DNA from: a plasmid
Sequence record: NZ_CP069398.1
DNA: 64,000 nt
Reading direction: 5' to 3' (one strand)
In this document: piece after piece, positions 1 to 64,000 of the stretch
Layout of the letters: the number at the start of each line of letters is the position of its first letter
Numbering within the stretch: position 1 is the stretch's first letter
Made by a program: the position numbers and the translations under genes
The notes under the pieces: generated by a model
Databases searched by the model: none
The model's input: the letters and a program-made list of their open reading frames with translations, nothing else
Told to the model about the DNA's origin: nothing

Positions 1-131
1 GGCTAAGCTTGTTTTAGTACCATTTATATGATGTAGGAAGGAGCACTTAAGGTTCCTTTGTTGGATTGATAAATCTATTCATAGAAAATCAAATGAAGTA
101 GAATATTGCAGCAGGAAGGGGAGAATATAAA

Positions 132-413
132 ATGAAATCAACAGGTATTGTACGAAAAGTAGATGAATTAGGTAGAGTTGTTATTCCAGTTGAGCTAAGA
201 AAGGTTCTTGCTATTAAAGAAAAAGACCCTATCGAGATCTTTGTTGATGGGAATCAAATTATTTTAAAGAAATACATGTCTTATAACGAATGTATAGTAA
301 CAGGTGACATCACTCCTCAAAATAAGGAATATGCAAAAGGTTTAGTGCTAAGTCCAAGAGGGGCAGAAATTTTAAAGAATGAAATAGAGTTTAAGTTCAA
401 TATAAAAGCTTAA
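132..413 (+). CDS. AbrB-family transition-state regulator (paralog 1, 93 aa)
   Basis: N-terminal MKSTGIVRKVDELGRVVIP matches the B. subtilis AbrB swapped-hairpin DNA-binding domain. Short (93 aa) with a conserved C-x-V-TG motif. RBS GGAGAA lies upstream. Confidence 0.85.
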   Translation: MKSTGIVRKVDELGRVVIPVELRKVLAIKEKDPIEIFVDGNQIILKKYMSYNECIVTGDITPQNKEYAKGLVLSPRGAEILKNEIEFKFNIKA

Positions 414-515
414 TTTATTCATGATTTTATAGAGTTGAGGTGATTTTTCAAAGGCTTGAAGCCTTGATAAATCTATAATGTGTAAAATTATGTATAAACG
501 ATAAATTTTGATGTT

Positions 516-556
516 ACGCCATCCCTTGTCTCCTGAGGGGTGGCGTTTTGTTTTTA
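516..556. terminator. Rho-independent terminator, bidirectional, between abrB paralog 1 and the convergent membrane-protein gene
   Basis: Hairpin acgccatccc...ggggtggcgt followed by a T-run (ttttgttttt). Confidence 0.65.
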
Positions 557-1033
557 TTTCTTTCCTGCTAAGAGCTTATTTTCCAGCTTATATATCCATT
601 TATAATATCCTAATACAATAAGTAAAAGTAAAGGATCCATAATGGCTGAATGCCATAGATTCCACCAACCGTATTTAAAGTATCCCCACGGTTCAGGTAA
701 TAATGTGATGGCTTCATAAAGTAAAATAGCTATCATCCAATAGAAAATATACATAATACGTTTATGAAAGGCTTCTCCAGAAGGATACCAATTTAGAAAC
801 ATCATATTCACTGGTGGAATCAATACTGTTAATGTAAGAATTTCACGCCACCCATCAATATCTTTAGAAAAGTACCAATAGCCATGATATTTTGTATCAA
901 TATATAAATCGCCGAGTTGTTGCAAAGCAATTGTAAATGCCCAAATATGTACGGTTTGATTTGCCGTCAATCTTTTATTTGTTTTAAACGCAATAAAGTT
1001 AAACAGAATAATAGCAATAATAAGTCCTATCAT
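554..1033 (-). CDS. Hypothetical integral membrane protein (W/Y-rich, multiple TM helices)
   Basis: 159-aa ORF with strongly hydrophobic segments. No recognisable catalytic motif. Confidence 0.45.
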   Translation of the reverse strand: MIGLIIAIILFNFIAFKTNKRLTANQTVHIWAFTIALQQLGDLYIDTKYHGYWYFSKDIDGWREILTLTVLIPPVNMMFLNWYPSGEAFHKRIMYIFYWMIAILLYEAITLLPEPWGYFKYGWWNLWHSAIMDPLLLLIVLGYYKWIYKLENKLLAGKK

Positions 1034-1747
1034 AAGGTCAATTTTCCTTTTTAACCAAATATACCATATACTGTTAATTAAAGAAAACTGCTAGTTACTT
1101 TATTTCGAATTTATCTTTATCCTGTTCACTCCAAGATCACACTTATCGACAAAAAGACAGTCTAAAAAAGTACACCTTTTTAGACTACAGGAAAATCAAT
1201 AATAATAAGTCTATTTATGTCACTTTAGGAGTTATTTTGCATCTATTTCAAGCGTTATTTTGCACTATAAGTAAATATAAAAAAGAAACCTGTACATATT
1301 TCTCAAACTCAATATTTGTTACAAAACTCGTCCTTTTCTGAACACACCTAGATCCGAGTTAAAAAGGATGTTTTTTCTTGCTATAGACGTTACAAAACTC
1401 TGTTCATTATTCTACGTCCAATAACCTAATAAAATCTATCTTAGGTTACAATGAAATCAAAGGAAAACCGAAATCAATCACCTGACATCCGTTACAACAG
1501 AAGTCGTAGCAGTTGCACGAAACAGCTTAATGATTGGACGTAAATAATGAAGAAACCCAGCTAATCTTTTCATGTGAAGGTAGCCGGGTATTAAAGTTAA
1601 ATGTGCAAAATAACACTTAAAATAAGCGCAATTTATCGGTCAAAGTGACAATCATGCTGAACATTAACGTTGCTCCACAGGGGAATAAAGAGAATATCAA
1701 GAAACGTTTACGTTTTATCAAATACTATATATTTTTAAATAACACAA

Positions 1748-1778
1748 AAAGAGAGGAGTTGTTCCTCTCTTTTCTTTA
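1748..1778 (-). terminator. Rho-independent terminator downstream of the MOP-family flippase gene
   Basis: Hairpin gagagg-gttgtt-cctctc. On the minus strand it is followed by a T-run (reverse complement of aacacaaaaa). Confidence 0.55.
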
Positions 1779-1796
1779 CATTCTTATTTATCCAGG

Positions 1797-3458
1797 TTAG
1801 TTATCTAGTTGTTTTCTATTTGATTTAAAGATTAATTTTTTTAATATAGCAGGTTCGTTACCAAATATTAGCTGAACCAAACCTGTTTTCATTGATAATA
1901 ATAAGTATGTGTAAGCACCTATTACACCGCAAATTAAGACAATAAGTACTGATTTAATTCGCAAATCAATATTAAAGAAATTTAAAAAATAGCTTAACAT
2001 TGCTGCAATAGCTCCCATTATTATTACTAATATAAACATGAATATAATTCTTTTTATCGCCACATTATAATTATAGTTCAAATATTTTTTTATCACCCAA
2101 AGGTTATATAATACCGATATTGTATAACCGATGTAAGTAGCGAAGACTGGTCCTAGTTCATGAAATGGATTAACAAGTAAAAAGTTGAAAATTATTTTAA
2201 AAACAATGCCAATACCAAGCCCTACTATAACCAATTTTTGTTTATCTATTCCTTGAAGCATAGCTGCTGTTACAGAGAACATAGCAAATAATAATGCAAC
2301 TGGAGAATACCACTTTAAAATTACACTTCCAATTTCATAAGCATTATGTATCCCGAAAAATGTAATATAGGCTGATTTTGAAAGAACTGAAAGACCTACT
2401 ACAGCAGGCAAAGTTACAAAAAATAGCATTTGGAAAGTTTGAGTTACCTGCTTTTTTAATGGTTCAATCTCCCTGGCGGTATACAATCTAGTGATACTTG
2501 GAATTAAAGATAAGCTTAGTGCTGTTGCCAATGAAACTGGAATTAGTACTAGAGTCTGTGTAAGTCCTAAAACTGAGTTTATAGTTTCTGCCTTTTTAAG
2601 AGTATACCCTATAGACATGTAAAGTTTGTTAACCATAAAAGTATCTATTAACTGATAAAATGGTATAGCTAAACCCACTAATACAAAAGGTATAGCATAA
2701 GCAATTAACTCTTTATACATGCTACCTAGAGGTATATTTTTTCTAACAGTTGATTCATTATATAAATTGTTAATATGACTACGTTGTTTTTTCCAGTAGT
2801 AATAAATCACCACTAAACCCGCTAACGCCCCAGAAAAAGCACCAAAAGTAGCTACACCAGCTGCTACTGATACACTTTTATCTAATAACTTAACTACGAC
2901 GAATCCTCCTAAAAGAATCCATATAATTCTTATGATCTGCTCAATAACTTGTGATACACCTGTTGGTTCCATAGAATTATACCCTTGAAAGAAACCTCTT
3001 GAAATACTTAATATAGGAACAATAATTAAAGCAAAGCTTACTGTTCTCATTACCATAATAACATCACTAATTGAGTTACCGGAGTGATCATCTTTACCAA
3101 TTAAAAAAGAGGCTAATATAGGCGACAAATTATATAAAATTAAAAATGCTAAAAATCCCGTTATAGACATAATAATCATACTGGTTTTCATTAACCTTCT
3201 GCCTGTATGATAATCACCCAATTGATTATATTTAGATACAAATTTTGACACCGCTAAGGGTAAACCAGCAGTTGCTATACTGAGCATAATAGTATAAGGC
3301 CTATATGCATACATATAGAGTGCGAACCCTTGTGTACCTACCAGTGAAGTGAAGGGAATAACATAAATAAATCCTAAAAATTTTGAAATGAATGTTGCCA
3401 TTGTTAAAATTAAAGTGTTCCTCATAAGGCTTGAAGATTTTGATTCCATATATTCCAA
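1797..3458 (-). CDS. Polysaccharide biosynthesis protein, MOP/Wzx-type flippase family (SpoVB/YabM-like)
   Basis: 553 aa with about 14 predicted TM helices. N-terminal LMRNTLILTMATFISKFLGFIYVIPFT is typical of MOP exporters. Confidence 0.65.
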   Translation of the reverse strand: MEYMESKSSSLMRNTLILTMATFISKFLGFIYVIPFTSLVGTQGFALYMYAYRPYTIMLSIATAGLPLAVSKFVSKYNQLGDYHTGRRLMKTSMIIMSITGFLAFLILYNLSPILASFLIGKDDHSGNSISDVIMVMRTVSFALIIVPILSISRGFFQGYNSMEPTGVSQVIEQIIRIIWILLGGFVVVKLLDKSVSVAAGVATFGAFSGALAGLVVIYYYWKKQRSHINNLYNESTVRKNIPLGSMYKELIAYAIPFVLVGLAIPFYQLIDTFMVNKLYMSIGYTLKKAETINSVLGLTQTLVLIPVSLATALSLSLIPSITRLYTAREIEPLKKQVTQTFQMLFFVTLPAVVGLSVLSKSAYITFFGIHNAYEIGSVILKWYSPVALLFAMFSVTAAMLQGIDKQKLVIVGLGIGIVFKIIFNFLLVNPFHELGPVFATYIGYTISVLYNLWVIKKYLNYNYNVAIKRIIFMFILVIIMGAIAAMLSYFLNFFNIDLRIKSVLIVLICGVIGAYTYLLLSMKTGLVQLIFGNEPAILKKLIFKSNRKQLDN

Positions 3459-3633
3459 TCCTAACTTAATAAATTATTGATCATTTCATTAACCTTCTAA
3501 AAAAGTTAAATATTTCAACAAGTTATATTGTACAGATAATTCTTATATTTTTCATCTAAATTTGTAATATCATTATAAAAGACTATTACTATAGAGATAT
3601 CTTAGAATCTTTATAGCAACAGTCTTTTTTTCA

Positions 3634-4168
3634 TTAACTTATCTTAGTATTTTTCACGCTTAAATCTCTAATTAAATCTTGAATTTCGTTATTATCATAA
3701 ATTTTCTTTATCATTCCCTCTTTATCTAACAAGAACAAAGTAGGTACTTCTTTTATTTGATAATTAACCGAGAGGTCGTTCGATCGAATTAAATACATAT
3801 TCTTGTGAGTGACTAAGTTTGATAAATTTTCAAGTTCAGGATTTTCATCAGCTATAACAATTACTCTAATTGAAGGTGGAATCTTATTTTTAATTAATAT
3901 AAAGGTTTCTTTACACATATTACATATATCATCCGCAAAGAATAACAAAGTAAATGAATTATTAAAGTCACTTAATTTAACTAAATTCCCTTCATTATCG
4001 GTTTCTTTAAAAAGTGGAGCTTTCTTTCCAGCTGCCAACAAATTAGAATTTGTTTTTTCGATACGTAGATTTTTAAGGAAATGAGTAATAGATTTTGTGA
4101 GTAGAAATATAAATAAAGTTTGGATTATCACAACAACCCAAAGAATTATATTAGAGTATACTAAAGTA
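3634..4168 (-). CDS. TlpA/ResA-like membrane-anchored thiol-disulfide oxidoreductase (CxxC = CNMC), 3' portion. The gene is split by a transposon; its native ATG and first 4 codons lie at 17316..17305 on the other side of the insertion.
   Basis: N-terminal TM helix, then a thioredoxin fold with a CNMC motif. Removing 4169..17299 plus one copy of AAGTA reconstitutes ATG GGA CAT ACT TTA GTA TAC..., which reads MGHTLVYSNIILWVV... A GGTG RBS lies 7 nt upstream. The ORF-track extension into 4169..4305 is transposon IR and left-arm sequence. Confidence 0.7.
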
Positions 4169-4210
4169 GGGGTACGACCGAGGTACTTGTAAAAAAGGGT
4201 CATAGCATGG
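4169..4210 (+). repeat. Left terminal inverted repeat of the Tn3-family transposon
   Basis: GGGGTACGACCGAGGTACTTGTAAAAAAGGGTCATAGCATGG. Matches the reverse complement of 17258..17299. Confidence 0.8.
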
Positions 4211-4582
4211 ATTTTTTTTACATTTACAACCCTTTTTACTCTGTAGGGTAGGGTGGGGTCAGAAAAGTGCGGTTGTTGGTAGGATCCTAATAGGGGTAGT
4301 GTCATTGTCGCTACTCCTATTAAGGAATACTTAAACTAAATCACAAATTAATAAGAAGAAACACATCTTAAAAAATGAGCATTGAACCTTTGCATAATAA
4401 GCAAAAGTCCTTTAAAATTTGTTAGCCGGGTAGAAAATGCTATAATGCTCTTATAAAAAAGAATGGATGCAAAATAGTTTAGGTAAGTTCTAAAACGATT
4501 TCTTTTATTCTTCGACAAACAGGCCAGATTCGTAATTTCTCAAGAGAATAATACAAGTCGCTGTAGGGGTTTTTGTGTTTTT

Positions 4583-5570
4583 TCACTTATGATTACTTTG
4601 ATATACAAGACCTATTTCATCTCTCACTTTATCCAACACTTGTATCGTGGTGTATGAATTTTTATATGAGTTAGTATCAGACTCTGTTTTTCCTCGGTTG
4701 ATTAATTCAATAAATTCTTTCACTTCGTAATACATAGCTGGATGAGATTGGTCGACTGTTAATTGTTCAACCGTGCCGTCAGTGTAGTGAATTTCTACTT
4801 TTTCAGCCGTATGAATCTTATCAATCATGATACTTCCTTTTTCGCCTTGAATTTCGCTTGGTAAATAAGAGTTCGTTATTTTGGAATACATCACAATCGC
4901 ATCTTTATCATCATATTTTAAGATGACGCTACCTTCACCATCCACACCCGAATCAAGCATAATGCCAGTTGCCTTCACTTCTTTTGGTTCACCAAATAAT
5001 GTAATAAGTGGATACAAACAATAGACACCAAGGTCCATTAATGAACCGTTCGCAAACTCTGGATTGAAGGCATTAAGGACAATTCCTTCTTTGTATTTAT
5101 CATAACGAGATGAATACTGACAATAGCTTGCAAAGTATCTACGGATAGGACCAATTTTATGTAAATTATCTTGAATGACCTTGAAGTTTGGAAGTAAGGT
5201 TGATTTCATTGCTTCCATTAATAGGGCGTTATGATCTTTTGCGGCTTGAATCATCCTCGCTACTTCGGTTGCATTAACAGCCAGTGGCTTTTCACATAAC
5301 ACATGTTTGCCATTTTGCAAAAATAAAATAGCTTGTTCTGCGTGATATGAATTGGGAGTAGCCAATGTACACCGCGTCAATTTCTTGACTAACTGCCATT
5401 TCTTTTAGGTTTGTAAATATTTTTGTTACTCCATATTTACTTGCAAATTCTTCTGCTCTACTAATCGTGCGAGAATAAACAGCAGTTAGTTTAAAATCTT
5501 CTACATCATTTGCTGCTTCAAGTAATCTTTCTGTAATCCAATTAGTACCGATTACGCCGAATCGAACCAT
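4583..5570 (-). pseudogene. Gfo/Idh/MocA-family NAD(P)-dependent oxidoreductase, frameshifted
   Basis: The N-terminal Rossmann part (MVRFGVIGTNWITERLL..., 92-aa ORF) and the C-terminal part (265-aa ORF beginning ...TPNSYHAEQAI) lie in different frames and overlap at 5292..5380. One indel near 5350 would fuse them. Confidence 0.6.
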
Positions 5571-5928
5571 TTATTCAACCTCATTCCTTTGTTTTATAAA
5601 ACGAAGAGTTTTGTTTACTACACTTATGAAGCGTTTTTCATCGCCAATAGGATTTTATTTTCCCATAAAAAAACTTATATAGACATGGGGCCTACCAGTG
5701 AAATATTGGTGATAACCCAAATAGGGCTCATACTGTGAGTGATGGCTAAATTCTTGGCTGTGCCCCACCCAATAATGATCTCTGATCCGGCCATAGAAGG
5801 GACTGAATCAGAGGCTATTTTTTCTTTCCTGTATGGACTGTGTTATTTGTAATATGCAGTAAAGACCGCAATTCATAAAAGAAATAAATGCGGTCTTTAC
5901 GATGTTTCCATATTTTTTAAAGTGTACT

Positions 5929-6486
5929 CTATTCGAGATTGGCATGTTTGCCGTACATTTTAGTAGAGTCTAAGCCTTTTTTTTCCATAAAACGCAAGAT
6001 CAATGCATCATAAAATAATAACATCGTTTGCTCAAAAAGTGACCCCATTGGTTGTATGGTCTTATATTCACTTTCAGATTGATCTTTCGGTGATCCAGGC
6101 AATTTAATGATAATATCAGCTAATTTTCCAATCGTGGAGTCAGGGGAAATCGTTACAGCTGCGACCGTCCCACCTAAACTTTTTGCTTTTTCAGCGATTG
6201 AAACCAAGGTTTTCGTTTCACCTGAACCTGAACCGATGATCAACAAATCACCTTTTTCTAAATTTGCTGTTACAGTTTCACCGACTACATAAGCATCGAT
6301 CCCCATGTGCATCATTCTCATCACGAAAGATTTGCCCATAAATCCAGATCTGCCCGCACCTGCAACAAAGATTTTTTTGGATTCCAGAATCTTATTAACC
6401 AACTTCTCTGCTTCTTCGTCAGAGATTAAGTCGACTGTCCGACTTAATTCTTGAACGACTTCAGCTAAATATTGAGTAGTTTTCAT
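5929..6486 (-). CDS. hxlB: 6-phospho-3-hexuloisomerase (PHI, SIS domain)
   Basis: 185 aa. SIS-domain motifs (KIFVAGAGRSGFMGKSF, IIGSGSGET). Sits immediately downstream of hxlA, as in B. subtilis. Confidence 0.85.
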   Translation of the reverse strand: MKTTQYLAEVVQELSRTVDLISDEEAEKLVNKILESKKIFVAGAGRSGFMGKSFVMRMMHMGIDAYVVGETVTANLEKGDLLIIGSGSGETKTLVSIAEKAKSLGGTVAAVTISPDSTIGKLADIIIKLPGSPKDQSESEYKTIQPMGSLFEQTMLLFYDALILRFMEKKGLDSTKMYGKHANLE

Positions 6487-6494
6487 AGTTATAA

Positions 6495-7127
6495 TTAACC
6501 TTGTTTAATTAATTCTTGCATTTTAGCTGCAACTGCTTTTTTATCGTCTTTGCTTGTGATACCGCCACCTACGATGACAAGATCTGGTTGTACTTTAATC
6601 ACATCTGGAAGTGTTTCTAATTTGATTCCGCCTGCAATAGCAGTTTTCGCATTTTTTACAACGCTCTTAATGGTTGCAAGGTCTTCGAAAGAATTTTTTC
6701 CTACAGCTTGAAGGTCATAACCTGTGTGAACGCAGATATAATCTACTCCTAGTTCATCCAGTTCTTTCGCACGACCTTCAATGTCTTTAACTGCGATCAT
6801 ATCAGCAAGGATTTGTTTACCTTGTTTTTTTGCTTCTTCTACAGCACCTTTAATGGACTCGTCTTCAGCTGTACCAAGAATGGTGATGATGTCAGCGCCT
6901 GCTGCAGATGCTTGGCTAACTTCATATCCAGCTGCATCCATGATTTTAAGGTCAGCTAATACAGTTAAGTTAGGGAAGGCAGCTTTCACTTCCTTTACTG
7001 CTTTAAGGCCTTCATTAATCACAACCGGCGTGCCGATTTCTACAACATCTATATGATTTTCTACTTCTTTCACCAATTCAATGGCTCCTGGAATATCTAC
7101 AAGATCTAATGCTAATTGTAATTTCAT
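6495..7127 (-). CDS. hxlA: 3-hexulose-6-phosphate synthase (HPS, OMP-decarboxylase-like fold)
   Basis: 210 aa beginning MKLQLALDLVDIPGAIELVKEV..., characteristic of HPS. Divergent from hxlR. Confidence 0.85.
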   Translation of the reverse strand: MKLQLALDLVDIPGAIELVKEVENHIDVVEIGTPVVINEGLKAVKEVKAAFPNLTVLADLKIMDAAGYEVSQASAAGADIITILGTAEDESIKGAVEEAKKQGKQILADMIAVKDIEGRAKELDELGVDYICVHTGYDLQAVGKNSFEDLATIKSVVKNAKTAIAGGIKLETLPDVIKVQPDLVIVGGGITSKDDKKAVAAKMQELIKQG

Positions 7128-7204
7128 TTATTACTCGCTCCTTATATAATAGTATAATTGTGCCGTATAGCTTTCTTTTGCACAGTGTTATTGTATCCAA
7201 TTGA

Positions 7205-7320
7205 TAGCTATTTACTAACGGTATGATACTCAGTATACTGGGTATGTTACTAAATTAAAAGTATGCACTTTTTTATCATATAGTAACAAAAAGTATACTA
7301 TGGGACATAATAAGGGTTGG
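7205..7320. promoter_or_regulatory. Candidate hxlA promoter/HxlR operator region with repeated AGTATACT-N-GGG motifs
   Basis: The divergent hxlR-hxlA intergenic region contains ...GATACTCAGTATACTGGGTATG... and ...AAAAGTATACTATGGGACA..., direct repeats positioned like the B. subtilis BRH boxes. Confidence 0.3.
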
Positions 7321-7331
7321 AGGTGAAATGA

Positions 7332-7697
7332 ATGCCGAATCTTGGGGAAAAAGTGTTTAATTGTGAAAAAGAATTGACTCTTTCGATTATTGGTGGAAAA
7401 TGGAAAATGTTGGTATTGTGGCATCTAGGAAAAGAAGGAACCAAACGTTTTGGTGAACTAAAGGCCCTCATGCCGGGTATCACTCAAAGAATGCTTGTTA
7501 ATCAATTGCGCGAACTTGAAGACCATTTGATTGTTCATCGTGAAGTCTATCCTGTCGTTCCACCAAAAGTTGAATACTCACTCACTGAGTATGGAAGAAG
7601 TCTGATGCCTATTCTGGAAGCTATGTATGACTGGGGTAAAGATTATATTGAGAATGTATTGGAAAAAGAAACAGAAAACAAATCGTCTATTCAGTAG
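7332..7697 (+). CDS. hxlR: HxlR-family (MarR-like wHTH) transcriptional regulator
   Basis: 121 aa with the HxlR-family signature: [21 protein letters not shown]...[15 protein letters not shown]. Divergent to hxlAB. Confidence 0.85.
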
Positions 7698-7859
7698 AAA
7701 AAAGAGTTTCTCCTAGGGGTTCGAAAAAGTGTAAAAAAGTTCATATACTAACAAACCACGGTTAGCTATCTTAATAAAGATGCTGTCCGTGTTTTTTTAT
7801 ATCTCTACGTATTTAAAAGGTTGAAAAAACACAACATTTAATAAAAGAATCAGTTACTA

Positions 7860-7906
7860 AAAAGCCAAGGGCAGCGAATCTTGTATAATCGCTGTCCTTG
7901 GCTTTT
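7860..7906 (+). terminator. Rho-independent terminator after hxlR
   Basis: 17-bp perfect stem aaagccaagggcagcg / cgctgtccttggcttt, followed by Ts. Confidence 0.6.
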
Positions 7907-8158
7907 CACTCTTGGTATTGGATTCAAGTTTATAGTATTATTTTTAACACTATGTTATACCAATGTATCTATATGTTAATAAAGTGCGTACTTTCAAAAG
8001 TATAACATACGTAATATACTGATTTTGCTCAAGTAATAGCGAGCTTAAAGAATACTACCAAACCTTAAGGGAATACTGCTACAAGCATGGTGAGATGAAG
8101 TGAAACTTCATTTAATAATTTATACATGTTGTTGCTTTTTACGAAAGGAGAGATCCGC

Positions 8159-8323
8159 ATGGAAAGGTTCAAAACTAAGCAGCGAAAAGTTTGTGAAAGA
8201 TGTCTAATCATCACCATAAATAATGAAACCTGTCCAAAATGTGGACATTCTCAATTAAGAGATATCATTATTACCGGACAAGCTGGGAGAAATAAACGAA
8301 ACTTACATCCAAAAGTAGGATAA
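8159..8323 (+). CDS. Small zinc-ribbon protein (CxxC...CxxC), hypothetical
   Basis: 54-aa ORF MERFKTKQRKVCERCL...CPKCGH. A good RBS AAAGGAGAG lies 6 nt upstream of the ATG at 8159. The ORF track shows a longer, unlikely extension. Confidence 0.35.
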   Translation: MERFKTKQRKVCERCLIITINNETCPKCGHSQLRDIIITGQAGRNKRNLHPKVG

Positions 8324-8419
8324 CGCAATAGCGAAAATCCTTGTTGTTTTGTAGGGGAAACGAAGAAAATCAGACATTTTTCTATTTGAAAATGCTTTGA
8401 AAAAGTGGAGGAATGAAAA

Positions 8420-9892
8420 GTGGATTCTATGACGTTTGTCTTATTTGGGGCAACTGGGGATTTAGCTAAGCGAAAAATCTACCCTGCCTTGTTTAATTTA
8501 TATTTGAATCAAAAATTACCAGATTCTTTTTTGATCATTGGTGTAGGAATAGACGAAATGTCTGATGTTGATTTTCAAAACCATGTAACAGACTCGCTAT
8601 ACACTTTTTCTAGACACTTGATAAATGATAAATCCGAAAAACAAGAGTTTGTAAAGGCATTTCGTTATTGCCAGTTAGATTTCACGAATGCTGAAGGGTA
8701 TAAGAAGTTAGTTGAAGTCGTTCAACAAAATGAAAAAGACCAGAGTATTGAAGAGAATCGAATGTTTTATCTTTCTGTTGCTCCTGAATTCTTTGATGTA
8801 ATTGCTTTAAACATAAAGGAGAGTGGCTTAGGTTCGACAAAGGGATGGAAACGATTGATTATCGAAAAACCATTTGGGTATGACTTAAAATCTGCTGAAG
8901 ATTTAAACGAAAAATTAAGCAAAGCTTTTGAAGAAGATGAAATTTTCCGGATTGACCATTATCTCGGAAAACCAATGGTTCAAAACCTTGAAGCCTTGGA
9001 ATTTGCCAATCCTGTGCTGCAATCACTTTGGAACAATCGGTTTATTGCCAATGTGCAAATTACGGCTAGTGAAACGGTTGGTGTAGAAGAGAGGGCTGGT
9101 TATTATGACCAAGCAGGCGCTATTCGTGATATGGTTCAAAATCATATGCTACAGCTGTTGATGATGACAGCCATGCATCTCCCAAAACAGATTAGTGCAA
9201 AAGATATCCGTAATGAGAAAAGAAAAGTTATGGAATCTCTGCGACCATTACAGAAAAATACTGTAGGTATCCACGTCGTTCGTGGCCAATATGGATCAGG
9301 TGAAATAAACGGTACACCAGTAGTCAGATACTTAGAAGAACCTGGCGTTGATGCTTCTTCTAAAAACGATACATTCGTCGCTGCTCGTCTATGGATTGAT
9401 AATTCCTTCTGGGACGGGGTCCCATTCTATATCCGGACAGGAAAAAGAATGACGGAAAAATTAACGCGGATTGTGATTGAATTCAAAAACCCATTAAAGA
9501 ATTTGTATACCAATGAAATCCAAAATGCTGAACCCAATCTATTAGTTATTAATGTAAGTCCTAATGAAGGTGTTTCGTTGCAGTTAAATAGTAAAAACCC
9601 GATAAATGGAAAATTAGAACCTATTGTTGTTGATTTTTCAGCGAGTAAAAAAGACGTGCCCGAAGCATATGAACTCTTAATATTTGATGCTCTGCGTGGG
9701 GACTCTACCTTCTTTGCTCATTGGGACGAAGTTGAATTATCTTGGAAATGGGTACAGCCCGTTTTAGAGGCGTTTGAGGAAAATGCCCTTCCACTCCACC
9801 TATATCAAGCCGGTTCGATGGGGCCACAAGCTGCTTCGCAATTATTGGAGGAGGATGGTTTTAAATGGTGGGAAACTAGGGGGGGAGTTTAA
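8420..9892 (+). CDS. zwf: Glucose-6-phosphate 1-dehydrogenase
   Basis: 490 aa. Dinucleotide-binding motif FGATGDLAKRKIYPAL. Conserved G6PD segments (RIDHYLGK, EKPFG). Confidence 0.9.
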   Translation: MDSMTFVLFGATGDLAKRKIYPALFNLYLNQKLPDSFLIIGVGIDEMSDVDFQNHVTDSLYTFSRHLINDKSEKQEFVKAFRYCQLDFTNAEGYKKLVEVVQQNEKDQSIEENRMFYLSVAPEFFDVIALNIKESGLGSTKGWKRLIIEKPFGYDLKSAEDLNEKLSKAFEEDEIFRIDHYLGKPMVQNLEALEFANPVLQSLWNNRFIANVQITASETVGVEERAGYYDQAGAIRDMVQNHMLQLLMMTAMHLPKQISAKDIRNEKRKVMESLRPLQKNTVGIHVVRGQYGSGEINGTPVVRYLEEPGVDASSKNDTFVAARLWIDNSFWDGVPFYIRTGKRMTEKLTRIVIEFKNPLKNLYTNEIQNAEPNLLVINVSPNEGVSLQLNSKNPINGKLEPIVVDFSASKKDVPEAYELLIFDALRGDSTFFAHWDEVELSWKWVQPVLEAFEENALPLHLYQAGSMGPQAASQLLEEDGFKWWETRGGV

Positions 9893-10090
9893 TCCGCACC
9901 TCCCTGGAAGGCTATTGGTATGAAGAGAGCAAACCGAGGTTGGATTTGACAGATAATTGTTACGCGATTTACCCAAGGAACTTAAAGTATTTGTTGAATC
10001 CTTATGGTTCCATAAGGAGACCATGAAGAACAACAAATGGGTAGCATAATAATACAGGCTATTTTTTGTAATTTAAAGGAGGAAACTCAA

Positions 10091-10984
10091 GTGAAAGTAG
10101 GATTAATTGGATTAGGGAAAATGGGTATGAACTTAGGAAAAAACTTAATTGACAATAAACACCGTGTAATGGCGTTTGATCTAAATACAAATACTATTGA
10201 AGAAATTAAAAAATACGGAGTTGAAGGAGCATCCAGTTTACAAGATCTTGTTCAATCATTAGAAAAGCCACGAGTTGTTTGGATAATGGTCCCACACTCC
10301 GTCGTTGATTCAGTTATTAGTGAAATCACACCATTTCTAAGTGAAGGAGATATCGTCATTGAAGCTGGTAATTCGCATTATAAGGAATCCATTCGTCGTT
10401 ACGAACAGTTGAAGAAAGTTGGAGTGAGCTTTATGGATGCCGGTACTTCTGGGGGGATGGAAGGTGCTCGCTATGGTGCTTGTTATATGATTGGTGGAGA
10501 TCCTGAAGCATGGAGCATTGTCGAGCCGATTTTTAGAGATACAGCTGTAGATAATGGGTATTTATATGCTGGGAAATCTGGTAGTGGCCACTTCTTAAAA
10601 ATGGTCCACAATGGAATAGAATACGGAATGATGGCCGCCATTGGTGAAGGATTCGAAGTCCTGGAAAAAAGCGATTTCGATTTTGACTATGAAAAAGTGG
10701 CACGGGTGTGGAATAACGGTTCTGTCATCCGCTCATGGCTCATGGAATTGACAGAACGCGCATTTTCTAAAGATGCAAAATTAGATGAAATTAAGGGCAT
10801 TATGCATTCTTCTGGGGAAGGGAAATGGACAGTTGAAACCGCTTTGGATCTTCAAACAGCTACCCCTGTTATCGCTATGTCTTTACTAATGCGTTACCGT
10901 TCATTAGACAATGATACATTTACAGGTAAAGTGGTAGCTTCCCTTCGTAATGAATTTGGCGGACATGCTGTGGAAAAATCATAA
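10091..10984 (+). CDS. 6-phosphogluconate dehydrogenase, short decarboxylating form (YqeC/GndA-like)
   Basis: GTG start with RBS AAAGGAGG 8 nt upstream. Rossmann motif VGLIGLGKMGMNLGKNL. Length about 297 aa, typical of short-form 6PGDH-like proteins. The ORF-track start at 10037 is probably too long. Confidence 0.7.
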   Translation: MKVGLIGLGKMGMNLGKNLIDNKHRVMAFDLNTNTIEEIKKYGVEGASSLQDLVQSLEKPRVVWIMVPHSVVDSVISEITPFLSEGDIVIEAGNSHYKESIRRYEQLKKVGVSFMDAGTSGGMEGARYGACYMIGGDPEAWSIVEPIFRDTAVDNGYLYAGKSGSGHFLKMVHNGIEYGMMAAIGEGFEVLEKSDFDFDYEKVARVWNNGSVIRSWLMELTERAFSKDAKLDEIKGIMHSSGEGKWTVETALDLQTATPVIAMSLLMRYRSLDNDTFTGKVVASLRNEFGGHAVEKS

Positions 10985-11099
10985 AGTCATCTGCTGTATA
11001 TGTCTTTCGTTAAAATGAGCCGGAAATTCATTGGATTTTTAGTTTGGTATATCCCAAAAATTGGTAGATTTACTTAAGTCGTTGATAGTGCTAACTATG

Positions 11100-11300
11100 T
11101 TGATTGAAGCGGAAGGAGCGAGACTCCTCGAAAATGCATTCACATTTTCTCGTGCGGTGCCTATTCACGGATGATGATTCAACGTCCTGCGGGAAAAACA
11201 TGACAAGGGAGACCCCGCAGCCGCACAGCGCCGAGGAGGCTCCCGGCTCGCCCGCGGAAAGCGAGCACCTGGAGCCAACAGACAAGTTTAACAGAGCCAA
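11100..11300. repeat. GC-rich structured intergenic repeat (B. cereus-group bcr-like element)
   Basis: About 200 bp with strikingly higher GC than its surroundings. Several internal palindromes (cgaaaatg...cattttcg; gctcgc...gcgagc). ORFs on both strands (91 aa and 71 aa) overlap it and are probably spurious. Confidence 0.4.
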
Positions 11301-11315
11301 AAAAATAAAACAATA

Positions 11316-11822
11316 TTGAGGTGTGACATCATGAACGTATTGGATGCAAAAATCATTAACACACAATATGGTTTAGAAACCTATTTAGACATGGTGAAGA
11401 ATATCGAAGTAAAAGAACTCCATTCTCCATCAGATAATGAGCCCTTTTATGAAATAGTATTAGGGATAGAGTATTTTCTTCTAAGGGACGGAAAATATTA
11501 TGATAGTGAAAGGAATTATTTTCGGATTCAAATGAGCGAAGATTTTAATTCAATCACGTTAAGAGAGACAGATACCGAAAGTTTATTTGCTGTCAAAACC
11601 GAACACGAGAGAGACTCAACTAAGCTACTGGTTGGAGAATGGCTTATAAAAACCAATGCTTTCAAGCAAGTAATAAGTGAACTGATCCAACAAAAGAAAA
11701 TGGAGAATGTTCAAAATGAGGGAGACACTCGAAAAGTATTAGGAACGATAAGATTCTTGGAAATATTACTTGAAATCAAAACAGAAGACATACTAAGTGC
11801 CGATGTAGAGAGGGACCATTGA
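11316..11822 (+). CDS. Hypothetical protein (168 aa)
   Basis: Clean ORF with no recognisable motifs. Lies between the 6PGDH-like gene and pgi. Confidence 0.4.
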   Translation: MRCDIMNVLDAKIINTQYGLETYLDMVKNIEVKELHSPSDNEPFYEIVLGIEYFLLRDGKYYDSERNYFRIQMSEDFNSITLRETDTESLFAVKTEHERDSTKLLVGEWLIKTNAFKQVISELIQQKKMENVQNEGDTRKVLGTIRFLEILLEIKTEDILSADVERDH

Positions 11823-12062
11823 GTTTTCTTAATACTAACTGTCTTTTAATGTACGCTATTGATAATTACACGGTCCCACTAAGGATTTTTCAAAATTGAA
11901 AAGGGGGAGTTTAAATGTGTTTTTAAAAACTTCCCTTATATACTGTAGAAAAGGAGAATGCACTAACATGAAACGTTTTACTATGCCGAGAGATCTTTTT
12001 TACGGAGAAGGATCTCCGATTGAAGCAGCTAAGCTAAATTTGATTGAAAGGGGAAGTAATGT

Positions 12063-13400
12063 ATGACTATTTCGTTTGATTACTCCAATGCATTAGCATT
12101 TATGAAAAAGAGTGAAGTAGATAATCTAAGTGAATTTGTAAAAGTGGCTCATAAAATGCTACATGAAAAAACAGGCCCCGGCTCTGATTATCTTGGTTGG
12201 GTCGATTTGCCACTAAACTATGATAAGAGTGAATTTGAAAGAATTAAACAAGCTGCTGAAAGAATCAAGAAACATTCAGACGCAATGGTTGTAATTGGTA
12301 TTGGTGGTTCGTATTTGGGTGCAAGATCAGCTATAGAAGCTTTGTCCCATAGCTTTCATAACCAAATGAACGATAAGACAAAAGTGTATTTTGCCGGTCA
12401 CAATATCAGTTCTACTTATATATCTCATTTATTTGAACTATTAGAGGGGAAAGATATCTCTGTTAACGTCATTTCCAAATCAGGAACAACGACAGAGCCA
12501 GCCCTTGCTTTCCGTATTTTTCGTGACTATATGGAGAAAAAATACGGAAAAGAAGAGGCGAGAAAACGTATTTTTGCCACTACTGATCAGGAAAAAGGCG
12601 TATTAAAAAAGCTCGCGGACAAAGAAGGATATGAAACGTTTGTTATTCCGGATGATGTAGGTGGAAGGTATTCTGTGCTAACAGCAGTTGGTCTCTTACC
12701 AATTGCCGTAGCAGGACTTGATATTGATCATATGATGGAAGGGGCAGCAGCAGCAGCCCGTAAATACAACAATCCTGATTTATTGACAAATGAGAGCTAT
12801 CAGTATGCTGCGGTCCGAAATGTACTCTACAATAAGGGAAAAGCAATTGAAGTGCTTGTTAACTATGAGCCCTCCCTTCACTACGTATCGGAATGGTGGA
12901 AGCAGCTGTTTGGGGAAAGTGAAGGAAAAGATCAAAAGGGGCTATTCCCTGCTTCCGTTGATTTTTCAACGGATTTGCATTCCATGGGGCAATATGTACA
13001 AGAAGGTCGACGAAACCTTTTAGAAACGGTTTTACAGATTAAGAAACCTCGAATTGAAGTGACTATTCAGGAGGATCCAGAAAATATTGATGGATTAAAC
13101 TTCCTGGCAGGTAAGACGATGGATGAAGTCAACAAAAGTGCATTTCAGGGTACCCTTATGGCCCATATAGATGGAGAAGTACCTAATCTCGTGATTGAAC
13201 TGGATGAAATGAATGAATACACTTACGGTGAGATGGTTTACTTTTTTGAGAAGGCATGTGGGATTAGTGGCCATCTATTAGGAGTTAACCCATTTGACCA
13301 GCCTGGAGTCGAAGCATACAAGAAGAATATGTTTGCTTTACTTGACAAACCTGGTTTTGAAGCAGAAAAAGCTACTCTCATGGAGCGTTTATCAAAATAA
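12063..13400 (+). CDS. pgi: Glucose-6-phosphate isomerase
   Basis: 445 aa. The N-terminus aligns with B. subtilis Pgi (...[11 protein letters not shown]...LGWVDLP). Has the SIS/PGI motif [11 protein letters not shown]. Confidence 0.9.
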
Positions 13401-13429
13401 TTATATCTGATTGGTTTTGTATTAATAAA

Positions 13430-13590
13430 AAGATTGTTACCAAAAACCATATTTTTTGTAACAATATTTATGAGAAATACTGATGCTTGATTTTACTAAT
13501 TTTATAGGTTACCAAAAATAATTACCAAAAGTTTTACCAAATACTTTTACAAAAATGATGTCTCTTGTACAATTAGATTATTAAATTGTG
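13430..13590. promoter_or_regulatory. Putative res (resolution) site and tnpR promoter region
   Basis: Dyad TTGTTACcaaaaaccatattttttGTAACAA is a candidate crossover subsite I. It is followed by repeated TTACCAAAA/TTTTACAAAA motifs (subsites II/III) immediately upstream of the resolvase gene. Confidence 0.5.
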
Positions 13591-13604
13591 CAGGAGGCTT
13601 CTTT

Positions 13605-14171
13605 ATGATAATCGGTTATGCTCGAGTTTCGACAGTTGACCAAAATTTAGACCGACAAATTATATTACTTTCTGAGTACGGCTGTGAAAAAATGGTTCAA
13701 GAGAAATTTACTGGGACTACAAAGGATAGAGATGGACTTAACTCATTGCTAGATGTAATAAGGAAAGGTGATACCGTTGTAGTAGAAAGTATTTCACGCT
13801 TAGGGAGAAAAACACTTGATATTCTTTCTATTATTCAGCAATTCGAGGATACTGGTGTAAAGTTCGTTTCTATTAAGGAGAACATGGATACAAGAACATC
13901 AACGGGAAAAGCCATGTTTCAAATGATGTGTGTCATCGCAGAGTTAGAAAGAAATTTAATTGTAGAAAGAGTTAAAGAAGGGTTAGAAGCGAGTAAAAGA
14001 AGAGGAAAAAAACTAGGAAGGCCTAAAGTGGATCAAGGGAAAATTGAAATAGCCTTGAGGATGTATGACAGTAAAGAATACTCGGTAAAAGAAATTGTAG
14101 AAGGTACAGGACTTTCACAGGGATCATTATATCGAGCGATTAATAAAAGAAAACTAGTAGAAGCAAATTAA
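13605..14171 (+). CDS. tnpR: Serine recombinase, Tn3-family resolvase
   Basis: 188 aa. N-terminal catalytic motif IGYARVSTVDQNLDRQ. C-terminal HTH. Confidence 0.9.
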   Translation: MIIGYARVSTVDQNLDRQIILLSEYGCEKMVQEKFTGTTKDRDGLNSLLDVIRKGDTVVVESISRLGRKTLDILSIIQQFEDTGVKFVSIKENMDTRTSTGKAMFQMMCVIAELERNLIVERVKEGLEASKRRGKKLGRPKVDQGKIEIALRMYDSKEYSVKEIVEGTGLSQGSLYRAINKRKLVEAN

Positions 14172-14242
14172 TAATCTCTTATATTTTTAGGGAATTATGT
14201 GACGGACTAGGGCAGCTACTCTGTCACCACCCCCAACTTAAT

Positions 14243-17209
14243 TTGAATGGAGTTGGTAATTTGGCATCTATAGAACGTACGGCTTATCCAAGATTTAAAA
14301 AACGTCCTACTTCAAAAGAACTTCGTGATGTTTACTCCCCTACACCTGAAGAAAACCAATTTGCGCATAAAGTTGCTAGAGGACCTGTTTCAGTTCTAAG
14401 TCTATTAGTTATGTTAAAGTCTTTCCAACGACTTGGTTACTTTCCTCGACCGAAAGATATTCCTGTAGAGATCATGATTCATATTCGGACCTGTTTGAAT
14501 CTCTCTGCTAGTGTTGAACCGAATTACAATAGTAAATCAATTTACCGACATCAAAAAGCAATTAGAGATTACCTCAATGTACGTCCTTATGGAAAAGAAG
14601 CCTTACATATTGCAACTACTTCAATTTATAAGGCTACACAGGTAATGGACAATCCAGCCGATCTTATCAACGTATCCATTGAAATATTAATAAAAGAAAG
14701 GTGTGAATTACCTGCTTTTAGTACATTAGATCGATTGGCTCGTCGTATAAGAACATTAGTGAATCACCAGTTATTTAATTCAGTATTTTCAAAATTGACT
14801 CCTGAAATTGAGCGAAAATTAGATCAATTACTAGTTACTAAAAATGATAATCGGACTTCTGAATATAACTTATTAAAAGAAATTCCAAAAAGCGCAACAC
14901 TTTCGCATATGAAAGAAATACAAAATAGGTTACTTCTGTTAACTGATTTTATAGAAGAAATTGATAGCTTACTAGAGGATATTCCAAATTTAAAAATTAA
15001 ACACTTCGCTTTAGAAGCAAAAGCGCTTGATGCATCAGAATTAAAAGACTTTAATTTAGCTAAAAGATATATGCTGCTACTTTGTATGATTTATCGCTCA
15101 AAAATTTCAGCTATAGATAGTTTGGTAGAGATGTTTCTCAAAAGAGTCAGAACAATACATAACAAAGGCAAAGAGGAGCTAGAACTTCTTCGAGAAAAAC
15201 ATAGATCAAAAACTGAAAATCTTATATCTGTTTTGGCGGAAGTCTTAAATGCCACAAGTATAAATGAGAACGATACCTTGACTGGTCAGAAAATAAGGGA
15301 GTTATTAGGGAGAAGAGGTGGTATCGACGCATTAAAAGAAGATTGTGAATCAATTTCATCATATAATGGCAATAACTACCTTCCTCTTTTATGGAAGTTC
15401 TATAAAAGCCACAGGAAAACTCTTTTTAGATTGATTAGTATGATTGAAATTAATTCAACCACACAGGATCAATCACTTTTAGAAGCTTTACAATTTTTAC
15501 GTGATAATGAGAACCGAAAAATTGAAAATCTACAAATAGATTTGGATCTTTCATTTGCTAGTGAACAGTGGAAAAAAACGATTTATGTACCTAAAGAAAA
15601 TAACTTAATCCATCGTAAACACCTTGAAATCTGTATTTTTTCCTATCTTGCAAGCGATTTAAAAACGGGAGACCTTTGTGTAAAAGGATCAGAGAATTTT
15701 GCTGATTACCGTGAACAGCTCCTTTCTTGGGATGAGTGTAAACCTATGGTAGATGAATACTGTAAGGAACTTGGCTTTTCTTCAAATTCAGGGGATTTTG
15801 TTCAACAATTAAAGCTCTGGCTAGGAGATACTGCACAAAAAGTAGATTTAAACTACCCTGATAACGGCCAGGTAATCATTAATGAAAATGGAGAACCAAC
15901 GTTGAGAAAAATAATGAGAAAAGAACAACCTCAGACAAGTAAGGCGTTAGAGGTAGTTATTTCTCAACGGTTACCTGAACGAAATGTCTTAGATATTCTT
16001 TGTAATGTAGAACATTGGACAAATTGGACACGGCATTTTGGACCATTATCTGGTTCAGATCCTAAGCTTGAAAATGCAATGGAACGTTATATCATTACTT
16101 CTTTTGGATACGGATGTAATTTAGGACCAACACAGACTTCTAAGCACATGAAAAAAGCAGTAACCCCACACATGATTTCATTTGTAAATCGGCGACATAT
16201 TAATGCATCTAAAATAGACGAAGCTATTCGTAATATTTTAAATCAATACAATCAATTTAGTTTGCCTAGACTATGGGGTGATGGAAAAACGGCTGCTGCA
16301 GATGGAACAAAATTTGATCTCTACGAAGAAAACTTAATCTCTGAATACCACATTCGATACGGAGGTTATGGGGGGATTGCATATCATCATGTTTCAGATA
16401 CTTATATTGCACTCTTTAGTCACTTCATTCCATGTGGAGTTTGGGAAGCAGTTTATATTATTGATGGTTTGCTGAAAAATAAATCAGACATTCAGCCCGA
16501 TACGTTACATGCTGATACGCAAGGTCAATCAACGCCTGTTTTTGCACTTGCACATTTATTGGGGATTAATTTAATGCCTCGTATTCGAAATTGGAAGGAT
16601 TTAAAATTTTACAGGGCTGATAAGGACACAAAATATCACCACATTGATCAGTTGTTTAGTGATACCGTTGACTGGGACCTAATTGAAACACACTGGCAAG
16701 ATCTGCTCCAAGTGGTTCTTTCTATAAAAGCTGGTAAAATATTACCCTCTACACTACTTAGAAAACTAAGTAACTATAGTAGAAAAAACCGATTATATCA
16801 AGCTTTTAGGGAATTAGGAAGGATTGTAAGAACTGTATTTTTGCTTAAATATATTTCTGATATAAAACTAAGAGAGCAAATTGGTGCTAGTACAAACAAA
16901 GTCGAAGCATATAACGGCTTTTCCAAATGGCTATTTTTTGGTGGCGATGGGATCATTTCAGAAAATGATCCAGAAGAACAAGAAAAGCGAATTAAATATA
17001 ATGATTTAGTTGCCAACGCAGTAATATTCCAAAATGTATGTGATATAACACTTATTTTGTGGGAACTTTCTAAAGAAGGCTATGTATTTTCAAAAGAAGA
17101 TATTGTCATGCTTAGCCCTTATCTGACTAGGCATATAAAACGTTTCGGAGACTATATGATCGATTTAGAAAATATTCCACAACCAATCGAGGGAGATATT
17201 CCTGTATAG
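14243..17209 (+). CDS. tnpA: Tn3-family DDE transposase
   Basis: 988 aa, the characteristic length. The gene ends 49 bp from the 42-bp terminal IR. Confidence 0.85.
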   Translation: MNGVGNLASIERTAYPRFKKRPTSKELRDVYSPTPEENQFAHKVARGPVSVLSLLVMLKSFQRLGYFPRPKDIPVEIMIHIRTCLNLSASVEPNYNSKSIYRHQKAIRDYLNVRPYGKEALHIATTSIYKATQVMDNPADLINVSIEILIKERCELPAFSTLDRLARRIRTLVNHQLFNSVFSKLTPEIERKLDQLLVTKNDNRTSEYNLLKEIPKSATLSHMKEIQNRLLLLTDFIEEIDSLLEDIPNLKIKHFALEAKALDASELKDFNLAKRYMLLLCMIYRSKISAIDSLVEMFLKRVRTIHNKGKEELELLREKHRSKTENLISVLAEVLNATSINENDTLTGQKIRELLGRRGGIDALKEDCESISSYNGNNYLPLLWKFYKSHRKTLFRLISMIEINSTTQDQSLLEALQFLRDNENRKIENLQIDLDLSFASEQWKKTIYVPKENNLIHRKHLEICIFSYLASDLKTGDLCVKGSENFADYREQLLSWDECKPMVDEYCKELGFSSNSGDFVQQLKLWLGDTAQKVDLNYPDNGQVIINENGEPTLRKIMRKEQPQTSKALEVVISQRLPERNVLDILCNVEHWTNWTRHFGPLSGSDPKLENAMERYIITSFGYGCNLGPTQTSKHMKKAVTPHMISFVNRRHINASKIDEAIRNILNQYNQFSLPRLWGDGKTAAADGTKFDLYEENLISEYHIRYGGYGGIAYHHVSDTYIALFSHFIPCGVWEAVYIIDGLLKNKSDIQPDTLHADTQGQSTPVFALAHLLGINLMPRIRNWKDLKFYRADKDTKYHHIDQLFSDTVDWDLIETHWQDLLQVVLSIKAGKILPSTLLRKLSNYSRKNRLYQAFRELGRIVRTVFLLKYISDIKLREQIGASTNKVEAYNGFSKWLFFGGDGIISENDPEEQEKRIKYNDLVANAVIFQNVCDITLILWELSKEGYVFSKEDIVMLSPYLTRHIKRFGDYMIDLENIPQPIEGDIPV

Positions 17210-17257
17210 TATATAAGAAAGTAAAGAGCAAGAAAGGGTTATAAATGGTAAACAATA

Positions 17258-17299
17258 CCATACTATGACCCTTTTTTACATGTATCTCGGTCGTACCCC
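17258..17299 (-). repeat. Right terminal inverted repeat of the Tn3-family transposon
   Basis: Reverse complement GGGGTACGACCGAGATACATGTAAAAAAGGGTCATAGTATGG, 38/42 identical to IRL. The adjacent 17300..17304 AAGTA repeats the target-site duplication at 4164..4168. Confidence 0.8.
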
Positions 17300-17326
17300 A
17301 AGTATGTCCCATAGCAAACACCTTTT

Positions 17327-17914
17327 CTAATTGTTATTTTTTAAAGACGAGATAATCTTATTAAAGTTTTCTATTATATGAATTAGTTCTCTAATTAGCA
17401 ATAATAAAATAATTATACAAATGGAAATGATTAAATATTGCCATGATTTATATCCAAATGCATAAACAGGGTTATTCGTATTTATTAAAGTATCAATAGA
17501 GAACAATGAATTTTTATTAAATGAAATTAAAAGTGCGGTTATAATGAGAAGAATATTTCTCACAACCAGTTTCCACGATAATTGATGATTCCCTAAAACT
17601 CCTCCACATCCACATGATATTTCTGTACGTCCCCGTAATAAATTTATAGAAATAGCAGTAATATAGACAAATAACAACGAAACTGCGCCTATGATAGCTA
17701 CTATTTCTAAAAGTCCGATTATTAGAAGTATTCCAACGGCTAATTCTGCTATAAAGTCCAATCTTCCAGCTATCTTAGAAAAATTAGAAGGTATTACTTT
17801 ATAATCGCTAATTATTCCAATATGTTTATCAAAATTGTTATATTTTGAAATAGCACTACTTAGAAAGATAAACGCTAAAAATACCCTTAAAAATAATTCT
17901 AATGCTGAGTTCAT
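17327..17914 (-). CDS. MauE/DoxX-like integral membrane protein with a CGCGG cysteine cluster
   Basis: 195 aa, 4-5 TM helices, motif ISCGCGGVLG. MauE-family proteins support disulfide formation in secreted cysteine-rich proteins. The stop is 10 nt from the native ATG of the split thioredoxin gene, so the two were translationally coupled. Confidence 0.55.
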   Translation of the reverse strand: MNSALELFLRVFLAFIFLSSAISKYNNFDKHIGIISDYKVIPSNFSKIAGRLDFIAELAVGILLIIGLLEIVAIIGAVSLLFVYITAISINLLRGRTEISCGCGGVLGNHQLSWKLVVRNILLIITALLISFNKNSLFSIDTLINTNNPVYAFGYKSWQYLIISICIIILLLLIRELIHIIENFNKIISSLKNNN

Positions 17915-19725
17915 ACAAGCACCTCTTGAACTTCTTTCTTATCTTGATACCATTGAGCCTGACTATTATACATTTCTGCGTATAGGGCACCTAATTTTAT
18001 TAAATCATCATGAGTTCCTTCCTCAACGATCTGTCCATTTTTTAAAACTAGAATACGATCCGCAAGTTTAGCAGAGGCCATTCTGTGAGAAATAAATAAT
18101 GTCGTTTTATCTTTAGAAAGTTCATTAAACTTGTTATATATATTTAATTCCGTGATAGGGTCTAAAGCTGAAGATGGTTCATCTAATATTAATACCTCAG
18201 CATCCCTAAATAATGCTCTAGATATAGCGATTTTTTGCCATTGTCCACCAGATAAATCCACTCCACTCCCCAAAAAATTCCCTAACAAAGTATCGTATCC
18301 CTTATTAAGCTTATTGATAAAATCATGCGAATCTGCCAATTGAGACGTAGCTAGTATCTTTTCTTTGTTATTTATTTCACCAGTAGAACTTATTGCTATA
18401 TTCTCAAAGGCTTTAAAGTAATATTTCATAAAATCTTGAAAGATGATGGAGAACTTGTTTCTTATGTCATTAGGGTTTATATAATTTGAATCAATATTAT
18501 CATATAAAATTGACCCACTGGTTGGTTTGTACAAACCTGCTAAACACTTAACTAAAGTAGTTTTCCCGGAACCATTCCTACCAACAATGGCGATTTTCTC
18601 CCCTGGTTTAATTGTTAAAGAAATATCTTTCAGAATCTCATTTTCACTATTTAAATATCTGAAAGAAATGTTCTTTAATTCTATACCCTTCTGCAATTTT
18701 TCATGTAAGAGCTGTTGCACTTTTCGATTGTCATTTAATTCATCTTCAGTGTTATAATCTACAAATTTATAATAATCATTAATATATAATGATTTCTCAT
18801 AAATTTGCGCCAAATCAACTGCAATTCCATTAATTGAACTTTGAGTAGTATGGACTGCTTCACCTATTACAACAAACTCCCCAATTTGAATTTTGGTTTT
18901 TTTTATGAGCCATATTATAATGAATGCTGCCCCTCCGTAAAACAAAGCCGATGCTCCATCTAAAGCAATTTTAGATTGATGTTCTTTTTTGGCTAACAAT
19001 AAATTTGCTTTATTATTCTTAATAAATTTTTTAGACCACTTATGTAATAAAAAATCTCTTAAATTAAAAGAACGGATTTCTTTAGAAGCTTCCCGAACTT
19101 TGATCAATTGTGAAATATAATCAGCCTCACGAGCTTCAGGTGTAGTATTGTATAGCAACCAGAAGCGTTTATCTCCAAATTTAGAGTTAATAATAAACAT
19201 AGGTATACATACAACTAAACTAAAGACTACTAAAGACCAATGGATGCTAAATAAGAACCCTAGCATAGAGATTAAAGTAATAAAAGTCCTAAAAATTTGT
19301 ATTACTGACTTAAAAGGAGCCAAGAAAGCATTCCCACTACCATCTAATCTCGATAAATGATTGTAAAAATTATTATCATCAAAATACTCTAAAGGAATAG
19401 AGGAAGCCCTTTTTAATATTTCAGATTCTAAATAATAATTTAAATGCAATTGGAATTTTTTATCTATATAGTCATTAATATTAGTTATAAATGTACTAGC
19501 TAAAGAAATGAATAACTGTAAAATTAACAATGTAATTGGTAAAGAAAAATCATAATCAGAGTGATTGATGCTGTAAGCTAAGGAGTTAACTAGTTCTTTA
19601 GTTATGAATAGTACGAGAACAGGCACAACCCCTAATAAAATATTAGAAAAAACAGAAATAAAAATCCAAGATTTTCCCATGGACCAAATTAATTTAAAAG
19701 CTTTTGTCATGTTAATTATGTTCAA
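17911..19725 (-). CDS. ABC exporter, fused TMD-NBD (type I exporter, 604 aa), no C39 peptidase domain
   Basis: Walker A GRNGSGKTT, signature LSGGQWQK, Walker B ILILDEPSSALD. A six-TM N-terminal half. Confidence 0.85.
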   Translation of the reverse strand: MNIINMTKAFKLIWSMGKSWIFISVFSNILLGVVPVLVLFITKELVNSLAYSINHSDYDFSLPITLLILQLFISLASTFITNINDYIDKKFQLHLNYYLESEILKRASSIPLEYFDDNNFYNHLSRLDGSGNAFLAPFKSVIQIFRTFITLISMLGFLFSIHWSLVVFSLVVCIPMFIINSKFGDKRFWLLYNTTPEAREADYISQLIKVREASKEIRSFNLRDFLLHKWSKKFIKNNKANLLLAKKEHQSKIALDGASALFYGGAAFIIIWLIKKTKIQIGEFVVIGEAVHTTQSSINGIAVDLAQIYEKSLYINDYYKFVDYNTEDELNDNRKVQQLLHEKLQKGIELKNISFRYLNSENEILKDISLTIKPGEKIAIVGRNGSGKTTLVKCLAGLYKPTSGSILYDNIDSNYINPNDIRNKFSIIFQDFMKYYFKAFENIAISSTGEINNKEKILATSQLADSHDFINKLNKGYDTLLGNFLGSGVDLSGGQWQKIAISRALFRDAEVLILDEPSSALDPITELNIYNKFNELSKDKTTLFISHRMASAKLADRILVLKNGQIVEEGTHDDLIKLGALYAEMYNSQAQWYQDKKEVQEVLV

Positions 19726-19754
19726 TTTAAATCACCTTAGTCTTTACATTTTGT

Positions 19755-20270
19755 TCATTTAGTAAGAAATGAATGTAGCTTTCCTGCTAATGAGGTTACC
19801 ATCTCAATTTTTCCGTCATGATTAATAAAAATAAACGTTGGATATTGAGATATATCTGCTCTGTCCAAAAATTCTTTTGAGTACGGTAATGTTTTCACTG
19901 AGTCTTTATATTGATAAATAAACTCTTTAATTTTATTTTTTTCCTCATCTCTATTTCCAGATGCCACAGACATGACATAGTATTCAGCTTTATATTTATT
20001 TTTATTTTTTAGTAATTGTTCAAGTGCTACATGACAACTTGAACAACTAGTTAAAGAAACCTGTATGATTAACCTTTTGGAAGGAATATTCCAGTTGTGT
20101 GGCATTATTGTTCGAATATCTTCTCCCATCAAAGAGTGTTCTAGTTGTTCTACATTAGCTTCTATATTGGGTAAATAGCTCAATTCTATATTTAATGCTC
20201 GATACTGACAAAAATTAAATATTAATAGTATAAAAAAGCAGACACATATAATGCTTAAAATAATGTTCAT
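19755..20270 (-). CDS. TlpA-like thiol-disulfide oxidoreductase (thioredoxin fold, CxxC = CSSC), membrane-anchored
   Basis: 171 aa with an N-terminal TM helix and an active-site-like CSSC in a thioredoxin-like context. Confidence 0.6.
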   Translation of the reverse strand: MNIILSIICVCFFILLIFNFCQYRALNIELSYLPNIEANVEQLEHSLMGEDIRTIMPHNWNIPSKRLIIQVSLTSCSSCHVALEQLLKNKNKYKAEYYVMSVASGNRDEEKNKIKEFIYQYKDSVKTLPYSKEFLDRADISQYPTFIFINHDGKIEMVTSLAGKLHSFLTK

Positions 20271-20447
20271 AAAGACACTTCCTTAAATTTACATAACCTT
20301 GGGAGGTATACAAGGCAAAAAATAAAATGCTTACCTTTTCCTATAATTAAAAATTTAATTATAGGAAGGGAGCATTCTAATCTGTTTTGAATAAGATCCA
20401 GTTAATTAATAACCTTTGTAATTCAAAAGATAAATAGAGTTGCTAAA

Positions 20448-20630
20448 TTAAGAAGAAGATTTACAACAACCAATCTTTTTCTTACTACCGTCACGACAAA
20501 TTTGATATTTCACTGGCGTTGGCTTTAAAATACCAGAACAACTAGTGAAAAATTCGTCCTCACACACCGTTGAACAAAAAGTATCTGCTTGAGTAGTTAC
20601 TCCAAGGCTTTTCATGAACTTTTGTAACAT
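20448..20630 (-). CDS. Small cysteine-rich peptide (60 aa, 6 Cys): candidate precursor of a disulfide-rich secreted peptide or bacteriocin
   Basis: Strong RBS (AAAGGAGG, 8-nt spacer). Sequence MLQKFMKSLGVTTQADTFCSTVCEDEFFTSCSGILKPTPVKYQICRDGSKKKIGCCKSSS. It is the first gene of an operon with thioredoxins, a MauE-like protein and an ABC exporter. Confidence 0.5.
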   Translation of the reverse strand: MLQKFMKSLGVTTQADTFCSTVCEDEFFTSCSGILKPTPVKYQICRDGSKKKIGCCKSSS

Positions 20631-20758
20631 ATGTATAACCTCCTTTTTTTTACATTGTTTATTTTAACCATATTTTTCATATGTGTAAATAGAATTATTA
20701 AAATTTTCCTAAAAAAATGTCTATTATATCTAATTTGAACTTTCTGTTAATTAATCAA

Positions 20759-20807
20759 GGAGAAGACAGGAACCTTAGAGAAATTCTTTAAGGTTCCTGT
20801 CTTCTCC
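20759..20807. terminator. Long perfect hairpin (18-bp stem), bidirectional terminator or insulator upstream of the peptide operon
   Basis: ggagaagacaggaacctt-agagaaattcttt-aaggttcctgtcttctcc. Lies between the 131-aa gene and the peptide operon promoter. Confidence 0.55.
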
Positions 20808-20832
20808 TTGTATTTATCTGACTTAAACCAGC

Positions 20833-21228
20833 TTAGACTTCTTTAAGAAATGGGCTACTAATTATTGTATATCTCCGAGCGAACTTTTTATAAGAAATCT
20901 CTGTATAATGATTTCCTTTTTGAAGAGTAAGAGTTTTATGTTTTAGATCTTTCTCCGTTAGTTTATATCCTTTTTCTTTCATCATACTGATATATGTATC
21001 TAGATGCCCTTTAGGTACTAAGTATAAGATATTATTATCTACATCTGATGTTTCTGCGATCTCCTTCTTATTGAATTCTAACTGATAAATAGCTTTTACA
21101 TTTGCGATTGGCCTATTGTCCCCAAATATAGATTGCCAATTAATAAATATAATTACTAATAAAACAATCATTACTAATATAAACCCAAGAGTAAATTTAA
21201 AAATTCTATACATTAAGACTTCCTCCAA
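20833..21228 (-). CDS. Hypothetical membrane-anchored protein (131 aa)
   Basis: N-terminal TM helix, no motifs. Confidence 0.4.
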   Translation of the reverse strand: MEEVLMYRIFKFTLGFILVMIVLLVIIFINWQSIFGDNRPIANVKAIYQLEFNKKEIAETSDVDNNILYLVPKGHLDTYISMMKEKGYKLTEKDLKHKTLTLQKGNHYTEISYKKFARRYTIISSPFLKEV

Positions 21229-21409
21229 ATATAATTTAAATCAATACCTTATTTTACAACAATATCATATTTTATAATTTCTTGGAATTCAAAGAGAGGA
21301 TGTTAAATTATTGAAAATTTCGCAAATAAAAAACAACCTTTATCCTTTTGAATGAACATAGGTTGTTTAAACTTATGAGTTGTTATTTTATAAATCCAAA
21401 TAAATGTAA

Positions 21410-22006
21410 TTAGTAATTGTATAATACTGTTCCTTGCTTTAAAGATACTGTTCCTGAACCAAGGTTGACTAATTTAATTTTGTAAGACTTACCTTTCGGA
21501 AGGATACCATACTTCTCGAAATTAACACTTCTCCAACCAGCACCCTTAGCTGTTACACCTTTTCCGTAGTATTTACCTGCACTATCATAAACTCTAACTT
21601 CAAGGCTCTGCCCCGATGAATTTTCCATATCGATACACGCTAAATTCTTAAAGGTAGTGCCATCTTTTACCCATTTAGATGTTTTAAAAGTATATTTCCC
21701 AAAATCAACCCCAGTATATTTACCGTAAGGGTAGGACTTGCCCGCAGCTTCTATTTGAGCTTCCACCGAAGTTGACATGCTTTGTTTAGATTGTGAATTC
21801 TCCATCAAGGATTTAATAGCATATTCATAGCTTTCAAAATTAATTTCTTGATCTAGTTCATCATTACTTATTTCACTGTCATCAATTTCTTCGCTTCCAT
21901 CAGCGAGGGCAGTATTACTTACACTAAAGAGCGTAGCTGCACTAAAAGCTGTAACAACTAATTTTTTAATAAAACCTGAATTATTCATACCTTCGGTATG
22001 AGTCAT
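21410..22006 (-). CDS. Hypothetical secreted protein (signal peptide, beta-rich)
   Basis: N-terminal signal peptide KKLVVTAFSAATLFSVSNTALA. G/K/Y-rich C-terminal region. Confidence 0.45.
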   Translation of the reverse strand: MTHTEGMNNSGFIKKLVVTAFSAATLFSVSNTALADGSEEIDDSEISNDELDQEINFESYEYAIKSLMENSQSKQSMSTSVEAQIEAAGKSYPYGKYTGVDFGKYTFKTSKWVKDGTTFKNLACIDMENSSGQSLEVRVYDSAGKYYGKGVTAKGAGWRSVNFEKYGILPKGKSYKIKLVNLGSGTVSLKQGTVLYNY

Positions 22007-22075
22007 GATTTAGTCGAAAATTAATTACTTTTCTATTCTTTTGAAAAATAATTGATCATCCCAATGTTTAAAAGC

Positions 22076-23637
22076 AGTGTTTCTAAAATTAGTTTCTTAA
22101 CATGGCTGTTTTTAGACAGACTACTCCCTTGAAATAAAAATTGCTTTTTAAATTAAACCAATAAGTTCGTTATTCTATCTTCAATTTATGAATTCGGCTA
22201 AGCACTTTCCAAAAGAATTCTTGATAAACGAAACTTGAAGATAATTTAAAGTAAAGGGATCGCCCTGACTTTACCAATTTACTAGCCACTTTAATGATCC
22301 TAGTACGTATGGTCTCTATTTGCATGTTCTTTTGTTCTTTTGGAAAGGAAAGGGTCCGCAGCCAATTTGTTAAGTTATAGGCTAGAAGACTTACCAACAT
22401 CTTTACTTCATTCACTTGGAATGCGTGGCTATTCATTCTATCTAAATTGAACCCATTTTTGGCTTCTTTGATGTAGTTCTCCATCGTCCCCCTTTTTTGA
22501 TAAGCAAGGACGATGTCCTTTGTAGAAAAGGCATCTACTAAATTGGTTACAAAGAACGAATGGATAAAAAACAGTTCATTCGCTGGGCGTACAGATTTAA
22601 CAATTACTTTTCTTGGTTTGGCCCATGATTTCGCTTGATAAATAGTTTCTTCAAAGTAGCATTCAGTTTTTGTAACATCAGATGGCATTGATGAAGGATG
22701 GAGTTCTTCTGCAATCCTCTGTAGATTAGCATTAGATTTTAGGCGGATGACAAAGTAAACCGATTCTTTGTCGCACAAATCATATAATGCAGGAACAGCA
22801 AAGCCACTGTCTCCACGAACAAACAATGTAGTCGCTGGGAATTTATCATTATAATGTTCAATCAGTGGTTGTATGAATTCTACTACACCAGTAGAGGTAT
22901 ACACATTTCCAGGACGTAGTTTAGCTTTAAGAAAATCGCCTGTTACGCCATCAAAGGCAACTAATGGATGGAAACCAACCGTTCCATAATGGGAATTAAA
23001 AGCCGCCTCTTCTTGATTGCCATAGGTGTCTGAATGAGTAGAATCCAGGTCAAAGATGAGTGCTTTCGGGAGTCCTTGGGACTCTCTGAATTTATGTACT
23101 TTATCCAGTAGTTCTTGATTGGCATGTTCCAATTGTAGGATTGACTGTTGATCAAACCGTCTAAAAAAACGGGATAAACTTGGCTGGGAAGCTAACGCAT
23201 CTGTTCCAAGAACTTGGGTAAACACCGGATCTTGTGTTAATTGATCTGCAGCGTCATCTTCAGAATACCCGGCAATTAGTTGATAAATCTTTTGCCGAAG
23301 TAAATTTTCATTTGAATGAATAAAGTAAGCCCTTGTGTCTTTCAAACTTAGATGGGTAGCTAAGGTCTTTGAAAAACCGAGTTTTTCATCGAATTCTCGA
23401 AAGATGAATTCACCTGTATCAGAGGAAAGAGAACCTCCATCATTTGATACTTTAATCTTACGATTGAAATTTAGAGTTAATTGCGGTAAAGTAGCCATTA
23501 AAAGAATCCTTTCTGATGGTTATTTCGTGGGTGTTTTAACCTTATCAGAAATGGATTCTTTTTTCATTTATTTCGTGCATATTCAAATTCAAAAAAAGTG
23601 TATGAAATAAGTCATATCAGCCTATTTTAGAAAAACT
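22076..23637 (-). mobile_element. Insertion sequence, IS1380/IS4-superfamily. Boundaries are approximate.
   Basis: A single DDE transposase gene flanked by imperfect 17-bp inverted repeats (AGTGTTTCTAAAATTAG vs reverse complement AGTTTTTCTAAAATAGG, 14/17 identical). No clean target-site duplication was found, so the ends are uncertain. Confidence 0.45.
22170..23498 (-). CDS. DDE transposase, IS1380-family-like (IS4 superfamily)
   Basis: 442 aa. Motif DLDSTHSDTYGNQEEAAFNSHYGTVGFHPL resembles the IS1380-family D-x-D-S-T...Y-G-x-Q-E...H-P-L block. Downstream D (VRGDSGFA) and E (MENYIKEAKNGFNLD) residues are present. Confidence 0.65.
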   Translation of the reverse strand: MATLPQLTLNFNRKIKVSNDGGSLSSDTGEFIFREFDEKLGFSKTLATHLSLKDTRAYFIHSNENLLRQKIYQLIAGYSEDDAADQLTQDPVFTQVLGTDALASQPSLSRFFRRFDQQSILQLEHANQELLDKVHKFRESQGLPKALIFDLDSTHSDTYGNQEEAAFNSHYGTVGFHPLVAFDGVTGDFLKAKLRPGNVYTSTGVVEFIQPLIEHYNDKFPATTLFVRGDSGFAVPALYDLCDKESVYFVIRLKSNANLQRIAEELHPSSMPSDVTKTECYFEETIYQAKSWAKPRKVIVKSVRPANELFFIHSFFVTNLVDAFSTKDIVLAYQKRGTMENYIKEAKNGFNLDRMNSHAFQVNEVKMLVSLLAYNLTNWLRTLSFPKEQKNMQIETIRTRIIKVASKLVKSGRSLYFKLSSSFVYQEFFWKVLSRIHKLKIE

Positions 23638-24144
23638 ATGAATAATTCAGGTAAAAGATTTTTTCACCATAAAGATTAACCTCTCTCCATACTATAAATT
23701 GGTAATTTATAAAACAACAGCTTGAATAGTAATATAATAATCATATTTTGTCAAATTTTTTAAAAAATAGAAATAAAATAATTATAATTAAATAGTTTTC
23801 AAAGCACGAATACTTTCTTTATATTCAATTTCCAATAATTGTTTATTTTTTAGACTAAAATATATAAATGGAGCGATCTGCATCAACTGCGGTCAGGAAA
23901 TTTGGACGATTGGCAGTGCAGTCGCTTATCAGGGATGTTTTTCGTGTTTAACTGGGGAGGCGGATTCCTCGGAAGACTATGAGATCGATGAGGTGTGTTG
24001 GTCATAGATTAAAAAATACCTGTTTGGGCTCCAAATAATAATAAAAAAATACCCTAAAGGAGTTAATTGAAGAAATTTCTATGCTTAGGCAAGATTTATA
24101 AATACATTAATTAAAGCCTGCTTATCGCTACGTTGAAATTGTCT

Positions 24145-24182
24145 AACCCCCATCATACTACTGTATGACGGGGGTTTTTTGT
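24145..24182 (+). terminator. Rho-independent terminator ending a short plus-strand transcript (23.87-24.14 kb) with no long ORF
   Basis: aaccccc-atcatactactgtatga-cgggggtttttt. Confidence 0.6.
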
Positions 24183-24519
24183 CTACTACAGTGCAACGCT
24201 GAAGAGTTATTCTTCAATCAAAAACACATGACGTATTCCATTAGCATCTAACGATTACCTACTGCGGTACATTTTCTTTTTTATTTCTAGAAGTAAACAG
24301 GCAATCTTGCTGCTTTAGATACATAGTATCTAAAGAATCACTACTTCACTCATTAATCAGTATCTATTTGTTTAATGTTACCGCATTAATACAAGCTTTA
24401 TACGCCTAGGGAAGCCCTTCATGGAATCTGTAAGGGAGCTGAGCCGAAGAGGCGAAGGAAGCGACCGGATGTCTTGAGCTTACATAATCCATACATGAAA
24501 GGCGAAAAAAATAAAAAGA

Positions 24520-24837
24520 ATGAAAGTAGGTACCAACATGAGAAAAACACAATGGTTTAGCTTTCGAAACCTCTTTCATAAACCTTCTTTAACATCCTCA
24601 ATGAAACCTCGTCCTGTTAATGCTTATTCATTTGTTCCTTTCAGTCCATTCGTGATGCTTGATCCTACCATTCTCACCATAGGAGGCATTGTCTTAGCAG
24701 TAGCATTAATCGAATGGTTATTAGATCGATGGGGTGTGATGGATCTTGCCGATCAGTTTGAAAAAGTGATGCGCTTTATCTTGCCAGTCACCTTTTATGG
24801 AGCCTTATTTTACTTCTTTGCCACATTTATGTTTTAA
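24520..24837 (+). CDS. Small membrane protein preceding the FtsK-like gene (conjugative-element accessory protein)
   Basis: 105 aa with two C-terminal TM helices. A 12-bp gap separates it from the FtsK/SpoIIIE gene. Confidence 0.4.
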   Translation: MKVGTNMRKTQWFSFRNLFHKPSLTSSMKPRPVNAYSFVPFSPFVMLDPTILTIGGIVLAVALIEWLLDRWGVMDLADQFEKVMRFILPVTFYGALFYFFATFMF

Positions 24838-24848
24838 GGGGGATTTCG

Positions 24849-25982
24849 ATGTTTGAGAAACTAAAATTACGTGGCCAATTGATTAAAGCGTTTCGCACGG
24901 CAGAAATTTATCGAGTCATCAAGCGTGGAGACCGTACCTCGTATCAATTTCCAAAGATCCATCAGATTGATCATCAGCACACCTACACTCGGTATGCTTT
25001 TTCATTACTTAATGGCATTGATCCTGAACTCTTAAACAAAAAAAGATGGGCGTTACGGCAAGTATTAGGTAGCAACATTGAAGTGAATGGCAGCTTAAAG
25101 AATTTTAGTATTACCGTTCATCATAAGGGCTTGCCTAAGATGCTCGAATACAAATATGAAGCCATTCATGCTCACATTGAGAAAATGGAGCTTCCAGTAT
25201 GTATTGGTCAAGATATCTATGGAAACCCCGTTTCATGGGATTTTGCGGATTTAGAAACGTTACTGATTTCTGGCGAAATCGGTGCAGGAAAAAGTAGTCT
25301 CATGCGTGTCATCCTCACAACGTGGGTAAAGTACACCTCACCTTCCGATTTACGATTAGTGTTAGTGGATCTCAAAAGAGCTGATTTAGGCTTATTTCAT
25401 GGCATTGAACATGTGGATGCGCTTTGTTTTGAAGCGAAAGACATGCGAAAGCCTTTTGCCTTATTACGGTCTGAAATGTATCGACGAGGAGATTTATTGT
25501 TAGAGCATGGTGTGACGCATATTAGCCGGCTTCCTTTTAAGCTGCCTCGGATTGTCGTCGTTTTAGACGAGATGAGCATCATTAAGCGAGAAACGGAGCT
25601 TGTAGAGATGGTGCAGCAATTTGCAACTCAAGGTCGTGCGTTAGGCGTTCATACGATTATTGCGATGCAGCGTCCTGATGCTGATTTGTTGAACTCAGCA
25701 CTAAAGGCGAATTTACGTGTAAGGATCTCTGGAAGGCAAGCAGATGCCACCAATGCGAAAGTAGCCGGAGTGATCGGAGCAGAAGAAATCGATGCAGCAG
25801 CCAGGGGACGTATGAAAATTAAAATAGACGACGTTAAAGAGTTTCAAGCCTATTTCTTGGATGAAGGAGCTTGTAAGGAAATACTTTCACCATATAAAAC
25901 ACGGGTGAAAGATTCTGAGCCACAAATAGAGGTTGTGTCACAGCCTCTATTTGGATTATTAGAGAAGGAGGAACAACGATGA
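24849..25982 (+). CDS. FtsK/SpoIIIE-family DNA translocase (plasmid/ICE transfer ATPase, TcpA/TraB-like)
   Basis: Walker A GEIGAGKSS and Walker B VVVLDEMS. 377 aa, the short form typical of mobile-element FtsK homologs. Confidence 0.8.
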   Translation: MFEKLKLRGQLIKAFRTAEIYRVIKRGDRTSYQFPKIHQIDHQHTYTRYAFSLLNGIDPELLNKKRWALRQVLGSNIEVNGSLKNFSITVHHKGLPKMLEYKYEAIHAHIEKMELPVCIGQDIYGNPVSWDFADLETLLISGEIGAGKSSLMRVILTTWVKYTSPSDLRLVLVDLKRADLGLFHGIEHVDALCFEAKDMRKPFALLRSEMYRRGDLLLEHGVTHISRLPFKLPRIVVVLDEMSIIKRETELVEMVQQFATQGRALGVHTIIAMQRPDADLLNSALKANLRVRISGRQADATNAKVAGVIGAEEIDAAARGRMKIKIDDVKEFQAYFLDEGACKEILSPYKTRVKDSEPQIEVVSQPLFGLLEKEEQR

Positions 25983-26674
25983 GTTTTCGGTTATCTCAAC
26001 GTGATAAAGACATCATTGGGTTTATCAATCAGTTTCGAGCTGTGGATCGAGACTCATTAGTTGAACGGTTCTTTAAACAGCTTAAATCGCCTGTAAATGC
26101 GTGTAATAGCGTCATGGTACGTTTATACCGGTTAGGGCTTATCGAACGCACACAGCAGTATTCTCCAACGGTCTATTTGCCTGTAGATGCCAAGATTAAA
26201 AAGAACTCGCAAAAAATACTCCATTTCCTTTCAATTCTAGATGTCTATAAGCAAATGAGTTCGTATAGTACGCCTAAGAATGTCATTGTGGAAGATAAGC
26301 CGACTGGACGTAAAGGAGGCATTGAGCCAGATCTTTTTTGTATCTTTAAAGGATCTCCCTTCTGGATTGAAATTCAACGAAATCAGTATTCAGAACAAAA
26401 GATGGAACAAAAGATCAAGTTATATGAGGAGTTTCTCTTTTCTGACGAATGGAAAACGTTGCATTGGCAGCCAGAAGATCGAGCAGCTGTTTTTCCTTCC
26501 GTTATTCTTATTACACCTGTTCGGTATGCTGTTTCCTCAGATCACATCCGAATTATACAAGTGGCAAGCATACATGAACTCATGGAAAAATATAAGAGTC
26601 CTACTAAGCAGCAAAGAGGGGCAAAAACAAAGGTAAGCCCTTCTTCTGGAGAAATTAAAATCAATCTAACATAA
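25979..26674 (+). CDS. Replication-relaxation family protein (Replic_Relax-like)
   Basis: Overlaps the FtsK-like gene by 4 nt. The N-terminal LSQRDKDIIGFINQFRAVDRDSLVERFF is characteristic of this family, which is usually paired with FtsK/SpoIIIE on Firmicute plasmids and ICEs. Confidence 0.55.
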   Translation: MSFRLSQRDKDIIGFINQFRAVDRDSLVERFFKQLKSPVNACNSVMVRLYRLGLIERTQQYSPTVYLPVDAKIKKNSQKILHFLSILDVYKQMSSYSTPKNVIVEDKPTGRKGGIEPDLFCIFKGSPFWIEIQRNQYSEQKMEQKIKLYEEFLFSDEWKTLHWQPEDRAAVFPSVILITPVRYAVSSDHIRIIQVASIHELMEKYKSPTKQQRGAKTKVSPSSGEIKINLT

Positions 26675-26700
26675 ATAAGCACATCTGTTGGATGTGCTTT

Positions 26701-26934
26701 TTAAATATCAAAAAAATCTTCTGCTTTTGCATTGGGGTCAATCTTTCGTATTACCTTCATGATTTTTCCTATCGTTCTTGTTGTAGGTGAACGATCATTA
26801 CTGTTTGCTAAATCTCCTATTGTATTTCTCCCTAATCCTGACTGTCTTACAAGCCATTCTTGGTCTATTTTATGCTTATCTAAAAATTTCCCTAGCTTGC
26901 TACGCTTTTTTCTAGAACCGAACAAGGTTTTCAC
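26701..26934 (-). CDS. XRE-family HTH DNA-binding protein
   Basis: 77 aa. HTH segment QEWLVRQSGLGRNTIGDLANS. Confidence 0.6.
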   Translation of the reverse strand: MKTLFGSRKKRSKLGKFLDKHKIDQEWLVRQSGLGRNTIGDLANSNDRSPTTRTIGKIMKVIRKIDPNAKAEDFFDI

Positions 26935-27339
26935 GCTCCAATACTTTTTATGTTCTAGTTATGACCAGTTTCACTAAAAATAAACCCCTATATATAGGGA
27001 ATACCGGACAAGCAGCGCTCATATCATTTATTAAGACTTCATTTTAAAACATCAAGAATAGAGTCGAAAAAGTGTCTTTTTAACGTTGGAAGGAAATTAA
27101 AAGTCTAAAAATCCAAGAAGCGCGTGTAGACCAACAGTACGGTATCATTCTGTGTATCATACATATATAGATAGCCTTTTCAGATTACTAAGTTAGACCG
27201 AAATCAAATTATAAGATGTTTGCTGGCGTCAAATTGAATAATGTCGATATTTTTGTCATAAACATATAGCATGAATACAGCTAAGACCGCCTTATACACT
27301 AATACATAATGGGCGGTCTTTGTTGTAGGTATGCACAAA

Positions 27340-27397
27340 TAATAACTGACTTAAAAGGCATACGTTTTAAAACGTATGCCTTTTAAGTCAGTTATTA
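27340..27397. repeat. 58-bp perfect palindrome (29-bp arms, no spacer)
   Basis: taataactgacttaaaaggcatacgtttt | aaaacgtatgccttttaagtcagttatta. It is preceded at 27284..27321 by a second hairpin (aagaccgcc...ggcggtctt). Confidence 0.8.
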
Positions 27398-27573
27398 CAA
27401 GAATAAGATTGAAGAAAAAATACCATAGATTATGCAAATGGGGTTCGTCAAAAGTTATTTTATCAAAAAATGTGAAAACACTAAATATGGAAATATAATC
27501 AATTGAATGGTTTTATTTGGAATTAACTAGGAATTTAGTTTTGATTATAGATGGTGGTGGGAGATCCCGTTAT

Positions 27574-28395
27574 TTATTGAAGTGAAGCAATAGCTACCGA
27601 TAACACAACTAATAAATCAAATACTGCGTGTTCCGTATAGGTAGCAAATAAGTTCTTGGTTTTTGCATACAAAAGAATTTTAATCATACTAGGTAGCCCA
27701 ATGACAAGTAAGCACTGAATTACATTGAAGTCGTAAGATGATAAATGACTTAAACCAAATACTAAGCATGCGAATAGACCAGAGAAGATAAAAGATGTAT
27801 AGTATGCTGGTTTTTTTTGTTTAGTGAAAATAGATAACATCAAAAAGAAAGCTGAAAAGAATAAGAATTCTTCACCAAAAAGGGAAACTAGAAAGGCAAA
27901 CATATGTTTAAATGAAAGATTAACTATTCCTGCATTTGTTGCTGTATCAATCTGCAATACAGCATTAACAAAAGTAACTGAAGCCCAAGAAACAATTATA
28001 GAAACGCCAGCAACTTTTACAGATACTAATAACTGTTTGATATTCATTTTTCTTAGATAAATGAAAAATTTATCTTTAAATAGTAAATAAAACAATGCTA
28101 ATTGTGGCAACGTATAGACAATTGCAGTGCAAGAAGATTGTAAGACTTCATTGCTCTTAAAAAGTAATAAAGACCAGTTACTAAATACATTTTCTATATA
28201 GAGAAGCATCCATGAAACTGAAAACAAAAACTGAATCAAATACTTATATGTAGGTGTGTATTTGACATTAACGAATGACAACACAATGTTGTTAAAAAGT
28301 TCTTGCTTGTTTCGTTCAATACGTTCTTTGTCTGTCTCCTTGTCTTTTTTTTGCTTAGAAGAAATTACAATGCTCATAAATAACTCTCCCTTCAC
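27574..28395 (-). CDS. CPBP-family (CAAX protease/Abi-like) intramembrane protein, possible bacteriocin-immunity type
   Basis: Polytopic. Motifs EEFLFF (motif 1 lacks the Arg), FGLSH (FxxxH) and HAVFD (HxxxD). Confidence 0.45.
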   Translation of the reverse strand: MKGELFMSIVISSKQKKDKETDKERIERNKQELFNNIVLSFVNVKYTPTYKYLIQFLFSVSWMLLYIENVFSNWSLLLFKSNEVLQSSCTAIVYTLPQLALFYLLFKDKFFIYLRKMNIKQLLVSVKVAGVSIIVSWASVTFVNAVLQIDTATNAGIVNLSFKHMFAFLVSLFGEEFLFFSAFFLMLSIFTKQKKPAYYTSFIFSGLFACLVFGLSHLSSYDFNVIQCLLVIGLPSMIKILLYAKTKNLFATYTEHAVFDLLVVLSVAIASLQ

Positions 28396-28467
28396 GTGTT
28401 ATTATATATAGAATAACATTGCCAAAAAAACATTTGTATACTTTTTCCAATAACCTTAAAGGTTTAT

Positions 28468-28737
28468 TTGAACAGGCTTAAGCCTGTTTGTATATTTAAT
28501 GGGGGTGTTGAAATAAAGATTATCTTTATTGGTTTCATATGTAGTCTTTGCTTAGCATTAGCATGGGAAAGCTTTCGTAAAATGGTTTTCACCGTACATC
28601 AATTAGAATCGATAGACCTGCATACAGATAAAAAACTAGCGCGAATTTTAAAGAGAAAAATCAACATGTACCGTTTTTTTTATTCATTTATAGGTGTAAT
28701 TGTAATTTTGATTTTATTTTCTGCATTCGGTCCCTAA
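28468..28737 (+). CDS. Small membrane protein, hypothetical
   Basis: 89 aa with two TM helices. Confidence 0.3.
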   Translation: MNRLKPVCIFNGGVEIKIIFIGFICSLCLALAWESFRKMVFTVHQLESIDLHTDKKLARILKRKINMYRFFYSFIGVIVILILFSAFGP

Positions 28738-28860
28738 AGAGACTTTTTAAATTGCATCGAATGAAGAGTTATACGTAAAATAAAAGTTAATTTCGTCAGA
28801 GAGCGTTTCTCAGTCAAAAAAAGAAGTACCAAATTAGTTGGTCACTTCTTTTTCTACATA

Positions 28861-31302
28861 TTATGAATTTATGTTTTGTTTAATCTTATTCAATATATCT
28901 TTTTGAGTATTCGTTATTTTTGGTGTTTCATCTTCTACTGTTTTCTCCAAAGTTGCTACAACTTGTTGTTTTTCAGTTGCCGCAGCGACTTGTTGATTTT
29001 GAAAATGTACAATAGCTTCATTAACAATTTCTCGATTTTTCTTTTGTTGCTCCATTTTCTTTTCTTCTTCTGCCTTTATACGCTGCTGCTCTTTTTCCTC
29101 TTCCAATTCCTTTTTACGTTGTTCCATACTAGCTATTTGCAGTTCTTCGTACTGCTTCACTTTTTCATCAAACAAGGCTTTTGCGTCTGCGTCTGTAGAT
29201 AGTTCATAGTCCTGCAAATCTATTTTATATTTCTCTGTTAACGCTACTTTGTTTTCATCTAGAAAGTACTTATATTGATAAGCTTTATTTAGTCGTATAG
29301 GGTTAGTATTATCTGTAACTAATAAAGCTTCATCTTTTGGTAATGATTTTACTTCTGTTGGGTCTAATAAAGGACGTTTCACTACGCTTGTAGACTCACT
29401 GCTTGAACTTCCAGTATTGGACGTATTTTTGGATTTAGATACGGCTTCTACTGTCGTAGAACCTAGCAGGTTACTAAATAATTCTTGTGTTGCTTTATCT
29501 GATGCTTTTAATAAAAGCTTAGCAGAACAATTGGCCAGAAAACTATCCGTTTCCTTCGGATAAGTTTTTTCAATTTGAGTGATATTTTGTAGGATTGGAA
29601 CTACCGATATACCGTAGCCTCGACACGTACTTAAAAATGTAGTGAAATCTGGTAGTTTAGAAATGTTTGCAAATTCATCTAAAATAAATTGTACAGGTAC
29701 ATATAACTCTTTCTTTTGCGTTTCCCTTGCCACCATTTTTAACTCTCGGAATAGCTGCCTAATGAATAAACTTACTAACGATGCAAATGATTTATCATCC
29801 TCATCAATAATTAGATATAGAGCTACCTTTTTACGTCCTATATTTCCTAATAAAAAATCACTGCTGCTTGTTAATCTGCGTACTGCGTTTGATGCAAAAT
29901 CTGATACAGTTGTAAGTAATGAAATGATAATCCCTGCACGTGTTTTACCAATCGATTTTTTATAACCTAATTCATATTGTTCTCGGGCAGGGTGATTAAA
30001 GCTGAGTCGCCCAAACATGGCATCTAAAGCCGACTGTTCTTCCTCTTTGTTGAAAGTATCTTCAAACTCACGCAAGAAGTTCAAAATCCCCCCTAGATTA
30101 CGGTCTTGAGGTTCAAATTCATATACTGCATAGAGAATTAAGGCTTTTAATAATGCTAATTGAGCGTTAATCCACACATTGGACTGGGACATATCATTTT
30201 TACTTGAAACTATGGCATGGGCTACAGTTGATGCATCAGTTTCTTTTCTAACATAGTCCAGAGGATTCCAACAGTTAGATGACCACATATCTAGAAAATT
30301 CATCACAATGACTTGATAACCTTGCTTTTCTTTAATACGCGCCGTATTAACAAATACCTCACCTTTTGGATCTGTTACAACTACACTTGATTGAGTTTGG
30401 AACATAACATTCCCCATTACAAAACCTTGAGTTTTCTTTCCACCTGAGCCCCCAACAACTATTACATTACGATTACCTAATTCTGAATCAAATGTTTGAA
30501 TGACAGGTGAAGAATCTTTTATGCCAAATATAGTTCCTGATTGGGGATATAGCTCTTTAAATTTCTTTTTTTGCAGTTCTGTATAGTAATCCATACTAAA
30601 AGGAATATAAGAAACCATTTCTTCTTCTGATAAATCTTGAAGGTTATATGAATACGATTCGTTCCCCTTATTGACTGTTAGCATTTTTTTCTCAGAAAGC
30701 TGCAACTCATATTTTAGAAATTCATCCCGTCTTTCTGGTTTTATTCTTTCGGCTGCATCTTCTATTTTCTTTACACGAGACATTTCAAACCGTTTTAACC
30801 TTGATAAGTTGTCTTTAATTGAAGTAACAATTTCTTGGTCAACCTCGGCTTCACCGTTCAATATCTTTTTGTACTCTTCGTCAACTTCCTTTTGAATATT
30901 AAAACTTGCTTCAATATCAGCAACCAGTTGTTTACTTGGCATTTTTTTAGCGAAGTAACTTAAGTCAAATGCTTCTTTGATTGTTGCCCATCTTGATGTA
31001 CCATGCACACCCACATGATGGGCGGCTTTATACCCTTTTTGACTGCTTCCAGATGCACGAAGCATTACAAAAATGATTCCTAGTAGTAACAGAGGTTGAG
31101 CGATTTTAAAGGGAACTTGCTCCCATGCGGATGGGAGCAAGTCAATAGGCGATTGAGCAAAGTTTAAAGCTACATTAATTACTTCTTGAGGTTGTTTAAT
31201 AACGACGGGGACAGTAGCGAATACAACAGCTAAAACATAGTCTACTATAAGTGCTAAAACGAATAGAAAAGTAAATATTCCGGCTTTAGGCAAAACAATC
31301 AC
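28861..31302 (-). CDS. Type IV coupling protein, VirD4/TraG/TraJ(pIP501)/PcfC-like
   Basis: Two N-terminal TM helices, then a P-loop NTPase (VVGGSGGKKTQGFVMGN) and a Walker B-like LYLIIDE. Long K/E-rich coiled-coil tail, 813 aa. It is the last gene of the T4SS operon. Confidence 0.7.
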   Translation of the reverse strand: MIVLPKAGIFTFLFVLALIVDYVLAVVFATVPVVIKQPQEVINVALNFAQSPIDLLPSAWEQVPFKIAQPLLLLGIIFVMLRASGSSQKGYKAAHHVGVHGTSRWATIKEAFDLSYFAKKMPSKQLVADIEASFNIQKEVDEEYKKILNGEAEVDQEIVTSIKDNLSRLKRFEMSRVKKIEDAAERIKPERRDEFLKYELQLSEKKMLTVNKGNESYSYNLQDLSEEEMVSYIPFSMDYYTELQKKKFKELYPQSGTIFGIKDSSPVIQTFDSELGNRNVIVVGGSGGKKTQGFVMGNVMFQTQSSVVVTDPKGEVFVNTARIKEKQGYQVIVMNFLDMWSSNCWNPLDYVRKETDASTVAHAIVSSKNDMSQSNVWINAQLALLKALILYAVYEFEPQDRNLGGILNFLREFEDTFNKEEEQSALDAMFGRLSFNHPAREQYELGYKKSIGKTRAGIIISLLTTVSDFASNAVRRLTSSSDFLLGNIGRKKVALYLIIDEDDKSFASLVSLFIRQLFRELKMVARETQKKELYVPVQFILDEFANISKLPDFTTFLSTCRGYGISVVPILQNITQIEKTYPKETDSFLANCSAKLLLKASDKATQELFSNLLGSTTVEAVSKSKNTSNTGSSSSESTSVVKRPLLDPTEVKSLPKDEALLVTDNTNPIRLNKAYQYKYFLDENKVALTEKYKIDLQDYELSTDADAKALFDEKVKQYEELQIASMEQRKKELEEEKEQQRIKAEEEKKMEQQKKNREIVNEAIVHFQNQQVAAATEKQQVVATLEKTVEDETPKITNTQKDILNKIKQNINS

Positions 31303-31311
31303 GCTCCTTAA

Positions 31312-32628
31312 TTATGCTTTGTTAATGTTTTCAATCTCTTTTTGAATAGACTCAATTTCTTTTTTCTTTTGGTCATCATCTTTTTCCTTATCGGATTTAA
31401 TGAGATCGATTTGTTTGTTTTTCGCTTGAATCATAAGACTTTTATCGTTCAAACCTTTAGCAAGGTCAAATGCCTCTTTTGCTTTATTTGTATTAATATA
31501 AGAACTAGCAAGCATCCCCTTTTGTCTATCGTCAGGTTTAATTTTATCTTTCAATTCAATTACTTTATTAAAATCTCTATTAATATAAGCCTGCTCAAAC
31601 TGCACTAATGGCGAGTCTGATTTCCAATTCTTCAATCCTTCATCATTATGAGCAACTAAGTATTTAACAACGTCTTCTTCAGAAGACATTTTAGCTGCTT
31701 CAGCATAATTTCCAATACCTATATAACCCTGCTGTAATAATGACTTTTCTTCGGCATTTAGCTGCTTCTTAGTACTTAACAACTTAACTAATTCATCATT
31801 TTGTCCCTTATATTGTAATCGATAAGCCTGTAATATTTCATTTGACTGTTTTAAATCGTTTTGATTAGTTGTTGCGGCTACTGTTGAAGCTTCTGAAGGG
31901 GCATAGATTGATTTCCCTAAAGCAAATGATCCTCCAGATAAACCAATCGCTAAAACAATTGCACCGCCAATCGTTAAGAGCTTATTTGGTTGTGGCATAG
32001 CTGTTTTTCTTTTAGAATCTAATTCTTTCATATAAGTTTCTTGCAGACGTTCTCTTTCCCGCACAATCGCTATTTCAATATCATCAAAGTTCCGAGCATC
32101 TGCAATATGTTTCAAGAAATCAGATAAATCTTCATAAACGCTATAAATTCCTTGCTTTCTTAATGAATCGAATGAGTGTTTTGTAAATAGATAAACAATA
32201 AGGCATTGAATATAATAGAAGTCATTCTGGTCAATTGGATTTGTCAGCCCTTTTAAACCTCTATACAGCGCTTTTACCTCTTGCAGCTGCTTAAAATATA
32301 GGTTTTCAGGATATAGGAAAGTAGTATATTCACTCTCCCCCAGAAATCTAAAGGTTAGGAGATTTTCAGCGATAGCAAGCTTTTGCAATGGTGCTTGTTT
32401 TCTTGCTCTTGGGAGAGGAACAAAGCCTTCTTCAATTTCGTAATTTAGTATTGTATATTGCTTATCATAATGAATTTCAGTACAATCGAAGAATAGATGA
32501 GATGGGCTTTTGAGTGGCTTCAATTCGCTAACCGCATCTATTTTCGTTAAGCTGGTCGAAATGCGATATTCGCATTTCCGACCTTCTACTTTTAAAGTTC
32601 CTTCTAGAAACATATTTGACTTAGCCAT
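31312..32628 (-). CDS. Bitopic membrane protein of the T4SS operon (cytoplasmic N-domain, TM, helical extracellular C-domain)
   Basis: 438 aa with a central TM helix (LLTIGGAIVLAIGLSGGSFALG) and a TPR-like C-terminal half. Confidence 0.4.
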   Translation of the reverse strand: MAKSNMFLEGTLKVEGRKCEYRISTSLTKIDAVSELKPLKSPSHLFFDCTEIHYDKQYTILNYEIEEGFVPLPRARKQAPLQKLAIAENLLTFRFLGESEYTTFLYPENLYFKQLQEVKALYRGLKGLTNPIDQNDFYYIQCLIVYLFTKHSFDSLRKQGIYSVYEDLSDFLKHIADARNFDDIEIAIVRERERLQETYMKELDSKRKTAMPQPNKLLTIGGAIVLAIGLSGGSFALGKSIYAPSEASTVAATTNQNDLKQSNEILQAYRLQYKGQNDELVKLLSTKKQLNAEEKSLLQQGYIGIGNYAEAAKMSSEEDVVKYLVAHNDEGLKNWKSDSPLVQFEQAYINRDFNKVIELKDKIKPDDRQKGMLASSYINTNKAKEAFDLAKGLNDKSLMIQAKNKQIDLIKSDKEKDDDQKKKEIESIQKEIENINKA

Positions 32629-32763
32629 TATTTGAATCCCCTTCCTTTGCGATGAGTTTTGATGGAGATAAAAAACTTGTTGTTAACATTACGAAATCCC
32701 ATATAAAACGACAAATTAAAATGATAAAAGTTCCTGCTAAGATTAAAACTAAAGTTTCCATCA

Positions 32764-33738
32764 TTATCTACCACCTCTTAGAATGTATTTTCCAACTGCA
32801 ACTTTACCCATTGACCCCATTGCTCCAATTGCTGCTTTACCACTTCCTGACGAGTATAAAAACTGTCTTAAGTATGTTGGCCCAGAGATTAAAACAAGAA
32901 GTAGACCGAAGGCAATGACTATTTGCACCCTTTCCATTGACGCGAATAGATTGACGACCATAAACAAGATAATATGCTGCAAAACCCTTGTGAAAACTAC
33001 AGCAACCATTTCTCTCCACCAGACAGGAAAAGCGTTCATGTCGCTGCTCACTAAGCTTATAGCCGCAATTGGGGACGTAGCTACTAGAAATGTGAATTCA
33101 CCGATTACCTTAACTGTTTGGAATGCAATGATAAGGAATATGACAACAAAAACTACGCTTGCTATAGCTACAAACAAAAGTCCACTTTCTAGGTTAAGCC
33201 CTATCACTTTAGCCAATTCACTGCTTGGCTTTCCTGCTGTCAACCACTTCCCTATAGCGCTGTCTTCAAATACTATCCCTTTATTAATAAAAAACAGGCT
33301 CATATATTTACTAAGTTTTAATAACATGTCAATTATCCATGGTAGTATTGCTATAAGTACCATAGCCTTCATCATGGCTACAAGCTTTTCTTTCATATAG
33401 ATTCGATCTCCATCCACATTAACTCTGACCATACCTTCTAATATGTGATACAACATCAGGCAGGGTAAGAGTGCAATGGCAAACCATTTGAAAAAGCTTA
33501 ATACTGTATCTACAGTTGGATTATCATAAATTCCCGGCTCTAAAATAAACCATTTCAACCATTTTAGAACTGATTCACCTGCTGACCGACTTAAATCTGT
33601 AAGTATATCAATAAGCTTCCCAGATGCTGAGCTCGAAACTGCTTCTGTAGCTGAATCGATTGGATGAGCAACAACATCCTTAGCTTTACCTGCTGCATCT
33701 TTTATGCTATCCCATTTTTCTGCAATTGGATTAGGCAT
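32764..33738 (-). CDS. Polytopic membrane protein, candidate VirB6/TraL-like channel component
   Basis: 324 aa with 6 or more TM helices, in the T4SS operon. Confidence 0.4.
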   Translation of the reverse strand: MPNPIAEKWDSIKDAAGKAKDVVAHPIDSATEAVSSSASGKLIDILTDLSRSAGESVLKWLKWFILEPGIYDNPTVDTVLSFFKWFAIALLPCLMLYHILEGMVRVNVDGDRIYMKEKLVAMMKAMVLIAILPWIIDMLLKLSKYMSLFFINKGIVFEDSAIGKWLTAGKPSSELAKVIGLNLESGLLFVAIASVVFVVIFLIIAFQTVKVIGEFTFLVATSPIAAISLVSSDMNAFPVWWREMVAVVFTRVLQHIILFMVVNLFASMERVQIVIAFGLLLVLISGPTYLRQFLYSSGSGKAAIGAMGSMGKVAVGKYILRGGR

Positions 33739-33749
33739 TTAAAACCCTC

Positions 33750-34397
33750 CTATTCAGTGTAAAACTTTGTATCTGAGTAATGTTGAATTTTGTAAATCCC
33801 CTCTTCTTGCTTTAGTGCAAAACCTGTGTACCCTTCCTTTTCAGGTGTTTTGATTTGAAGAAATACAATATACACCTTACTTTTTTTATCGTAGCTTACA
33901 TCTATAACGGAATAATCATCTACTTTAGTATTGATGATTTTATTATCGTTATCGCCTAATTCGCTGTACAAGCCGATATTTTCGTAAAATTGAATAATAC
34001 CATCTGTTTTATATCTTTCTAAAGAATCCTTTGTATAATACTTCTCTATATTTCCAACAATTTGATTTTTTAAGTCATTTGCGCTTTGCCCTGTAAATTC
34101 CTTAGTTGAAAAAGGCTGAATCATTGCTAAAACGGTTTTCTTTGATTCTTCTAATGCATATTTATCTTGATTAGATAAATCAGATTTAATATTTCCTTTT
34201 TGCTCAAGAACATTAAACTGACTATCCTTTTTTTCACTAGAAGCTTGCTCTTCTTTTTGTGTTTTCTCAGTTTGTTCAATTGGTTTAGAAACTGCCTTTT
34301 CTGGGGGACTATCTGTCCTGCCAAAAATCAGTGCAACAGCTACTAAAATAACAATAAACCCTACGAAGCTTCCTATTAAAAGCGTTGTTTTTTTCAT
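33750..34397 (-). CDS. Membrane-anchored T4SS protein (N-terminal TM plus extracytoplasmic domain)
   Basis: 215 aa. Confidence 0.35.
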   Translation of the reverse strand: MKKTTLLIGSFVGFIVILVAVALIFGRTDSPPEKAVSKPIEQTEKTQKEEQASSEKKDSQFNVLEQKGNIKSDLSNQDKYALEESKKTVLAMIQPFSTKEFTGQSANDLKNQIVGNIEKYYTKDSLERYKTDGIIQFYENIGLYSELGDNDNKIINTKVDDYSVIDVSYDKKSKVYIVFLQIKTPEKEGYTGFALKQEEGIYKIQHYSDTKFYTE

Positions 34398-34408
34398 AAG
34401 ATGCCCTC

Positions 34409-34963
34409 CTACTGTTGAGATATAATTTCCGCACTATCTACTAAATACTGATGCTTTTCTTTATTAAAGACCAATTTACATTTTAGGATTACTTGTGAAG
34501 TAGAATCAGTACCGTTCACTAACATATCATTATCAAATATGGCAATAGCCCTTGCTGTAGTTGAATTTAATGGCGTTACATAAGCTTCTAGGTTATTGAC
34601 TGATGATACAATTTTGAAGTCTTTATTAAGCTTTGGAAACTTTCCGTCAGAACTTGAAGGATTCATTGATTTTAGACCGTTATTTGTTACGAATGGTTTA
34701 GCTTTTTCGTACCGATCATCACTATCAGAAGAGTAATCAAATGAACCTTTTATAAATTCTTCAACTACTTTTCTAGCTGTTATCATGTCCTGCCAATCTT
34801 CTTTAGCATCTTGTTTATTTTGTTTAATTGAGTTTAATTGCTGAGCTTCGGTTTGCGCTTGTGAAGCTTTATGATTTGCTGTAAATGTAGTAGCAGCAAA
34901 AACAACTACTAGGATAATTAGAAATCCGATTATAATGTTTTTTAAACTACTCATTGTTATCAC
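34409..34963 (-). CDS. Membrane-anchored T4SS protein, possibly VirB8/TraH/TcpC-like (NTF2-like fold)
   Basis: 184 aa. Its N-terminal TM and its position immediately after the hydrolase gene match the pIP501 and Tn916 layouts. Confidence 0.35.
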   Translation of the reverse strand: MITMSSLKNIIIGFLIILVVVFAATTFTANHKASQAQTEAQQLNSIKQNKQDAKEDWQDMITARKVVEEFIKGSFDYSSDSDDRYEKAKPFVTNNGLKSMNPSSSDGKFPKLNKDFKIVSSVNNLEAYVTPLNSTTARAIAIFDNDMLVNGTDSTSQVILKCKLVFNKEKHQYLVDSAEIISQQ

Positions 34964-34972
34964 CTCACTATT

Positions 34973-36007
34973 TTAAGAAGGGCGACCGGCTGCATAGTAA
35001 TGTTGACCCCAATAGCCTGTAAATACATTAGCAATATTGACACCACTACTACTTGAATTAATCATTTTGCCGTTTCCTATATACATTCCAACATGAGTTA
35101 CCGTTGGTCCCGCATATGTTCCAGCAAAGAAAACCATGTCTCCTGGTCGCAATTCATTCTTATCAATTTTAGTAACTGCGTTATATTGCAATTGTGCTGT
35201 ACGAGGGAGTTTTATTCCGGACTGAGCGTAATTCCACTGCATCAACCCCGAGCAATCAAACCCTGTTGCTGGGCTAGCACCACCCCAAACGTACTTATCG
35301 CCTAAGTATTGAGCCATATCACTATAGACTTTGTTTACATCAAAATTTTGACCACCTGATCCATTTGTCGATACGGGTTGAGCATTAGCAGTTGCTGTAC
35401 TATTTACATTGCCGTCGTAATATCTTAGGACATGGTCTACATAGTTAATGTCTCCATATCTTCTCCATCCTTTTTTAGCTGCCATCATATTGGAGAAAGC
35501 CACTGCATTTTCTTTTGAATAACCCCCTCGTTTATTGGCATAGCTGATAAATCCCTTCCCGAAATTGTAAGATTGGAGCGATAATTTCACATCACCATTA
35601 GCCTCTTTTAACACTTCTGAAAAGTATTTAACGCCTACATCTATACTAACCATTGGGTCTTTTATCGCATTTCGTCCAAGTTGAATACTTTCGGAACTTT
35701 GCATGACATCAGGTAAGCGCCCCCCACTCTCTTGCATCATTTTGGCTAATAAAATAGGGACATAATTTTCGGATAGTCCGTATTTTTTAGCCGCAGCCGC
35801 AACAGCAGGTTCATACCTCGTAACCAGTGGGGATACTTTAGCCTTACCTGCTCCAATGGATGATGGAGCAGGATTATCAGAGGGAGTATCTAAGACACCA
35901 CTTGCGATTAGAAAAATAACCCCGAAAAATGAAATCACAGCAATTGCAATAGGCTTTTTAAAACGATATAACGTCCCTACTGCTTTAGCCGTTGCAATAG
36001 CAGCCAT
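34973..36007 (-). CDS. Bifunctional cell-wall hydrolase: lytic transglycosylase/lysozyme-like domain plus NlpC/P60 (CwlT/TraG/PrgK-like)
   Basis: N-terminal half has an SLT-like motif MMQESGG. C-terminal half has NlpC/P60 motifs YVWGG...FDCSGLMQW...THVGMYIG (Cys-His catalytic pair). Confidence 0.8.
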   Translation of the reverse strand: MAAIATAKAVGTLYRFKKPIAIAVISFFGVIFLIASGVLDTPSDNPAPSSIGAGKAKVSPLVTRYEPAVAAAAKKYGLSENYVPILLAKMMQESGGRLPDVMQSSESIQLGRNAIKDPMVSIDVGVKYFSEVLKEANGDVKLSLQSYNFGKGFISYANKRGGYSKENAVAFSNMMAAKKGWRRYGDINYVDHVLRYYDGNVNSTATANAQPVSTNGSGGQNFDVNKVYSDMAQYLGDKYVWGGASPATGFDCSGLMQWNYAQSGIKLPRTAQLQYNAVTKIDKNELRPGDMVFFAGTYAGPTVTHVGMYIGNGKMINSSSSGVNIANVFTGYWGQHYYAAGRPS

Positions 36008-36009
36008 CT

Positions 36010-37932
36010 TTACAACACCTCGCGTTTAATATCGCTAATATCATAGTCTGGTACAACAGAGGCATCTTTCTTATATGTTTCTTGGTATCGTACTTTATCA
36101 AATAAGCGCATTTCTTCTTGTGATTGGATAACTTCCATGTAGACCCTCTTTGTACCAATACAATAAATGCCCTTTCCTTTCTGCTTTCTTTTTAGAATAT
36201 CTATCTCGCTTTCTGATAAGCTAACTCCTCCCCGAGATACAAGGTCATCAATTCCCTTTTCTTCTAATCCTAAGATGAATTTTGTGTAAGAATTTTCAAT
36301 AATAGCAGCTCCATAATTCCTTTTTCCGTCTGATGCAGATAGATAATCATCAATCTGTTGTGTGGTAACCGTACAACCTCCGAAATACTTTCTTATACGC
36401 TTGTATATCTGATACACGAATTTCATTAGCATTGGGTGGTCTGGATCGGCTAATACGTGGCATTCGTCGATGTACAAACGTTTGGGCTGTGTTTTGTCTT
36501 TTGTGATTTCATCCCAGAGAAAAGTGATTACATTGTACATGGCAGCACGTTTCAAATCCGATCCGTCTTCTAGATGTTTTAAATCAAAGGAAATCAGATC
36601 GTTTTTTAAATCTACCTTTGTGTGACCATTGAATAGTTTTGAATTTGTACCTGAGACGTATGTTTTAAAAATAAGTTTAAATTGACGTAGTTCGTCCGCC
36701 TCTTCTTTTGGAAGTTTGTCGATTTGTTCGTATAAGTCGCTGAATGTCGGGAATGATTCTGAAGTTAATTCTCTGAAGTCTGTTTTAAATGTAATTTCTT
36801 TAGCTGCATAGGTTTTAATAAGAACTTGCTCAAGTAAAGCTTCTTCTACTTGTGATAAGTCTTTTTTTATTGCTTTGAATAAGATTTTCAATCTTTGTAT
36901 TTTTTGGTCAATTAAAGAACCAACTAATTCTATATCTTGATCTTCATCTTCGACTGTATCTAAATTTTTCGAATCAGTAACGGCTGTATTCATGATTTCA
37001 AGTGGATTAATTACTGTTTTTGACATGTTCGAAACTGTAACAACAGTACCTCCGAGAGAGGTTACAATACCTGTGAATTCTCCTTCTGGATCAATGATGA
37101 AATTTCTCACGCCTTGAATCCAGTGTCTCAACATATCTGATGTCATAGTTGTTGTTTTGGCCATACCTGAAAAACCTGCACTAAATTCATTGTGGTTTGC
37201 TAAAGCAAAGTGGTCTACTAATACGATGCTGCCTGTGGTGATATTTTTACCCTTTACGACGCTGTATTTCGATTGGTTGAAGATTTCACTATCATCAAAA
37301 GGGAAAACTGAAGATACAGCTTCAACATCCATATTTCTAAATGTTACATCAGGAACTTGATTTGCCATCAACGGAAGTGTTGATTGAAATGCTTGCGCAC
37401 TTCGATATTTAACCAGCGTTCCTTTTAACTTTACTCGCCGCAATGCGCCTAAAACTCTTTCCCGTAAACGACTTAACTCCGCCATACTCTCAGCGTGTAT
37501 ATTTAAGTACATATGAACACGAAACATAGCATCATTGTCACTTTCGATTAATTTGTCCATCAAGCGAGTTGCATCTTTAAAGTCTAATAGAGCATTACGT
37601 TTTTTTTCTTCATCTGCACTAACTGTTCTAGATTCCAATTCTGGAATTGCTGAACGTAAATGTTTGATCATTTCCGAGCTTGGGATTTTTTCAATGTGGA
37701 AAGAGATAGATAAATTACCTTGAAATCGTCTTAATCTAGAAAGCCAGTTACCATATAGACGTTTTGGGTAATCATATACACAAATAGTTTGAACATAATT
37801 TCTTCCAATCTCCATATGCAATTCTTTTTCATCTATTGAATCAGGGGCTAAAACATCCTTAAAGGATGTTAAGTCCGATTCGTGTAGAATCGGTTCAGCT
37901 TCTTTAAACGACTTCTTGTTTCTTAATTTCAA
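36010..37932 (-). CDS. VirB4-family conjugal transfer ATPase (TraE/PrgJ/ConE-like), C-terminal 640 aa
   Basis: VirB4 N-domain pattern (ICVYDYPKRLYGNWLSRL). ATPase motifs: Walker A-like GFSGMAKTT, IDPEGEF, Walker B LYIDECH. Confidence 0.75.
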   Translation of the reverse strand: MKLRNKKSFKEAEPILHESDLTSFKDVLAPDSIDEKELHMEIGRNYVQTICVYDYPKRLYGNWLSRLRRFQGNLSISFHIEKIPSSEMIKHLRSAIPELESRTVSADEEKKRNALLDFKDATRLMDKLIESDNDAMFRVHMYLNIHAESMAELSRLRERVLGALRRVKLKGTLVKYRSAQAFQSTLPLMANQVPDVTFRNMDVEAVSSVFPFDDSEIFNQSKYSVVKGKNITTGSIVLVDHFALANHNEFSAGFSGMAKTTTMTSDMLRHWIQGVRNFIIDPEGEFTGIVTSLGGTVVTVSNMSKTVINPLEIMNTAVTDSKNLDTVEDEDQDIELVGSLIDQKIQRLKILFKAIKKDLSQVEEALLEQVLIKTYAAKEITFKTDFRELTSESFPTFSDLYEQIDKLPKEEADELRQFKLIFKTYVSGTNSKLFNGHTKVDLKNDLISFDLKHLEDGSDLKRAAMYNVITFLWDEITKDKTQPKRLYIDECHVLADPDHPMLMKFVYQIYKRIRKYFGGCTVTTQQIDDYLSASDGKRNYGAAIIENSYTKFILGLEEKGIDDLVSRGGVSLSESEIDILKRKQKGKGIYCIGTKRVYMEVIQSQEEMRLFDKVRYQETYKKDASVVPDYDISDIKREVL

Positions 37933-38626
37933 CTATAACTCCCCCTTCTTGTTCTTTTTTTCCAGTGATGAATTGAGGTATATCAATGCTTTCAATCGGT
38001 TGATATACTGCATCTTGATAATTGTAAAATATTTGCAACAACTGTACTATTTCGTTGTTATTTAATTGTTCGCATTCTAGTGTGAAATCGTCACCTAACA
38101 TCCCTGTAATTTCCTCTATTAAATCTTGTGTTCTTTGTTCCAATTCTTCGAGCGTGTCTTGATAAGCCAATTCATCTTTTCCTTTAATTTTTTCACCAAT
38201 GATTACGTAGTGTTCTTTTTTAACAACAGATTTTTTAGTTTGATGTTCGTCATTATAGTGGATGTAACTCCTTAACAGCCTCTTTTTAAATGGATTAGTG
38301 GTTACTTCATGCTTTCTAATTAAATCCGCCATATGACTTCTTAAATTTACAGGTTGTGCAATAGTTTCAAATTGTATTTCACTATTGTCATCTAAACCAC
38401 CTAAAAAATTCTCAAATGATTCAAAAACATAATTCTGTTCATTTCTACTCATTAAGTCTAGATTGATCGCAGACACTCGGAGAATAGCTACAATCTTTGA
38501 ATCTTTTGTAATAGCTACGTTATCGCGTATATCTTCAATGTATAAAAAATCTTGTGTAGATAGATTTTCCTTATCATTCTTATCTTTCTGACGAGCAATC
38601 AAAAAAGATTGAAGTTTTTTCAACAC
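37904..38626 (-). CDS. Conjugation protein (240 aa) overlapping the VirB4 start by 29 nt in another frame. It is either a separate protein or the N-terminal part of a frameshifted VirB4.
   Basis: Pattern QDFLYIEDIRDNVAITKDSKIVAILRVSAINLDLMS...FESFENFL resembles N-terminal regions of Gram-positive VirB4 proteins such as Tn916 Orf16. Confidence 0.4.
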   Translation of the reverse strand: MLKKLQSFLIARQKDKNDKENLSTQDFLYIEDIRDNVAITKDSKIVAILRVSAINLDLMSRNEQNYVFESFENFLGGLDDNSEIQFETIAQPVNLRSHMADLIRKHEVTTNPFKKRLLRSYIHYNDEHQTKKSVVKKEHYVIIGEKIKGKDELAYQDTLEELEQRTQDLIEEITGMLGDDFTLECEQLNNNEIVQLLQIFYNYQDAVYQPIESIDIPQFITGKKEQEGGVIVEIKKQEVV

Positions 38627-38627
38627 A

Positions 38628-38999
38628 CTATTTCACTCCTTTTTTTCTGTACAAAAACCTTTTTTGGCGCTGTTCATAATTGAACATCCAAAGGATATGT
38701 TTCCAAGCTGGTATGTCTTTTCTGAGTGGTTTTATTATAATGAGAGAAAAGGTTAAGCTGATTAAAAGAAAGTCAATCAGAATTTGTAAAATCCAATTGA
38801 CTTTTGCGAAAAATAAGAGCAATGCTAGAAGTAAGTTTGGGATAAAAAACACTAGGTCTTTTAGATAAATTCCCCAAAACTGTATTTTAGCGTCTACGTT
38901 AACAGGGATATAAAATTCTTTCCCTTTGGTTGCCTCTTCACCAAATAGTGATTTACCAAGTATCTTTTTTAGGGCGCGTAATACTTGTTCATCTGTCAT
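38628..38999 (-). CDS. Small T4SS membrane protein (2 TM, TcpE/Orf17-like)
   Basis: 123 aa with a hydrophobic core LLLALLLFFAKVNWILQILIDFLLISL. Confidence 0.4.
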   Translation of the reverse strand: MTDEQVLRALKKILGKSLFGEEATKGKEFYIPVNVDAKIQFWGIYLKDLVFFIPNLLLALLLFFAKVNWILQILIDFLLISLTFSLIIIKPLRKDIPAWKHILWMFNYEQRQKRFLYRKKGVK

Positions 39000-39004
39000 A
39001 TCAA

Positions 39005-39337
39005 TCAGTACCCAACTAAACCTTTAACCCAGTAAATAAGTCCACCAATGATACACGCTAAAATTTCAAGAATAATCAGATATTGAACTTTACCTTTTAG
39101 TTCTGCTCGATCATGATTCTCTTGTTTTGACATGTAACTGATAATTAAGAATATTGCGTTTGCAGCACAATATAAGGTTGCAATTCCAACTCCCACCCCT
39201 ATGACTGCATTAAGAACTTTTGAAATAGCTGCCTCTGGATCAATCGCTTTTGGTGCTGCATAAGCAAGAGTTGGAGTTAACAACATTGCTGTTGCTGCTG
39301 AGAAAACTTTTAATTTTCCGTCAATTTTTTTTAACAA
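39005..39337 (-). CDS. Small secreted/membrane T4SS protein (signal peptide plus TM), pilin-like candidate
   Basis: 110 aa. Signal peptide ...AAPKAIDP, then a hydrophobic helix VIGVGVGIATLYCAANAIFLIISY. Confidence 0.35.
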   Translation of the reverse strand: MLKKIDGKLKVFSAATAMLLTPTLAYAAPKAIDPEAAISKVLNAVIGVGVGIATLYCAANAIFLIISYMSKQENHDRAELKGKVQYLIILEILACIIGGLIYWVKGLVGY

Positions 39338-39430
39338 TTTGTATCATCCTTTCTTTTTGTATCTAATTTAAGTATAAATGATACGTTAAAATTTGTAAAT
39401 AAAAAAACAGTGGGTATTAAGCACTGTTTT

Positions 39431-40069
39431 TTAGCAATTTTTCTCATTTAAAAAATCATTTACTATCAATAAGATAAGAAACCTTATTGATATAGATAAC
39501 TCCCCTGCTCTTTCCTCTATAATATTTCTAATACTTTGAGAAAAAGTTGTATCCAATGTTTCCTTTTCGTTTCCAGAATGATAATTAGCTATTCTTTCTT
39601 TTCTTTTGATAACCCTTAAAGAAATGATTGTATTAATCGATAACGAATATTCATTACAGTAATTTAGAATTTTTTTTTTAGTATCTGAATCAATCCAAAT
39701 TTGTGTTTTTATTCTGTGATTGCCCTCATCTTCTACACCATCAACTAAATTCATCCTGTTATTTTCTAAATATTCTGATACAATCAGTCCTAGAAAAATT
39801 CTTCTAGAAAGACCATATTTATTATGACTATCGATATTATCCAGTAAAATATTATTTATATTTATACTTACTAATTTTGAAATTTTCATGTTATCTTTCA
39901 AATCTTGAATTTTCTCTTTTGTTAATTCTGTTTCTGTGAAAATTTCAGATATAACATAACAGACAATATTAGATAAGGATACACCTATAATTTTGGCTGT
40001 AGACCTTAAAATCTTATCAGCTTCTTCAGTTAATAATAAAGAAGATTTAACTACAGGAGATTTTGTCAT
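39431..40069 (-). CDS. Putative regulator with three tandem ribbon-helix-helix-like modules, first gene of the T4SS operon
   Basis: Three similar segments (TEEADKILRSTAKIIGVSLSNIV; SDTKKKILNYCNEYSLSINTII; EKETLDTTFSQSIRNIIEERAGELSISIRFL), each with a beta-strand/helix pattern typical of RHH/CopG folds. Confidence 0.3.
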   Translation of the reverse strand: MTKSPVVKSSLLLTEEADKILRSTAKIIGVSLSNIVCYVISEIFTETELTKEKIQDLKDNMKISKLVSININNILLDNIDSHNKYGLSRRIFLGLIVSEYLENNRMNLVDGVEDEGNHRIKTQIWIDSDTKKKILNYCNEYSLSINTIISLRVIKRKERIANYHSGNEKETLDTTFSQSIRNIIEERAGELSISIRFLILLIVNDFLNEKNC

Positions 40070-40370
40070 TTCTAACGCCCTCCTTTCTAGGGATAATTTA
40101 CCTTTTTTACAAGCATAAGATATGTTATTATGTACTTATTATCAGTATAAGTGATATAATATTGTTAACACAAGGTATTTTTTGCCTTTGTATTCTTAAT
40201 TAGTCAAGAAATAAAAAAATCCCTGCTTCACCACCCATTTCTCTTGGTTCTCTAGTTTGGCGACTAAACCAAAGAGAAATTGAGAATGTAGTTAACAGAG
40301 ATATCTTTACATTATTATGTGTTTTGATGATTTATATTATACCATCTAAACATATTATTGTGAAGAAATT

Positions 40371-41549
40371 TTGCCTCTGTTTAACTTACATCAAATTTAT
40401 TGGTGTGCAGATAAAATGGAGGTAATTTTTGTGCGGAAGTTAAAAAGAGTTGTCATTAAAGAAGAATTAGTCGAGTTAACAGGTGATTCAGTTAAATCAC
40501 TAATTCTAAGTCAATTCCTTTACTGGACAGATATAATGAACAATTTAGATGAGAAGAAGAAAAGAGACATTGAAGCCTTTGAAAAGATCGGTGAGACCTA
40601 TGAGGCTAATAAACTTAGAAAAGAATTACGAAACGGTTGGTTTTTTAAATCGGCTGCTGAACTTGATGACGAGATTATGATTAGCAAACGCTCAACAATT
40701 GACAGGAAGTTAAAAGAATTGATTGAGCTTCCTTTTATCGAAACTAGAACACCTGATGAAATGGCGAAGACTAATCGAGAAAAAGCTAATCGTTCAACTT
40801 GGTATAGAATTGATTTAAAAATTCTACATAAAGAGTTAAAGAAAATTGGTTATCCTTTAGAAGGCTATTCATTACCAGAAGACGAAGAAAGCCTATCAGA
40901 TAGCATTGCTCAAAATGAGCAATCAGAAAAAACGTTGATAAATAGCATTGCTCATTTTGAGCAATCCACTGCTCATTTTGAGCAATCCACTGCTCAAAAT
41001 GAGCAATCATACAATGTATTACTACAGAATATTACTACAAATACATTAGTAAGTAAGTATGTAGGCGCTAACGCTCAATCTATATTTGAGCTTTATAAAA
41101 AGGACTTTAAACCAACAACACATGCCAAGAATTCTATTGAACTATTTTGTGAAACTTATTCACCTGATTTAGTTGCAGAAGCAATTCAAAGAGCTGTTAT
41201 GAATGAAGCTGATAAGCCAATAGCTTTTATTAAGAAAGTTTTATTTAATTGGCATGAAGCTGGATGCTCAACTGTAGAACAGGTATTAGATCATGAAAAG
41301 AAATTCAAAGAGGAACGGAAAAGAAAGCTTGCTGAAAAGCGAAAAAAGCAGTCTTCAAATAAAAAAATTGTAAGAAAAGAAATGGTACCTGAGTGGCATG
41401 GTAAAAGTAATGAAGAGAATAAAGCCGATGCTAAAGCACACGAAAATATGTCTGATGAAGAGTTTGAGATTGAGAAACGCAAATTACAAGAAGAACTTAA
41501 AGCGTTAAACGCTGAATTGAAAAACAAAGGCAAAGAACAACCTGTTTAA
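40371..41549 (+). CDS. Replication initiator/replisome organiser with a C-terminal DnaD domain
   Basis: DnaD-like C-terminal domain (IFELYKKDFKPTTHAKNSIELFCETYSPDLVAEAIQRAVMNEADKPIAFIKKVLFNWHEAG). Iterons lie inside the gene. A basic K/E-rich tail. The start is uncertain; a GTG at 40432 with RBS AAATGGAGGT is the alternative. Confidence 0.65.
   Translation: MPLFNLHQIYWCADKMEVIFVRKLKRVVIKEELVELTGDSVKSLILSQFLYWTDIMNNLDEKKKRDIEAFEKIGETYEANKLRKELRNGWFFKSAAELDDEIMISKRSTIDRKLKELIELPFIETRTPDEMAKTNREKANRSTWYRIDLKILHKELKKIGYPLEGYSLPEDEESLSDSIAQNEQSEKTLINSIAHFEQSTAHFEQSTAQNEQSYNVLLQNITTNTLVSKYVGANAQSIFELYKKDFKPTTHAKNSIELFCETYSPDLVAEAIQRAVMNEADKPIAFIKKVLFNWHEAGCSTVEQVLDHEKKFKEERKRKLAEKRKKQSSNKKIVRKEMVPEWHGKSNEENKADAKAHENMSDEEFEIEKRKLQEELKALNAELKNKGKEQPV
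40902..41008 (+). repeat. Iteron array (candidate replication origin) inside the rep gene
   Basis: Four 21-23-bp repeats, each containing a dyad TTGCTCA(AAAT/TTTT)GAGCAA: agcattgctcaaaatgagcaatc; agcattgctcattttgagcaatcc; actgctcattttgagcaatcc; actgctcaaaatgagcaatc. Confidence 0.65.
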
Positions 41550-42145
41550 TAGCACCTAGACTTTTCAGACTGCCCCCAAATTAATTTTTAAAAGTTTCAT
41601 ATATAAAGGGTTATAAAAGTCAAATGAAGCTAAAATGAAGCGTTATAAGATTTATGAAGGTTTATGAGTTTCTATTCAACACATCATGTATCCAGTGGGG
41701 AACGCCCATGCTTAATCGAGAATGCGCTATATCACATTTTCGATACATGATGGACGATTCCGCCACTCGCTACCTCGTTAGGCTTGTTTGATGCTCACTC
41801 GGAATGTAGTAGACGGTTTGGCCACGCTAACGCTATATACGGCAAGTTTATATAGTGTTGGCTTTTTATATAGAAAAGCCGTATTAATTGCTCGAAAGAA
41901 CAATCTATTTGTTTTTTAGCTGCTTAAGCAGGTTAATAATCCTTTGGTTTGTCATCTTTTAATATACAATTTCACATGTCATTTAGGATAATGCGGATTG
42001 AAAGGAAAACTGATATCACCCAAGAGGACTTATATAAAATAGTGTATATTTATCTGTTAAAAACCATATCAAGCGTTGGTATGGTTTTTGGACTTTTTAT
42101 AATAGTTATCTGAATGTAAATTCTATTCAGAATATTCTGTATAAC

Positions 42146-42231
42146 GTTGAACTTAAGTTCAACTTAAGGGGTTCTTGGTGAAAACACTTAGTGAGGGAGT
42201 TTAACTTAATTCAACTTTAAGTTAAACTTAA
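42146..42231. repeat. Repeated GTTGAACTTAAGTTCAACTTAAG / TTAACTTAATTCAACTTTAAGTTAAACTTAA motifs, candidate oriT or operator
   Basis: Two imperfect palindromic repeat blocks about 35 bp apart, 140-220 bp upstream of the MerR-like gene, in the rep-relaxase interval. Confidence 0.4.
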
Positions 42232-42368
42232 TAGATTTATTGTTAATTGGTTATTTTAATTAATTGATAAATTTATTTCTTGAAACGAGTATTATAGTTC
42301 AAAAGACGTTACAGGAATTTTTCATTTATTGTAGAATGGAGTTTGTGTGAACGCGAGGGGGAACGCTT

Positions 42369-42944
42369 ATGAATGAGAAAGGAACAACGGAAAGAGCCTA
42401 TTGGACTAAGGAAATAGCAGATGTATTGCAGATATCTAATAGTACTTTGAGGAAATGGTGCCTAGCGCTAGAGAACGCAGGATACATTTTTGATAGAGGA
42501 GCTAATAATAGCCGCGTTTTTTACGATAAGGATATGTTGCTAATAAGAAGGCTAAAAGAGCTAGTTCAATATAAAAAAATGGCGCTTGATACGTCGGCAA
42601 ACCTTGTTGTATCAACGTTAGAAGGTGCAAGGCGAACAGCAGGCGTTCGCGAAGAGAACAGCGATAATTCGAGTGCTCCTATGAAACCTATGAACGCTCA
42701 AGAACACGTTCTTATTGGTGAAGTATTAGATAGACTTGAACGTATGGAGGAATTCAATAAGCAGCTTATATCAAGGTTAGAAGAAAGAGATAAGTATATA
42801 CAAGAACAGCTTCATAAGCGTGACGAACGCATGATAACGTCGTTACGCGAAATGATGGAAGCAAAAAAGGAAATTGCAGCAAGTGAAAAGGCGGAAAAAG
42901 AAGAAAAGAAAGGTTTTTGGCAACGGCTTTTCAACAGACCTTAA
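42369..42944 (+). CDS. MerR-like HTH domain protein with a C-terminal coiled coil (plasmid regulator/accessory protein)
   Basis: N-terminal YWTKEIADVLQISNSTLRKWCLALENAGYIF is a MerR-type HTH. The C-terminus is an E/K-rich coiled coil. Confidence 0.45.
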   Translation: MNEKGTTERAYWTKEIADVLQISNSTLRKWCLALENAGYIFDRGANNSRVFYDKDMLLIRRLKELVQYKKMALDTSANLVVSTLEGARRTAGVREENSDNSSAPMKPMNAQEHVLIGEVLDRLERMEEFNKQLISRLEERDKYIQEQLHKRDERMITSLREMMEAKKEIAASEKAEKEEKKGFWQRLFNRP

Positions 42945-43287
42945 CAGCAGAAATAATCCGCCTTTAGGCGGTCTTAATAGCCTTTAGGCTTTATGTTTTT
43001 TCTTATAAAAAAATAAAAGAAGAGTGCTTCTTATAGCTCTCTTCTAAATAAATTATCTGTTGGATTTTTGGTTATCTGATGTAATTTTAGGAGTTGAATC
43101 ACTTGATGCTTTCTCTGAGGGGTTCTTCATTTGATTTTGGATCTAGGGCTTCTTCTAAACAATGTGCGCACAATACATTAAATATGTTTTTAGGTTCCTT
43201 TTCACCACATTTTTTGCATTTCTCAATAAGTGTAAACTCCATTAAAATCCCTATCCTTTGTTTTTAGTATTCTAGCTACCTTTAAGT

Positions 43288-44007
43288 CTAATTTAGTTCT
43301 ACTTCATCTTCTAAAACGGTAAATTCCACATCGAGAATTTCTTCAATTTCTTTTTCAATACGATGATCTAAAACAGTATTAAATGTATCCAATACTCCAA
43401 ATGCTAATTCAGGATTTTCTACTTCCTGGCTAAGTTGTTCAATTACAATTTTAGTATCATCTGCATGACTGTCAATTACTTGATGACCGACAAAAAATGT
43501 TCCTCTTTCAGTTTCATAAACATTCATTTCAACTATATCTGATGTAAGTAAATAACGGTTATCAAATTCAACATTTTCAACTGATTGTTTAGCTACAATT
43601 TCACTATCAGCCACTGTGAAAACAATTCGTTCAGAATCCAAAGGAACTGGATAGAGATTCGCGGGTGCAAAAACTGGTTCTTCTAATTTGAAAAAATCTT
43701 TATGTTGCATTTCATTTTTATTTTCGTGCTCTGGATGGATAATCATTTCTCTTTTTGGAACAATCATCGGATATTGACCTTGTGGAAAATACTCTAATCG
43801 TTTTTGGTTTTTTAATTTATCGAGAGTGGTATTTACATATTGCTTCGCTGATTTGCTATCAAGGTCAAACTTATCTTTTATTTTTTCTTCGACTTCATTG
43901 ACAGGTTGGAGTTTTCTTTTTTGAAGCATCTTCATAATAATAGCTTCTGTAATGGCTTCTATATTTCTCTTTACTTGCTCCGATATTCCAGTAGAATTAT
44001 GGCGCAT
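43288..44007 (-). CDS. Hypothetical protein (239 aa, acidic)
   Basis: Clean ORF, no motifs. Confidence 0.35.
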   Translation of the reverse strand: MRHNSTGISEQVKRNIEAITEAIIMKMLQKRKLQPVNEVEEKIKDKFDLDSKSAKQYVNTTLDKLKNQKRLEYFPQGQYPMIVPKREMIIHPEHENKNEMQHKDFFKLEEPVFAPANLYPVPLDSERIVFTVADSEIVAKQSVENVEFDNRYLLTSDIVEMNVYETERGTFFVGHQVIDSHADDTKIVIEQLSQEVENPELAFGVLDTFNTVLDHRIEKEIEEILDVEFTVLEDEVELN

Positions 44008-44010
44008 CTT

Positions 44011-44586
44011 TTACACTCCTTCTTCTTCATTATCGTTTCTTTCGCTAAGTAAAATATAATCCTTATTTATTCGTTTTTGTGCTTTCACCATATCTCCAAA
44101 TTGAATAGCAACTTGTTCAGCTTCTTCTTGACCAGTAATATCAAAATACTTTTCAAAAATCGCTCCAACCTGTACAAGTCTTCTTGTTCTCTCTCTACGT
44201 TCTTTTTCTTTTGCTCTTTGTTTTAATTCTTTCTCTTGTTTTAAAAGCTTTGTTTTTTGTTCTTCAATTTTTTTAAGTTTTTCTTCAATAGTTGGCATAT
44301 AAAACAGTCCTTTCAATTCATTTTTTATTTTTTTGTTTTTGGTATTTTGAACTTTGGTTTTTATTAGACAGAAAATTAAGATAAACCAATTATACCATTT
44401 GATGGAATAAAAATATAGTGTTATAATGGTCACTATAGAAGATAGTGCGCACTTATACATTGTTTCAATGTGTGCGGTTGCTTCGCAACAAAAACGAAAA
44501 AAGAAAATACAAAAGATAAATATAGTCCTCGCTACGATGCGGTGTTGCTTGAAGAGTCTAAAAAAAGGGGGTAAGAATAATGGCAA
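44011..44586 (-). CDS. Hypothetical protein with an N-terminal TM and a C-terminal coiled coil
   Basis: 191-aa ORF. The start is probably downstream of the annotated Met. Confidence 0.3.
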   Translation of the reverse strand: MPLFLPPFFRLFKQHRIVARTIFIFCIFFFRFCCEATAHIETMYKCALSSIVTIITLYFYSIKWYNWFILIFCLIKTKVQNTKNKKIKNELKGLFYMPTIEEKLKKIEEQKTKLLKQEKELKQRAKEKERRERTRRLVQVGAIFEKYFDITGQEEAEQVAIQFGDMVKAQKRINKDYILLSERNDNEEEGV

Positions 44587-46601
44587 TTTATCACTATAAC
44601 ATGCAAATGATTAAAAGGTCAGAAGGAAGAAATGCAGTTGCTTGTGCAGCTTATCGTTCTGGCGAAACGTTAGTTGATGAATCAACAGGATTTACAAAAG
44701 ATTATCCAAGAGACGTTCAACCAATTGCTTTTATTCTTGCTCCTGAAAATGCTCCGAAATGGGTTTATGACCGTCAGAAATTATGGAGTGAAGTTGAGAA
44801 AGTTGAAAAGAGAAAAGACTCGCAACTTGCACGTGAGATTAATATTGCATTACCAGTTGAATTATCTAATGAACAACAAGAAAAATTAGTGCGTGAATTT
44901 GTATCTGATAATTTTGTTTCCAATGGAATGATTGCAGATGTTGCAATTCATAGAGACGATATTAATAATCCGCATTTTCATGTTATGCTTACAACTCGTC
45001 ATATTGATGAGAACGGATTCGGTAAAAAAGCAAGAGAATGGAATCCTAGTTTTAAGAATGTACAGAACGGAAGAGGTTTTGTTGCTGAAACTAATACAAT
45101 TATTCATGCTCGTGAAATGTGGGCTAAGTATGCTAATCAATCTTTAGCTGATGCTGGTATTGAACAACGTATTACGCATTTGAAATTAGAGGATGGGACG
45201 TTGAAATTAATTCCTACAAAACACTTAGGACCGACTGCAAACGCGATGGAAAAACGAGGTATTAAAACAGATGTTGGTGATCTGAATCGCGAAATCAAAA
45301 AACATAATGCTGAGGTTCTATCTTTCCATGAAAGAAAGAAAGAACTTGAAAAGGAAAAAAAGCAGCAGCGTGAATTTGATTCTTTAACACCAGATGAAAA
45401 AGTAGCGATTAAAAACGCTGCTAAAGAAATGAAAAAATATGTTGATTACGATATTTGTAATGAGCGTCTTGAACAATTAAATAACTGGGAGACTTCTGTA
45501 GAACGTAAGCTTTCACTAAATCCTAATGACATCAATTTAAATAAGCAATTGAAAACAATCCATGAGCAACGTAAAGTTGTAAAAAATGCCATGAAGGCAT
45601 TTGAAAATGAGGCTAATAGATATTTAATTGCTAAGTTTGATGCATCTTTAGTAAATGAATTTACTCCTGATGAACAACGTTATATTTATGACTATATTCA
45701 GAAATATGGAGAAGTTGAGGAGTCAAATTTAAAACATATTGTTGCTCGTTATGATGATGAACAATCTTTAAAGTCTGTCTCTAAATTTATGAAACAAGAT
45801 GTTACTTATGATTCTTTAAAGACTGAAATAGATAAATTGCATTTATGGAAAAATTCTATTGACCGGAAGCAAGCAGAATTAATTACAGCCTATGAAAATT
45901 CGAGTAACAAGGAAATGTTTGAAAAAGATCATTCCCAAGAGTTTAAAGATGTTTTTGCTCAAGAAGAATCTTATGAAAAGAAAAAGATTATTATTGAAAA
46001 AGCATTTGAGGTTTTAGAAAGACAAATGATTATGAAATTCGCTTTGGTATACCCTGAGTATCCGTATATTTCAGATATGAAACCGGAAGCAGCTAAACAC
46101 ATTCTAGACTTAAATGCATACTACGGAAAAACAATTCCTTTAAATGAAATTAGTAATATTCAGAATCAACCTAGATTTACATTTGATGAAAGAAAAGAAA
46201 TTCATGAGTCTATCCAGGAGCTAAAAGAAGTGCAAAAAATGATTCGTTCCTTTAGCAAAGAAGATAGCCCAGAAGCACAAGAGAATTTACCATTATTACA
46301 GTCTTATTCTACACAACAAAAAGAAGCGTTCTTGGCGAAATACGATATAGATATTACTGATCCTGTATTTATACGCCTGTTCATGGAAGAATGTAAACAT
46401 CAAAGAGATCCGTTTATCGAGATAGATGGCCTAACATATTTAGATAACAATACAAATAATCCTCTAATGTCAAACAACATTTTAGGTGATATTATAACAG
46501 CCCTAGAACAAGCTGAACGTGATGCAGACCAACGTGCTCAAGAAAGACAACGCATGGGTAAAGGTAGAGGGAAACGTAGAAATATTGGTTTAGACCTATA
46601 A
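44580..46601 (+). CDS. MobA/MobL-family (MOBQ) relaxase
   Basis: N-terminal MAIYHYNMQMIKRSEGRNAVACAAYRSGE is the conserved MobA/MobL start with the catalytic Tyr region. Histidine triad HFHVML. 673 aa with a coiled-coil C-terminus. Confidence 0.8.
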   Translation: MAIYHYNMQMIKRSEGRNAVACAAYRSGETLVDESTGFTKDYPRDVQPIAFILAPENAPKWVYDRQKLWSEVEKVEKRKDSQLAREINIALPVELSNEQQEKLVREFVSDNFVSNGMIADVAIHRDDINNPHFHVMLTTRHIDENGFGKKAREWNPSFKNVQNGRGFVAETNTIIHAREMWAKYANQSLADAGIEQRITHLKLEDGTLKLIPTKHLGPTANAMEKRGIKTDVGDLNREIKKHNAEVLSFHERKKELEKEKKQQREFDSLTPDEKVAIKNAAKEMKKYVDYDICNERLEQLNNWETSVERKLSLNPNDINLNKQLKTIHEQRKVVKNAMKAFENEANRYLIAKFDASLVNEFTPDEQRYIYDYIQKYGEVEESNLKHIVARYDDEQSLKSVSKFMKQDVTYDSLKTEIDKLHLWKNSIDRKQAELITAYENSSNKEMFEKDHSQEFKDVFAQEESYEKKKIIIEKAFEVLERQMIMKFALVYPEYPYISDMKPEAAKHILDLNAYYGKTIPLNEISNIQNQPRFTFDERKEIHESIQELKEVQKMIRSFSKEDSPEAQENLPLLQSYSTQQKEAFLAKYDIDITDPVFIRLFMEECKHQRDPFIEIDGLTYLDNNTNNPLMSNNILGDIITALEQAERDADQRAQERQRMGKGRGKRRNIGLDL

Positions 46602-46621
46602 TGAAAAAGAGGTGAACTGTA

Positions 46622-47017
46622 TTGTTTGCTATAAAAAAGATAATTGTATGCTTTTGGTTTCCACTCCTTCTGGGAGTGGTCACCTTAATTAGTGTCTATC
46701 AGCTGCTAGGTTATGATTTTAATGGTGTACGTTTCACCCATGAAGAAAAAATGTTTTTAGGCAAAAAAGCAGCGTCTTGGGTTTTTTGTATCCCATTTGG
46801 ATATCGGGTTATCAATTATCTAATGAGTAAATTAGTAACAGGAATTTGGATTGTAAATGGATTCGTTTTAATTTTCTGGTGGTTATTCAAACTTTCAATT
46901 TCAGTAATGTTTGCTCCATTTTTCTTTGCTGTGTATCTAATAGCATTTATTTATAATAACATCTCTTTGTTTATAACTAATCACAAAAAAACTAGAGTAA
47001 CACAACGGCAGTTTTAA
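46622..47017 (+). CDS. Small polytopic membrane protein
   Basis: 131 aa with 3-4 TM helices. Confidence 0.35.
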   Translation: MFAIKKIIVCFWFPLLLGVVTLISVYQLLGYDFNGVRFTHEEKMFLGKKAASWVFCIPFGYRVINYLMSKLVTGIWIVNGFVLIFWWLFKLSISVMFAPFFFAVYLIAFIYNNISLFITNHKKTRVTQRQF

Positions 47018-47116
47018 CGATTGCTGTGTATTTACAGTTATAAATAGAATAATTAATGCACCTATTGATAGTGCTTCTGATCAGAAAAAAGGAATTATAA
47101 ACGGGAGGATTTAAAA

Positions 47117-47398
47117 ATGAAATCAACAGGTATTGTACGAAAAGTAGATGAGTTAGGGCGTGTCGTGATTCCAATTGAATTAAGAAAGGTTCTTAGCATT
47201 AAGGAGAAAGACCCTGTGGAAATATTTGTTAATGAAGATCAAATTATTCTAAAGAAATATACGCCTTACAATGAATGCGTTGTAACAGGTGAAATCACTC
47301 CTCAAAATAAGCAATATGCAAACGGGATAGTATTAAGCCCTAGAGGTGCGGAGATTTTAAAACATGAGATAGAATTTAAGTATGGTATAAAAGCTTGA
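47117..47398 (+). CDS. AbrB-family transition-state regulator (paralog 2, 93 aa)
   Basis: About 75% identical to the ORF at 132..413. The 140-bp 3' region is also conserved (hairpin AAGGCTTG-A-CCTTGATAAATC plus terminator). Confidence 0.85.
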   Translation: MKSTGIVRKVDELGRVVIPIELRKVLSIKEKDPVEIFVNEDQIILKKYTPYNECVVTGEITPQNKQYANGIVLSPRGAEILKHEIEFKYGIKA

Positions 47399-47500
47399 TT
47401 TATACAGGATTTTATACAGTACGGGTCATTTGTAAAAGGCTTGGAACCTTGATAAATCAACGATGTATAAAATCGTGCATAAATGATAAATTTTAGTGTA

Positions 47501-47540
47501 GCGCTATCTCTTGTCGCCCAAGGGATAGCGTTTTTGTTTG
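47501..47540 (+). terminator. Rho-independent terminator of abrB paralog 2
   Basis: gcgctatctc...gggatagcg followed by tttttgttt. Homologous in position to the terminator at 516..556. Confidence 0.6.
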
Positions 47541-47667
47541 GTTCCGTGAAGAGTGTTTATGTAAACTAGGATTGTATATGATATACAACCCTAGTTTTAT
47601 GAAAAATAAGGTGTTTAATATTCAGTTAAATGGTAAAATTGTTTTATTTTAGAAAAGAGGAAATGAT

Positions 47668-48420
47668 ATGTTAAGTTATAAAGATAGTACGAGAACTATA
47701 AAAGATAGTGGAACTGATACAGTAGTGATTCCAGTCGGTGCAACGGAACAGTTCGGTCCCTACCTCCCAATGCACTTAGATACACTAATAGCAGATCTCT
47801 ATGCAGAAGCTTACGGTAATGAGTTAAATGCTTATATATTGCCAACGCTACCTTTTAATACTTCAGAGGAACATGCCGCCTTTAAAGGGACTGTTACAGT
47901 AAGTCCTAATACGTTAACTGCCATGCTTGAAGAGATTATAGTCAATTTAACACGCCAGGGCTTTACTAAGTTTGTTATTTGTACGGGACATGGTGGAGCG
48001 TATTGGGAATCGGCTTTTGTTAAACACATCAACTTTAAGTACCCAAATATTATTTTAATTGCACCTAATCATAATACTAATAAAGCTTGGAACGAAGCTA
48101 TAAAGAAGGCTGAACTTGAGGGCCTCAATGAAATTCATGGTGGACTACTGTCTGTATGTACAGCAATGTGGTTGTGCCCAGAGTTAGTTACATTAGAATC
48201 AATGGGTTCTAATATACCTAGTGAGAACCTTACATACGCTGATTATTTAACATGGGATAAATTAACTGAGGATGGCTGCTGGGGAAGTTTTGACCTTGGA
48301 AGTCATTCACCAGAGCAATTGAGGAAAAAAGGCGAAACTTTTTGGACTACGTTTATCTCCAAAAGAAGTCAAGGACTAAAGGAAATACTAGAAACTGCTT
48401 ATCACAAAAAGCTCCTATAA
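47668..48420 (+). CDS. Creatininase-family amidohydrolase
   Basis: VIPVGATEQFGPYLPMHLDT matches the creatininase motif (IGSTEQHGPHLP). Confidence 0.65.
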   Translation: MLSYKDSTRTIKDSGTDTVVIPVGATEQFGPYLPMHLDTLIADLYAEAYGNELNAYILPTLPFNTSEEHAAFKGTVTVSPNTLTAMLEEIIVNLTRQGFTKFVICTGHGGAYWESAFVKHINFKYPNIILIAPNHNTNKAWNEAIKKAELEGLNEIHGGLLSVCTAMWLCPELVTLESMGSNIPSENLTYADYLTWDKLTEDGCWGSFDLGSHSPEQLRKKGETFWTTFISKRSQGLKEILETAYHKKLL

Positions 48421-48579
48421 CATTGAAAAAAGCCTTATTATAAGGCTTTTTTGCTACCTATAATGTGGATTATGGTAACTAAAGATGTATGAAATATACA
48501 ACGTTATTAAGCGCTCCTAAACATGCTTTATGGTATTATCTCTTGTATGTAATGGTTTATATATCCAGTAAAGAAAGGA

Positions 48580-48909
48580 ATGAACTTAATGAATCAGACA
48601 GAACTGAAAGGACACCTTTATAAACTTGAAGAGAAATTATTACAACCAAGTGTTCGAAAATCTATTGAAGAGTTAGATAATCTTTTAGCAGATGAATTTA
48701 TGGAATATGGAAGTTCAGGGCAGATTTTTTATAAAGAAATAACAATGAACAGGCTTCCTTATGAGACAACTGTTAAAATGACAATGATGGATTTTGAAAT
48801 GAAATTATTAGCCTCTAACGTGGCTTTAACAACGTTTAAATTACTCAAACATAATAATATGCAATACTCTTTACGTAGTTCAATATGGAAATTGAAAGAA
48901 GAGAAATAG
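48580..48909 (+). CDS. NTF2-like/DUF4440-like hypothetical protein
   Basis: 109 aa. Confidence 0.35.
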   Translation: MNLMNQTELKGHLYKLEEKLLQPSVRKSIEELDNLLADEFMEYGSSGQIFYKEITMNRLPYETTVKMTMMDFEMKLLASNVALTTFKLLKHNNMQYSLRSSIWKLKEEK

Positions 48910-49580
48910 CAAATGATATTTCATCAAGGAACTCCTACAACATTATCATAGAAAGACACTGCCGATAATTGGTATTATGGTGCGACAAGAAGTCGCTTTC
49001 TTACAGTGTAGCTAACGCTACTCATCTAGACGCGAAGATGATCTCCATCCGAAACGGCATTCTTGGTAACGAGTCTGTCGGTTGCATGAGGAAATGTGGA
49101 AACAGAGGACAAATGCATGGTCCAGAATACTGCTAGGAGAAGATAGGTATGGTAAACAAAAGTGAAGGTTTGTAAGCTTCGTAAGGGTTAGCTCAAGATA
49201 ATGCACAGCTTTGCTTGGGTCTTGGCAAGAGGAAAAGTAGAATCATAATGCTGCTCTGATGCGTCCCGCATCTTGCCCGGAGTAAAGAACCTACCTACCC
49301 CTATCGCATCTGTAGGAAGTGGAACTTGGTAAGCCCTATGTCATCTGCATAAGCAGTAGGATGACTGTAAAGTCAAACGATGTGGCAGAGGGTATGGGAT
49401 ATGAGAAAAAGCGAAAGCCGTTACCCTGAAAAGGGACAGGAAAGCAGAAACACTGTATAACTGGACGGATACTGTCGTCTCTATTGACAATGACAGGCTC
49501 GAAAGAGCGCCCACTTCTCATTGGTCTTCAACACGAAAATAAATTTGTGGCTATCTTCTAACGAAAAGGAGCGTGCTGTT

Positions 49581-50163
49581 ATGAATACCTCTCTACGAGC
49601 GTCGGCGCACGTCTCGCATAAAGATTGGTACTCTATTGATTGGAGTATTATACAAAAATATGTAGCGAAGTTACGACAAAGAATTTATCGTGCCGAACAG
49701 CAAAATCAACAAAGAAAAGTAAGGAAACTTCAACGTTTACTCCTACGGAGTAAAGCAAATCTGCTGCTTTCCATTCGCAGAGTAACACAACAAAACAACG
49801 GTAAGCGAACACCTGGTGTAGATGGCTATACGGCTTTAAAACCAAGCGAACGTATCAAACTTTATAAACAGATAGTTAAATGTAATGTCTTCCGACATCG
49901 TCCAAAGCCAGCAAAACGAACGTTTATCCCGAAGAAAAATGGAAAAATGAGACCTCTCGGTATCCCCACGATACGAGATCGAGTGTATCAAAACATAGTA
50001 AAAAACGCACTCGAACCACAATGGGAGGTCAAGTTTGAACCAACTTCTTACGGTTTTCGTCCTAAACGAAGCACACACGATGCTATAAGTAATCTTTTTA
50101 ATAAGCTTAACACGAATAGTAAGAAAAAGTGGGTATTTGAGGGAGATTTTTTAGGATGCTTTG
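49581..50163 (+). pseudogene. Intron A copy 1 RT/maturase ORF, 5' part (interrupted by intron B)
   Basis: RT domains 0-4 (RPLGIPTIRDRVYQ). The ORF stops 2 codons into intron B (GDFLGCF|GA*). Confidence 0.75.
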
Positions 50164-52795
50164 GTGCGTGACGTTAATCTGAAATTTCAATAGAAATATT
50201 GATTGGGATGATTTAGTAATAAACTGCAATTCTGATAGAGGGAATGAAAGCCGTCATGTTGAGCTGAAACCTCTACACTGATACTCCCATGTGCAGAAAG
50301 AAAGGCTAATTTTGGACTGTTTAGTAGCTGGGTAAAGTCGATGAAATCTAATGGAATTCAACATTAGGTCAGAGTAATCGGGTGGTGATAGTACATGGTG
50401 AGAATGTTCTTTTAGAACCGACGAACTTCCGAATGTACAGGTCCTTAACCTAGGGATTTCCTGAGATGGATTTCTTGCCTCACACTGAGGTAGTTGGTGG
50501 AGTGAAGTAAAAATCGAAGCTATGAAACACTCTGTGTTTAACAATGAAAACAATGTGCCAACGGGCTTATAGGAAGCACCTAACTACTATCTATACTAGG
50601 AACTGTGGAACGTCAGAAACTAGAAACTGAGGTCTTCTTCGGAAGGAAAACGATTAGCCTCGAACAGGTGTATTGAAAACCTCACGGTATAAGATACTTT
50701 ATTCTAGTGAAAGTGGTGCCATAGTACCAATGAAACTGCTAATCATAGTTGAGGGAGGGGCACTAGTCAATCCTATTTTATTAGTAACTCATACAATAGT
50801 TGAACTTCTATCTTCGAGTATGACAGGGAAAGCATCTCCTAGGAGGTGTCCCAATAGAAGGCTTATGAACAAATACAGGTATTCAGATTACTACAATATG
50901 ACGCCCATATTTGATGAACTCTATCAGAAATCGAGTGAAAACAAGAAATTCAAAAAACTGATGGATGTAATCCAATCGGATAACAACATTAAGCTCGCTT
51001 TCAGAATGATAAAATCAAATACTGGTTCAAAAACAGCTGGAACTGATGGACTAACCATCCAAAATATTAAAGAAAATAATATTGATGAATACGTCCAGCA
51101 AGTACGTAATAAGCTTAACAACTTCAGTCCAGATGAAGTCAGAAGGGTTCATATCCCTAAGGAAAATAGCAAAGAAAAAAGACCGTTAGGTATTCCCACG
51201 ATGATAGACAGACTGATTCAACAATCGATTAAACAAGTTCTAGAGCCTATATGTGAAGCGAAATTCCATCCACATAGTTATGGGTTCAGACCTAACAGAA
51301 GTACAAATCATGCTCTGGTAAGAATGAGTTCATTGGTTAATGTAGGTCATTTTTATCATGTTGTGGACATCGATATTAAGGGGTTCTTTGATAACGTAAG
51401 CCATAACAAATTGATTAAACAAATGTACTCGCTAGGTATCCATGATAGAAAACTTCTATCGGTTATTAAATCAATGTTGAAAGCCCCAATCGCTGGAGAA
51501 GGTATTCCAACCAAGGGAACACCGCAAGGTGGAATCCTTAGTCCCCTTCTCTCTAACATAGTTCTTAACGAACTAGATTGGTGGATTAGCTCACAGTGGG
51601 AAACGTTCAAAACCAAATCTAACTATTCAAATGACTCAAACAGATATAGAGCTATCAACAAAACAAAATTGAAAAAGATTTTCATCATTAGATATGCAGA
51701 CGACTTTAAGATTATGTGCAAAACTCATAAACAGGCTCAGAACATATATCATGCAGTCAAAGATTGGTTGAAACAAAGACTTGGTTTAGATATAAGCCCT
51801 GACAAATCCAAAGTCATTAACTTAAAAAGAAATCCTTCGGATTTTCTCGGATTTGAAATTAGAGCAGTTAAAAAGAGTGGAAAATATGTTGCGTACTCTC
51901 ATGTTAAGTCGAAAGCTAAGGTTAGAATCAGGAAACAATTAACAGAACAAGTTAAGAAAATCCAGAAGAAACCTTCGCCTGAAAACATTAAGCGATTAAA
52001 CGCAATCATATTAGGACTCCATGTTTACTATAAGTCCGCAACTCACGTCTGGAAAGACTTTGGAGAAATTGCTTACCCTGTATATAGGATGATGTTCAAC
52101 CGTCTGAAAAAGTTATCTAAATATGAAAAGGTTAAGAAAAAGAACACTATTTTTGGGAAATTCTATGGAAAATGCGATGCAAAAACATGGACGATTAGTG
52201 GAATTTCCATATTCCCTATTCACTATGTGCATTCGCAGAACATCATGTGCATTCGCAAGACACATGTGATTATACAAACAAAGGTAGACAGAAATCTACC
52301 AAGGCACTGAAAAATCAAACCGATATTAAAGTCATAGAACTTGCGAAAAACTACGTCAAAGAACGAAGCATACAATACAACGATAATCGTATAGCTCGTG
52401 CGTCGATGTGCAGTTTTAAATGTGAACTAACTGGAATGGAACTTGAAGTTAAAGATGTGCACGCACATCACAAAATACCTATTAAATTAGGTGGAACGGA
52501 TGAATACGATAATTTAATAATTGTTCATAAAGATATCCATAGACTTATTCATGCAACATCTGAAACAGTAATAAACAAGCACATTAACCTTATTCATAAC
52601 AAGCAAAAGCTTAAAAAGCTGAATACTTTAAGGGCATATTGTAAACTAGAAGCCATTTCAATGGCTTCAGAGGATAATAATAAAATAGCTTGATGGAACG
52701 CCGTATGCAGGGAAACTTGCACGTACGGTGTGAGGTGGGGGAAAAGTAAGTATCGTCACAGGTAATGCTGTCGAGAACACTTACCTATCACGCAT
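50164..52795 (+). mobile_element. Group II intron B (2,632 bp), inserted inside the IEP ORF of intron A
   Basis: 5' GTGCGTGACG. Domain V-like GAACGCCGTATGCAGGGAAACTTGCACGTACGGTG. Ends ...CGCAT. Excising it joins ...GGATGCTTTG|ACCATCTTAATCATGATTGG to give DFLGCFDHLNHDWIVEQT, which matches copy 2 (DFSGCFDHLNHNWIMEQT). Confidence 0.8.
50673..52693 (+). pseudogene. Intron B IEP (RT, maturase X, HNH endonuclease), frameshifted by a 20-bp tandem duplication
   Basis: RT motifs (RPLGIPTMIDRLIQ, YADDF) lie in the 545-aa ORF and the HNH domain (HAHHKIPIKLGGTDEYDNL) in the 148-aa ORF in the +2 frame. The tandem repeat atgtgcattcgca(g/a)a at 52225..52264 causes the shift. The true start is probably an internal Met near 50865. 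Confidence 0.75.
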
Positions 52796-53862
52796 ACCAT
52801 CTTAATCATGATTGGATAGTAGAACAAACATCTATGTTTCCAGGAAACACTCTCATCAAAAGATGGCTTAAAATGGGTTACATAGAGCAGGATATGCTTC
52901 GTACGACAACAGAAGGAACCCCTCAAGGGGGTATTGTGTCTCCCCTTCTAGCTAATATCGCCTTATGCGGTATGGAAGAAGAAATTGGTATTGTTTATAA
53001 AAAGACATACAAACCAAACGGAGGATACGCAATCGATCCAAAATGTAAGATAGGACGTGTTCTCTATGCCGATGACTTTGTCATCGTAACGGAAACGAAG
53101 GAAAAGGCTGAAAGCATGTATGAGAAACTAACTCCTTACTTACAAAAGCGAGGAATTACACTTAGTAAAGAGAAAACTAGAGTTACACATATTGAGAACG
53201 GGTTTGATTTTCTCGGTTTCTCGCTGCGTCAATACAAGACGGAACAAGGTAATAAGCTACTAATCAAACCTAGCAGAGACAGCATTAAAAAAGCAAAAAA
53301 TAAGATAAAAGATACGTTCGCATTAATGAGAGGACGCCCAATAAAAGAACTAATACGTGTTTTAAATCCAATTATTCGTGGTTACGGACAGTATTGGAAA
53401 CATGTCGTTTCTAAAAAGACGTTTGGATATATGGATAATTACTTATTCCTTAAAATAACAAAACACCTTAAACGACTACATCCAAAGAAGGCGTGGAAAT
53501 GGATTATTAAACGTTATTTTAAGAAGCCCAACCATGGAGGGAATGATAAATGGACTCTCACATGTCCACTTACTAACATTCAATTGTTAAAGATGTCTTG
53601 GATTAAAATAGAACGGCATGTCATGGTAGCCTATAAAAACAGCCCAGATGATCTGAGTCTAAGAGAGTATTGGGAAAAACGAGACCGTAAGGTCTTTAAT
53701 AATGAAAATACATTGGATAGGATGAAACTCGCAAGAAAACAAGGATATCGTTGTGCATTGTGTAAGCAGACTTTACAAAATGGAGAGAAAGTTACAGTGC
53801 GAAACTTAGAGGTTTCTACAGGTGAATTTGCTAAATTAGTACATGTACCATGTATTAAATAA
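52796..53862 (+). pseudogene. Intron A copy 1 RT/maturase ORF, 3' part (RT5-7, X, C-terminal Cys motif)
   Basis: YADDFVIV. The C-terminus CALCKQ...HVPCIK is about 93% identical to copy 2. Confidence 0.75.
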
Positions 53863-54108
53863 ACAAGTTGTTCGGATAAAAAGAAGGCTTGAGCCGTATG
53901 ACGGGAAATCTGTCACGTACGGTTCTTAGGGGGGCGGGCGCTCGTGAGAGTGCCTGCCTACCCGACTTAACTAAGGATGGATGAAGTATACATGTAGTTA
54001 TGCTCATCTTTTAGGGTCTGCTACTAAGTTTCATGGAAAATAAAGTATGTACTTTGCTTTCTGATAAGTTTAAAATTATTTAGAAGATTCTTTTAAGAGG
54101 TGTAACTT

Positions 54109-54522
54109 ATGAGTATAGAAGAAGAATTGTATAATTCAGCAATTGATTTTGTTCAAAAGCGTTACCCCAAAGGATGGGGAGGAGCAGCAGCCATGAGGCT
54201 AGAAGACGGACAAGTATTAATTAGTGTTGCTCCTGAAGTAATTAATGCTTCAACAGAGTTATGTATGGAAACAGGTGCTATCTGTGAAGCCCATAAGCTT
54301 GGTTTAAAGGTTACTCATAGTATTTGCGTTGCCAGAGATGATGAGAATTCAAATTTTAAAGTATTAACTCCTTGTGGGGTATGCCAAGAGCGTTTGTTTT
54401 ATTGGGGATCAGAGGTTAAAGCAGGTATCTATTCTGCTGAAAACAATCTATTATTCAAAACTTTAAAAGAAATTCAACCATATCACTGGTATGAAGCTTA
54501 CCAAGAAGAAGCTCATCAATAA
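54109..54522 (+). CDS. Cytidine/deoxycytidylate deaminase-family protein (small Cdd/blasticidin-S-deaminase-like)
   Basis: Zinc-binding motifs C-E-A-H (ICEAH) and PCGVCQERL. 137 aa. Confidence 0.55.
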   Translation: MSIEEELYNSAIDFVQKRYPKGWGGAAAMRLEDGQVLISVAPEVINASTELCMETGAICEAHKLGLKVTHSICVARDDENSNFKVLTPCGVCQERLFYWGSEVKAGIYSAENNLLFKTLKEIQPYHWYEAYQEEAHQ

Positions 54523-54676
54523 GTAAGAGAGAATACTATATTTTTAGTGTTCTCTCTTTTTGTTTCCGATAAATCTTGATTATGTTAACTAAATATGTAT
54601 AAAGTATACATATTTAAAACTATAAAGGTTTTTTTTGAAATGAACAGAATTATATCATTGTAATTAGTACAAGGCG

Positions 54677-55279
54677 GTGATTAAAATGAACCTTTTTCAA
54701 CAATTAGTCGATTCTATACATAGAATTTCTAAAAAACAATCTACACTTTTATTAGGAATTGATGGCTGTGGGGGTTCTGGAAAAAGTACATTAGCTGAAA
54801 AGTTAAAAGAAGAGTTTGCTAATGTGACCATTGTTCATATGGATGATTTTTATCTTCCTTCTAACCAAATTATAAATACTCATCCAACCAAAAAGCCTAT
54901 TGGTGCAGACTTTGATTGGGAACGTTTATTAAATGATGTGCTAAAGCCAATTAGTCAAGAAATAGAAGGACGATATCAGCGATATGATTGGGAAAAGGAT
55001 GATTTAGCAGAATGGCATGTAGTGCCTATCGGCGGAATTGTCATCATTGAAGGCGTATATTCAACTCGTAGAGAATTAAAAAATAAATATGATTTTACTG
55101 TTTGGGTTGATTGTTCGAGGGAAATAAGGCTAGCTAGGGGAATTCAAAGAGATGGAGATGCTTCTAGGGACATATGGGAAAATAATTGGATGATTTCTGA
55201 AGATATCTATGTAAAAGAACATGAACCCAATAAAAGATCAGACTTTATTATACCTGGAACTGGAAAGGATAGAGGATAA
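54677..55279 (+). CDS. P-loop nucleoside/uridine-kinase-like protein
   Basis: Walker A GIDGCGGSGKSTLA. 200 aa. Confidence 0.5.
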   Translation: MIKMNLFQQLVDSIHRISKKQSTLLLGIDGCGGSGKSTLAEKLKEEFANVTIVHMDDFYLPSNQIINTHPTKKPIGADFDWERLLNDVLKPISQEIEGRYQRYDWEKDDLAEWHVVPIGGIVIIEGVYSTRRELKNKYDFTVWVDCSREIRLARGIQRDGDASRDIWENNWMISEDIYVKEHEPNKRSDFIIPGTGKDRG

Positions 55280-55433
55280 CTTGATAGTTATCCTCTTGTT
55301 TACTGTTTGAGTGCCGATAAGGCACATTATGTTGACTAGCATACATTATGTTTCAACTGTTAAATAAAAGATTAATTTCTATATATTGTGTTATAATTCT
55401 AAGCATGTATTAAAGTTATAGAGGAGTTTTCAA

Positions 55434-55988
55434 TTGAAACGTAAAGAGATTTTTTCATGGGTTAAATCAATTATTATTGCTTGTATTTTAGCTTTTGTTG
55501 TAAGAGAGTACATACTTGCCCCTATAGTAGTGGACGGTGAGTCAATGATGCCAACTCTAAAAAACGATGAACATATTATTCTTAATGAAGTGGGTAAAAA
55601 TAAGGCAAGTAATATAAAGAGATTTGATATTATTGTTTTCCATGCTACAAAGGAAAAAGATTATATTAAAAGGGTAATTGGTTTACCTGGTGATCATATA
55701 GAATATCGTAATGATACGCTATATGTAAACGGGAAAAAATATGAGGAACCTTATTTAAATCAATACAAAAAGGAAATAGTAAAAGGTCTATTAACTCAGG
55801 ATTTTAAACTCGAAGAGTCTACAGGCAGTAAAACAGTTCCAGAAGGCCAATTGTTTGTCATGGGAGATAATAGAAAGTATAGCTTAGATAGTAGGTCCCC
55901 TAAGGTAGGGACAATTTCAGTAGATAAAATTGTAGGGAAAGCTAAATTAGCTTATTGGCCTCTGAAAGAAGTTCAATGGATAAAGTAA
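55434..55988 (+). CDS. Signal peptidase I
   Basis: Probable TTG start. Catalytic Ser region DGESMMPTL, Lys box KRVIGLPGD, motif GDNRKYSLDSR. Confidence 0.85.
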   Translation: MKRKEIFSWVKSIIIACILAFVVREYILAPIVVDGESMMPTLKNDEHIILNEVGKNKASNIKRFDIIVFHATKEKDYIKRVIGLPGDHIEYRNDTLYVNGKKYEEPYLNQYKKEIVKGLLTQDFKLEESTGSKTVPEGQLFVMGDNRKYSLDSRSPKVGTISVDKIVGKAKLAYWPLKEVQWIK

Positions 55989-55996
55989 AGTCTTTA

Positions 55997-56027
55997 AAAG
56001 TTCCCTGATAAGTGGGAACTTTTTTAT
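55997..56027 (+). terminator. Rho-independent terminator of the signal peptidase gene, 24 bp upstream of the intron A copy 2 insertion site
   Basis: aaagttccc-tgataagt-gggaacttttttat. Confidence 0.65.
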
Positions 56028-56050
56028 TTGTTCCGGTAATTGGTTTTATG

Positions 56051-58405
56051 GTGCGACAAGAAGTCGCTTTCTTACAGTGTAGCTAACGCTACTCATCTAG
56101 ACGCAGAGATGATCTCCATCCGAAACGGCATTCTTGGTAACGAGTCTGTCGGTTGCATAAGGAAATGTGGAAACAGAGGACAAATGCATGGTCCGGAATA
56201 CTGCTAGGAGAAGATAGGTATGGTAAACGAAAGTGAAGGTTTATAAGCTTCGTCACAGTTAGCTCAAGATAATGCATATTCTTGCTTGGGTCTTGGTAAG
56301 AGGAAAAGTAGAATCATAAAGCTACTCTAATGCGTCCCGCATCTTGCCCGGAGTAAAGAACCTGCCTACCCCCGTCGAATCTGGAGGAAGTGGAACTTGG
56401 TAAGCCCTACGTCATCTGCATAAGCAGTAGGATGACTGCAAAGTCAAACAATGTGACAGAGGGTATGGGATATGAGAAAAAGCAAAAGCCGTTACCCTGA
56501 AAAGGAACAGGAAGGCAGAATCACTGTATAACTGGACGGATACTGTCGGCTCTACAGACAATGACAGGCTCGAAAGAGCGCCTACTTCTCATAGGTCTTC
56601 AACACGAAAATAAATTTGTGGCTATCTTCTAACGAAAAGGAGCGTGCTGTTATGAATACCTCTCTACGAGCGTCGGCGCACGTCTCGCATAAAGATTGGT
56701 ACTCTATTGATTGGAGTATTATACAAAGGTATGTAGCGAAGTTACGACAAAGAATTTATCGTGCCGAACAACAAAATCAACAAAGAAGAGTAAGGAAACT
56801 TCAACGTTTACTCCTTCGGAGTAAAGCAAATCTACTGCTTTCTATTCGCAGAGTAACACAACAAAATAACGGTAAGCGAACACCTGGTGTAGATGGCTAT
56901 ACGGCCTCAAAACCAAATGAACGTATCAAACTTTATCAACAACTAGTTCAATGCAATGTCTTTCGACATCGTCCAAAACCAGCAAAAAGAACATTTATTC
57001 CGAAGAAAAACGGAAAGCTACGACCTTTGGGCATTCCTACGATACGAGATCGAGTCTATCAAAACGTAGTAAAAAACGCACTCGAACCCCAATGGGAGTT
57101 TAAGTTTGAGCCCACATCCTATGGTTTTCGTCCTAAACGAAGTACACACGATGCTATAAGTAATCTTTTTAATAAGCTTAACACCAATAGTAAGAAAAAG
57201 TGGGTGTTTGAGGGAGATTTCTCAGGATGTTTCGATCATCTTAACCATAATTGGATAATGGAACAAACATCTATGTTTCCGGGGAGCACTCTCATTAAAA
57301 GGTGGCTTAATATGGGATACATAGAGCAGGATATGCTTCATATGACAATAGAAGGAACCCCCCAAGGGGGGATTGTGTCTCCCCTTCTAGCTAATATCGC
57401 CTTATGTGGTATGGAAGAAGAGATTGGTATTGTTTATAAAAAGACTTACAAACCAAACGGAGGATACGCAATTGATCCAAAATGTAAGATAGGGCGTGTT
57501 CTATACGCAGATGATTTCGTCATCGTAACGGAAACGAAGGAAAAAGCTGAAAGTATGTATGGGAAACTCACCCCTTACTTACGAAAACGAGGAATTACAC
57601 TTAGCATGGATAAAACTAAAGTTACACATATCGAGGGCGGGTTTGATTTTCTTGGCTTCTCGCTGCGTCAATACAATACGGGACAAGGAAAGAAGTTATT
57701 TATCAAACCTAGCAGAGACAGCATTAAAAAGGCTAAAAACAAGATAAAAGATACGTTCTCTGTGATGAGAGGACGACCAGTAAAAGAACTAATACGTGTT
57801 TTAAACCCGATTATTCGTGGCTACGGCCAGTATTGGAAACATGTCGTATCCAAAAAGACTTACAGCTATATGGACAATTATATTTTCCTAAAAGTGAGAA
57901 AACACCTTAAACAATTGCATCCAAAGAAGTCGAGAAAATGGATTAGCAATCGTTATTTTAAGAAGCCCCACCACGGTGGAAATAATAAATGGATTCTCAC
58001 GTGTCCACTTACTAACATTCAACTGTTAAAGATGTCCTGGATTAAGATAGAACGGCATGTCATGGTAGCCTATAAAAACAGCCCAGATGATCCGAGTCTA
58101 AGAGAGTATTGGGAAAAACGAGACCGTAAGGTCTTTAATAGTGAAAATACATTGGATAGGATGAAACTCGCAAGAAAACAAGGATATCGTTGTGCATTGT
58201 GTAAGCAGACTCTACAAAATGGAGAGACAGTTACAGTGCGAAAACTAAAGGTTTCTAGAGGTGAATTTGCTAAATTAGTACATGTACCATGTATTAAATA
58301 AATAAGTTGTTCGGATAAAAAGAAGGCTTGAGCCGTATGACAGGAAATCTGTCACGTACGGTTCTTAGGGGGGCGGGCGCTCGTGAGAGTACCTGCCTAC
58401 CCGAC
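56051..58405 (+). mobile_element. Group II intron A, copy 2 (2,355 bp, intact)
   Basis: Same 5' GTGCGACAAGAAGTCGC and 3' domain V/VI as copy 1. Single uninterrupted IEP ORF. Confidence 0.8.
56652..58301 (+). CDS. Group II intron-encoded reverse transcriptase/maturase (intact)
   Basis: RBS AAAAGGAG 8 nt upstream of the ATG at 56652. RT motifs RPLGIPTIRDRVYQ and YADDFVIV. Maturase domain. C-terminal CxxC...HxPC cluster but no canonical HNH domain. Confidence 0.8.
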   Translation: MNTSLRASAHVSHKDWYSIDWSIIQRYVAKLRQRIYRAEQQNQQRRVRKLQRLLLRSKANLLLSIRRVTQQNNGKRTPGVDGYTASKPNERIKLYQQLVQCNVFRHRPKPAKRTFIPKKNGKLRPLGIPTIRDRVYQNVVKNALEPQWEFKFEPTSYGFRPKRSTHDAISNLFNKLNTNSKKKWVFEGDFSGCFDHLNHNWIMEQTSMFPGSTLIKRWLNMGYIEQDMLHMTIEGTPQGGIVSPLLANIALCGMEEEIGIVYKKTYKPNGGYAIDPKCKIGRVLYADDFVIVTETKEKAESMYGKLTPYLRKRGITLSMDKTKVTHIEGGFDFLGFSLRQYNTGQGKKLFIKPSRDSIKKAKNKIKDTFSVMRGRPVKELIRVLNPIIRGYGQYWKHVVSKKTYSYMDNYIFLKVRKHLKQLHPKKSRKWISNRYFKKPHHGGNNKWILTCPLTNIQLLKMSWIKIERHVMVAYKNSPDDPSLREYWEKRDRKVFNSENTLDRMKLARKQGYRCALCKQTLQNGETVTVRKLKVSRGEFAKLVHVPCIK

Positions 58406-58498
58406 TAAACTGGAATTGAATATCATATTAACAATGTTTTCCATCCTTATATTTGATAAAATGGAACAAATAAGGTGGTTATATTTAGGGGGATGAGG

Positions 58499-58891
58499 AT
58501 GAAAAAGATATTTTTTATTGCTGCCATATTGTTTCTAATGTGTGGCTGCCAAAGTAAAGATAAGGAGACTTTAGTTTTTACAGGCAAAAGCGATAATTGG
58601 ACAATAAAAGAGACTATAAAGCCAATATCAGATAAAGATAAAGGCGAACCAAAGACTATTAAGTTGACTTATACAGGCAAAGATAAGAAATCGGTTGGAG
58701 AGTTCAGTTTTAAATTAGAAGCACCAAACGGCCAATGGGGTGTTTCCATTATAGAGCTAGATAAAGAAGGGAAATTTGAAGAAAAAACAAATGCAATAGT
58801 CAACAGAGAAACATTGAAATCAGATAAACCTATAATAATTTTAAAATGGAATCATCAAAAAGAAGAGATTACATTAAAAAATAAAAACTAG
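58499..58891 (+). CDS. Lipoprotein (hypothetical)
   Basis: Signal peptide with lipobox LMCGC. RBS GGGGGA upstream of the ATG at 58499. Confidence 0.6.
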   Translation: MKKIFFIAAILFLMCGCQSKDKETLVFTGKSDNWTIKETIKPISDKDKGEPKTIKLTYTGKDKKSVGEFSFKLEAPNGQWGVSIIELDKEGKFEEKTNAIVNRETLKSDKPIIILKWNHQKEEITLKNKN

Positions 58892-58917
58892 CCATAAAGC
58901 TTATGGATGGTTTTTAT

Positions 58918-59121
58918 TTAGCTATCTATTCGTTTTAAAATTTTATGCTCTTCTTTTTCTGGAAAAGGTCTTACACCAAAGTAGTAACTAAAAACAAAAA
59001 AGATAACAACAATTACGGCAAAAATGAGCAACTTTTTTGAATAACCTTTAGAGTCGCTTTTATTCTCAAGTTCTTCTTTATATTTTTGTTGAATTTGTTT
59101 TTTCTTGTCATCTATTTTCAT
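58918..59121 (-). CDS. Small membrane protein
   Basis: 67 aa with one TM helix. Confidence 0.3.
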   Translation of the reverse strand: MKIDDKKKQIQQKYKEELENKSDSKGYSKKLLIFAVIVVIFFVFSYYFGVRPFPEKEEHKILKRIDS

Positions 59122-59222
59122 ATTTACTCCTAGACATAGTTTTTATCTAATTTTACCATAAAAGCCTATATTAGGTTAACTGAAGCTGTATAGAGTATTC
59201 GTTCATTTTTTATGTTTTTGAT

Positions 59223-59423
59223 GTGATAAAATGTAATTATAAGGAAAAAGGAGATGGTGAAATGGAATTTATCATGACTTTATTTGTTTTTCTTTTTTTG
59301 CTTGCAATTAGTTCAACATTAAATATACTTTTGAAAATGACAGATAAAAAGGATTGGATCATCTCTTTGCTATTAAGTATGGTTTTATCAATTACAATAG
59401 TTGCAGTTTTGGGGGCAACATAA
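59223..59423 (+). CDS. Small membrane protein
   Basis: 66 aa with two TM helices. A terminator-like hairpin lies downstream at about 59436..59476. Confidence 0.3.
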   Translation: MIKCNYKEKGDGEMEFIMTLFVFLFLLAISSTLNILLKMTDKKDWIISLLLSMVLSITIVAVLGAT

Positions 59424-59488
59424 AGATAAGAAGCCGTAGGAACTGCTTATTCCGACGGCTTTTTGTTTGATATTTATATATATTAGAT

Positions 59489-59800
59489 TTAACTAACTTC
59501 TACTTCCATGTAACGGATGCCAAAAAAGGTGTAATAGGTAACGCGATAATTTTCAATTGATTTTCCCTCTACGGTGTTCCACTGATGTCCATTTGATTTA
59601 GCTTGGTAACTTTGCACCATAAATTTGTCCAATGGTCTAAGTGACCATTTTCGGAAATCTCCTTCAAGTTGTTCAACCTTTTTTTCTTCTTTTGGGGAAC
59701 TTAAATCCTCTGCTTCATTACTTATTAATCGTGGTATACCCATAGCCAAAATAGTAATAATTCCAATGATAATGCTCCAATTCAACAAGTGTTTTTTCAT
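59489..59800 (-). CDS. Small secreted protein
   Basis: N-terminal signal/anchor MKKHLLNWSIIIGIITILAMG. Confidence 0.35.
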   Translation of the reverse strand: MKKHLLNWSIIIGIITILAMGIPRLISNEAEDLSSPKEEKKVEQLEGDFRKWSLRPLDKFMVQSYQAKSNGHQWNTVEGKSIENYRVTYYTFFGIRYMEVEVS

Positions 59801-60034
59801 CTTGGATATTTCTCCCTTTTTATTTAATTATATTACATCTGTTGGTATATTACTGATGCATTATTCTAATTAAACTCGTAATCGTTGGTTGTTAAATTCC
59901 TTCCTGGAATTTCGATTATGATAAATAGAATTGAATAACATATGCAACATTAAAATTCATTATTCAGGAGATTTATATAACATATACTGTAAAATATAGA
60001 GTGGAGAAGAATATGAAACTTCGAAAGGAGATTT

Positions 60035-60742
60035 ATGAATAATTTAAATGTGTTCTTTGCTTTTGGTGCTGGTTTTTTATCTTTTATTTCACCATGTTGT
60101 TTGCCTCTTTACCCAGCTTTTTTGTCTTATTTAACAGGCATATCAGTTGATGAACTAAAACATGAAAATAAAATGTTAAATCGTCGTGCCATCTTACATA
60201 CGCTCTTTTTTATTGCAGGTTTTTCAATTATTTTTTTAGTTTTAGGCTTATCTACTACAATTATTGGTGTGCTATTCAAAGAATATGAAGTTTTAGTACG
60301 GCAATTAGGAGCAATTTTGGTTATATTCTTTGGACTAGTAGTGACTGGAATATTCCAACCTAAATTTCTAATGAGAGACAAAAAAATTGTATTTAAAAAT
60401 CGCCCAGCAGGTTATGTAGGCTCTTTGTTCATTGGTATAGCTTATGCAGCTGGATGGACTCCTTGTGTGGGGCCTATTCTTGGTGCAGTCATGAGCTTAG
60501 GTCTTTATACAGGCGAAGGTTTTATCTATATGATTGCATACATACTTGGCTTTTCAATACCTTTTTTTATCTTATCTTTTTTTATAGGAAAATCTACTTG
60601 GATCAAAAAATATAGTCAAAAGATGATGGTGATCAGTGGATATATTATGATTCTTATGGGTTTTGTTCTGTACTTTGATTGGATGACAAAGATTACTTCT
60701 TATCTGACTACATACGTATTTAAAGGCTTCCAAGGTTTTTAA
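60035..60742 (+). CDS. ccdA: Cytochrome c-type biogenesis / thiol-disulfide transporter CcdA (DsbD core)
   Basis: Conserved FISPCCLPLYP motif. Six TM helices. 235 aa. Confidence 0.8.
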   Translation: MNNLNVFFAFGAGFLSFISPCCLPLYPAFLSYLTGISVDELKHENKMLNRRAILHTLFFIAGFSIIFLVLGLSTTIIGVLFKEYEVLVRQLGAILVIFFGLVVTGIFQPKFLMRDKKIVFKNRPAGYVGSLFIGIAYAAGWTPCVGPILGAVMSLGLYTGEGFIYMIAYILGFSIPFFILSFFIGKSTWIKKYSQKMMVISGYIMILMGFVLYFDWMTKITSYLTTYVFKGFQGF

Positions 60743-61098
60743 ACGATGGTATAAATACTTATAGCTATAACTGTTTGAACGACTGAAATCATACTTAATT
60801 GCATAATTGAGCTCTTTCGTTTCGTAATGTATGTATCGTATAAGATATTTACAATAAAGAAGCAGATAAGACCAAGAACCGTTTCAATTATGAACATATT
60901 TATCCCCCTCAGCTTAGCAAATAAAATTAAGATGGTTCTCTTTGATTTTACCATATTTAGGGTTTTATAGTTTGAAGAAAAAAACATTCTGTGAACTAAG
61001 GTTATATATGACATTCATGGTGAAAAAGCTCAATTATTTGATAAAATGGAAATATATTGATTTTAAAAGTAGGATAATGAATAGAGAGGAACATATCA

Positions 61099-61395
61099 AT
61101 GCTTGGGGATACTCTTACACTTTTTAGACCGGTTTATTATTTAATAACGCTTCTTTTAGTATGTAACTTCGTGTATGTAGTTTTTTTAAACAATAAAATT
61201 AAAGCAACTAGCTATATATTATTCAATTCTTTATTCTTTGTAATAATTGCAGTAACTTTATTGTTTCAAGAAGGGATAATTGTCGATGAAACAAACCTAG
61301 CAGGAGATCCATTAACTTTTGATTTAACGATATTTTTTTGGGTTTTACTTATAGCTAGTTTCATTTTTAGAAATAGAAAGAAGAGAAAAGCTTAA
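61099..61395 (+). CDS. Small membrane protein
   Basis: 98 aa with 3 TM helices. Confidence 0.3.
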   Translation: MLGDTLTLFRPVYYLITLLLVCNFVYVVFLNNKIKATSYILFNSLFFVIIAVTLLFQEGIIVDETNLAGDPLTFDLTIFFWVLLIASFIFRNRKKRKA

Positions 61396-61497
61396 AATTT
61401 CTTCTTCTTTCTATTGTTCCTGATAATACATTTTATATTAACTGACAGATAAATAAACGGTATAATTAACCATATATTTAGTTCTTGGAGGACCAAA

Positions 61498-61767
61498 TTG
61501 AAGAAACGTTTTAGTCAATACTCTTTGTGGTTATCGTTGCTTGGAATTGTTATTGGAGTGGGACAATATTTCACCTCAATATATAGCTCAAATATTCTTT
61601 ATATAGGAGTCATTGTTTATCTTACCGGCTTTACATGTGGAGTAATAGCTTTTGGAAAAAACGAGAGAGGGCTAATGAAATACTTTGGTCTGACCTCTTT
61701 TGTCGTAATCCCACTACTTATTATGTTAGGTCTGCTATTTTTCGCAATGAATTTTGGTGAAAGTTAA
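61498..61767 (+). CDS. Small membrane protein
   Basis: 89 aa with 3 TM helices. Confidence 0.3.
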   Translation: MKKRFSQYSLWLSLLGIVIGVGQYFTSIYSSNILYIGVIVYLTGFTCGVIAFGKNERGLMKYFGLTSFVVIPLLIMLGLLFFAMNFGES

Positions 61768-61796
61768 AATAAGCGAGCATAGAATGCTCGCTTATT
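61768..61796. terminator. Bidirectional terminator hairpin between convergent genes
   Basis: aataagcgagcat-aga-atgctcgcttatt. Confidence 0.6.
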
Positions 61797-61804
61797 CGGT
61801 CTGC

Positions 61805-62317
61805 TTAATCAGCACATTTGTCCCAATTAAAAGGCTTCTGTTCAAGCTTATCTGCTTTTTTTTCATCCACTGTCATAACAACCCAGATGTTCCCCATTTT
61901 ATTTAATACTTTCAATACGTTACTTCCGTCAACTCTCTTATAAAGGAAATATCCTTTTGTTCCTTCTAAGCCATTCTCCAAAAATAATCTCATTGATCCA
62001 ATGCTACCTCCGACAAATAAGTGTTGCAATGAGATCTGATCAGAGTGGTCATTCATGCTATCTCCTACTTTTAAATCTAATTCTCTGTTTGTAAACTCCT
62101 GAAACCCAGATAAATTTAAGCTATAACTTTTAACGATATCTTTTAGCACCCTAGCATCAAGCTTTTTACGATACTTTTCAAACTCCTCGCTACAAGCTTT
62201 CTCAGGTCGATTTCTTTCTTCTGTTGAATTGGCAAATGCAGTTCCGTAATTTATTCCATAAGCGAAGATACCAATTATCAGCAGTAAAAGAGCTGCCCTT
62301 TTATTCATATATCTCAC
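61805..62317 (-). CDS. Secreted hypothetical protein
   Basis: Signal peptide. 170 aa. Confidence 0.4.
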   Translation of the reverse strand: MRYMNKRAALLLLIIGIFAYGINYGTAFANSTEERNRPEKACSEEFEKYRKKLDARVLKDIVKSYSLNLSGFQEFTNRELDLKVGDSMNDHSDQISLQHLFVGGSIGSMRLFLENGLEGTKGYFLYKRVDGSNVLKVLNKMGNIWVVMTVDEKKADKLEQKPFNWDKCAD

Positions 62318-62465
62318 CCTATATTCATATTTTGTTGTATTTTTGCCCAGTTAGGTTGTGACTATTCTTCAGGTTTCCTGAAGTAAATGCTGCTTTGATT
62401 CCACCATAATCATAATAAATGTGTATTCAATAGGGGATAGTAACTAAAAAATGTGAGGAAATAAC

Positions 62466-62918
62466 ATGAAAAAACTTACTTTAGTTATAGTCTTGTCGTT
62501 TGTAGTACTTGCTTATCCAAATCAAACCAATGCCAGTAAAATGCCTTGTAGTTTGATATTAGAACCTGTAGACAAACATTTAAAAAATGCAAAAGGAACA
62601 GCTCTAATTTACAAAGTACAATTGAACCCACCCAGTTTTGCTCGAACAAACATTAGTATTATGGCTGTTCATCTTCCTCACCCTTCAACTTATGGTGGAT
62701 ATGATCAATATGAAGGGTTTGCAACCATTCCAGGTTACATTAGTTGGCGTTTTAAATTATATTCTACACCTGAAGAAGATGACGTTACGTGGGCTGGGAA
62801 GTTTGATTGGATTACAGAAGAGATGAAAAACGTCAAGATACAGGTGCGCCCTTCAAATTCTAAAACAGAAAAATTAGGATCACCAGTCCTACAAGGTACC
62901 CTTTCATCTTGTAATTGA
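62466..62918 (+). CDS. Secreted hypothetical protein
   Basis: Signal peptide MKKLTLVIVLSFVVLAYPNQTNA. Confidence 0.4.
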   Translation: MKKLTLVIVLSFVVLAYPNQTNASKMPCSLILEPVDKHLKNAKGTALIYKVQLNPPSFARTNISIMAVHLPHPSTYGGYDQYEGFATIPGYISWRFKLYSTPEEDDVTWAGKFDWITEEMKNVKIQVRPSNSKTEKLGSPVLQGTLSSCN

Positions 62919-62991
62919 GCTAAATATCTCACTACTTGAAACTAATCGTTTAGTTTAATACATGCTCATTCAATATTTCTAAACTAGTGTT

Positions 62992-63573
62992 ATGGAGGTG
63001 ATTAAAATGGAGAAAAAGATATACATTTGTTTATTTCTTGTTCTTGTAGGACTTGACTTTACATACAGTGAAAAGGCATTAGCTACCTTAGATAAGCCAG
63101 AACCGTATGAAGAAAGTTATCCGAAAATCGGTTATCAATCAGTAGATAATGCGTTATTGGCATTTGAGCGTCACTTTAAGAAAGACGTAATACTCCCCCT
63201 TAGAGTTCCATCTATTCCCTTTACTCATTGCTTTGGGCGCTTTAGTGATTTGCAAGGTACGATTAATGACTCATTTGATTTAGAATGTGTTCATGATCAA
63301 ATTCCAGAAAATCATTATACAATTGAAGTTAGGCCTAGTAAGCATAAAATACAGTTTACGAATAAGCATATAAAAAAATCTTACATTCTTCCAGATGGAC
63401 AATCTGCCCATTATATAGAAAATTCAGGGTCCGAGATACTTGTTTTTGAAAAAGCTAATTGGCAGTATATGATTAGTATTGATAAAAGAGTCTCAAAACA
63501 AGTCTCTATCGAATCTCTTATTAAAATAGCTAATTCAATTGATTATTCAACCAAGAAGAAGAAATTACTATAG
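62992..63573 (+). CDS. Secreted hypothetical protein
   Basis: Signal peptide. 193 aa. Confidence 0.4.
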   Translation: MEVIKMEKKIYICLFLVLVGLDFTYSEKALATLDKPEPYEESYPKIGYQSVDNALLAFERHFKKDVILPLRVPSIPFTHCFGRFSDLQGTINDSFDLECVHDQIPENHYTIEVRPSKHKIQFTNKHIKKSYILPDGQSAHYIENSGSEILVFEKANWQYMISIDKRVSKQVSIESLIKIANSIDYSTKKKKLL

Positions 63574-64000
63574 TGATGGGACTTTTTCGACTCAATGATT
63601 AGTAAAAAAGAAACCTTTGCCATATAGGCAAAGGTTTTTCAAATTTATTGGAATAGGGGGGAATACATTATTAGTCTGGCCAGATTTATAGATTCATATA
63701 CATATATTCTTAAAAATAAATATTTCGATTGAATCTGTTATTAGAAAATAACTTTATTTAAGTTATGTCGTTATTTAAGTAAATGCTAATTTATTTAATA
63801 TATTATTAATGTTTTACTATTTACACTTAATGACGACAAATACGCTGTTTTTCTACAAGGCGTGTAAATGGTATCACTATTTTTAATAAAGTATGTTTTG
63901 ATTTACTTAACAATATAGTGGAAAGTGAAACTAAACATAATCGACTTTGTATAAATTAGATTTTTATATCGTATTCATATGATCCTTTAAAACTTATTCA

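Follow-up and report, generated by a model that had tools for sequence, protein, structure and literature searches.

What does a plasmid operon make when it sets a 60-residue cysteine-rich peptide beside two thioredoxin-fold proteins, an ABC exporter and a MauE-family membrane protein, and what becomes of it once a 13-kb transposon has split the last of its genes? The question is raised by a 64,000-nt stretch of a Priestia megaterium plasmid (NZ_CP069398.1), which we call the window. A sequence-only reading of the window had placed these genes on the minus strand and taken them for a dedicated disulfide maturation and export system. Its open reading frame coordinates for the peptide, thioredoxin, ABC, MauE and split genes were all accurate, and comparative genomics supports the interpretation.

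A transposon splits the last gene of the operon

The inserted element spans 4169..17299 (13,131 bp) and carries a resolvase gene (13605-14171), a TnpA gene (14243-17209) and metabolic cargo. Its proteins match DDE_Tnp_Tn3 (PF01526, 1e-150) and the serine resolvases (PF00239, 3.5e-43), it has 67-nt inverted repeats at either end (4169-4235 and 17233-17299) that are 87% complementary and start with GGGG (GGGGTACGACCGAG), and it is bracketed by a 5-bp target-site duplication, AAGTA, at 4164..4168 and 17300-17304, all of which place it in the Tn3 family. Priestia megaterium and Paenibacillus urinalis plasmids carry full-length copies with 100% identity, and the transposon hit as such is an ordinary event. 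As had been predicted, in-silico excision of 4169..17299 with one AAGTA restores a single ORF, of 180 aa (MGHTLVYSNIILWVV...). The empty site also exists in nature: a public contig (L001) has 99.96% identity over 7,523 nt, runs unbroken through the junction and holds a single copy of AAGTA. The window is a natural knockout of the split gene, which we call MauD-like, with an isogenic intact counterpart among public data.

The gene had been described as split at codon 4; four codons (MGHT) are indeed left whole, but the break falls after nt 13, within codon 5. The 5' stub (ATGGGACATACTT; 17300..17312, minus strand) encodes MGHT plus 1 nt and runs on into the right end of the transposon, while the 3' 176 codons, which specify most of a membrane-anchored thioredoxin-fold protein with a CNMC motif, are orphaned at 3634..4168 (minus strand). 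A chimeric 223-aa ORF (3634..4305, minus strand) starts in the left end of the transposon and continues in frame into this fragment; its ATG at 4305 has AGGAG 8 nt upstream, and the product retains the transmembrane (TM) anchor and the thioredoxin domain. The earlier suggestion of expression from a Met at 4203 is not borne out, as that codon has neither a Shine-Dalgarno sequence nor a promoter-like site and the open frame begins at 4305. A consensus scan of the minus strand from 4169 to 4700 found no promoter-like or terminator-like site, and we rejected an outward promoter at the left end of the transposon because that strand has no consensus match. With the MauD-like gene interrupted behind its 13th nucleotide by this 13.1-kb Tn3-family transposon, the disulfide-peptide system is probably impaired in this plasmid.

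Enzymes and signals of the operon

The first thioredoxin-fold protein (19755..20270, minus strand; 171 aa, CSSC) is membrane-anchored and of the ResA/StoA/TlpA class, with a family profile that matches the structures of StoA (3erw, E 1e-7) and ResA (2e-5). The product of the split gene had been called a second TlpA-like thioredoxin. The fold and the CNMC motif stand, but MauD-like is the better name: its best NCBIfam match is TIGR02661 MauD (3.6e-11), alongside AhpC-TSA, and because the score of 42.9 bits lies far under the 188.6-bit cut-off it is no MauD equivalog. It has a TM segment at 9-27, and its family profile matches Etrx (2yp6, 4e-16) and ResA (1e-12). CxxC and a cis-Pro are invariant in both thioredoxin families, among 20 homologues for the MauD-like one. 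Since ResA, StoA and Etrx, the nearest relatives of the two proteins, are reductases in their native pathways, we can only infer the direction in which the thioredoxins work here.

The half-size ABC exporter (17911..19725, minus strand; TMD plus NBD) is 604 aa long from a TTG start and 599 aa from the ATG at 19710. Its domains are ABC_membrane and ABC_tran with no Peptidase_C39 match, and because bacteriocin and NHLP ABC profiles align only from position ~130-190 on (153 and 191 for TIGR01193 and TIGR03796), it lacks the C39 peptidase domain, as the sequence-only reading had it.

The MauE-family protein (17327..17914, minus strand; 195 aa), a putative quinone-linked disulfide generator, scores 88.8 bits against PF07291 (cut-off 27; E 4.8e-25). 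The CGCGG noted earlier closes an invariant motif, ...NLLRGRxEIsCGCGG, between TM3 and TM4; hydropathy sets the CGC after a hydrophobic segment that ends at ~93 and before a TM segment at 112-130. Neither the 24 Firmicute homologues nor proteobacterial MauE depart from C101-G-C103. The residues after CXC are GG here rather than the FG that is commonest in a recent preprint (10.64898/2026.03.05.709764). According to that work MauE complements an E. coli ΔdsbB strain via the CXC motif and mutation of CXC abolishes complementation, an oxidase activity demonstrated for two Gram-negative proteins only (10.64898/2026.03.05.709764). This, with the invariance of the motif here, lends weight to the idea that MauE stands in for DsbB. 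A conserved Lys on TM1 and a conserved Glu on TM2 are the proposed quinone ligands (10.64898/2026.03.05.709764); K24 and E57 of our protein, which 8 of the 9 sequences in our alignment share, may correspond to them, judging by position only.

The best sigma-70-like promoter match (20723..20750, minus strand; TTAACA-16-TATAAT, 11/12) lies ~90 nt ahead of the start of the peptide gene, just downstream of a 20-bp hairpin (20760-20806) that closes the upstream gene; it is a consensus match, in an AT-rich region whose total of promoter-like sites is at chance level. Between the peptide gene and the first thioredoxin gene, a conserved stem-loop followed by UUUUAUUUUUU (20317..20376, minus strand) forms a putative leaky terminator or attenuator (z = -3.57, with equally good folds in 0 of 200 shuffles), and its stem is preserved at loci L004 and L040 in spite of substitutions. 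Further down, the ABC stop codon overlaps the MauE start (ATGA), and it is to this pair that translational coupling applies. It had been claimed instead for MauE and the last gene, which are separated by a 14-nt gap, the MauD-like gene having its own Shine-Dalgarno sequence, AAAGGTG.

The precursor peptide and its family

The peptide gene (20448..20630, minus strand) encodes 60 aa with six Cys, starts with the leader MLQKFMKSLGVTTQ... and has GGAGG 8 nt before its ATG, the strong ribosome-binding site that had been reported. The Cys residues of the core are spaced C-x3-C-x7-C-x13-C-x9-CC. Non-conservation of this ORF would have spoken against the initial interpretation; relative to the P. aryabhattai copy there are 22 synonymous and 10 non-synonymous changes (dN/dS 0.057) and all six Cys are retained, so the gene is under strong purifying selection. 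An AF2 model of moderate confidence (pLDDT 71) has a core of three-stranded β-sheet (pLDDT ~76-87); a Foldseek search of the PDB with the model returned nothing at E<=0.001.

A word-indexed search with the peptide found one relative and an exhaustive profile search two further close ones; wider members of the family were recovered via genomic context only. The 25 distinct peptide types assembled in this way all have an even number of Cys (17 with six, 6 with four and 2 with eight), and 19 of them end in CC. They share a leader motif, M-x-x-K-hydrophobic-x-x-hydrophobic-hydrophobic-G-V/I, with one conserved Gly and no double-glycine leader, followed by hypervariable cores. No meaningful match to Pfam or NCBIfam models was obtained for any of the 25, a PDB sequence search with the family profile and single members gave no match at E<=10, and the database entries for these peptides all read 'hypothetical protein'. 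When a leader HMM trained on Priestia, Lysinibacillus and Brevibacillus only was applied to 9,165 small ORFs of held-out genera, the four best-scoring ORFs, and 10 of the best 14, were Cys-rich ORFs next to the cassette.

Distribution of the cassette

The cassette of thioredoxin, peptidase-less ABC exporter, MauE and MauD-like thioredoxin occurs in at least 12 Bacillales genera and is conserved at 30 reference-genome loci. Its hosts include Brevibacillus, Paenibacillus, Tumebacillus, Cohnella, Fictibacillus, Sediminibacillus, Paenisporosarcina, Bacillus, Rossellomorea, Longirhabdus and Paenactinomyces, and besides these Lysinibacillus and the B. cereus group. The MauD-like gene is immediately downstream of mauE at 28 of the 30 loci; L031 has a diverged copy with CSAC. 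Homologous cassettes without a small Cys-rich ORF had been named as a possible refutation, yet such an ORF, with a Shine-Dalgarno sequence, adjoins the cassette at 23 of the 30 loci. Another four are truncated contigs, and just three complete loci (L012, L022 and L025) have no detectable peptide ORF. Leader-bearing Cys-rich ORFs adjoin the cassette in at least 12 genera and are found practically nowhere else within the 20-kb loci; at several loci there are two or three paralogous peptides.

The cassette is compact and sits on plasmids or islands, where its flanks vary. Some loci have immunity-like extras, namely a pair of FtsX-type ABC genes, which several genera possess, or a small protein with two TM segments; a universally conserved immunity gene was not found among the loci. 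All-versus-all clustering of neighbouring ORFs revealed no leader protease, encoded or conserved, and no conserved RiPP enzyme beside ~35 loci.

Around the cassette in Priestia lies a block of conserved genes. A MOP-superfamily (Polysacc_synt/MurJ/SpoVB-like) membrane protein (1797..3458, minus strand) is co-conserved with the cassette in Priestia only. We considered a functional link, as a flippase gene also adjoins the cassette in Lysinibacillus, and rejected it; because the two flippases show no specific kinship (E 0.013), the adjacency is lineage-specific. On the other side are a Priestia-specific 131-aa single-TM protein (20833..21228, minus strand), which is a candidate immunity protein, and the gene of a secreted ~192-aa protein (21410..22006, minus strand) in which an IS1380-family element (21975-23651) has supplanted the first ~5 codons with its end.

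Discussion

Taken together, gene content and conservation make it probable that the operon is self-contained and serves one kind of product, a disulfide-rich peptide that is made by the ribosome with a leader and then secreted. Most likely this peptide acts as a bacteriocin-like antagonist. In the mechanism that we propose, the 60-aa precursor would be transcribed from its own promoter, and the conserved hairpin and U-run past the structural gene would probably pass only part of the transcripts on to the maturation genes. The peptidase-less ABC half-transporter would export the precursor, probably by way of the conserved N-terminal motif, and the leader may then be removed. Outside the membrane, the CSSC and CNMC thioredoxin-fold proteins, both anchored by their N termini, may install three disulfides, proofread them, or both, perhaps with one as oxidant and the other as isomerase. 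MauE, DsbB-like with its CGC active site, would re-oxidise its thioredoxin partner, most likely the downstream MauD-like protein, with the quinone pool as electron acceptor.

The same machinery could serve a secreted signal and not an antimicrobial: the peptide might be a pheromone, resemble sporulation or cannibalism factors, or cue germination or biofilm formation. The hosts are all spore-forming Bacillales, one thioredoxin is StoA-like and a SpoVB-like MOP protein belongs to the Priestia block, and the absence of a universally conserved immunity gene would fit as well. We nevertheless think a signal unlikely, given that hypervariable cores behind a conserved leader, multiple paralogous peptides per locus, plasmid or island location with variable flanks, and accessory FtsX-type ABC pumps in several genera are all typical of bacteriocins, and that there is no conserved receptor or two-component system nearby.

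It is also a hallmark of RiPPs that the leader is conserved while the core is hypervariable, and mauE/mauD clusters are among the candidate RiPP families of decRiPPter (PMC7794033), which raises the idea that enzymes encoded elsewhere in the genome add further, non-disulfide modifications. However, the cassette moves as a compact plasmid-borne unit, and rSAM, LanM, YcaO, glycosyltransferase and lasso B/C genes are neither present nor conserved beside the ~35 loci, so that we regard a true RiPP of this kind as quite improbable.

Two further readings have very little to recommend them. The cassette could be a general module of extracytoplasmic thiol-redox homeostasis, with a CydDC-like exporter, ResA/StoA-like reductases, a DoxX-type protein and an incidental or regulatory small ORF; the thioredoxins do resemble enzymes of reductive branches and the ABC protein matches CydC/CydD profiles at 1e-52 to 1e-45, but it scores far better against MsbA, HlyB and bacteriocin-type exporters, and such a module would hardly account for leader-bearing Cys-rich ORFs that track it in at least 12 genera, for an even Cys count in 25 of 25 peptide types or for the strong purifying selection on the peptide. 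That the Cys residues are instead metal ligands, in a metallophore- or metallochaperone-like peptide, is suggested by their abundance and by a weak match of MauE to HvfX, a family for the maturation of Cu-binding RiPPs (30 bits, with the cut-off at 80), but is scarcely credible beside a DsbB-like oxidase and a pair of CxxC oxidoreductases outside the membrane, which indicate disulfide chemistry, the even Cys counts and the compact β-sheet core of the model, and an HvfX/methanobactin-like identity was rejected because it has this sub-threshold match alone and MbnB/MbnC/HvfB/C-type enzymes are absent in or near all loci. A bacteriocin-like type of cluster with its own oxidative-folding machinery is thus the most likely reading of the sequence evidence.

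MauE has lately been put forward as the third major enzyme, besides DsbB and VKOR, that generates disulfides in bacteria, and we know of no physiological substrates for it beyond methylamine dehydrogenase. The operons offer a genetically linked enzyme, partner and substrate in tractable Gram-positive hosts, so the MauE pathway becomes directly testable with respect to which thioredoxin is oxidised, whether menaquinone is used and how three disulfides are proofread. The cassette also marks a family of small, disulfide-rich and probably secreted peptides that is so far unannotated, that present bacteriocin and RiPP miners would probably miss because a core enzyme or known precursor model is absent, and that could yield stable antimicrobial scaffolds. 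More tentatively, these loci may represent a widespread, uncharacterised Bacillales family of leader-bearing, disulfide-stapled peptides folded via a dedicated MauE/MauD-type pathway and exported by a peptidase-less ABC protein, a proposal that we find plausible and doubtful in nearly equal measure; if true, it would amount to an effectively new bacteriocin class and to the first dedicated natural substrates of the MauE disulfide pathway in Gram-positives. The literature on MauE with bacteriocins, Bacillus, Paenibacillus or Brevibacillus yielded no description of the cassette, in a search of papers mostly from outside subscription journals, in which absence is not proof.

[quoted passage not shown] It is reported to be leaderless, and the kinship that we had suspected from a CxC...VYxxYxxC likeness was rejected: there is no detectable sequence relationship (no PDB sequence match at E<=10) and no meaningful structural match (laterosporulin3, 6lwy: E=4, TM 0.22 in Foldseek).

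In sublancin and glycocin clusters (sunA-sunT-bdbA-sunS-bdbB) the structural peptide gene shares an operon with genes for an ABC exporter, a membrane thiol oxidase and a protein like thioredoxin. The sequence-only reading had chosen sublancin as the analogue, and the operon logic holds, as does the lack of a glycosyltransferase: no GT domain was found in the operon proteins or their conserved neighbours. Here, unlike in sublancin, MauE replaces the DsbB-type BdbB, the ABC protein has no C39 peptidase and the leader no double glycine.

A closer parallel is found in class I lasso clusters (sviceucin, siamycin/MS-271, humidimycin and aborycin), where SviE/HumE (DoxX) and SviF/HumF (CxxC thioredoxin) are encoded beside ABC transporters (PMC9266682, PMC7168211). 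They too set a DoxX/MauE-superfamily protein, a CxxC thioredoxin and ABC genes around a multi-disulfide ribosomal peptide, SviE being likened to MauE through its annotation as DoxX. SviF is dispensable for disulfide formation but required for release (PMC9266682, PMC7168211). The lasso clusters differ in being actinomycete, in having multi-subunit transporters and a single thioredoxin against two here, and in that the lasso is made by B/C enzymes; the cyclase (C) and the leader peptidase/RRE (B1/B2) are absent from our operon and from the conserved neighbours of ~35 loci. In Streptomyces, decRiPPter placed mauE, with or without mauD, beside precursors with at least eight Cys and predicted RiPP modifiers, on purely bioinformatic grounds (PMC7794033). 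Those families belong to another phylum, with no leader family, ABC linkage or second thioredoxin described and nothing characterised, and the study does not mention the Bacillales peptide family (PMC7794033).

The enzyme pair itself resembles that of the mau cluster: the window's protein passes PF07291, it shares the invariant ...NLLRG..CGCGG with proteobacterial MauE, and a thioredoxin-fold gene follows directly downstream, as in mauE-mauD. The mauA, mauB, mauG and other methylamine genes are absent here, and the substrate would be a leader-bearing peptide that leaves through an ABC pump rather than through Sec or Tat, in a Gram-positive host that uses menaquinone. MauA, the native substrate of MauE, is likewise small and disulfide-rich.

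A MauE-centred cassette shared across Bacillales

In the window the cassette lies on the minus strand and opens with the peptide gene (20630..20448), which encodes 60 aa with six Cys and has GGAGG 8 nt 5' of its ATG. It is followed by the genes for thioredoxin-like protein 1 (20270..19755; 171 aa, CSSC), the ABC protein (19725..17911; 604 aa) and the MauE protein (17914..17327; 195 aa, CGCGG), and last by a 13-nt 5' stub of the MauD-like gene (17312..17300; ATGGGACATACTT). The sequence-only reading had described this as an operon cut by a transposon, and its gene order, inverted repeats, AAGTA repeat and restored ORF were all verified. Two of its details change: the translational coupling it gave to MauE and the last gene holds instead for the ABC and MauE genes, which share an ATGA overlap, and a 14-nt spacer precedes the MauD-like gene, which has its own Shine-Dalgarno AAAGGTG; and the stub it saw is present, but the cut falls within codon 5 rather than at codon 4.

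The MauE protein clearly belongs to PF07291 (88.8 bits), and its ...NLLRGRxEIsCGCGG... motif is invariant in 24 Firmicute homologues and common to proteobacterial MauE proteins. The product of the MauD-like gene passes Pfam AhpC-TSA and has TIGR02661 (MauD) as its best NCBIfam match, at 3.6e-11 and far under the equivalog cut-off. Both thioredoxin-like proteins have a single N-terminal TM segment, and the CxxC and cis-Pro are invariant throughout both families. Their profiles match extracytoplasmic thiol-disulfide oxidoreductases, StoA (1e-7) and ResA (2e-5) for thioredoxin-like protein 1, and Etrx (4e-16) and ResA (1e-12) for the MauD-like protein. Both resemble enzymes of the reductive branch, and either may be the oxidant. 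The ABC protein consists of ABC_membrane and ABC_tran domains and lacks a C39 domain, since bacteriocin/NHLP exporter profiles align to it only past their peptidase region.

A MauE alignment, used as query against one genome per species, returned 30 loci, from Brevibacillus, Paenibacillus, Tumebacillus, Cohnella, Fictibacillus, Sediminibacillus, Paenisporosarcina, Bacillus, Rossellomorea, Longirhabdus and Paenactinomyces; direct look-up added Lysinibacillus and the B. cereus group. The ABC gene adjoins MauE in all 30, the first thioredoxin gene is present in most, and a MauD-like gene is found in 28 (27 by phmmer and a diverged copy in locus L031), a count that excludes the 53-aa remnant in locus L019. 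Clustering of neighbouring ORFs yielded no other universal gene, no protease and no RiPP enzyme. In Brevibacillus and Cohnella (loci L010, L014, L015, L028, L030, L036), genes for an ABC ATPase of ~230 aa and an FtsX-type permease of ~1,370 aa lie 3' of the MauD-like gene; Lysinibacillus has there a gene for a 77-aa two-TM protein (locus L042, 8190-8423); and in Priestia the extra genes encode a MOP-family membrane protein and two small proteins. The FtsX-type ABC pair and the two-TM protein are candidate self-immunity genes. A pair of Opp-type permease genes lies directly 3' of the cassette in L019 and L031.

The linked peptide family

The 60-aa peptide has no match in Pfam or NCBIfam. A word-indexed search found one relative, 86% identical, in P. 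aryabhattai, and a profile search run exhaustively over 1.8 billion representatives added a 56-aa and a 52-aa relative, both of which keep the C-x3-C-x7-C-x13-C-RDGSK-x4-CC spacing and end exactly in CC. The window gene differs from that of P. aryabhattai by 22 synonymous and 10 non-synonymous changes (dN/dS 0.057), with all six Cys retained, and in a third Priestia plasmid PGAP annotates the gene, as a ‘hypothetical protein’. Because of these relatives, the purifying dN/dS, the retained Cys and the PGAP call, the 60-aa ORF is, as judged from sequence comparison, a genuine, conserved and translated gene, as had been proposed. An AF2 model built on the four-sequence alignment predicts a disordered leader and, with moderate confidence, a three-stranded antiparallel sheet at residues 19-55; this model has no significant neighbour in the PDB.

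Small ORFs with a good Shine-Dalgarno occur in 23/30 loci, just 5' of the cassette, between the thioredoxin and ABC genes, just 3' or divergently upstream, and some loci have two or three tandem copies. The linked peptides have a common N-terminal motif, M-x-x-K/Q-hydrophobic-x-x-hydrophobic-hydrophobic-G-V/I-x-P, and hypervariable cores. The number of Cys is even in every one of the 25 distinct peptide types (17 with six, six with four and two with eight), and 19 of them end in CC. As a non-circular test, a leader HMM trained solely on Priestia, Lysinibacillus and Brevibacillus was run on 9,165 small ORFs of other genera: cassette-adjacent Cys-rich ORFs were the top four and 10 of the 14 best matches. 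Four of the seven loci without a small ORF are truncated contigs or marginal matches; among the 30 loci examined, three complete ones yielded no peptide gene.

The spacer between the peptide and thioredoxin genes contains a stem followed by a U-run (z-score -3.6), and the stem is retained in diverged copies. Bacteriocin operons usually make more transcripts of the structural gene than of the machinery genes, and a stem and U-run after the peptide gene fits that design. Column identity to the P. aryabhattai locus L004 and the P. megaterium locus L040 is ~89% over the spacer (20271-20447) and ~80-81% over flanking coding DNA, a difference that points to a putative regulatory RNA structure that is more than a simple terminator.

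Interruption of the MauD-like gene

The stub of the MauD-like gene runs on into the transposon end, GGGGTACG..., and the other 176 codons lie 13.1 kb from the operon. Inverted repeats of 67 nt, with 87% complementarity, form the two ends of the transposon (4169-4235 and 17233-17299), and an AAGTA direct repeat flanks them. In-silico removal of 4169..17299 and one AAGTA gives a single 180-aa ORF, MGHTLVYSNIILWVV..., as had been predicted. Contig L001, from a public assembly, matches the window at 99.96% identity over 7,523 nt; it passes through the junction without a break and has a single AAGTA, which makes it a natural empty site. Contigs L002 and L003 end within the inverted repeat, so the same insertion is present in other sequencing runs.

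An ORF whose start codon lies within the transposon (ATG 4305, AGGAG 8 nt upstream) reads in frame into the 3' fragment. The Met at 4203, earlier suggested as its start, has no Shine-Dalgarno. The resulting 223-aa chimera retains the TM anchor and the thioredoxin domain. No promoter-like or terminator-like site was found on its strand from the Gfo/Idh/MocA pseudogene to the inverted repeat, so its expression would rely on read-through. In L019, from Paenisporosarcina indica, the MauD-like gene is a 53-aa N-terminal remnant (10595-10756), so the transposon's target gene also decays naturally.

The transposon and the Priestia block

The insertion as such is an ordinary event. The element has a Tn3-type DDE transposase (PF01526, 1e-150) and a serine resolvase, and its full 13,131 bp have 100% identical copies in another P. 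megaterium plasmid and in two Paenibacillus urinalis plasmids; it is therefore a discrete, recently moved element. The plasmids with identical copies come from human isolates. Its cargo includes hxlB (SIS; 5929-6486), hxlA (HUMPS; 6495-7127), an HxlR regulator (7332-7697), zwf (8420-9892), NAD-dependent gnd (10037-10984), a 168-aa protein of unknown function (11316-11822) and pgi (12063-13400). One mobile element thereby encodes the complete set of five enzymes for the cyclic dissimilatory ribulose-monophosphate pathway, by which formaldehyde is oxidised to CO2 (cargo region 4583-13400). A Gfo/Idh/MocA oxidoreductase gene on the minus strand (4583-5570) is represented by two overlapping ORFs, one matching Pfam profile positions 1-71 and the other 68-118 onward, and is therefore a frameshifted pseudogene; it is oriented toward the left inverted repeat and the orphaned MauD-like fragment.

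Upstream of the peptide operon, the gene for a secreted protein of ~192 aa is interrupted at about codon 6 by an IS1380-family element (21975-23651; transposase 22170-23498; ends CCTGAATTATTCATA; TAAAA duplication) that L001 lacks, and the corresponding window ORF (21410-22006) now starts within the IS end. The conserved Priestia block has thus taken an insertion near the 5' end of each of its two outer genes. Compared with window 20833-22006, the p198-p131 pair of P. aryabhattai (L004-L009, about 8140-9770) faces the other way with respect to the peptide operon, and a 69-77-aa p131-homologous fragment is left there just 5' of the peptide gene, which suggests a past duplication or inversion at that spot. 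L040 (P. megaterium H2 plasmid NZ_CP071467.1) has two TIR-domain protein genes directly 3' of the intact block (11540-13211). The 8-gene block behaves as a mobile island, since each of the Priestia strains examined has it in different flanking DNA.

Relation to known systems

In a March 2026 preprint, MauE of two Gram-negative phyla restored motility and PhoA activity in E. coli delta-dsbB; each Cys of its CXC motif, in the periplasmic-side TM3-TM4 loop, was essential, and the authors proposed a quinone-linked, DsbB-like mechanism via a thioredoxin-fold partner such as MauD (10.64898/2026.03.05.709764). In the cassette, the ABC pump would export the precursor peptide, the anchored thioredoxin proteins would introduce or shuffle its three disulfides, and MauE would recycle the thioredoxin partner to the quinone pool. 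The Bacillales cassette would thus give this newly proposed MauE pathway a compact substrate to which it is genetically linked. Curated models gave no match to the linked peptides, which constitute an unannotated family, and in the literature searched we found no description of the cassette or its peptides.

The sublancin analogy drawn earlier holds for operon logic but not for components, as the cassette lacks a glycosyltransferase, a C39-ABC and a DsbB-type oxidase. Among the candidate RiPP families listed by decRiPPter are Streptomyces ones with mauE/mauD beside Cys-rich precursors (PMC7794033). The closest arrangement described so far is that of class I lasso-peptide clusters, where SviE (DoxX) and SviF (thioredoxin) lie beside ABC transporters; without SviF, disulfides still formed and the peptide was cell-associated (PMC9266682, PMC7168211), and by analogy, loss of the MauD-like gene may impair release rather than abolish production.

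Follow-up and report, generated by a model that had tools for sequence, protein, structure and literature searches.

Positions 4169-17299 of the plasmid sequence NZ_CP069398.1, within the 64,000-nucleotide window analysed here, raise the question of whether a set of central-carbon and C1 enzymes can travel as the cargo of a transposon, and what these enzymes would do together. The region is a 13.1-kb transposon of the Tn3 family, intact and active until recently, delimited by the following features.

4164-4168, left target duplication AAGTA, 5 bp
4169-4210, plus strand, left inverted repeat (IRL) GGGGTACGACCGAGGTACTTGTAAAAAAGGGTCATAGCATGG, 39/42 positions matched to IRR
17258-17299, minus strand, right inverted repeat (IRR), compared with IRL as its reverse complement
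17300-17304, right target duplication AAGTA, a perfect match to the left copy

The inverted repeats (IRs) described in the initial annotation are real, although their identity is 39/42 rather than the 38/42 given there, with mismatches at IR positions 15, 19 and 38; the perfect 5-bp AAGTA duplications were seen as described. The likeness between IRL and IRR runs on to about 67 nt (87%). In the 64 kb, a 37-nt IR core was matched twice, both times at the IRs, with 0.00 matches expected by chance. The GC content of the element (0.34-0.41) compared with that of its flanks (0.27-0.32) is consistent with a foreign insert.

The target was a redoxin gene, which is split by the transposon at codon 4/5. 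When the transposon was removed in silico, joining 4168 to 17305, the start of the redoxin ORF (MGHT|LVYSN) was regained. An unoccupied homologous site was found on the Priestia megaterium plasmid NZ_CP071467.1, which is colinear with the reconstructed redoxin region and carries an unbroken redoxin-MauE-ABC cluster without any transposon cargo gene. The possibility, raised earlier, that the transposon had landed beside resident genes is not borne out by this site. The element entered codon 4/5 of the redoxin gene on a Priestia-type plasmid and thereby duplicated AAGTA.

The transposition module occupies the right arm.

13434-13464, res site I, dyad TTGTTACCAAAAACC-AT-ATTTTTTGTAACAA, crossover dinucleotide AT at 13449-13450
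13509-13575, plus strand, putative rest of res, four TTAC[C]AAA repeats at 13509, 13522, 13534 and 13547
13605-14171, plus strand, tnpR, serine resolvase of 188 aa, homologous to the gamma-delta (E = 2e-24) and Tn3 (3.7e-24) resolvases
14243-17209, plus strand, tnpA, Tn3-family transposase (PF01526, 502 bits; PF13700, 110 bits)

TnpR also matched recombinase-family models in a profile search. TnpA comprises the domains DUF4158 and DDE_Tnp_Tn3 and measures 988 aa from a TTG codon or 982 aa from the annotated start at 14261; exactly this protein is recorded on 88 contigs in the longer and on 27 contigs in the shorter form. The TTAC[C]AAA repeats overlap a promoter-like TTTACA-16-TACAAT upstream of tnpR, and the res subsites beyond site I were assigned provisionally, after the Tn501-type res (PMC7157771). 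Two independent natural recombinants have their breakpoints exactly at the central AT of site I. The cargo side is retained in that of a B. subtilis SRCM102749 plasmid, the tnp side in that of Paenibacillus provencensis and Paenibacillus sp. Marseille-Q4541. Res site I is known to behave in this way (PMC7157771), and the two recombinants show that recombination takes place naturally at this site, by which the cargo module and the transposition module have been separated and re-linked.

Copies of the element at 99.5-100% identity, counted as full-length only where the entire element could be read, were found on plasmids as well as chromosomes of Priestia, Paenibacillus, Robertmurraya, Niallia, Bacillus and other Bacillales genomes. 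The search for the same IR-bounded unit at other loci and in other strains, proposed in the initial annotation, thus yielded near-identical copies at many sites. Nine insertions have a matching 5-bp duplication of their own, and the flanks of at least nine more ends are distinct, which shows that the 13.1-kb unit transposes whole. The unit on P. megaterium pPmC-129-4 is 100% identical and flanked by TCTTT, those on two P. urinalis plasmids are 99.9% identical and flanked by TAACT, and other copies have the matched duplications TAAGG, GAATT, TTTAA, GATGT, AGCAT and AATAT.

Some copies are rearranged or decayed: on B. cereus pJ7_2 only res-tnpR-tnpA-IRR remains, the end flanks are swapped in Robertmurraya and B. 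yapensis, in one P. urinalis copy tnpA has lost 15 bp, and tnpA is fragmented in H. krulwichiae. Such copies would be expected if the unit were a fossil, no longer functional as a transposon, whose identical copies spread by plasmid transfer and homologous recombination only. We give this explanation hardly any credence, since the nine different sites, each with a perfect 5-bp duplication, lie on unrelated plasmids and chromosomes of different genera, the copies diverge by 0.5% or less, and the intact tnpA, tnpR and IRs present here are the most widely distributed alleles. The carriers were isolated from mixed sources (clinical, soil, deep-sea sediment), which do not indicate any single selective agent.

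Akin to Tn501/Tn21-type transposons, the element has the order IRL-passengers-res-tnpR-tnpA-IRR and a serine resolvase (PMC7157771), a crossover at the central AT of site I, IRs of about 38-42 bp beginning with GGGG, and a 5-bp target duplication. However, those transposons carry mer or antibiotic-resistance genes, whereas central-carbon and C1 enzymes are carried here. The host range also differs, being Gram-positive, the IR has ...TCATAG at its end where ...TAAG is usual (PMC5736529), and the subsites past site I resemble four direct TTACCAAA repeats, unlike those of the Tn501/Tn21 type. TnpA is homologous to that of Tn4430 from Bacillus thuringiensis (structure 7qd4) over residues 64-967 (E = 1.2e-74), and both elements belong to Bacillales. 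Tn4430, in contrast, uses the tyrosine recombinase TnpI with irs and has no passengers (PMC7157771), whereas the present element has a serine resolvase, res and about 9 kb of cargo. Metabolic and catabolic passengers as such were known from Tn3-family transposons before (PMC7157771).

The cargo contains five pathway enzymes and, between gnd and pgi, an additional segment.

5929-6486, minus strand, hxlB, 6-phospho-3-hexuloisomerase (TIGR03127, 261 bits; cut-off 160)
6495-7127, minus strand, hxlA (TIGR03128, 289 bits; cut-off 200)
8420-9892, plus strand, zwf, glucose-6-phosphate dehydrogenase (TIGR00871, 581 bits; cut-off 400.6)
10091-10984, plus strand, gnd, predicted short-form decarboxylating 6-phosphogluconate dehydrogenase of 297 aa (TIGR00872, 478.5 bits; cut-off 297.2)
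10985-12046, plus strand, 1,062-bp segment with a GC-rich stretch (about 11110-11290) and the 163-aa ORF
11331-11822, plus strand, 163-aa ORF, an orphan whose family is confined to Bacillaceae
12063-13400, plus strand, pgi, glucose-6-phosphate isomerase (NF010697, 734 bits; cut-off 443)

All five enzymes exceed the curated NCBIfam equivalog cut-offs. Every gene named in the initial annotation was located in the element, but the order pgi-zwf-gnd given there has to be corrected to zwf-gnd-(163-aa ORF)-pgi. The 6-phosphogluconate dehydrogenase is predicted to be decarboxylating, as had been assumed, given its score above the cut-off of the short-form model and a conserved GHFxKMVHNGIEYG motif. 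Its best solved relatives are the short decarboxylating enzymes 4e21 and 8ihe, with which the KMVHNGIEYG motif aligns; its cofactor preference is taken from the name of the NCBIfam model only. As previously stated, no lactonase gene is present among the cargo of the 13.1-kb element.

The metabolic function was read from gene content and comparative genomics. HxlA would condense HCHO with ribulose-5-P, HxlB would yield fructose-6-P, Pgi glucose-6-P and Zwf 6-phosphogluconolactone. After hydrolysis of the lactone to 6-phosphogluconate, by a host lactonase or spontaneously, the short Gnd would regenerate ribulose-5-P and release CO2. Overall, HCHO would be converted to CO2 with a yield of 2 NAD(P)H, and the cycle itself would restore the acceptor. 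These steps correspond to the Hps-Phi-Pgi-Zwf-(Pgl)-Gnd cycle defined in PMC8879981. We infer that the cargo serves formaldehyde dissimilation as a module with one external need, a lactonase or spontaneous hydrolysis of the lactone. The whole reading, a mobile Tn3-family transposon with a formaldehyde-oxidising, HxlR-linked cargo, appears to us a good deal more probable than any other. If true, a recipient host would gain higher formaldehyde tolerance, or energy from formaldehyde-yielding substrates.

The same reaction sequence underlies the cyclic dissimilatory RuMP pathway of Methylobacillus flagellatus and Bacillus methanolicus (PMC8879981), where, however, dispersed or chromosomal genes serve dedicated methylotrophs, whereas here the genes are packaged on a transposon in non-methylotrophic heterotrophs. 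Alternatively, the cargo could be assimilatory: hxlAB would channel formaldehyde, released for instance from methanol or from methoxylated aromatics, into fructose-6-P to support growth. The additional copies of pgi, zwf and gnd would then just top up ribulose-5-P and NAD(P)H, and the element would be a step to facultative methylotrophy and not a means of detoxification. Hps and Phi are indeed common to both routes (PMC8879981), the related module on a P. flexa plasmid has alcohol dehydrogenases of the Zn and Fe types as its neighbours on the two flanks, and a Zn-type enzyme is encoded close to the SRCM102749 copy. Nevertheless, we consider assimilation unlikely, as the transposon carries neither an alcohol or methanol dehydrogenase nor any of the rearrangement genes pfk, fba, tkt, tal, rpe and rpi, and its cargo is exactly the oxidative loop, in which the fixed carbon is lost as CO2.

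The features with a known or possible part in regulation lie between hxlA and zwf, as does a small ORF.

7229-7283, minus strand, conserved box, candidate HxlR operator upstream of hxlA, core AGTGCATACTT at 7259-7269
7332-7697, plus strand, hxlR, formaldehyde-responsive MarR/DUF24 activator (B. subtilis HxlR 7bzd, E = 7.6e-56, residues 3-109)
7864-7910, plus strand, stem-loop GCCAAGGGCAGCGA...TCGCTGTCCTTGGC followed by a T run, read from the sequence
7969-8023, plus strand, second copy of the box, upstream of zwf, core AGTGCGTACTT at 7983-7993
8159-8323, plus strand, 54-aa ORF between the second box and zwf, preceded by a good RBS and encoding two CxxC pairs

Residues F9-N-C11-E-K13-E-L15 are identical to FNCEKEL, the formaldehyde-sensor peptide of HxlR (PMC7835342). 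Relative to zwf, the second box is oriented just as the first is to hxlA, and it lies 397 bp upstream of zwf with the small ORF in between. The two boxes align locally with a score of 49 (shuffles: mean 21, maximum 34). Their core (consensus AGTGCRTACTT) is unchanged across four lineages, and the window contains two instances of the 11-mer where chance would give 0.06. Each complete Bacillaceae-type or Exiguobacterium module examined has two copies of the box; a search of the staphylococcal plasmid did not find it. The stem-loop is likely the hxlR terminator dividing hxlR from the zwf operon, and was not listed by a simple terminator scan. Formaldehyde would cross-link Cys11 and Lys13 of HxlR, which would then activate the divergent hxlAB operon and, through the second box, probably also zwf-gnd-(orf163)-pgi. 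The duplicated box suggests that both operons answer to HxlR; control of zwf by HxlR, proposed in the initial annotation, gains support from it, but stays a conjecture. The B. subtilis hxlR-hxlAB locus, which serves formaldehyde detoxification, is alike in its orthologous regulator, the Cys11/Lys13 sensor peptide and the divergent arrangement. It is, however, chromosomal and unlinked to zwf, gnd and pgi, with housekeeping enzymes regenerating ribulose-5-P, whereas here the regeneration loop is physically joined and the operator apparently shared.

The five-enzyme set occurs side by side on about 190 plasmids in three gene orders and with non-orthologous Gnd proteins, the short form being that of Bacillaceae and the long NADP form that of Staphylococcus and Exiguobacterium. 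This argues that selection acts on the five enzymes together as one unit. O. bengalensis has a 94%-diverged relative in which tnpA-tnpR-res is already linked to pgi-gnd-zwf. It could be argued that zwf-gnd-pgi is a generic NAD(P)H module against oxidative or electrophile stress, the linkage to hxlAB being incidental and formaldehyde not the main selector. Zwf and Gnd are a classic NADPH source, and distant relatives of the 163-aa ORF adjoin zwf-gnd-tal-pgi clusters with glyoxalase, flavin-reductase and DoxX genes. This seems to us quite improbable, because hxlA and hxlB join pgi, zwf and gnd in 3/3 plasmid arrangements, the element encodes a formaldehyde-specific sensor that has the Cys11/Lys13 motif, and one type of box precedes hxlA and zwf alike.

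A known counterpart in content is the staphylococcal IS257-flanked hxlA-hxlB / pgi-gndA-zwf cluster of pShoR14-1, SAP016A and a 57-kb S. chromogenes plasmid, which shares the five enzyme activities, the divergence from hxlAB, the plasmid location, the missing lactonase and the bracketing by mobile elements. Nucleotide identity, however, is only about 68% over parts of the region, the order is pgi-gndA-zwf with a long NADP-type GndA instead of the short Gnd, and the cluster is carried by an IS6/IS257 composite that lacks target duplications (PMC9782665) rather than by a Tn3-family unit. That staphylococcal plasmids carry a RuMP and oxidative-PPP module lacking the lactonase has been remarked on before (PMC12724294; PMC9782665). 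The earlier claim of an undescribed Tn3-family cargo holds in that our literature search found no paper describing this transposon, but the plasmid module itself had been noted in staphylococci. The box upstream of both hxlA and zwf, the breakpoints at the AT of res site I and the five-enzyme set on about 190 plasmids are new. A mobile, IR-bounded formaldehyde-resistance cargo is also known from the frmAB element on plasmid pAsaXII of Aeromonas salmonicida, for which a raised formaldehyde MIC was measured (PMC5736529). Unlike the present element, it encodes a linear glutathione-dependent pathway, lacks its own transposase and resides in a Gram-negative host.

The 163-aa and 54-aa ORFs were missing from the gene list of the initial annotation; the latter is annotated as a hypothetical protein in an identical plasmid copy. 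The 1,062-bp segment is missing from the operon versions of Oceanobacillus bengalensis and the P. flexa plasmid. One further cargo gene lies near IRL.

4583-5570, minus strand, frameshifted Gfo/Idh/MocA-family oxidoreductase (PF01408, PF22725 and PF02894 on two overlapping ORFs)

The frameshift, already recognized earlier, results from one extra base at 5362/5363 and is confined to a single sublineage; other copies, among them that of Paenibacillus provencensis, have an intact gene (328 aa). Its best PDB relatives are uncharacterised proteins. Inactivation of the oxidoreductase here implies that not all of the cargo is under selection.

The transposable unit of the plasmid occupies 13,131 bp (4169-17299) between a left (IRL) and a right (IRR) inverted repeat. 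Alignment of IRL (4169-4210) with the reverse complement of IRR (17258-17299), each starting with GGGGTACGACC, gave 39/42 identical positions; the GGGG-initiated repeats described in the initial annotation are thus real, and only their count of 38/42 had to be corrected. A weaker likeness extends to approximately 67 nt. The 37-nt core of the repeat has no third site in the 64-kb window, and shuffled sequences gave zero matches. Perfect AAGTA copies, proposed earlier as the 5-bp target-site duplication (TSD), were found directly outside IRL (4164-4168) and IRR (17300-17304). The G+C content is 0.34-0.41 within the element vs 0.27-0.32 in the flanks.

In silico removal of 4169-17304 fuses MGHT to LVYSN... 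and rebuilds the ORF of a TlpA-like redoxin, adjoining a MauE/DoxX gene and an ABC transporter (an exporter cluster, window 3634-4168 plus 17305-20270). In the raw window, the long ORF 3634-4305 is a chimera running into IRL. An alternative is that the transposon inserted beside the cargo genes and not around them. On the Priestia megaterium plasmid NZ_CP071467.1 the same order of polysaccharide-synthesis, redoxin, MauE and ABC genes is uninterrupted, and this plasmid aligns over the insertion junction with no gap, at 78% identity, the cargo genes being absent there. The main refutation test, comparison with a homologous site, therefore favours insertion of the transposon together with its cargo. 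The remainder of the window resembles Priestia plasmid backbones.

Gene calls were checked against curated family models with bit-score cut-offs, giving the following assignments.

Genes of the element (window coordinates, strand, assignment)
5929-6486, minus strand, hxlB (TIGR03127, 261 bits vs cut-off 160)
6495-7127, minus strand, hxlA (TIGR03128, 289 vs 200)
7332-7697, plus strand, HxlR-family regulator (match to B. subtilis HxlR)
8420-9892, plus strand, zwf (TIGR00871, 581 vs 400.6)
10091-10984, plus strand, gnd, short 6PGDH of 297 aa (TIGR00872, 478.5 vs 297.2)
12063-13400, plus strand, pgi (NF010697, 734 vs 443)
13605-14171, plus strand, tnpR, serine recombinase (recombinase families)
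14243-17209, plus strand, tnpA, Tn3 transposase (PF01526, 502 bits, plus PF13700, DUF4158)

TnpA is homologous almost end to end to the structurally solved Tn4430 transposase, and TnpR to the gamma-delta and Tn3 resolvases. The nearest TnpA relatives found are plasmid transposases of Bacillus thuringiensis, B. badius and P. flexa (73-74% identity). The element combines GGGG inverted repeats of the approximately 38-bp class, a 5-bp TSD and a DDE transposase of approximately 1000 aa with, at the sequence level, the means of cointegrate resolution, namely a serine resolvase and a central-AT dyad upstream of tnpR. Its layout matches the Tn501/Tn21 type. Its identity as a Tn3-family transposon and its boundaries are firmly established, as are the functions of the cargo and transposition genes at family level.

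All enzymes named in the initial annotation are present, but their order differs slightly, being actually zwf, gnd, a 163-aa ORF and pgi. The 6PGDH is probably decarboxylating, as had been supposed, its TIGR00872 score lying above the cut-off and its nearest solved relatives being short decarboxylating 6PGDHs; it retains the GHFxKMVHNGIEYG segment. The reported lack of a lactonase agrees with our scan, in which no 6-phosphogluconolactonase family match was obtained among the annotated ORFs of the element (all scanned except a 54-aa ORF); hence, the lactone step must be spontaneous or host-supplied. The frameshift noted in the Gfo/Idh/MocA oxidoreductase was traced to a single extra base at 5362/5363, common to the Priestia, P. 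urinalis, R. kyonggiensis and B. yapensis copies. Many other copies do not have the extra base and carry an intact enzyme of 328 aa; the oxidoreductase is therefore ancestral cargo lost by one sublineage. Rfam scans of the element gave sub-threshold chance matches only, with no riboswitch or known RNA.

The five enzymes constitute the cyclic dissimilatory variant of the RuMP pathway (PMC8879981). In the proposed cycle HCHO and Ru5P would yield hexulose-6-P, which would be converted through F6P, G6P, 6-P-gluconolactone and 6PG back to Ru5P with release of CO2. We infer that the cargo works as such a formaldehyde-oxidising cycle and that the element confers formaldehyde tolerance. A sensitive DNA search for the module gave matches on 190 plasmids. 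Its arrangements are listed below, a slash parting the two gene groups.

Arrangements of the module
Bacillaceae (Priestia, Peribacillus, Cytobacillus plasmids): hxlB<hxlA / hxlR>zwf>gnd(short)>pgi
Exiguobacterium: hxlB<hxlA / zwf>pgi>gndA(long)
Staphylococcus (between IS257 copies; 79 plasmid records match): HTH<hxlB<hxlA / pgi>gndA(long)>zwf

The differing gene orders and the non-orthologous Gnd enzymes imply that the same cycle was assembled repeatedly, and comparative genomics supports selection on the five-enzyme set as a unit. On the P. flexa plasmid, Zn-type and Fe-type alcohol dehydrogenases lie on either side of the module, a context which hints that formaldehyde may there be derived from alcohol.

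The regulator is an orthologue of B. subtilis HxlR (7bzd, E = 7.6e-56) and contains F9-N-C11-E-K13-E-L15, identical to the HxlR sensor peptide, with Cys11 and Lys13 in helix alpha-1. In this peptide, formaldehyde induces a Cys-CH2-Lys bridge (PMC7835342). A 54-bp box is shared by the hxlA-hxlR intergenic region (7229-7283, minus strand) and the region upstream of zwf (7969-8023, plus strand), both copies being oriented alike relative to their downstream gene. The local alignment score of the two copies is 49, compared with a mean of 21 (sd 2.3, maximum 34) for shuffled sequences. The core TATRTG...AAAGTGCRTACTT is invariant before hxlA and zwf in the transposon and on the P. flexa, Peribacillus and Exiguobacterium plasmids. 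Furthermore, AGTGCRTACTT occurs exactly 2 times in the window (0.06 expected) and twice in each complete copy examined. The box was not found on the staphylococcal plasmid. We predict that the box is a candidate HxlR operator, which would place the operon for Ru5P regeneration under the same formaldehyde signal, so that HxlR would probably control both operons. The duplicated box thus offers a direct, testable prediction on the design of the HxlR regulon. A strong stem-loop followed by a T run lies 3' of hxlR (7864-7910), between the hxlR and zwf units; promoter and terminator consensus scans showed no enrichment over shuffles. An earlier motif guess, AGTATRCW, was discarded, showing no significant enrichment (14 found vs 9.4 expected). 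Between the box and zwf, a 54-aa ORF (8159-8323) was observed that has a strong RBS and contains two CxxC pairs. In the left part of the element (4169-11142), the R. kyonggiensis copy differs from that of the window by 29 SNPs, 15 of which fall in the region around this ORF (7717-8388).

Whether the IR-bounded unit exists at other loci and in other strains was answered by whole-unit copies in different flanks with their own TSDs. Plasmid pPmC-129-4 of P. megaterium CDC 2008724129 carries the entire 13,131 bp at 100% identity (TSD TCTTT), and two plasmids of Paenibacillus urinalis blood isolates carry the unit at 99.9% identity (TSD TAACT). A scan for the inverted repeats with one genome per species returned 21 loci. 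Ends or whole copies at least 99.5% identical were found in Robertmurraya kyonggiensis, Robertmurraya sp. 2P01SA (chromosome), Bacillus sp. B1-b2, Paenibacillus provencensis, Paenibacillus sp. Marseille-Q4541, Bacillus yapensis, Niallia hominis and Bacillus massiliglaciei, and relatives of 86-94% identity in Oceanobacillus bengalensis, Metabacillus herbersteinensis, Cytobacillus firmus, Bacillus sp. DJP31 and a Bacillus MAG. Each of the nine insertions seen at both ends has its own matching 5-mer TSD (AAGTA, TCTTT, TAACT, TAAGG, GAATT, TTTAA, GATGT, AGCAT, AATAT), and other flanks were found at at least nine additional ends. Exact-protein look-ups added more sites, both chromosomal and plasmid; the exact HxlB protein occurs in 335 indexed blocks of the assembly collection and the exact 163-aa protein in 194 contigs. 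Copies differ by few SNPs and indels. The mobility of the element and its wide recent spread are firmly established.

In Oceanobacillus bengalensis, a 94%-diverged tnpA-tnpR-res is joined directly to pgi-gnd-zwf, and the accession numbers suggest that hxlR and hxlA come next. The cargo was therefore joined to the transposition module before the recent spread. Both this version and the P. flexa plasmid module are without a 1,062-bp segment (10985-12046), in which the 163-aa ORF and a GC-rich stretch are located, and the 163-aa gene is therefore a later addition.

Several copies show peculiarities of their own. On one P. urinalis plasmid zwf is lengthened through loss of 1 bp close to its stop codon (window 9879), and the other has an in-frame 15-bp deletion in tnpA (16702-16716). 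The copies of R. kyonggiensis and B. yapensis have their end flanks exchanged (ATATT vs AATAT), with the same flanks in both species, and the matching flank is found on an additional 586-bp IRR-proximal fragment; the pattern points to a plasmid common to both species and to a secondary rearrangement involving two copies. The P. flexa strain has two versions, the 82%-diverged module on plasmid NZ_CP040366.1 (3988-13443) and, on chromosome CP040367.1, IRL with the left-arm genes of the transposon and an IS1595-family insertion near IRL.

The region upstream of tnpR contains a dyad TTGTTACCAAAAACC-AT-ATTTTTTGTAACAA (13434-13464) and, after it, four TTAC[C]AAA repeats; these overlap a promoter-like site for tnpR which, in the promoter consensus scan, was the only positionally meaningful one. 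Two independent natural recombinants are each broken precisely at the central AT (13449-13450) of this resolution site (res). A plasmid of a B. subtilis kimchi strain (SRCM102749) retains the cargo from 5219 at 98% identity through ...AAACCAT, with unrelated DNA beyond. Conversely, Paenibacillus provencensis and Paenibacillus sp. Marseille-Q4541 retain ATATTTTTTGTAACAA-tnpR-tnpA-IRR, and to the left of res carry unrelated DNA adjoining a histidine-kinase gene, the IRL and IRR flanks sharing a TSD. The SRCM102749 copy was considered as a transposon-free ancestor of the cargo. This was rejected: its end coincides precisely with the crossover of res site I, which makes it a derivative of a transposon copy. 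The crossover point itself is firmly placed, and recombination at res site I is a behaviour known for the Tn3 family (PMC7157771). Judged from these sequences, the site I breakpoints show how cargo and transposition modules may be exchanged, and the two recombinants provide a clean case of site I module exchange for a Gram-positive Tn3-family element. On B. cereus pJ7_2, site I, tnpR, tnpA and IRR are present and the DNA to the left differs; no IRL partner was found within 12 kb, so this record carries half an element only. In JBNAFG010000003.1 and JALXUQ010000003.1 (about 3500-9900), pgi is separated from a truncated tnpR by a second Tn3-family element, which has a resolvase of its own together with an NmrA-like gene and a regulator of the HxlR family; the arrangement represents a nested transposon at or near res.

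The 163-aa ORF (11331-11822) belongs to a Bacillaceae-only family. Its predicted structure is confident (pLDDT 92.8) and gave no fold match to solved structures, lactonases included. The protein was considered as the missing lactonase, a role left unsupported by family, PDB-sequence and fold searches, none of which gave a match. Distant family members, of only 48-55% identity, likewise have pentose-phosphate genes as neighbours, namely rpiA-zwf-gnd-tal-pgi-hxlR in B. sinesaloumensis and, in Ectobacillus, rpiB together with PTS genes. At the start of segment 10985-12046, a GC-rich stretch of approximately 180 bp (11110-11290, GGGAGACCCCGCAGCCGCACAGCGCCGAGGAGGCTC...) was observed, which is single-copy within the window, folds no better than shuffles (z = -1.0) and presumably resembles a repeated intergenic element of Bacillaceae.

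The formaldehyde reaction cycle is usually treated as a trait of methylotrophs. In the present case one transposable unit carries both the cycle and its sensor, and this unit has recently moved among chromosomes and plasmids of several genera, human-derived isolates being among the carriers. Tn3-family transposons are known to carry, among other passengers, organic-catabolite genes as well as genes for resistance and virulence (PMC7157771), so that a metabolic cargo is nothing new in principle. There is also precedent for mobile formaldehyde detoxification, one example being Aeromonas pAsaXII, which carries an IR-bounded frmAB unit with a measured effect on the MIC (PMC5736529). The plasmid-borne existence of the cargo module has been remarked on only recently: in S. 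hominis, a plasmid cluster of hxlAB with pgi, gnd and zwf was noted as puzzling in its function (PMC9782665), and in S. chromogenes the cluster was described as two "functionally interconnected" operons without a lactonase (PMC12724294). Among the full-text papers searched, we found none that describes such a cargo in a Tn3-family element, and no single paper in which Tn3, hexulose-6-phosphate, glucose-6-phosphate dehydrogenase and plasmid co-occur. What the initial annotation observed is correct, and its interpretation holds in essence.

If the cargo works as proposed, the element would represent a non-antibiotic trait, for fitness or biocide tolerance, that travels by the route of resistance genes, and a natural, already optimised formaldehyde-sink cassette of interest to synthetic methylotrophy, and it would account for the puzzling plasmid "housekeeping" copies of zwf, pgi and gnd in staphylococci. 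A composite reading, which we hold to be possible rather than probable, is that of a determinant of formaldehyde or aldehyde-biocide tolerance transmitted horizontally among spore-forming Bacillales. As a plug-in oxidation cycle, it would have a single HxlR sensor driving the fixation genes and, through the duplicated operator, the acceptor-regeneration genes; the cross-genus near-identity, including blood and clinical isolates, would reflect a recent selective sweep, and the 163-aa orphan would be an accessory of the oxidative pentose-phosphate branch. The main appeal of the element lies in an immediately testable hypothesis and in its cross-genus spread.

Elsewhere on the plasmid, four group II intron RNA matches above the Rfam gathering scores were observed (50219-50392, 52696-52793, 53889-53966 and 58328-58405), with long ORFs nearby of 545 aa (50673-52310) and 561 aa (56616-58301). 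Several introns or intron fragments are thus grouped in the stretch 50219-58405 of this plasmid.

Follow-up and report, generated by a model that had tools for sequence, protein, structure and literature searches.

A twintron on a Priestia megaterium-type plasmid with an endonuclease-encoding group II intron nested at reverse transcriptase motif A of its host intron

Twintrons are rare in bacteria. The intron-in-intron arrangements that Copertino and Hallick described from Euglena chloroplasts in 1991 and 1993 reportedly require sequential splicing, and Dai and Zimmerly are said to have found in 2003 that introns homing to the YADD motif create twintrons. The YADD-homing twintron formers M.a.I5 (Methanosarcina acetivorans), UA.I3, P.l.I2 (Photorhabdus luminescens), and B.th.I3 (Tourasse & Kolsto 2008, PMC2504315) represent a lineage for which 58 to 67% nucleotide homology to M.a.I5/B.th.I3 over the full length is characteristic, and replication-fork priming has been proposed for these introns, which are without an En domain (PMC2504315). 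In Thermosynechococcus elongatus, TeI3 is nested in TeI4 (Mohr, Ghanem & Lambowitz 2010, PMC2882425); the TeI3 copies are identical and the outer copies diverged, which was interpreted as recent independent insertion, with composite and separate mobility both considered (PMC2882425). Sequential splicing was shown in vivo for the Tr.e.I7/I8 twintron of Trichodesmium erythraeum (Pfreundt & Hess 2015, PMC4649490). Automated intron pipelines explicitly discard twintrons (PMC4028801, PMC8919778), and such cases are therefore left unannotated.

The 64-kb stretch of DNA analyzed here, referred to as the window, comes from a Priestia (Bacillus) megaterium-type, conjugative-plasmid-like replicon, for which PLSDB contains no plasmid above 7% coverage. 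The locus is read, with a probability of roughly 0.88, as a genuine twintron on this Priestia replicon, in which a chloroplast-like (CL-like) intergenic group II intron (A) was invaded by an unrelated, HNH-encoding intron (B) that homes to the DNA for reverse transcriptase (RT) motif A. Twintrons formed by homing into RT ORFs are already known for the YADD motif, and the biology is thus not new in kind; this one differs in the target motif and in the endonuclease encoded by the inner intron. Motif A is the second RT motif, besides YADD, among the targets of intron-in-intron homing. The features of the locus are collected in Table 1.

Table 1. Features of the twintron, of the uninterrupted copy 2 of intron A, and of the sites proposed for target recognition (window positions; a slash separates the parts of a target or marks the insertion point)
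Feature	Coordinates	Strand	Details
Twintron (outer group II intron A copy 1 + nested intron B)	48980..53966	+	4,987 bp
IBS1 of intron A copy 1	48972..48979	+	5' exon -8..-1, GTATTATG; pairs with A EBS1 CATAATGC
Intron A EBS1	49244..49251	+	CATAATGC, A nt 265-272; position kept in four A copies; covaries with exon -6
Outer IEP ORF, 5' part	49581..50163	+	Codons 1-194 + base 1 of codon 195; RVT_N, RVT_1 start
B target in outer ORF (IBS2 + IBS1)	50153..50163	+	AGGAT/GCTTTG, -11..-1; codons G-C-F-(D), RT motif A
Inner group II intron B	50164..52795	+	2,632 bp here; 2,633 bp in all other copies
Intron B candidate EBS2	50441..50445	+	GUCCU, B nt 278-282; pairs with -11..-7 AGGAU; tentative
Intron B EBS1	50515..50520	+	CGAAGC, B nt 352-357; pairs with GCUUUG, GUUUCG, GUUUUG, GCUUCG targets
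Inner IEP ORF, truncated	50865..52310	+	462 native + 19 out-of-frame residues, then stop; RT + thumb/X; RVT_1 E=3e-42
Inner IEP C-terminal DNA-binding/HNH part, shifted frame	52247..52693	+	HNH PF01844 E=9e-7; ~residues 463-609 of intact protein
Inner IEP frameshift	52250..52251	+	GTGCATTCGC in the window vs GTGCTTTTCGC in all other copies; 1-nt deletion + substitution
Intron B domains V and VI	52696..52795	+	RF00029 52696-52793, 56.3 bits (gathering 40), E ~3e-9
Outer IEP ORF, 3' part	52796..53862	+	Remainder of codon 195 to stop; RVT_1 remainder + GIIM
Intron A copy 1 domains V/VI	53889..53966	+	RF00029, 65.7 bits, E ~1e-11 (Rfam)
Intron A copy 2, uninterrupted	56051..58405	+	2,355 bp; IEP 56652-58301, 549 aa, RVT_N, RVT_1, GIIM
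Empty B homing site in copy 2	57224..57235	+	AGGATGTTTCG/A; -11..+1 identical to occupied NCT-2 sites

An earlier note on this DNA had described copy 1 of intron A as interrupted by a different group II intron, and its coordinates and sequence strings were all correct. Removal of B from copy 1 leaves the length of copy 2, and the pairwise alignment of the two has 0 gaps and 2,162 matches in 2,355 positions (91.8%). Intron A copy 1 begins with GTGCGACAAG and ends with CCTACCCGAC (termini GTGCG...GAC), whereas B starts with GTGCGTGACG (GTGCG) and finishes with CGCAT, so that the conserved 5' GUGYG and 3' AY are present. Together with domains V and VI recognized by Rfam and IEPs that are ~32% identical between A and B, these ends bear out the claim that the extra segment is a separate group II intron. 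It lies wholly within the domain IV ORF of A, upstream of domain V, between A nt 1184 and 1185 and in codon 195 of 549, which it splits after the F and before the catalytic D in RT motif A (GDFLGCF/DHLNH). The outer ORF is regained on removal of B, as had been proposed (...WVFEGDFLGCF/DHLNHDWIVEQT... compared with ...GDFSGCFDHLNHNWIMEQT in copy 2), and the restored IEP has 549 amino acids with RVT_N, RVT_1, and GIIM domains. The borders of B are unambiguous because the junction bases differ, such that the insert cannot be slid, and because of the colinearity with copy 2.

The solved structure nearest to the IEP of intron A is the T.el4h RT (6ME0, E=5e-97; LtrA, 7e-40), and this match and the presence of RVT_N suggest that intron A is chloroplast-like (CL/IIB1) by its IEP. 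None of the Rfam D1-D4 families matched intron A at an E value of 0.1 or better. Assignment to class C, an idea derived from terminator-proximal sites, was set aside; the IEP is CL-like, and the IBS1 has 8 bp. B.me.I1 and B.me.I2, either of which might correspond to intron A, were assigned to class B and CL1B, respectively, by Toro in 2013 (PMC3552965). In copy 2, domains V and VI are found at 58328-58405 (65.7 bits, E ~1e-11; Rfam), and the exon GTTTTATG and EBS1 CATAAAGC present a compensatory change relative to copy 1.

Intron B has a group II D1-D4 match (RF02004 group-II-D1D4-5, 50219-50392, 71.9 bits against a gathering threshold of 34.5, E ~4e-14; Rfam), a bulged branch-site A at 52787, 8 nt 5' of the 3' splice site in an intron end reading ...GCAU, and CGC at the triad position of domain V. 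Single-sequence MFE folding of B nt 1-707 gave an uninformative result (z = -0.22). For the IEP of B, all solved intron RTs lie at equal distance.

The target position is identical in all twintrons of the B lineage, defined here by an IEP at least 65% identical to that of B. All RT-nested relatives retain EBS1, with covariation in one of them (L046), where CGAAGA faces a U at exon position -6. By this pairing, EBS1 is predicted to read exon positions -6 to -1, and positions -11 to -7 are probably read by the candidate EBS2 GUCCU, for which one relative (L043) presents a compensatory change of U279 to C matching an A-to-G change at exon position -8. A column-wise search for EBS2 across seven lineage members found no column consistent in at least six of the seven. 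The first candidate for EBS2, UCCUGAGA at 50459-50466, forms 8 bp with the empty site of copy 2; it overlaps a conserved-loop hairpin with stem covariation and was downgraded.

Five other outer RT genes, 48 to 71% identical to that of A, carry relatives of B with 65 to 89% IEP identity at the same F/D position, and a 61% relative is located in a non-RT gene. In a contig collection with one genome per species, which says little on close copies, the B IEP found relatives of at most 67% identity, none of them nested. A megablast search of B against plasmids retrieved just two NCT-2 copies and a 55-nt domain V match in B. cereus-group plasmids, as if B were very rare, but a protein collection yielded ~24 Priestia clusters. 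The twintron was unmatched in a phage collection. In the PLSDB listing of the NCT-2 plasmid records, the inner ltrA alone is annotated. The natural homing site of B would be the DNA for motif A (G-C-F/D) of CL-type intron RTs. Since this target is a catalytic motif conserved in another selfish element, it would be available in many copies and at no cost to the host, and B would therefore act as a parasite of intron A. A broader reading, for which the odds appear about even, is that B belongs to an undescribed En-encoding Bacillaceae/Firmicutes-like lineage, a dedicated hyperparasite that always inserts at the motif A F/D of CL-type RT genes, spreads independently and perhaps also inside its host intron, and gates expression of the host-intron protein.

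The same nesting occurs at no fewer than eight other Priestia loci, on plasmids and on a chromosome. Across eight nested copies, each from a separate locus, B is 99.3 to 100% identical, whereas the 5' and 3' halves of A have median identities of 92.2% and 89.7%, respectively, and the outer halves are 86 to 93% identical in most pairwise comparisons; the outer ORF is intact after removal of B in all eight. B in the window is 99.3 to 99.6% identical to 11 other copies, and tracts of identity end within 10 nt of the B borders. Near-identical inner introns within such divergent outer halves indicate, as judged from these sequence comparisons, recent homing of B into A copies that had already diverged.

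It is possible, although a more tentative proposition, that spread is mainly that of the 5-kb A + B composite, retrohoming as one unit, rather than of B homing independently, and that the outer halves diverge later by conversion with the many B-less copies of A. Within one other genome, the twintrons on a plasmid contig (L033) and a chromosome (L035) show 0 mismatches in 4,985 positions, and their flanks diverge right at the borders of the outer intron (78% identity upstream, unrelated downstream), so the outer intron either moved with B inside or moved and was instantly re-invaded. Likewise, from A nt 1 on, the 5' half of A together with B is common to pNCT2_6 and pNCT2_3 (99.8 to 100%), and this 5' allele is seen solely joined to B. 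The mosaic could result from gene conversion by B-less copies halting at heterology or from homing with one-sided co-conversion. Against spread as a unit, however, both halves of the window's outer allele occur without B in NZ_CP092388.1 at 99.7 to 99.8%, and the contrast between inner and outer identities holds for most pairs. Moreover, in one assembly (L039) a B copy of 99.35% identity resides in a different outer RT, 50% identical to that of A in amino acids, which only independent homing of B yields. The two modes of spread are mutually compatible.

In the reading as a functional twintron, the transcript of copy 1 would carry B, and the B maturase would aid excision of B and re-ligation of the ORF of A; the A IEP could then be produced and would splice and mobilize A. 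The earlier note had held that mobility of the outer intron requires prior splicing of the inner one. This stands for the copy 1 protein in cis, as the unspliced ORF terminates 8 nt inside B (TGA 50169-50171). It does not extend further, because B is located in the domain IV coding loop, outside the ribozyme core, because intact copy 2, 2 kb downstream, encodes an IEP that is 90.9% identical and could act in trans, and because the outer intron of the L033 and L035 twintrons may have moved with B inside.

The IEP of B in the window departs from the intact 609-amino-acid NCT-2 protein at residue 463, a frameshift missing from the earlier note. It is unique to this copy, as every other copy of B has 2,633 nt and an intact 609-codon ORF; in view of this continuity, programmed frameshifting was rejected as an explanation of the split ORF. 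The frameshift could also be a sequencing error. If genuine, the 1-nt deletion would have stripped the protein of its DNA-binding/endonuclease region, and owing to this loss B in the window is probably immobile but may still be able to splice; maturase activity may or may not have survived the truncation of its IEP. Immobility would fit the state of copy 2, where the target for B is apparently competent though empty; its T at +2 is also found at an occupied B. cereus site (L041). The vacancy could otherwise be due to differences at protein-recognized positions (-12 to -14, +2, +11, and +15) or to too little time.

A bleaker interpretation, considered unlikely, is that the twintron of the window is a decaying dead-end relic, with B unspliceable because its IEP is broken, the RT of copy 1 permanently split, both introns of copy 1 out of function, and only copy 2 alive. 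The break at residue 462 with loss of the D/En region, the single copy of B within the 64-kb window, and the vacancy of the good target in copy 2 would all agree with it. Nevertheless, the RT and thumb/X portion of the B IEP is intact except for 5 substitutions, and LtrA with C-terminal Zn/En deletions retains splicing activity, which by analogy may extend to B. Furthermore, the 18 of 2,633 positions at which the ribozyme of B in the window differs from active-looking copies all lie outside EBS1, EBS2, and domains V and VI, the ORF of copy 1 remains open once B is removed, and the genome may hold further copies of B outside the window. A chimeric assembly, or an intron fragment lying by chance in an RT pseudogene, is a general risk with repeats, and some short-read assemblies break exactly at the edges of B (L037 and L040), but the insertion is base exact and keeps the frame, and two finished P. 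megaterium NCT-2 plasmids and six or more other assemblies show the same nesting, with the same junctions in finished plasmids and at least eight independent assemblies, so that an artefact is hardly conceivable.

The genuine twintron favored here unites four states in one natural system: one target site is occupied, a matching one 2 kb away is vacant, the inner intron is an apparent natural knockout of the En domain, and sister strains carry intact copies that are nearly identical. It opens the questions of whether splicing of the inner intron gates expression of the outer-intron protein, whether a 5-kb composite can retrohome, and how an intron evolves toward the catalytic motif of another retroelement as a safe, self-renewing homing site.

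As in the Euglena twintrons, an intron lies within an intron and sequential splicing would be required; those, however, are found in organelles, are for the most part degenerate group II/III introns that lack an ORF and lie in essential genes, and are not known to target RT ORFs. The Tr.e.I7/I8 twintron is likewise bacterial, ~5 kb long, and built from a pair of introns that are only distantly related and both encode an IEP, but its inner intron occupies domain I of the host, so that the ribozyme cannot fold until this intron has been spliced out, whereas B occupies the domain IV ORF. Furthermore, Tr.e.I7/I8 interrupts a conserved protein-coding gene, in contrast to the intergenic A/B twintron. 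TeI3/TeI4 resembles B/A in having the inner intron in the domain IV/ORF region of the outer one and in combining similar inner copies with diverged outer copies, and the T. elongatus outer IEP is the nearest solved relative of the intron A IEP. While TeI3 has no ORF and relies on the outer IEP, B encodes its own; TeI3 is situated between the first two ATGs, such that the outer IEP can be made from the second, whereas B splits the RT catalytic domain and its splicing would be needed. The YADD-homing introns and B both represent lineages that home to a conserved catalytic motif within RT ORFs, whether these belong to other group II introns or to retroelements, with IBS1/IBS2 in the motif codons and nested introns at a "perpetual" neutral homing site. 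From published descriptions, B is set apart from that lineage by its target, motif A (GDFxGCF/DxLxH, codon 195) rather than motif C (RYADD), by its size of 2,633 nt (2.63 kb) compared with ~1.8 kb, and by an IEP with HNH where the YADD-homing introns are without En.

Intron A copy 1 (A1) is interrupted by a second group II intron, B, and the interpretation of this arrangement as a twintron is correct. The coordinates and lengths of A1, B and the uninterrupted copy 2 (A2) are exactly those proposed in the earlier note. With B removed, A1 measures 2,355 bp, the length given in the note, and aligns with copy 2 without gaps (2,162 matches, 91.8%). B begins with GTGCGTGACG and ends with CGCAT, and its borders cannot be slid because the junction bases differ at both sides. 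At Rfam gathering thresholds, both A copies end in a domain V/VI match (65.7 bits each), and another closes B (56.3 bits). B also matches the D1-D4 family at 50219-50392 (71.9 bits), which bears out the claim that the insert is itself a group II intron. B lies between A nucleotides 1184 and 1185, 583 nt into the ORF at codon 195, well before domain V, and thus occupies the coding loop of domain IV outside the ribozyme core. Its deletion restores the outer ORF, as claimed, to a 549-amino-acid protein (...WVFEGDFLGCF|DHLNHDWIVEQT..., the bar marking the insertion point) that is colinear with the 549-amino-acid protein of copy 2. The two are 90.9% identical, with 87 synonymous and 50 nonsynonymous codon differences.

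Features of the plasmid window (positions in nt)
Feature	Coordinates	Length	Strand
Outer intron A, copy 1	48980-53966	4,987 bp	
Inner intron B	50164-52795	2,632 bp	
Intron A, copy 2	56051-58405	2,355 bp	
MobA/MobL relaxase	44580-46601		
T4 coupling protein (T4SS)	28861-31302		-
TraG-like protein (ATPase)	36010-37932		-
DnaB_2 replication protein	40371-41549		
Tn3-family transposase	14243-17209		
Glucose-6-phosphate dehydrogenase	8420-9892		
Phosphoglucose-isomerase-like gene	12063-13400		

Domain V of B (52698-52731) carries CGC at the catalytic-triad position in place of the usual AGC, and the 3' splice site lies 4 nt beyond the D6 helix, compared with 2 nt in the Rfam consensus. An ATG at 52765, within domain VI of B, is in frame with the 3' part of the outer ORF, so that gene callers annotate a 365-amino-acid RVT_1+GIIM protein (52765-53862) right after the ltrA gene of B in all nested copies. 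This annotation signature is useful for spotting further twintrons of this sort.

The two introns are distinct. The intron-encoded protein (IEP) of A contains RVT_N, RVT_1 and GIIM domains and no HNH match, whereas that of B contains RVT_1 and a separate HNH match, and the two are about 32% identical. Among solved intron reverse transcriptases (RTs), the A protein is nearest to the chloroplast-like T.el4h RT (PDB 6ME0; E=5e-97, versus 7e-40 for LtrA), whereas the B protein is about equidistant from all of them (E 1e-41 to 5e-46). The EBS1/IBS1 pairing of A changes in a compensatory manner between the copies, from CATAATGC with exon GTATTATG in copy 1 to CATAAAGC with GTTTTATG in copy 2, providing independent support for the A borders.

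A short domain I loop of A (49180-49190, A nt about 203-210) is hypervariable among alleles, reading AAGGGTT in copy 1, CAGTT in copy 2 and TACTCTT in P. megaterium NCT-2 (loci L001 and L002). It is complementary to the allele's own exon at -13 to -9 (negative positions lying 5' of the insertion site) in copy 2 and NCT-2, which probably reflects EBS2 retargeting of intron A; the copy 1 loop matches its present exon poorly. Copies of A usually lie about 25 to 30 nt 3' of a terminator-like hairpin and T-run, as at 55996-56023 ahead of copy 2 (region 55996-56050), GGGTTCTTTTTT in NCT-2 (L001/L002, about 2960-3000) and AAGAGCTCATATTTTTG in two further twintron loci, L033 and L035 (about 1040-1114). 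Copy 1 has no such upstream hairpin. The flanks follow the loose consensus CC(G/T)RWAAT...(A/T)TTATG|(T/G)WAAC.

It had further been proposed that mobility of the outer intron depends on prior splicing of the inner one. This holds for the expression of A1's own IEP in cis, since the unspliced ORF stops at a TGA (50169-50171) and its product needs prior excision of B. It does not necessarily hold for outer-intron mobility, because the A ribozyme is uninterrupted and copy 2 encodes a 90.9%-identical IEP. The pair L033, on a plasmid contig, and L035, on a chromosome contig from a sister assembly, weakens the proposal further, as it places the outer intron at a new site with B. Over 4,985 nt, these twintrons show 0 mismatches. 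Upstream, the flanks share 78% identity, with mismatches at -10 and -16, and downstream they are unrelated. Either A and B moved together as one composite, or B immediately reinvaded A after A had moved.

In the outer RT, B separates the F from the D of GDFxGCF|DHLNH, which is RT motif A (block RT-3). This motif holds a catalytic aspartate. The target reads AGGATGCTTTG|ACCATC in copy-1-type sites and AGGATGTTTCG|ATCATC in copy 2. EBS1 of B (CGAAGC, B nt 352-357, window 50515-50520) can pair with every IBS1 variant seen (GCUUUG, GUUUCG, GUUUUG and GCUUCG), and is unchanged in the RT-nested members. GUCCU (B 278-282, window 50441-50445) is tentatively assigned as EBS2; it pairs with AGGAU at -11 to -7, adjoining IBS1, and shows one compensatory change, in the B-relative locus L043. 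Together, EBS1 and this candidate would read the codons G-C-F-(D). The equivalent motif in the B protein is DIDIKGFF|DNVSH, and its DNA (51379-51390, GGGGTTCTTTG|ATAACG) is a near-cognate of the homing site, with 10 of 11 positions pairable to the same guides and a mismatch only at -6. No nesting of B in B was seen.

Relatives of B occur at exactly F|D in other outer RT genes at five loci: L041 from B. cereus (B-relative IEP 89%, GDFQGCF|DHLNHEW), L044 (73%, GDFKGCF|DNLNHEY), L045 (69%, GDFKGCF|DNLNHEH), L043 (65%, GDFKGCF|DNLNHEY) and L039 (about 99%, CF|DSLSHDY, in a different outer RT). The host RTs are 48 to 71% identical to the A protein, and tblastn breaks always fall at A residues 194|196. 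Judged from these sequences, target specificity is a trait of the B lineage. Nesting is absent in B-IEP relatives of 42 to 67% identity in species-representative genomes. One 61% relative (L046, 2295-5030) lies in a large helicase/methylase-type ORF rather than an RT gene, which may mark an ancestral non-RT target. The joined ORF exceeds 3,000 amino acids and contains SNF2/helicase and DUF8437 domains. At this locus, IBS1 reads TTTTCG, with U instead of G at -6, and EBS1 becomes CGAAGA.

Among eight nested copies, B is 99.3 to 100% identical (median, 99.5%), whereas the outer 5' halves are 90.1 to 100% (median, 92.2%) and the outer 3' halves 85.9 to 100% identical (median, 89.7%). Mohr et al. 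reasoned alike for Thermosynechococcus elongatus twintrons, reading the combination of identical inner copies and diverged outer ones as a sign of recent independent insertions (PMC2882425). With B removed, the outer ORF is open over 549 codons in all eight. Both halves of the window's outer allele are found without B in NZ_CP092388.1 (99.7 to 99.8% identity). Identity tracts between copies end at intron borders: between the NCT-2 plasmids pNCT2_6 and pNCT2_3 there are only 2 differences over the stretch that runs from A nt 1 to 10 nt beyond the B 3' end, followed by 13 to 18 per 100 nt, and the window differs from pNCT2_6 up to -2 of the B 5' junction and is near-identical thereafter. One-sided co-conversion can explain these mosaics, as can gene conversion ending at heterology.

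The inner ORF spans 609 codons in every nested copy but the window's, which reads GTGCATTCGC where 11 of 11 other copies read GTGCTTTTCGC. This 1-nt deletion (52250/1) truncates the B protein past residue 462 and shifts the D/HNH part (52247-52693) into another frame. Lying 2 kb downstream, copy 2 offers a matching target but holds no B: its AGGATGTTTCG|A equals the occupied NCT-2 sites across -11 to +1, and the occupied B. cereus site likewise has T at +2. On the simplest interpretation, the window's B has lost its mobility; alternatively, the frameshift may be a sequencing error, and copy 2 may be empty for want of time.

The window is Priestia (Bacillus) megaterium-like and looks, from its gene content, like a conjugative or mobilisable plasmid. 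A megablast of 25000-48900 against PLSDB found no plasmid matching at above 7% coverage. Priestia plasmids commonly carry intron A, with matches to its 5' half in 85 of their records, and the complete nested arrangement is present on the finished pNCT2_6 and pNCT2_3. About 24 protein clusters, drawn from P. megaterium, P. aryabhattai and further Priestia species, contain the B protein at 98 to 100% identity. All such copies with enough flank lie inside an A-type intron at the identical position, at differing genomic sites, one of them on a 5.07-Mb chromosome contig. Other A copies are interrupted by an IS1182-family transposase rather than B (NZ_CP032528.1, 126699-130809; NZ_CP085486.1, 90784-94891), so that intron A repeatedly serves as a landing site for other mobile elements. 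In short-read assemblies, B often comes out as a contig of its own with exact ends (2,633 nt plus 1 to 10 nt; L037 and L040), and several Logan contigs of about 2.6 to 3.1 kb are among the B-IEP matches. Such B-only contigs imply that a genome holds several B copies whose outer flanks differ, and are one reason why twintrons are under-reported. Intron-mining pipelines are also reported to leave twintrons out (PMC4028801, PMC8919778).

Twintrons are known, although rare, in bacteria and archaea (PMC4424553, PMC4649490), and no description of a megaterium twintron was found in the literature searched. The type is thus already known, and the lineage-level pattern is modestly novel. Intron A is reminiscent of class C introns in the usual proximity of its copies to terminators but differs in its apparently chloroplast-like IEP. 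In T. elongatus twintrons, the inner introns lack ORFs and lie near the outer ORF start (PMC2882425). The closest precedent is the M.a.I5/UA.I3/P.l.I2/B.th.I3 lineage, whose introns lack an En domain and insert at the RYADD motif in other RT ORFs (PMC2504315, section 13). The B twintron works alike, differing in its motif A target and its endonuclease-bearing inner IEP.
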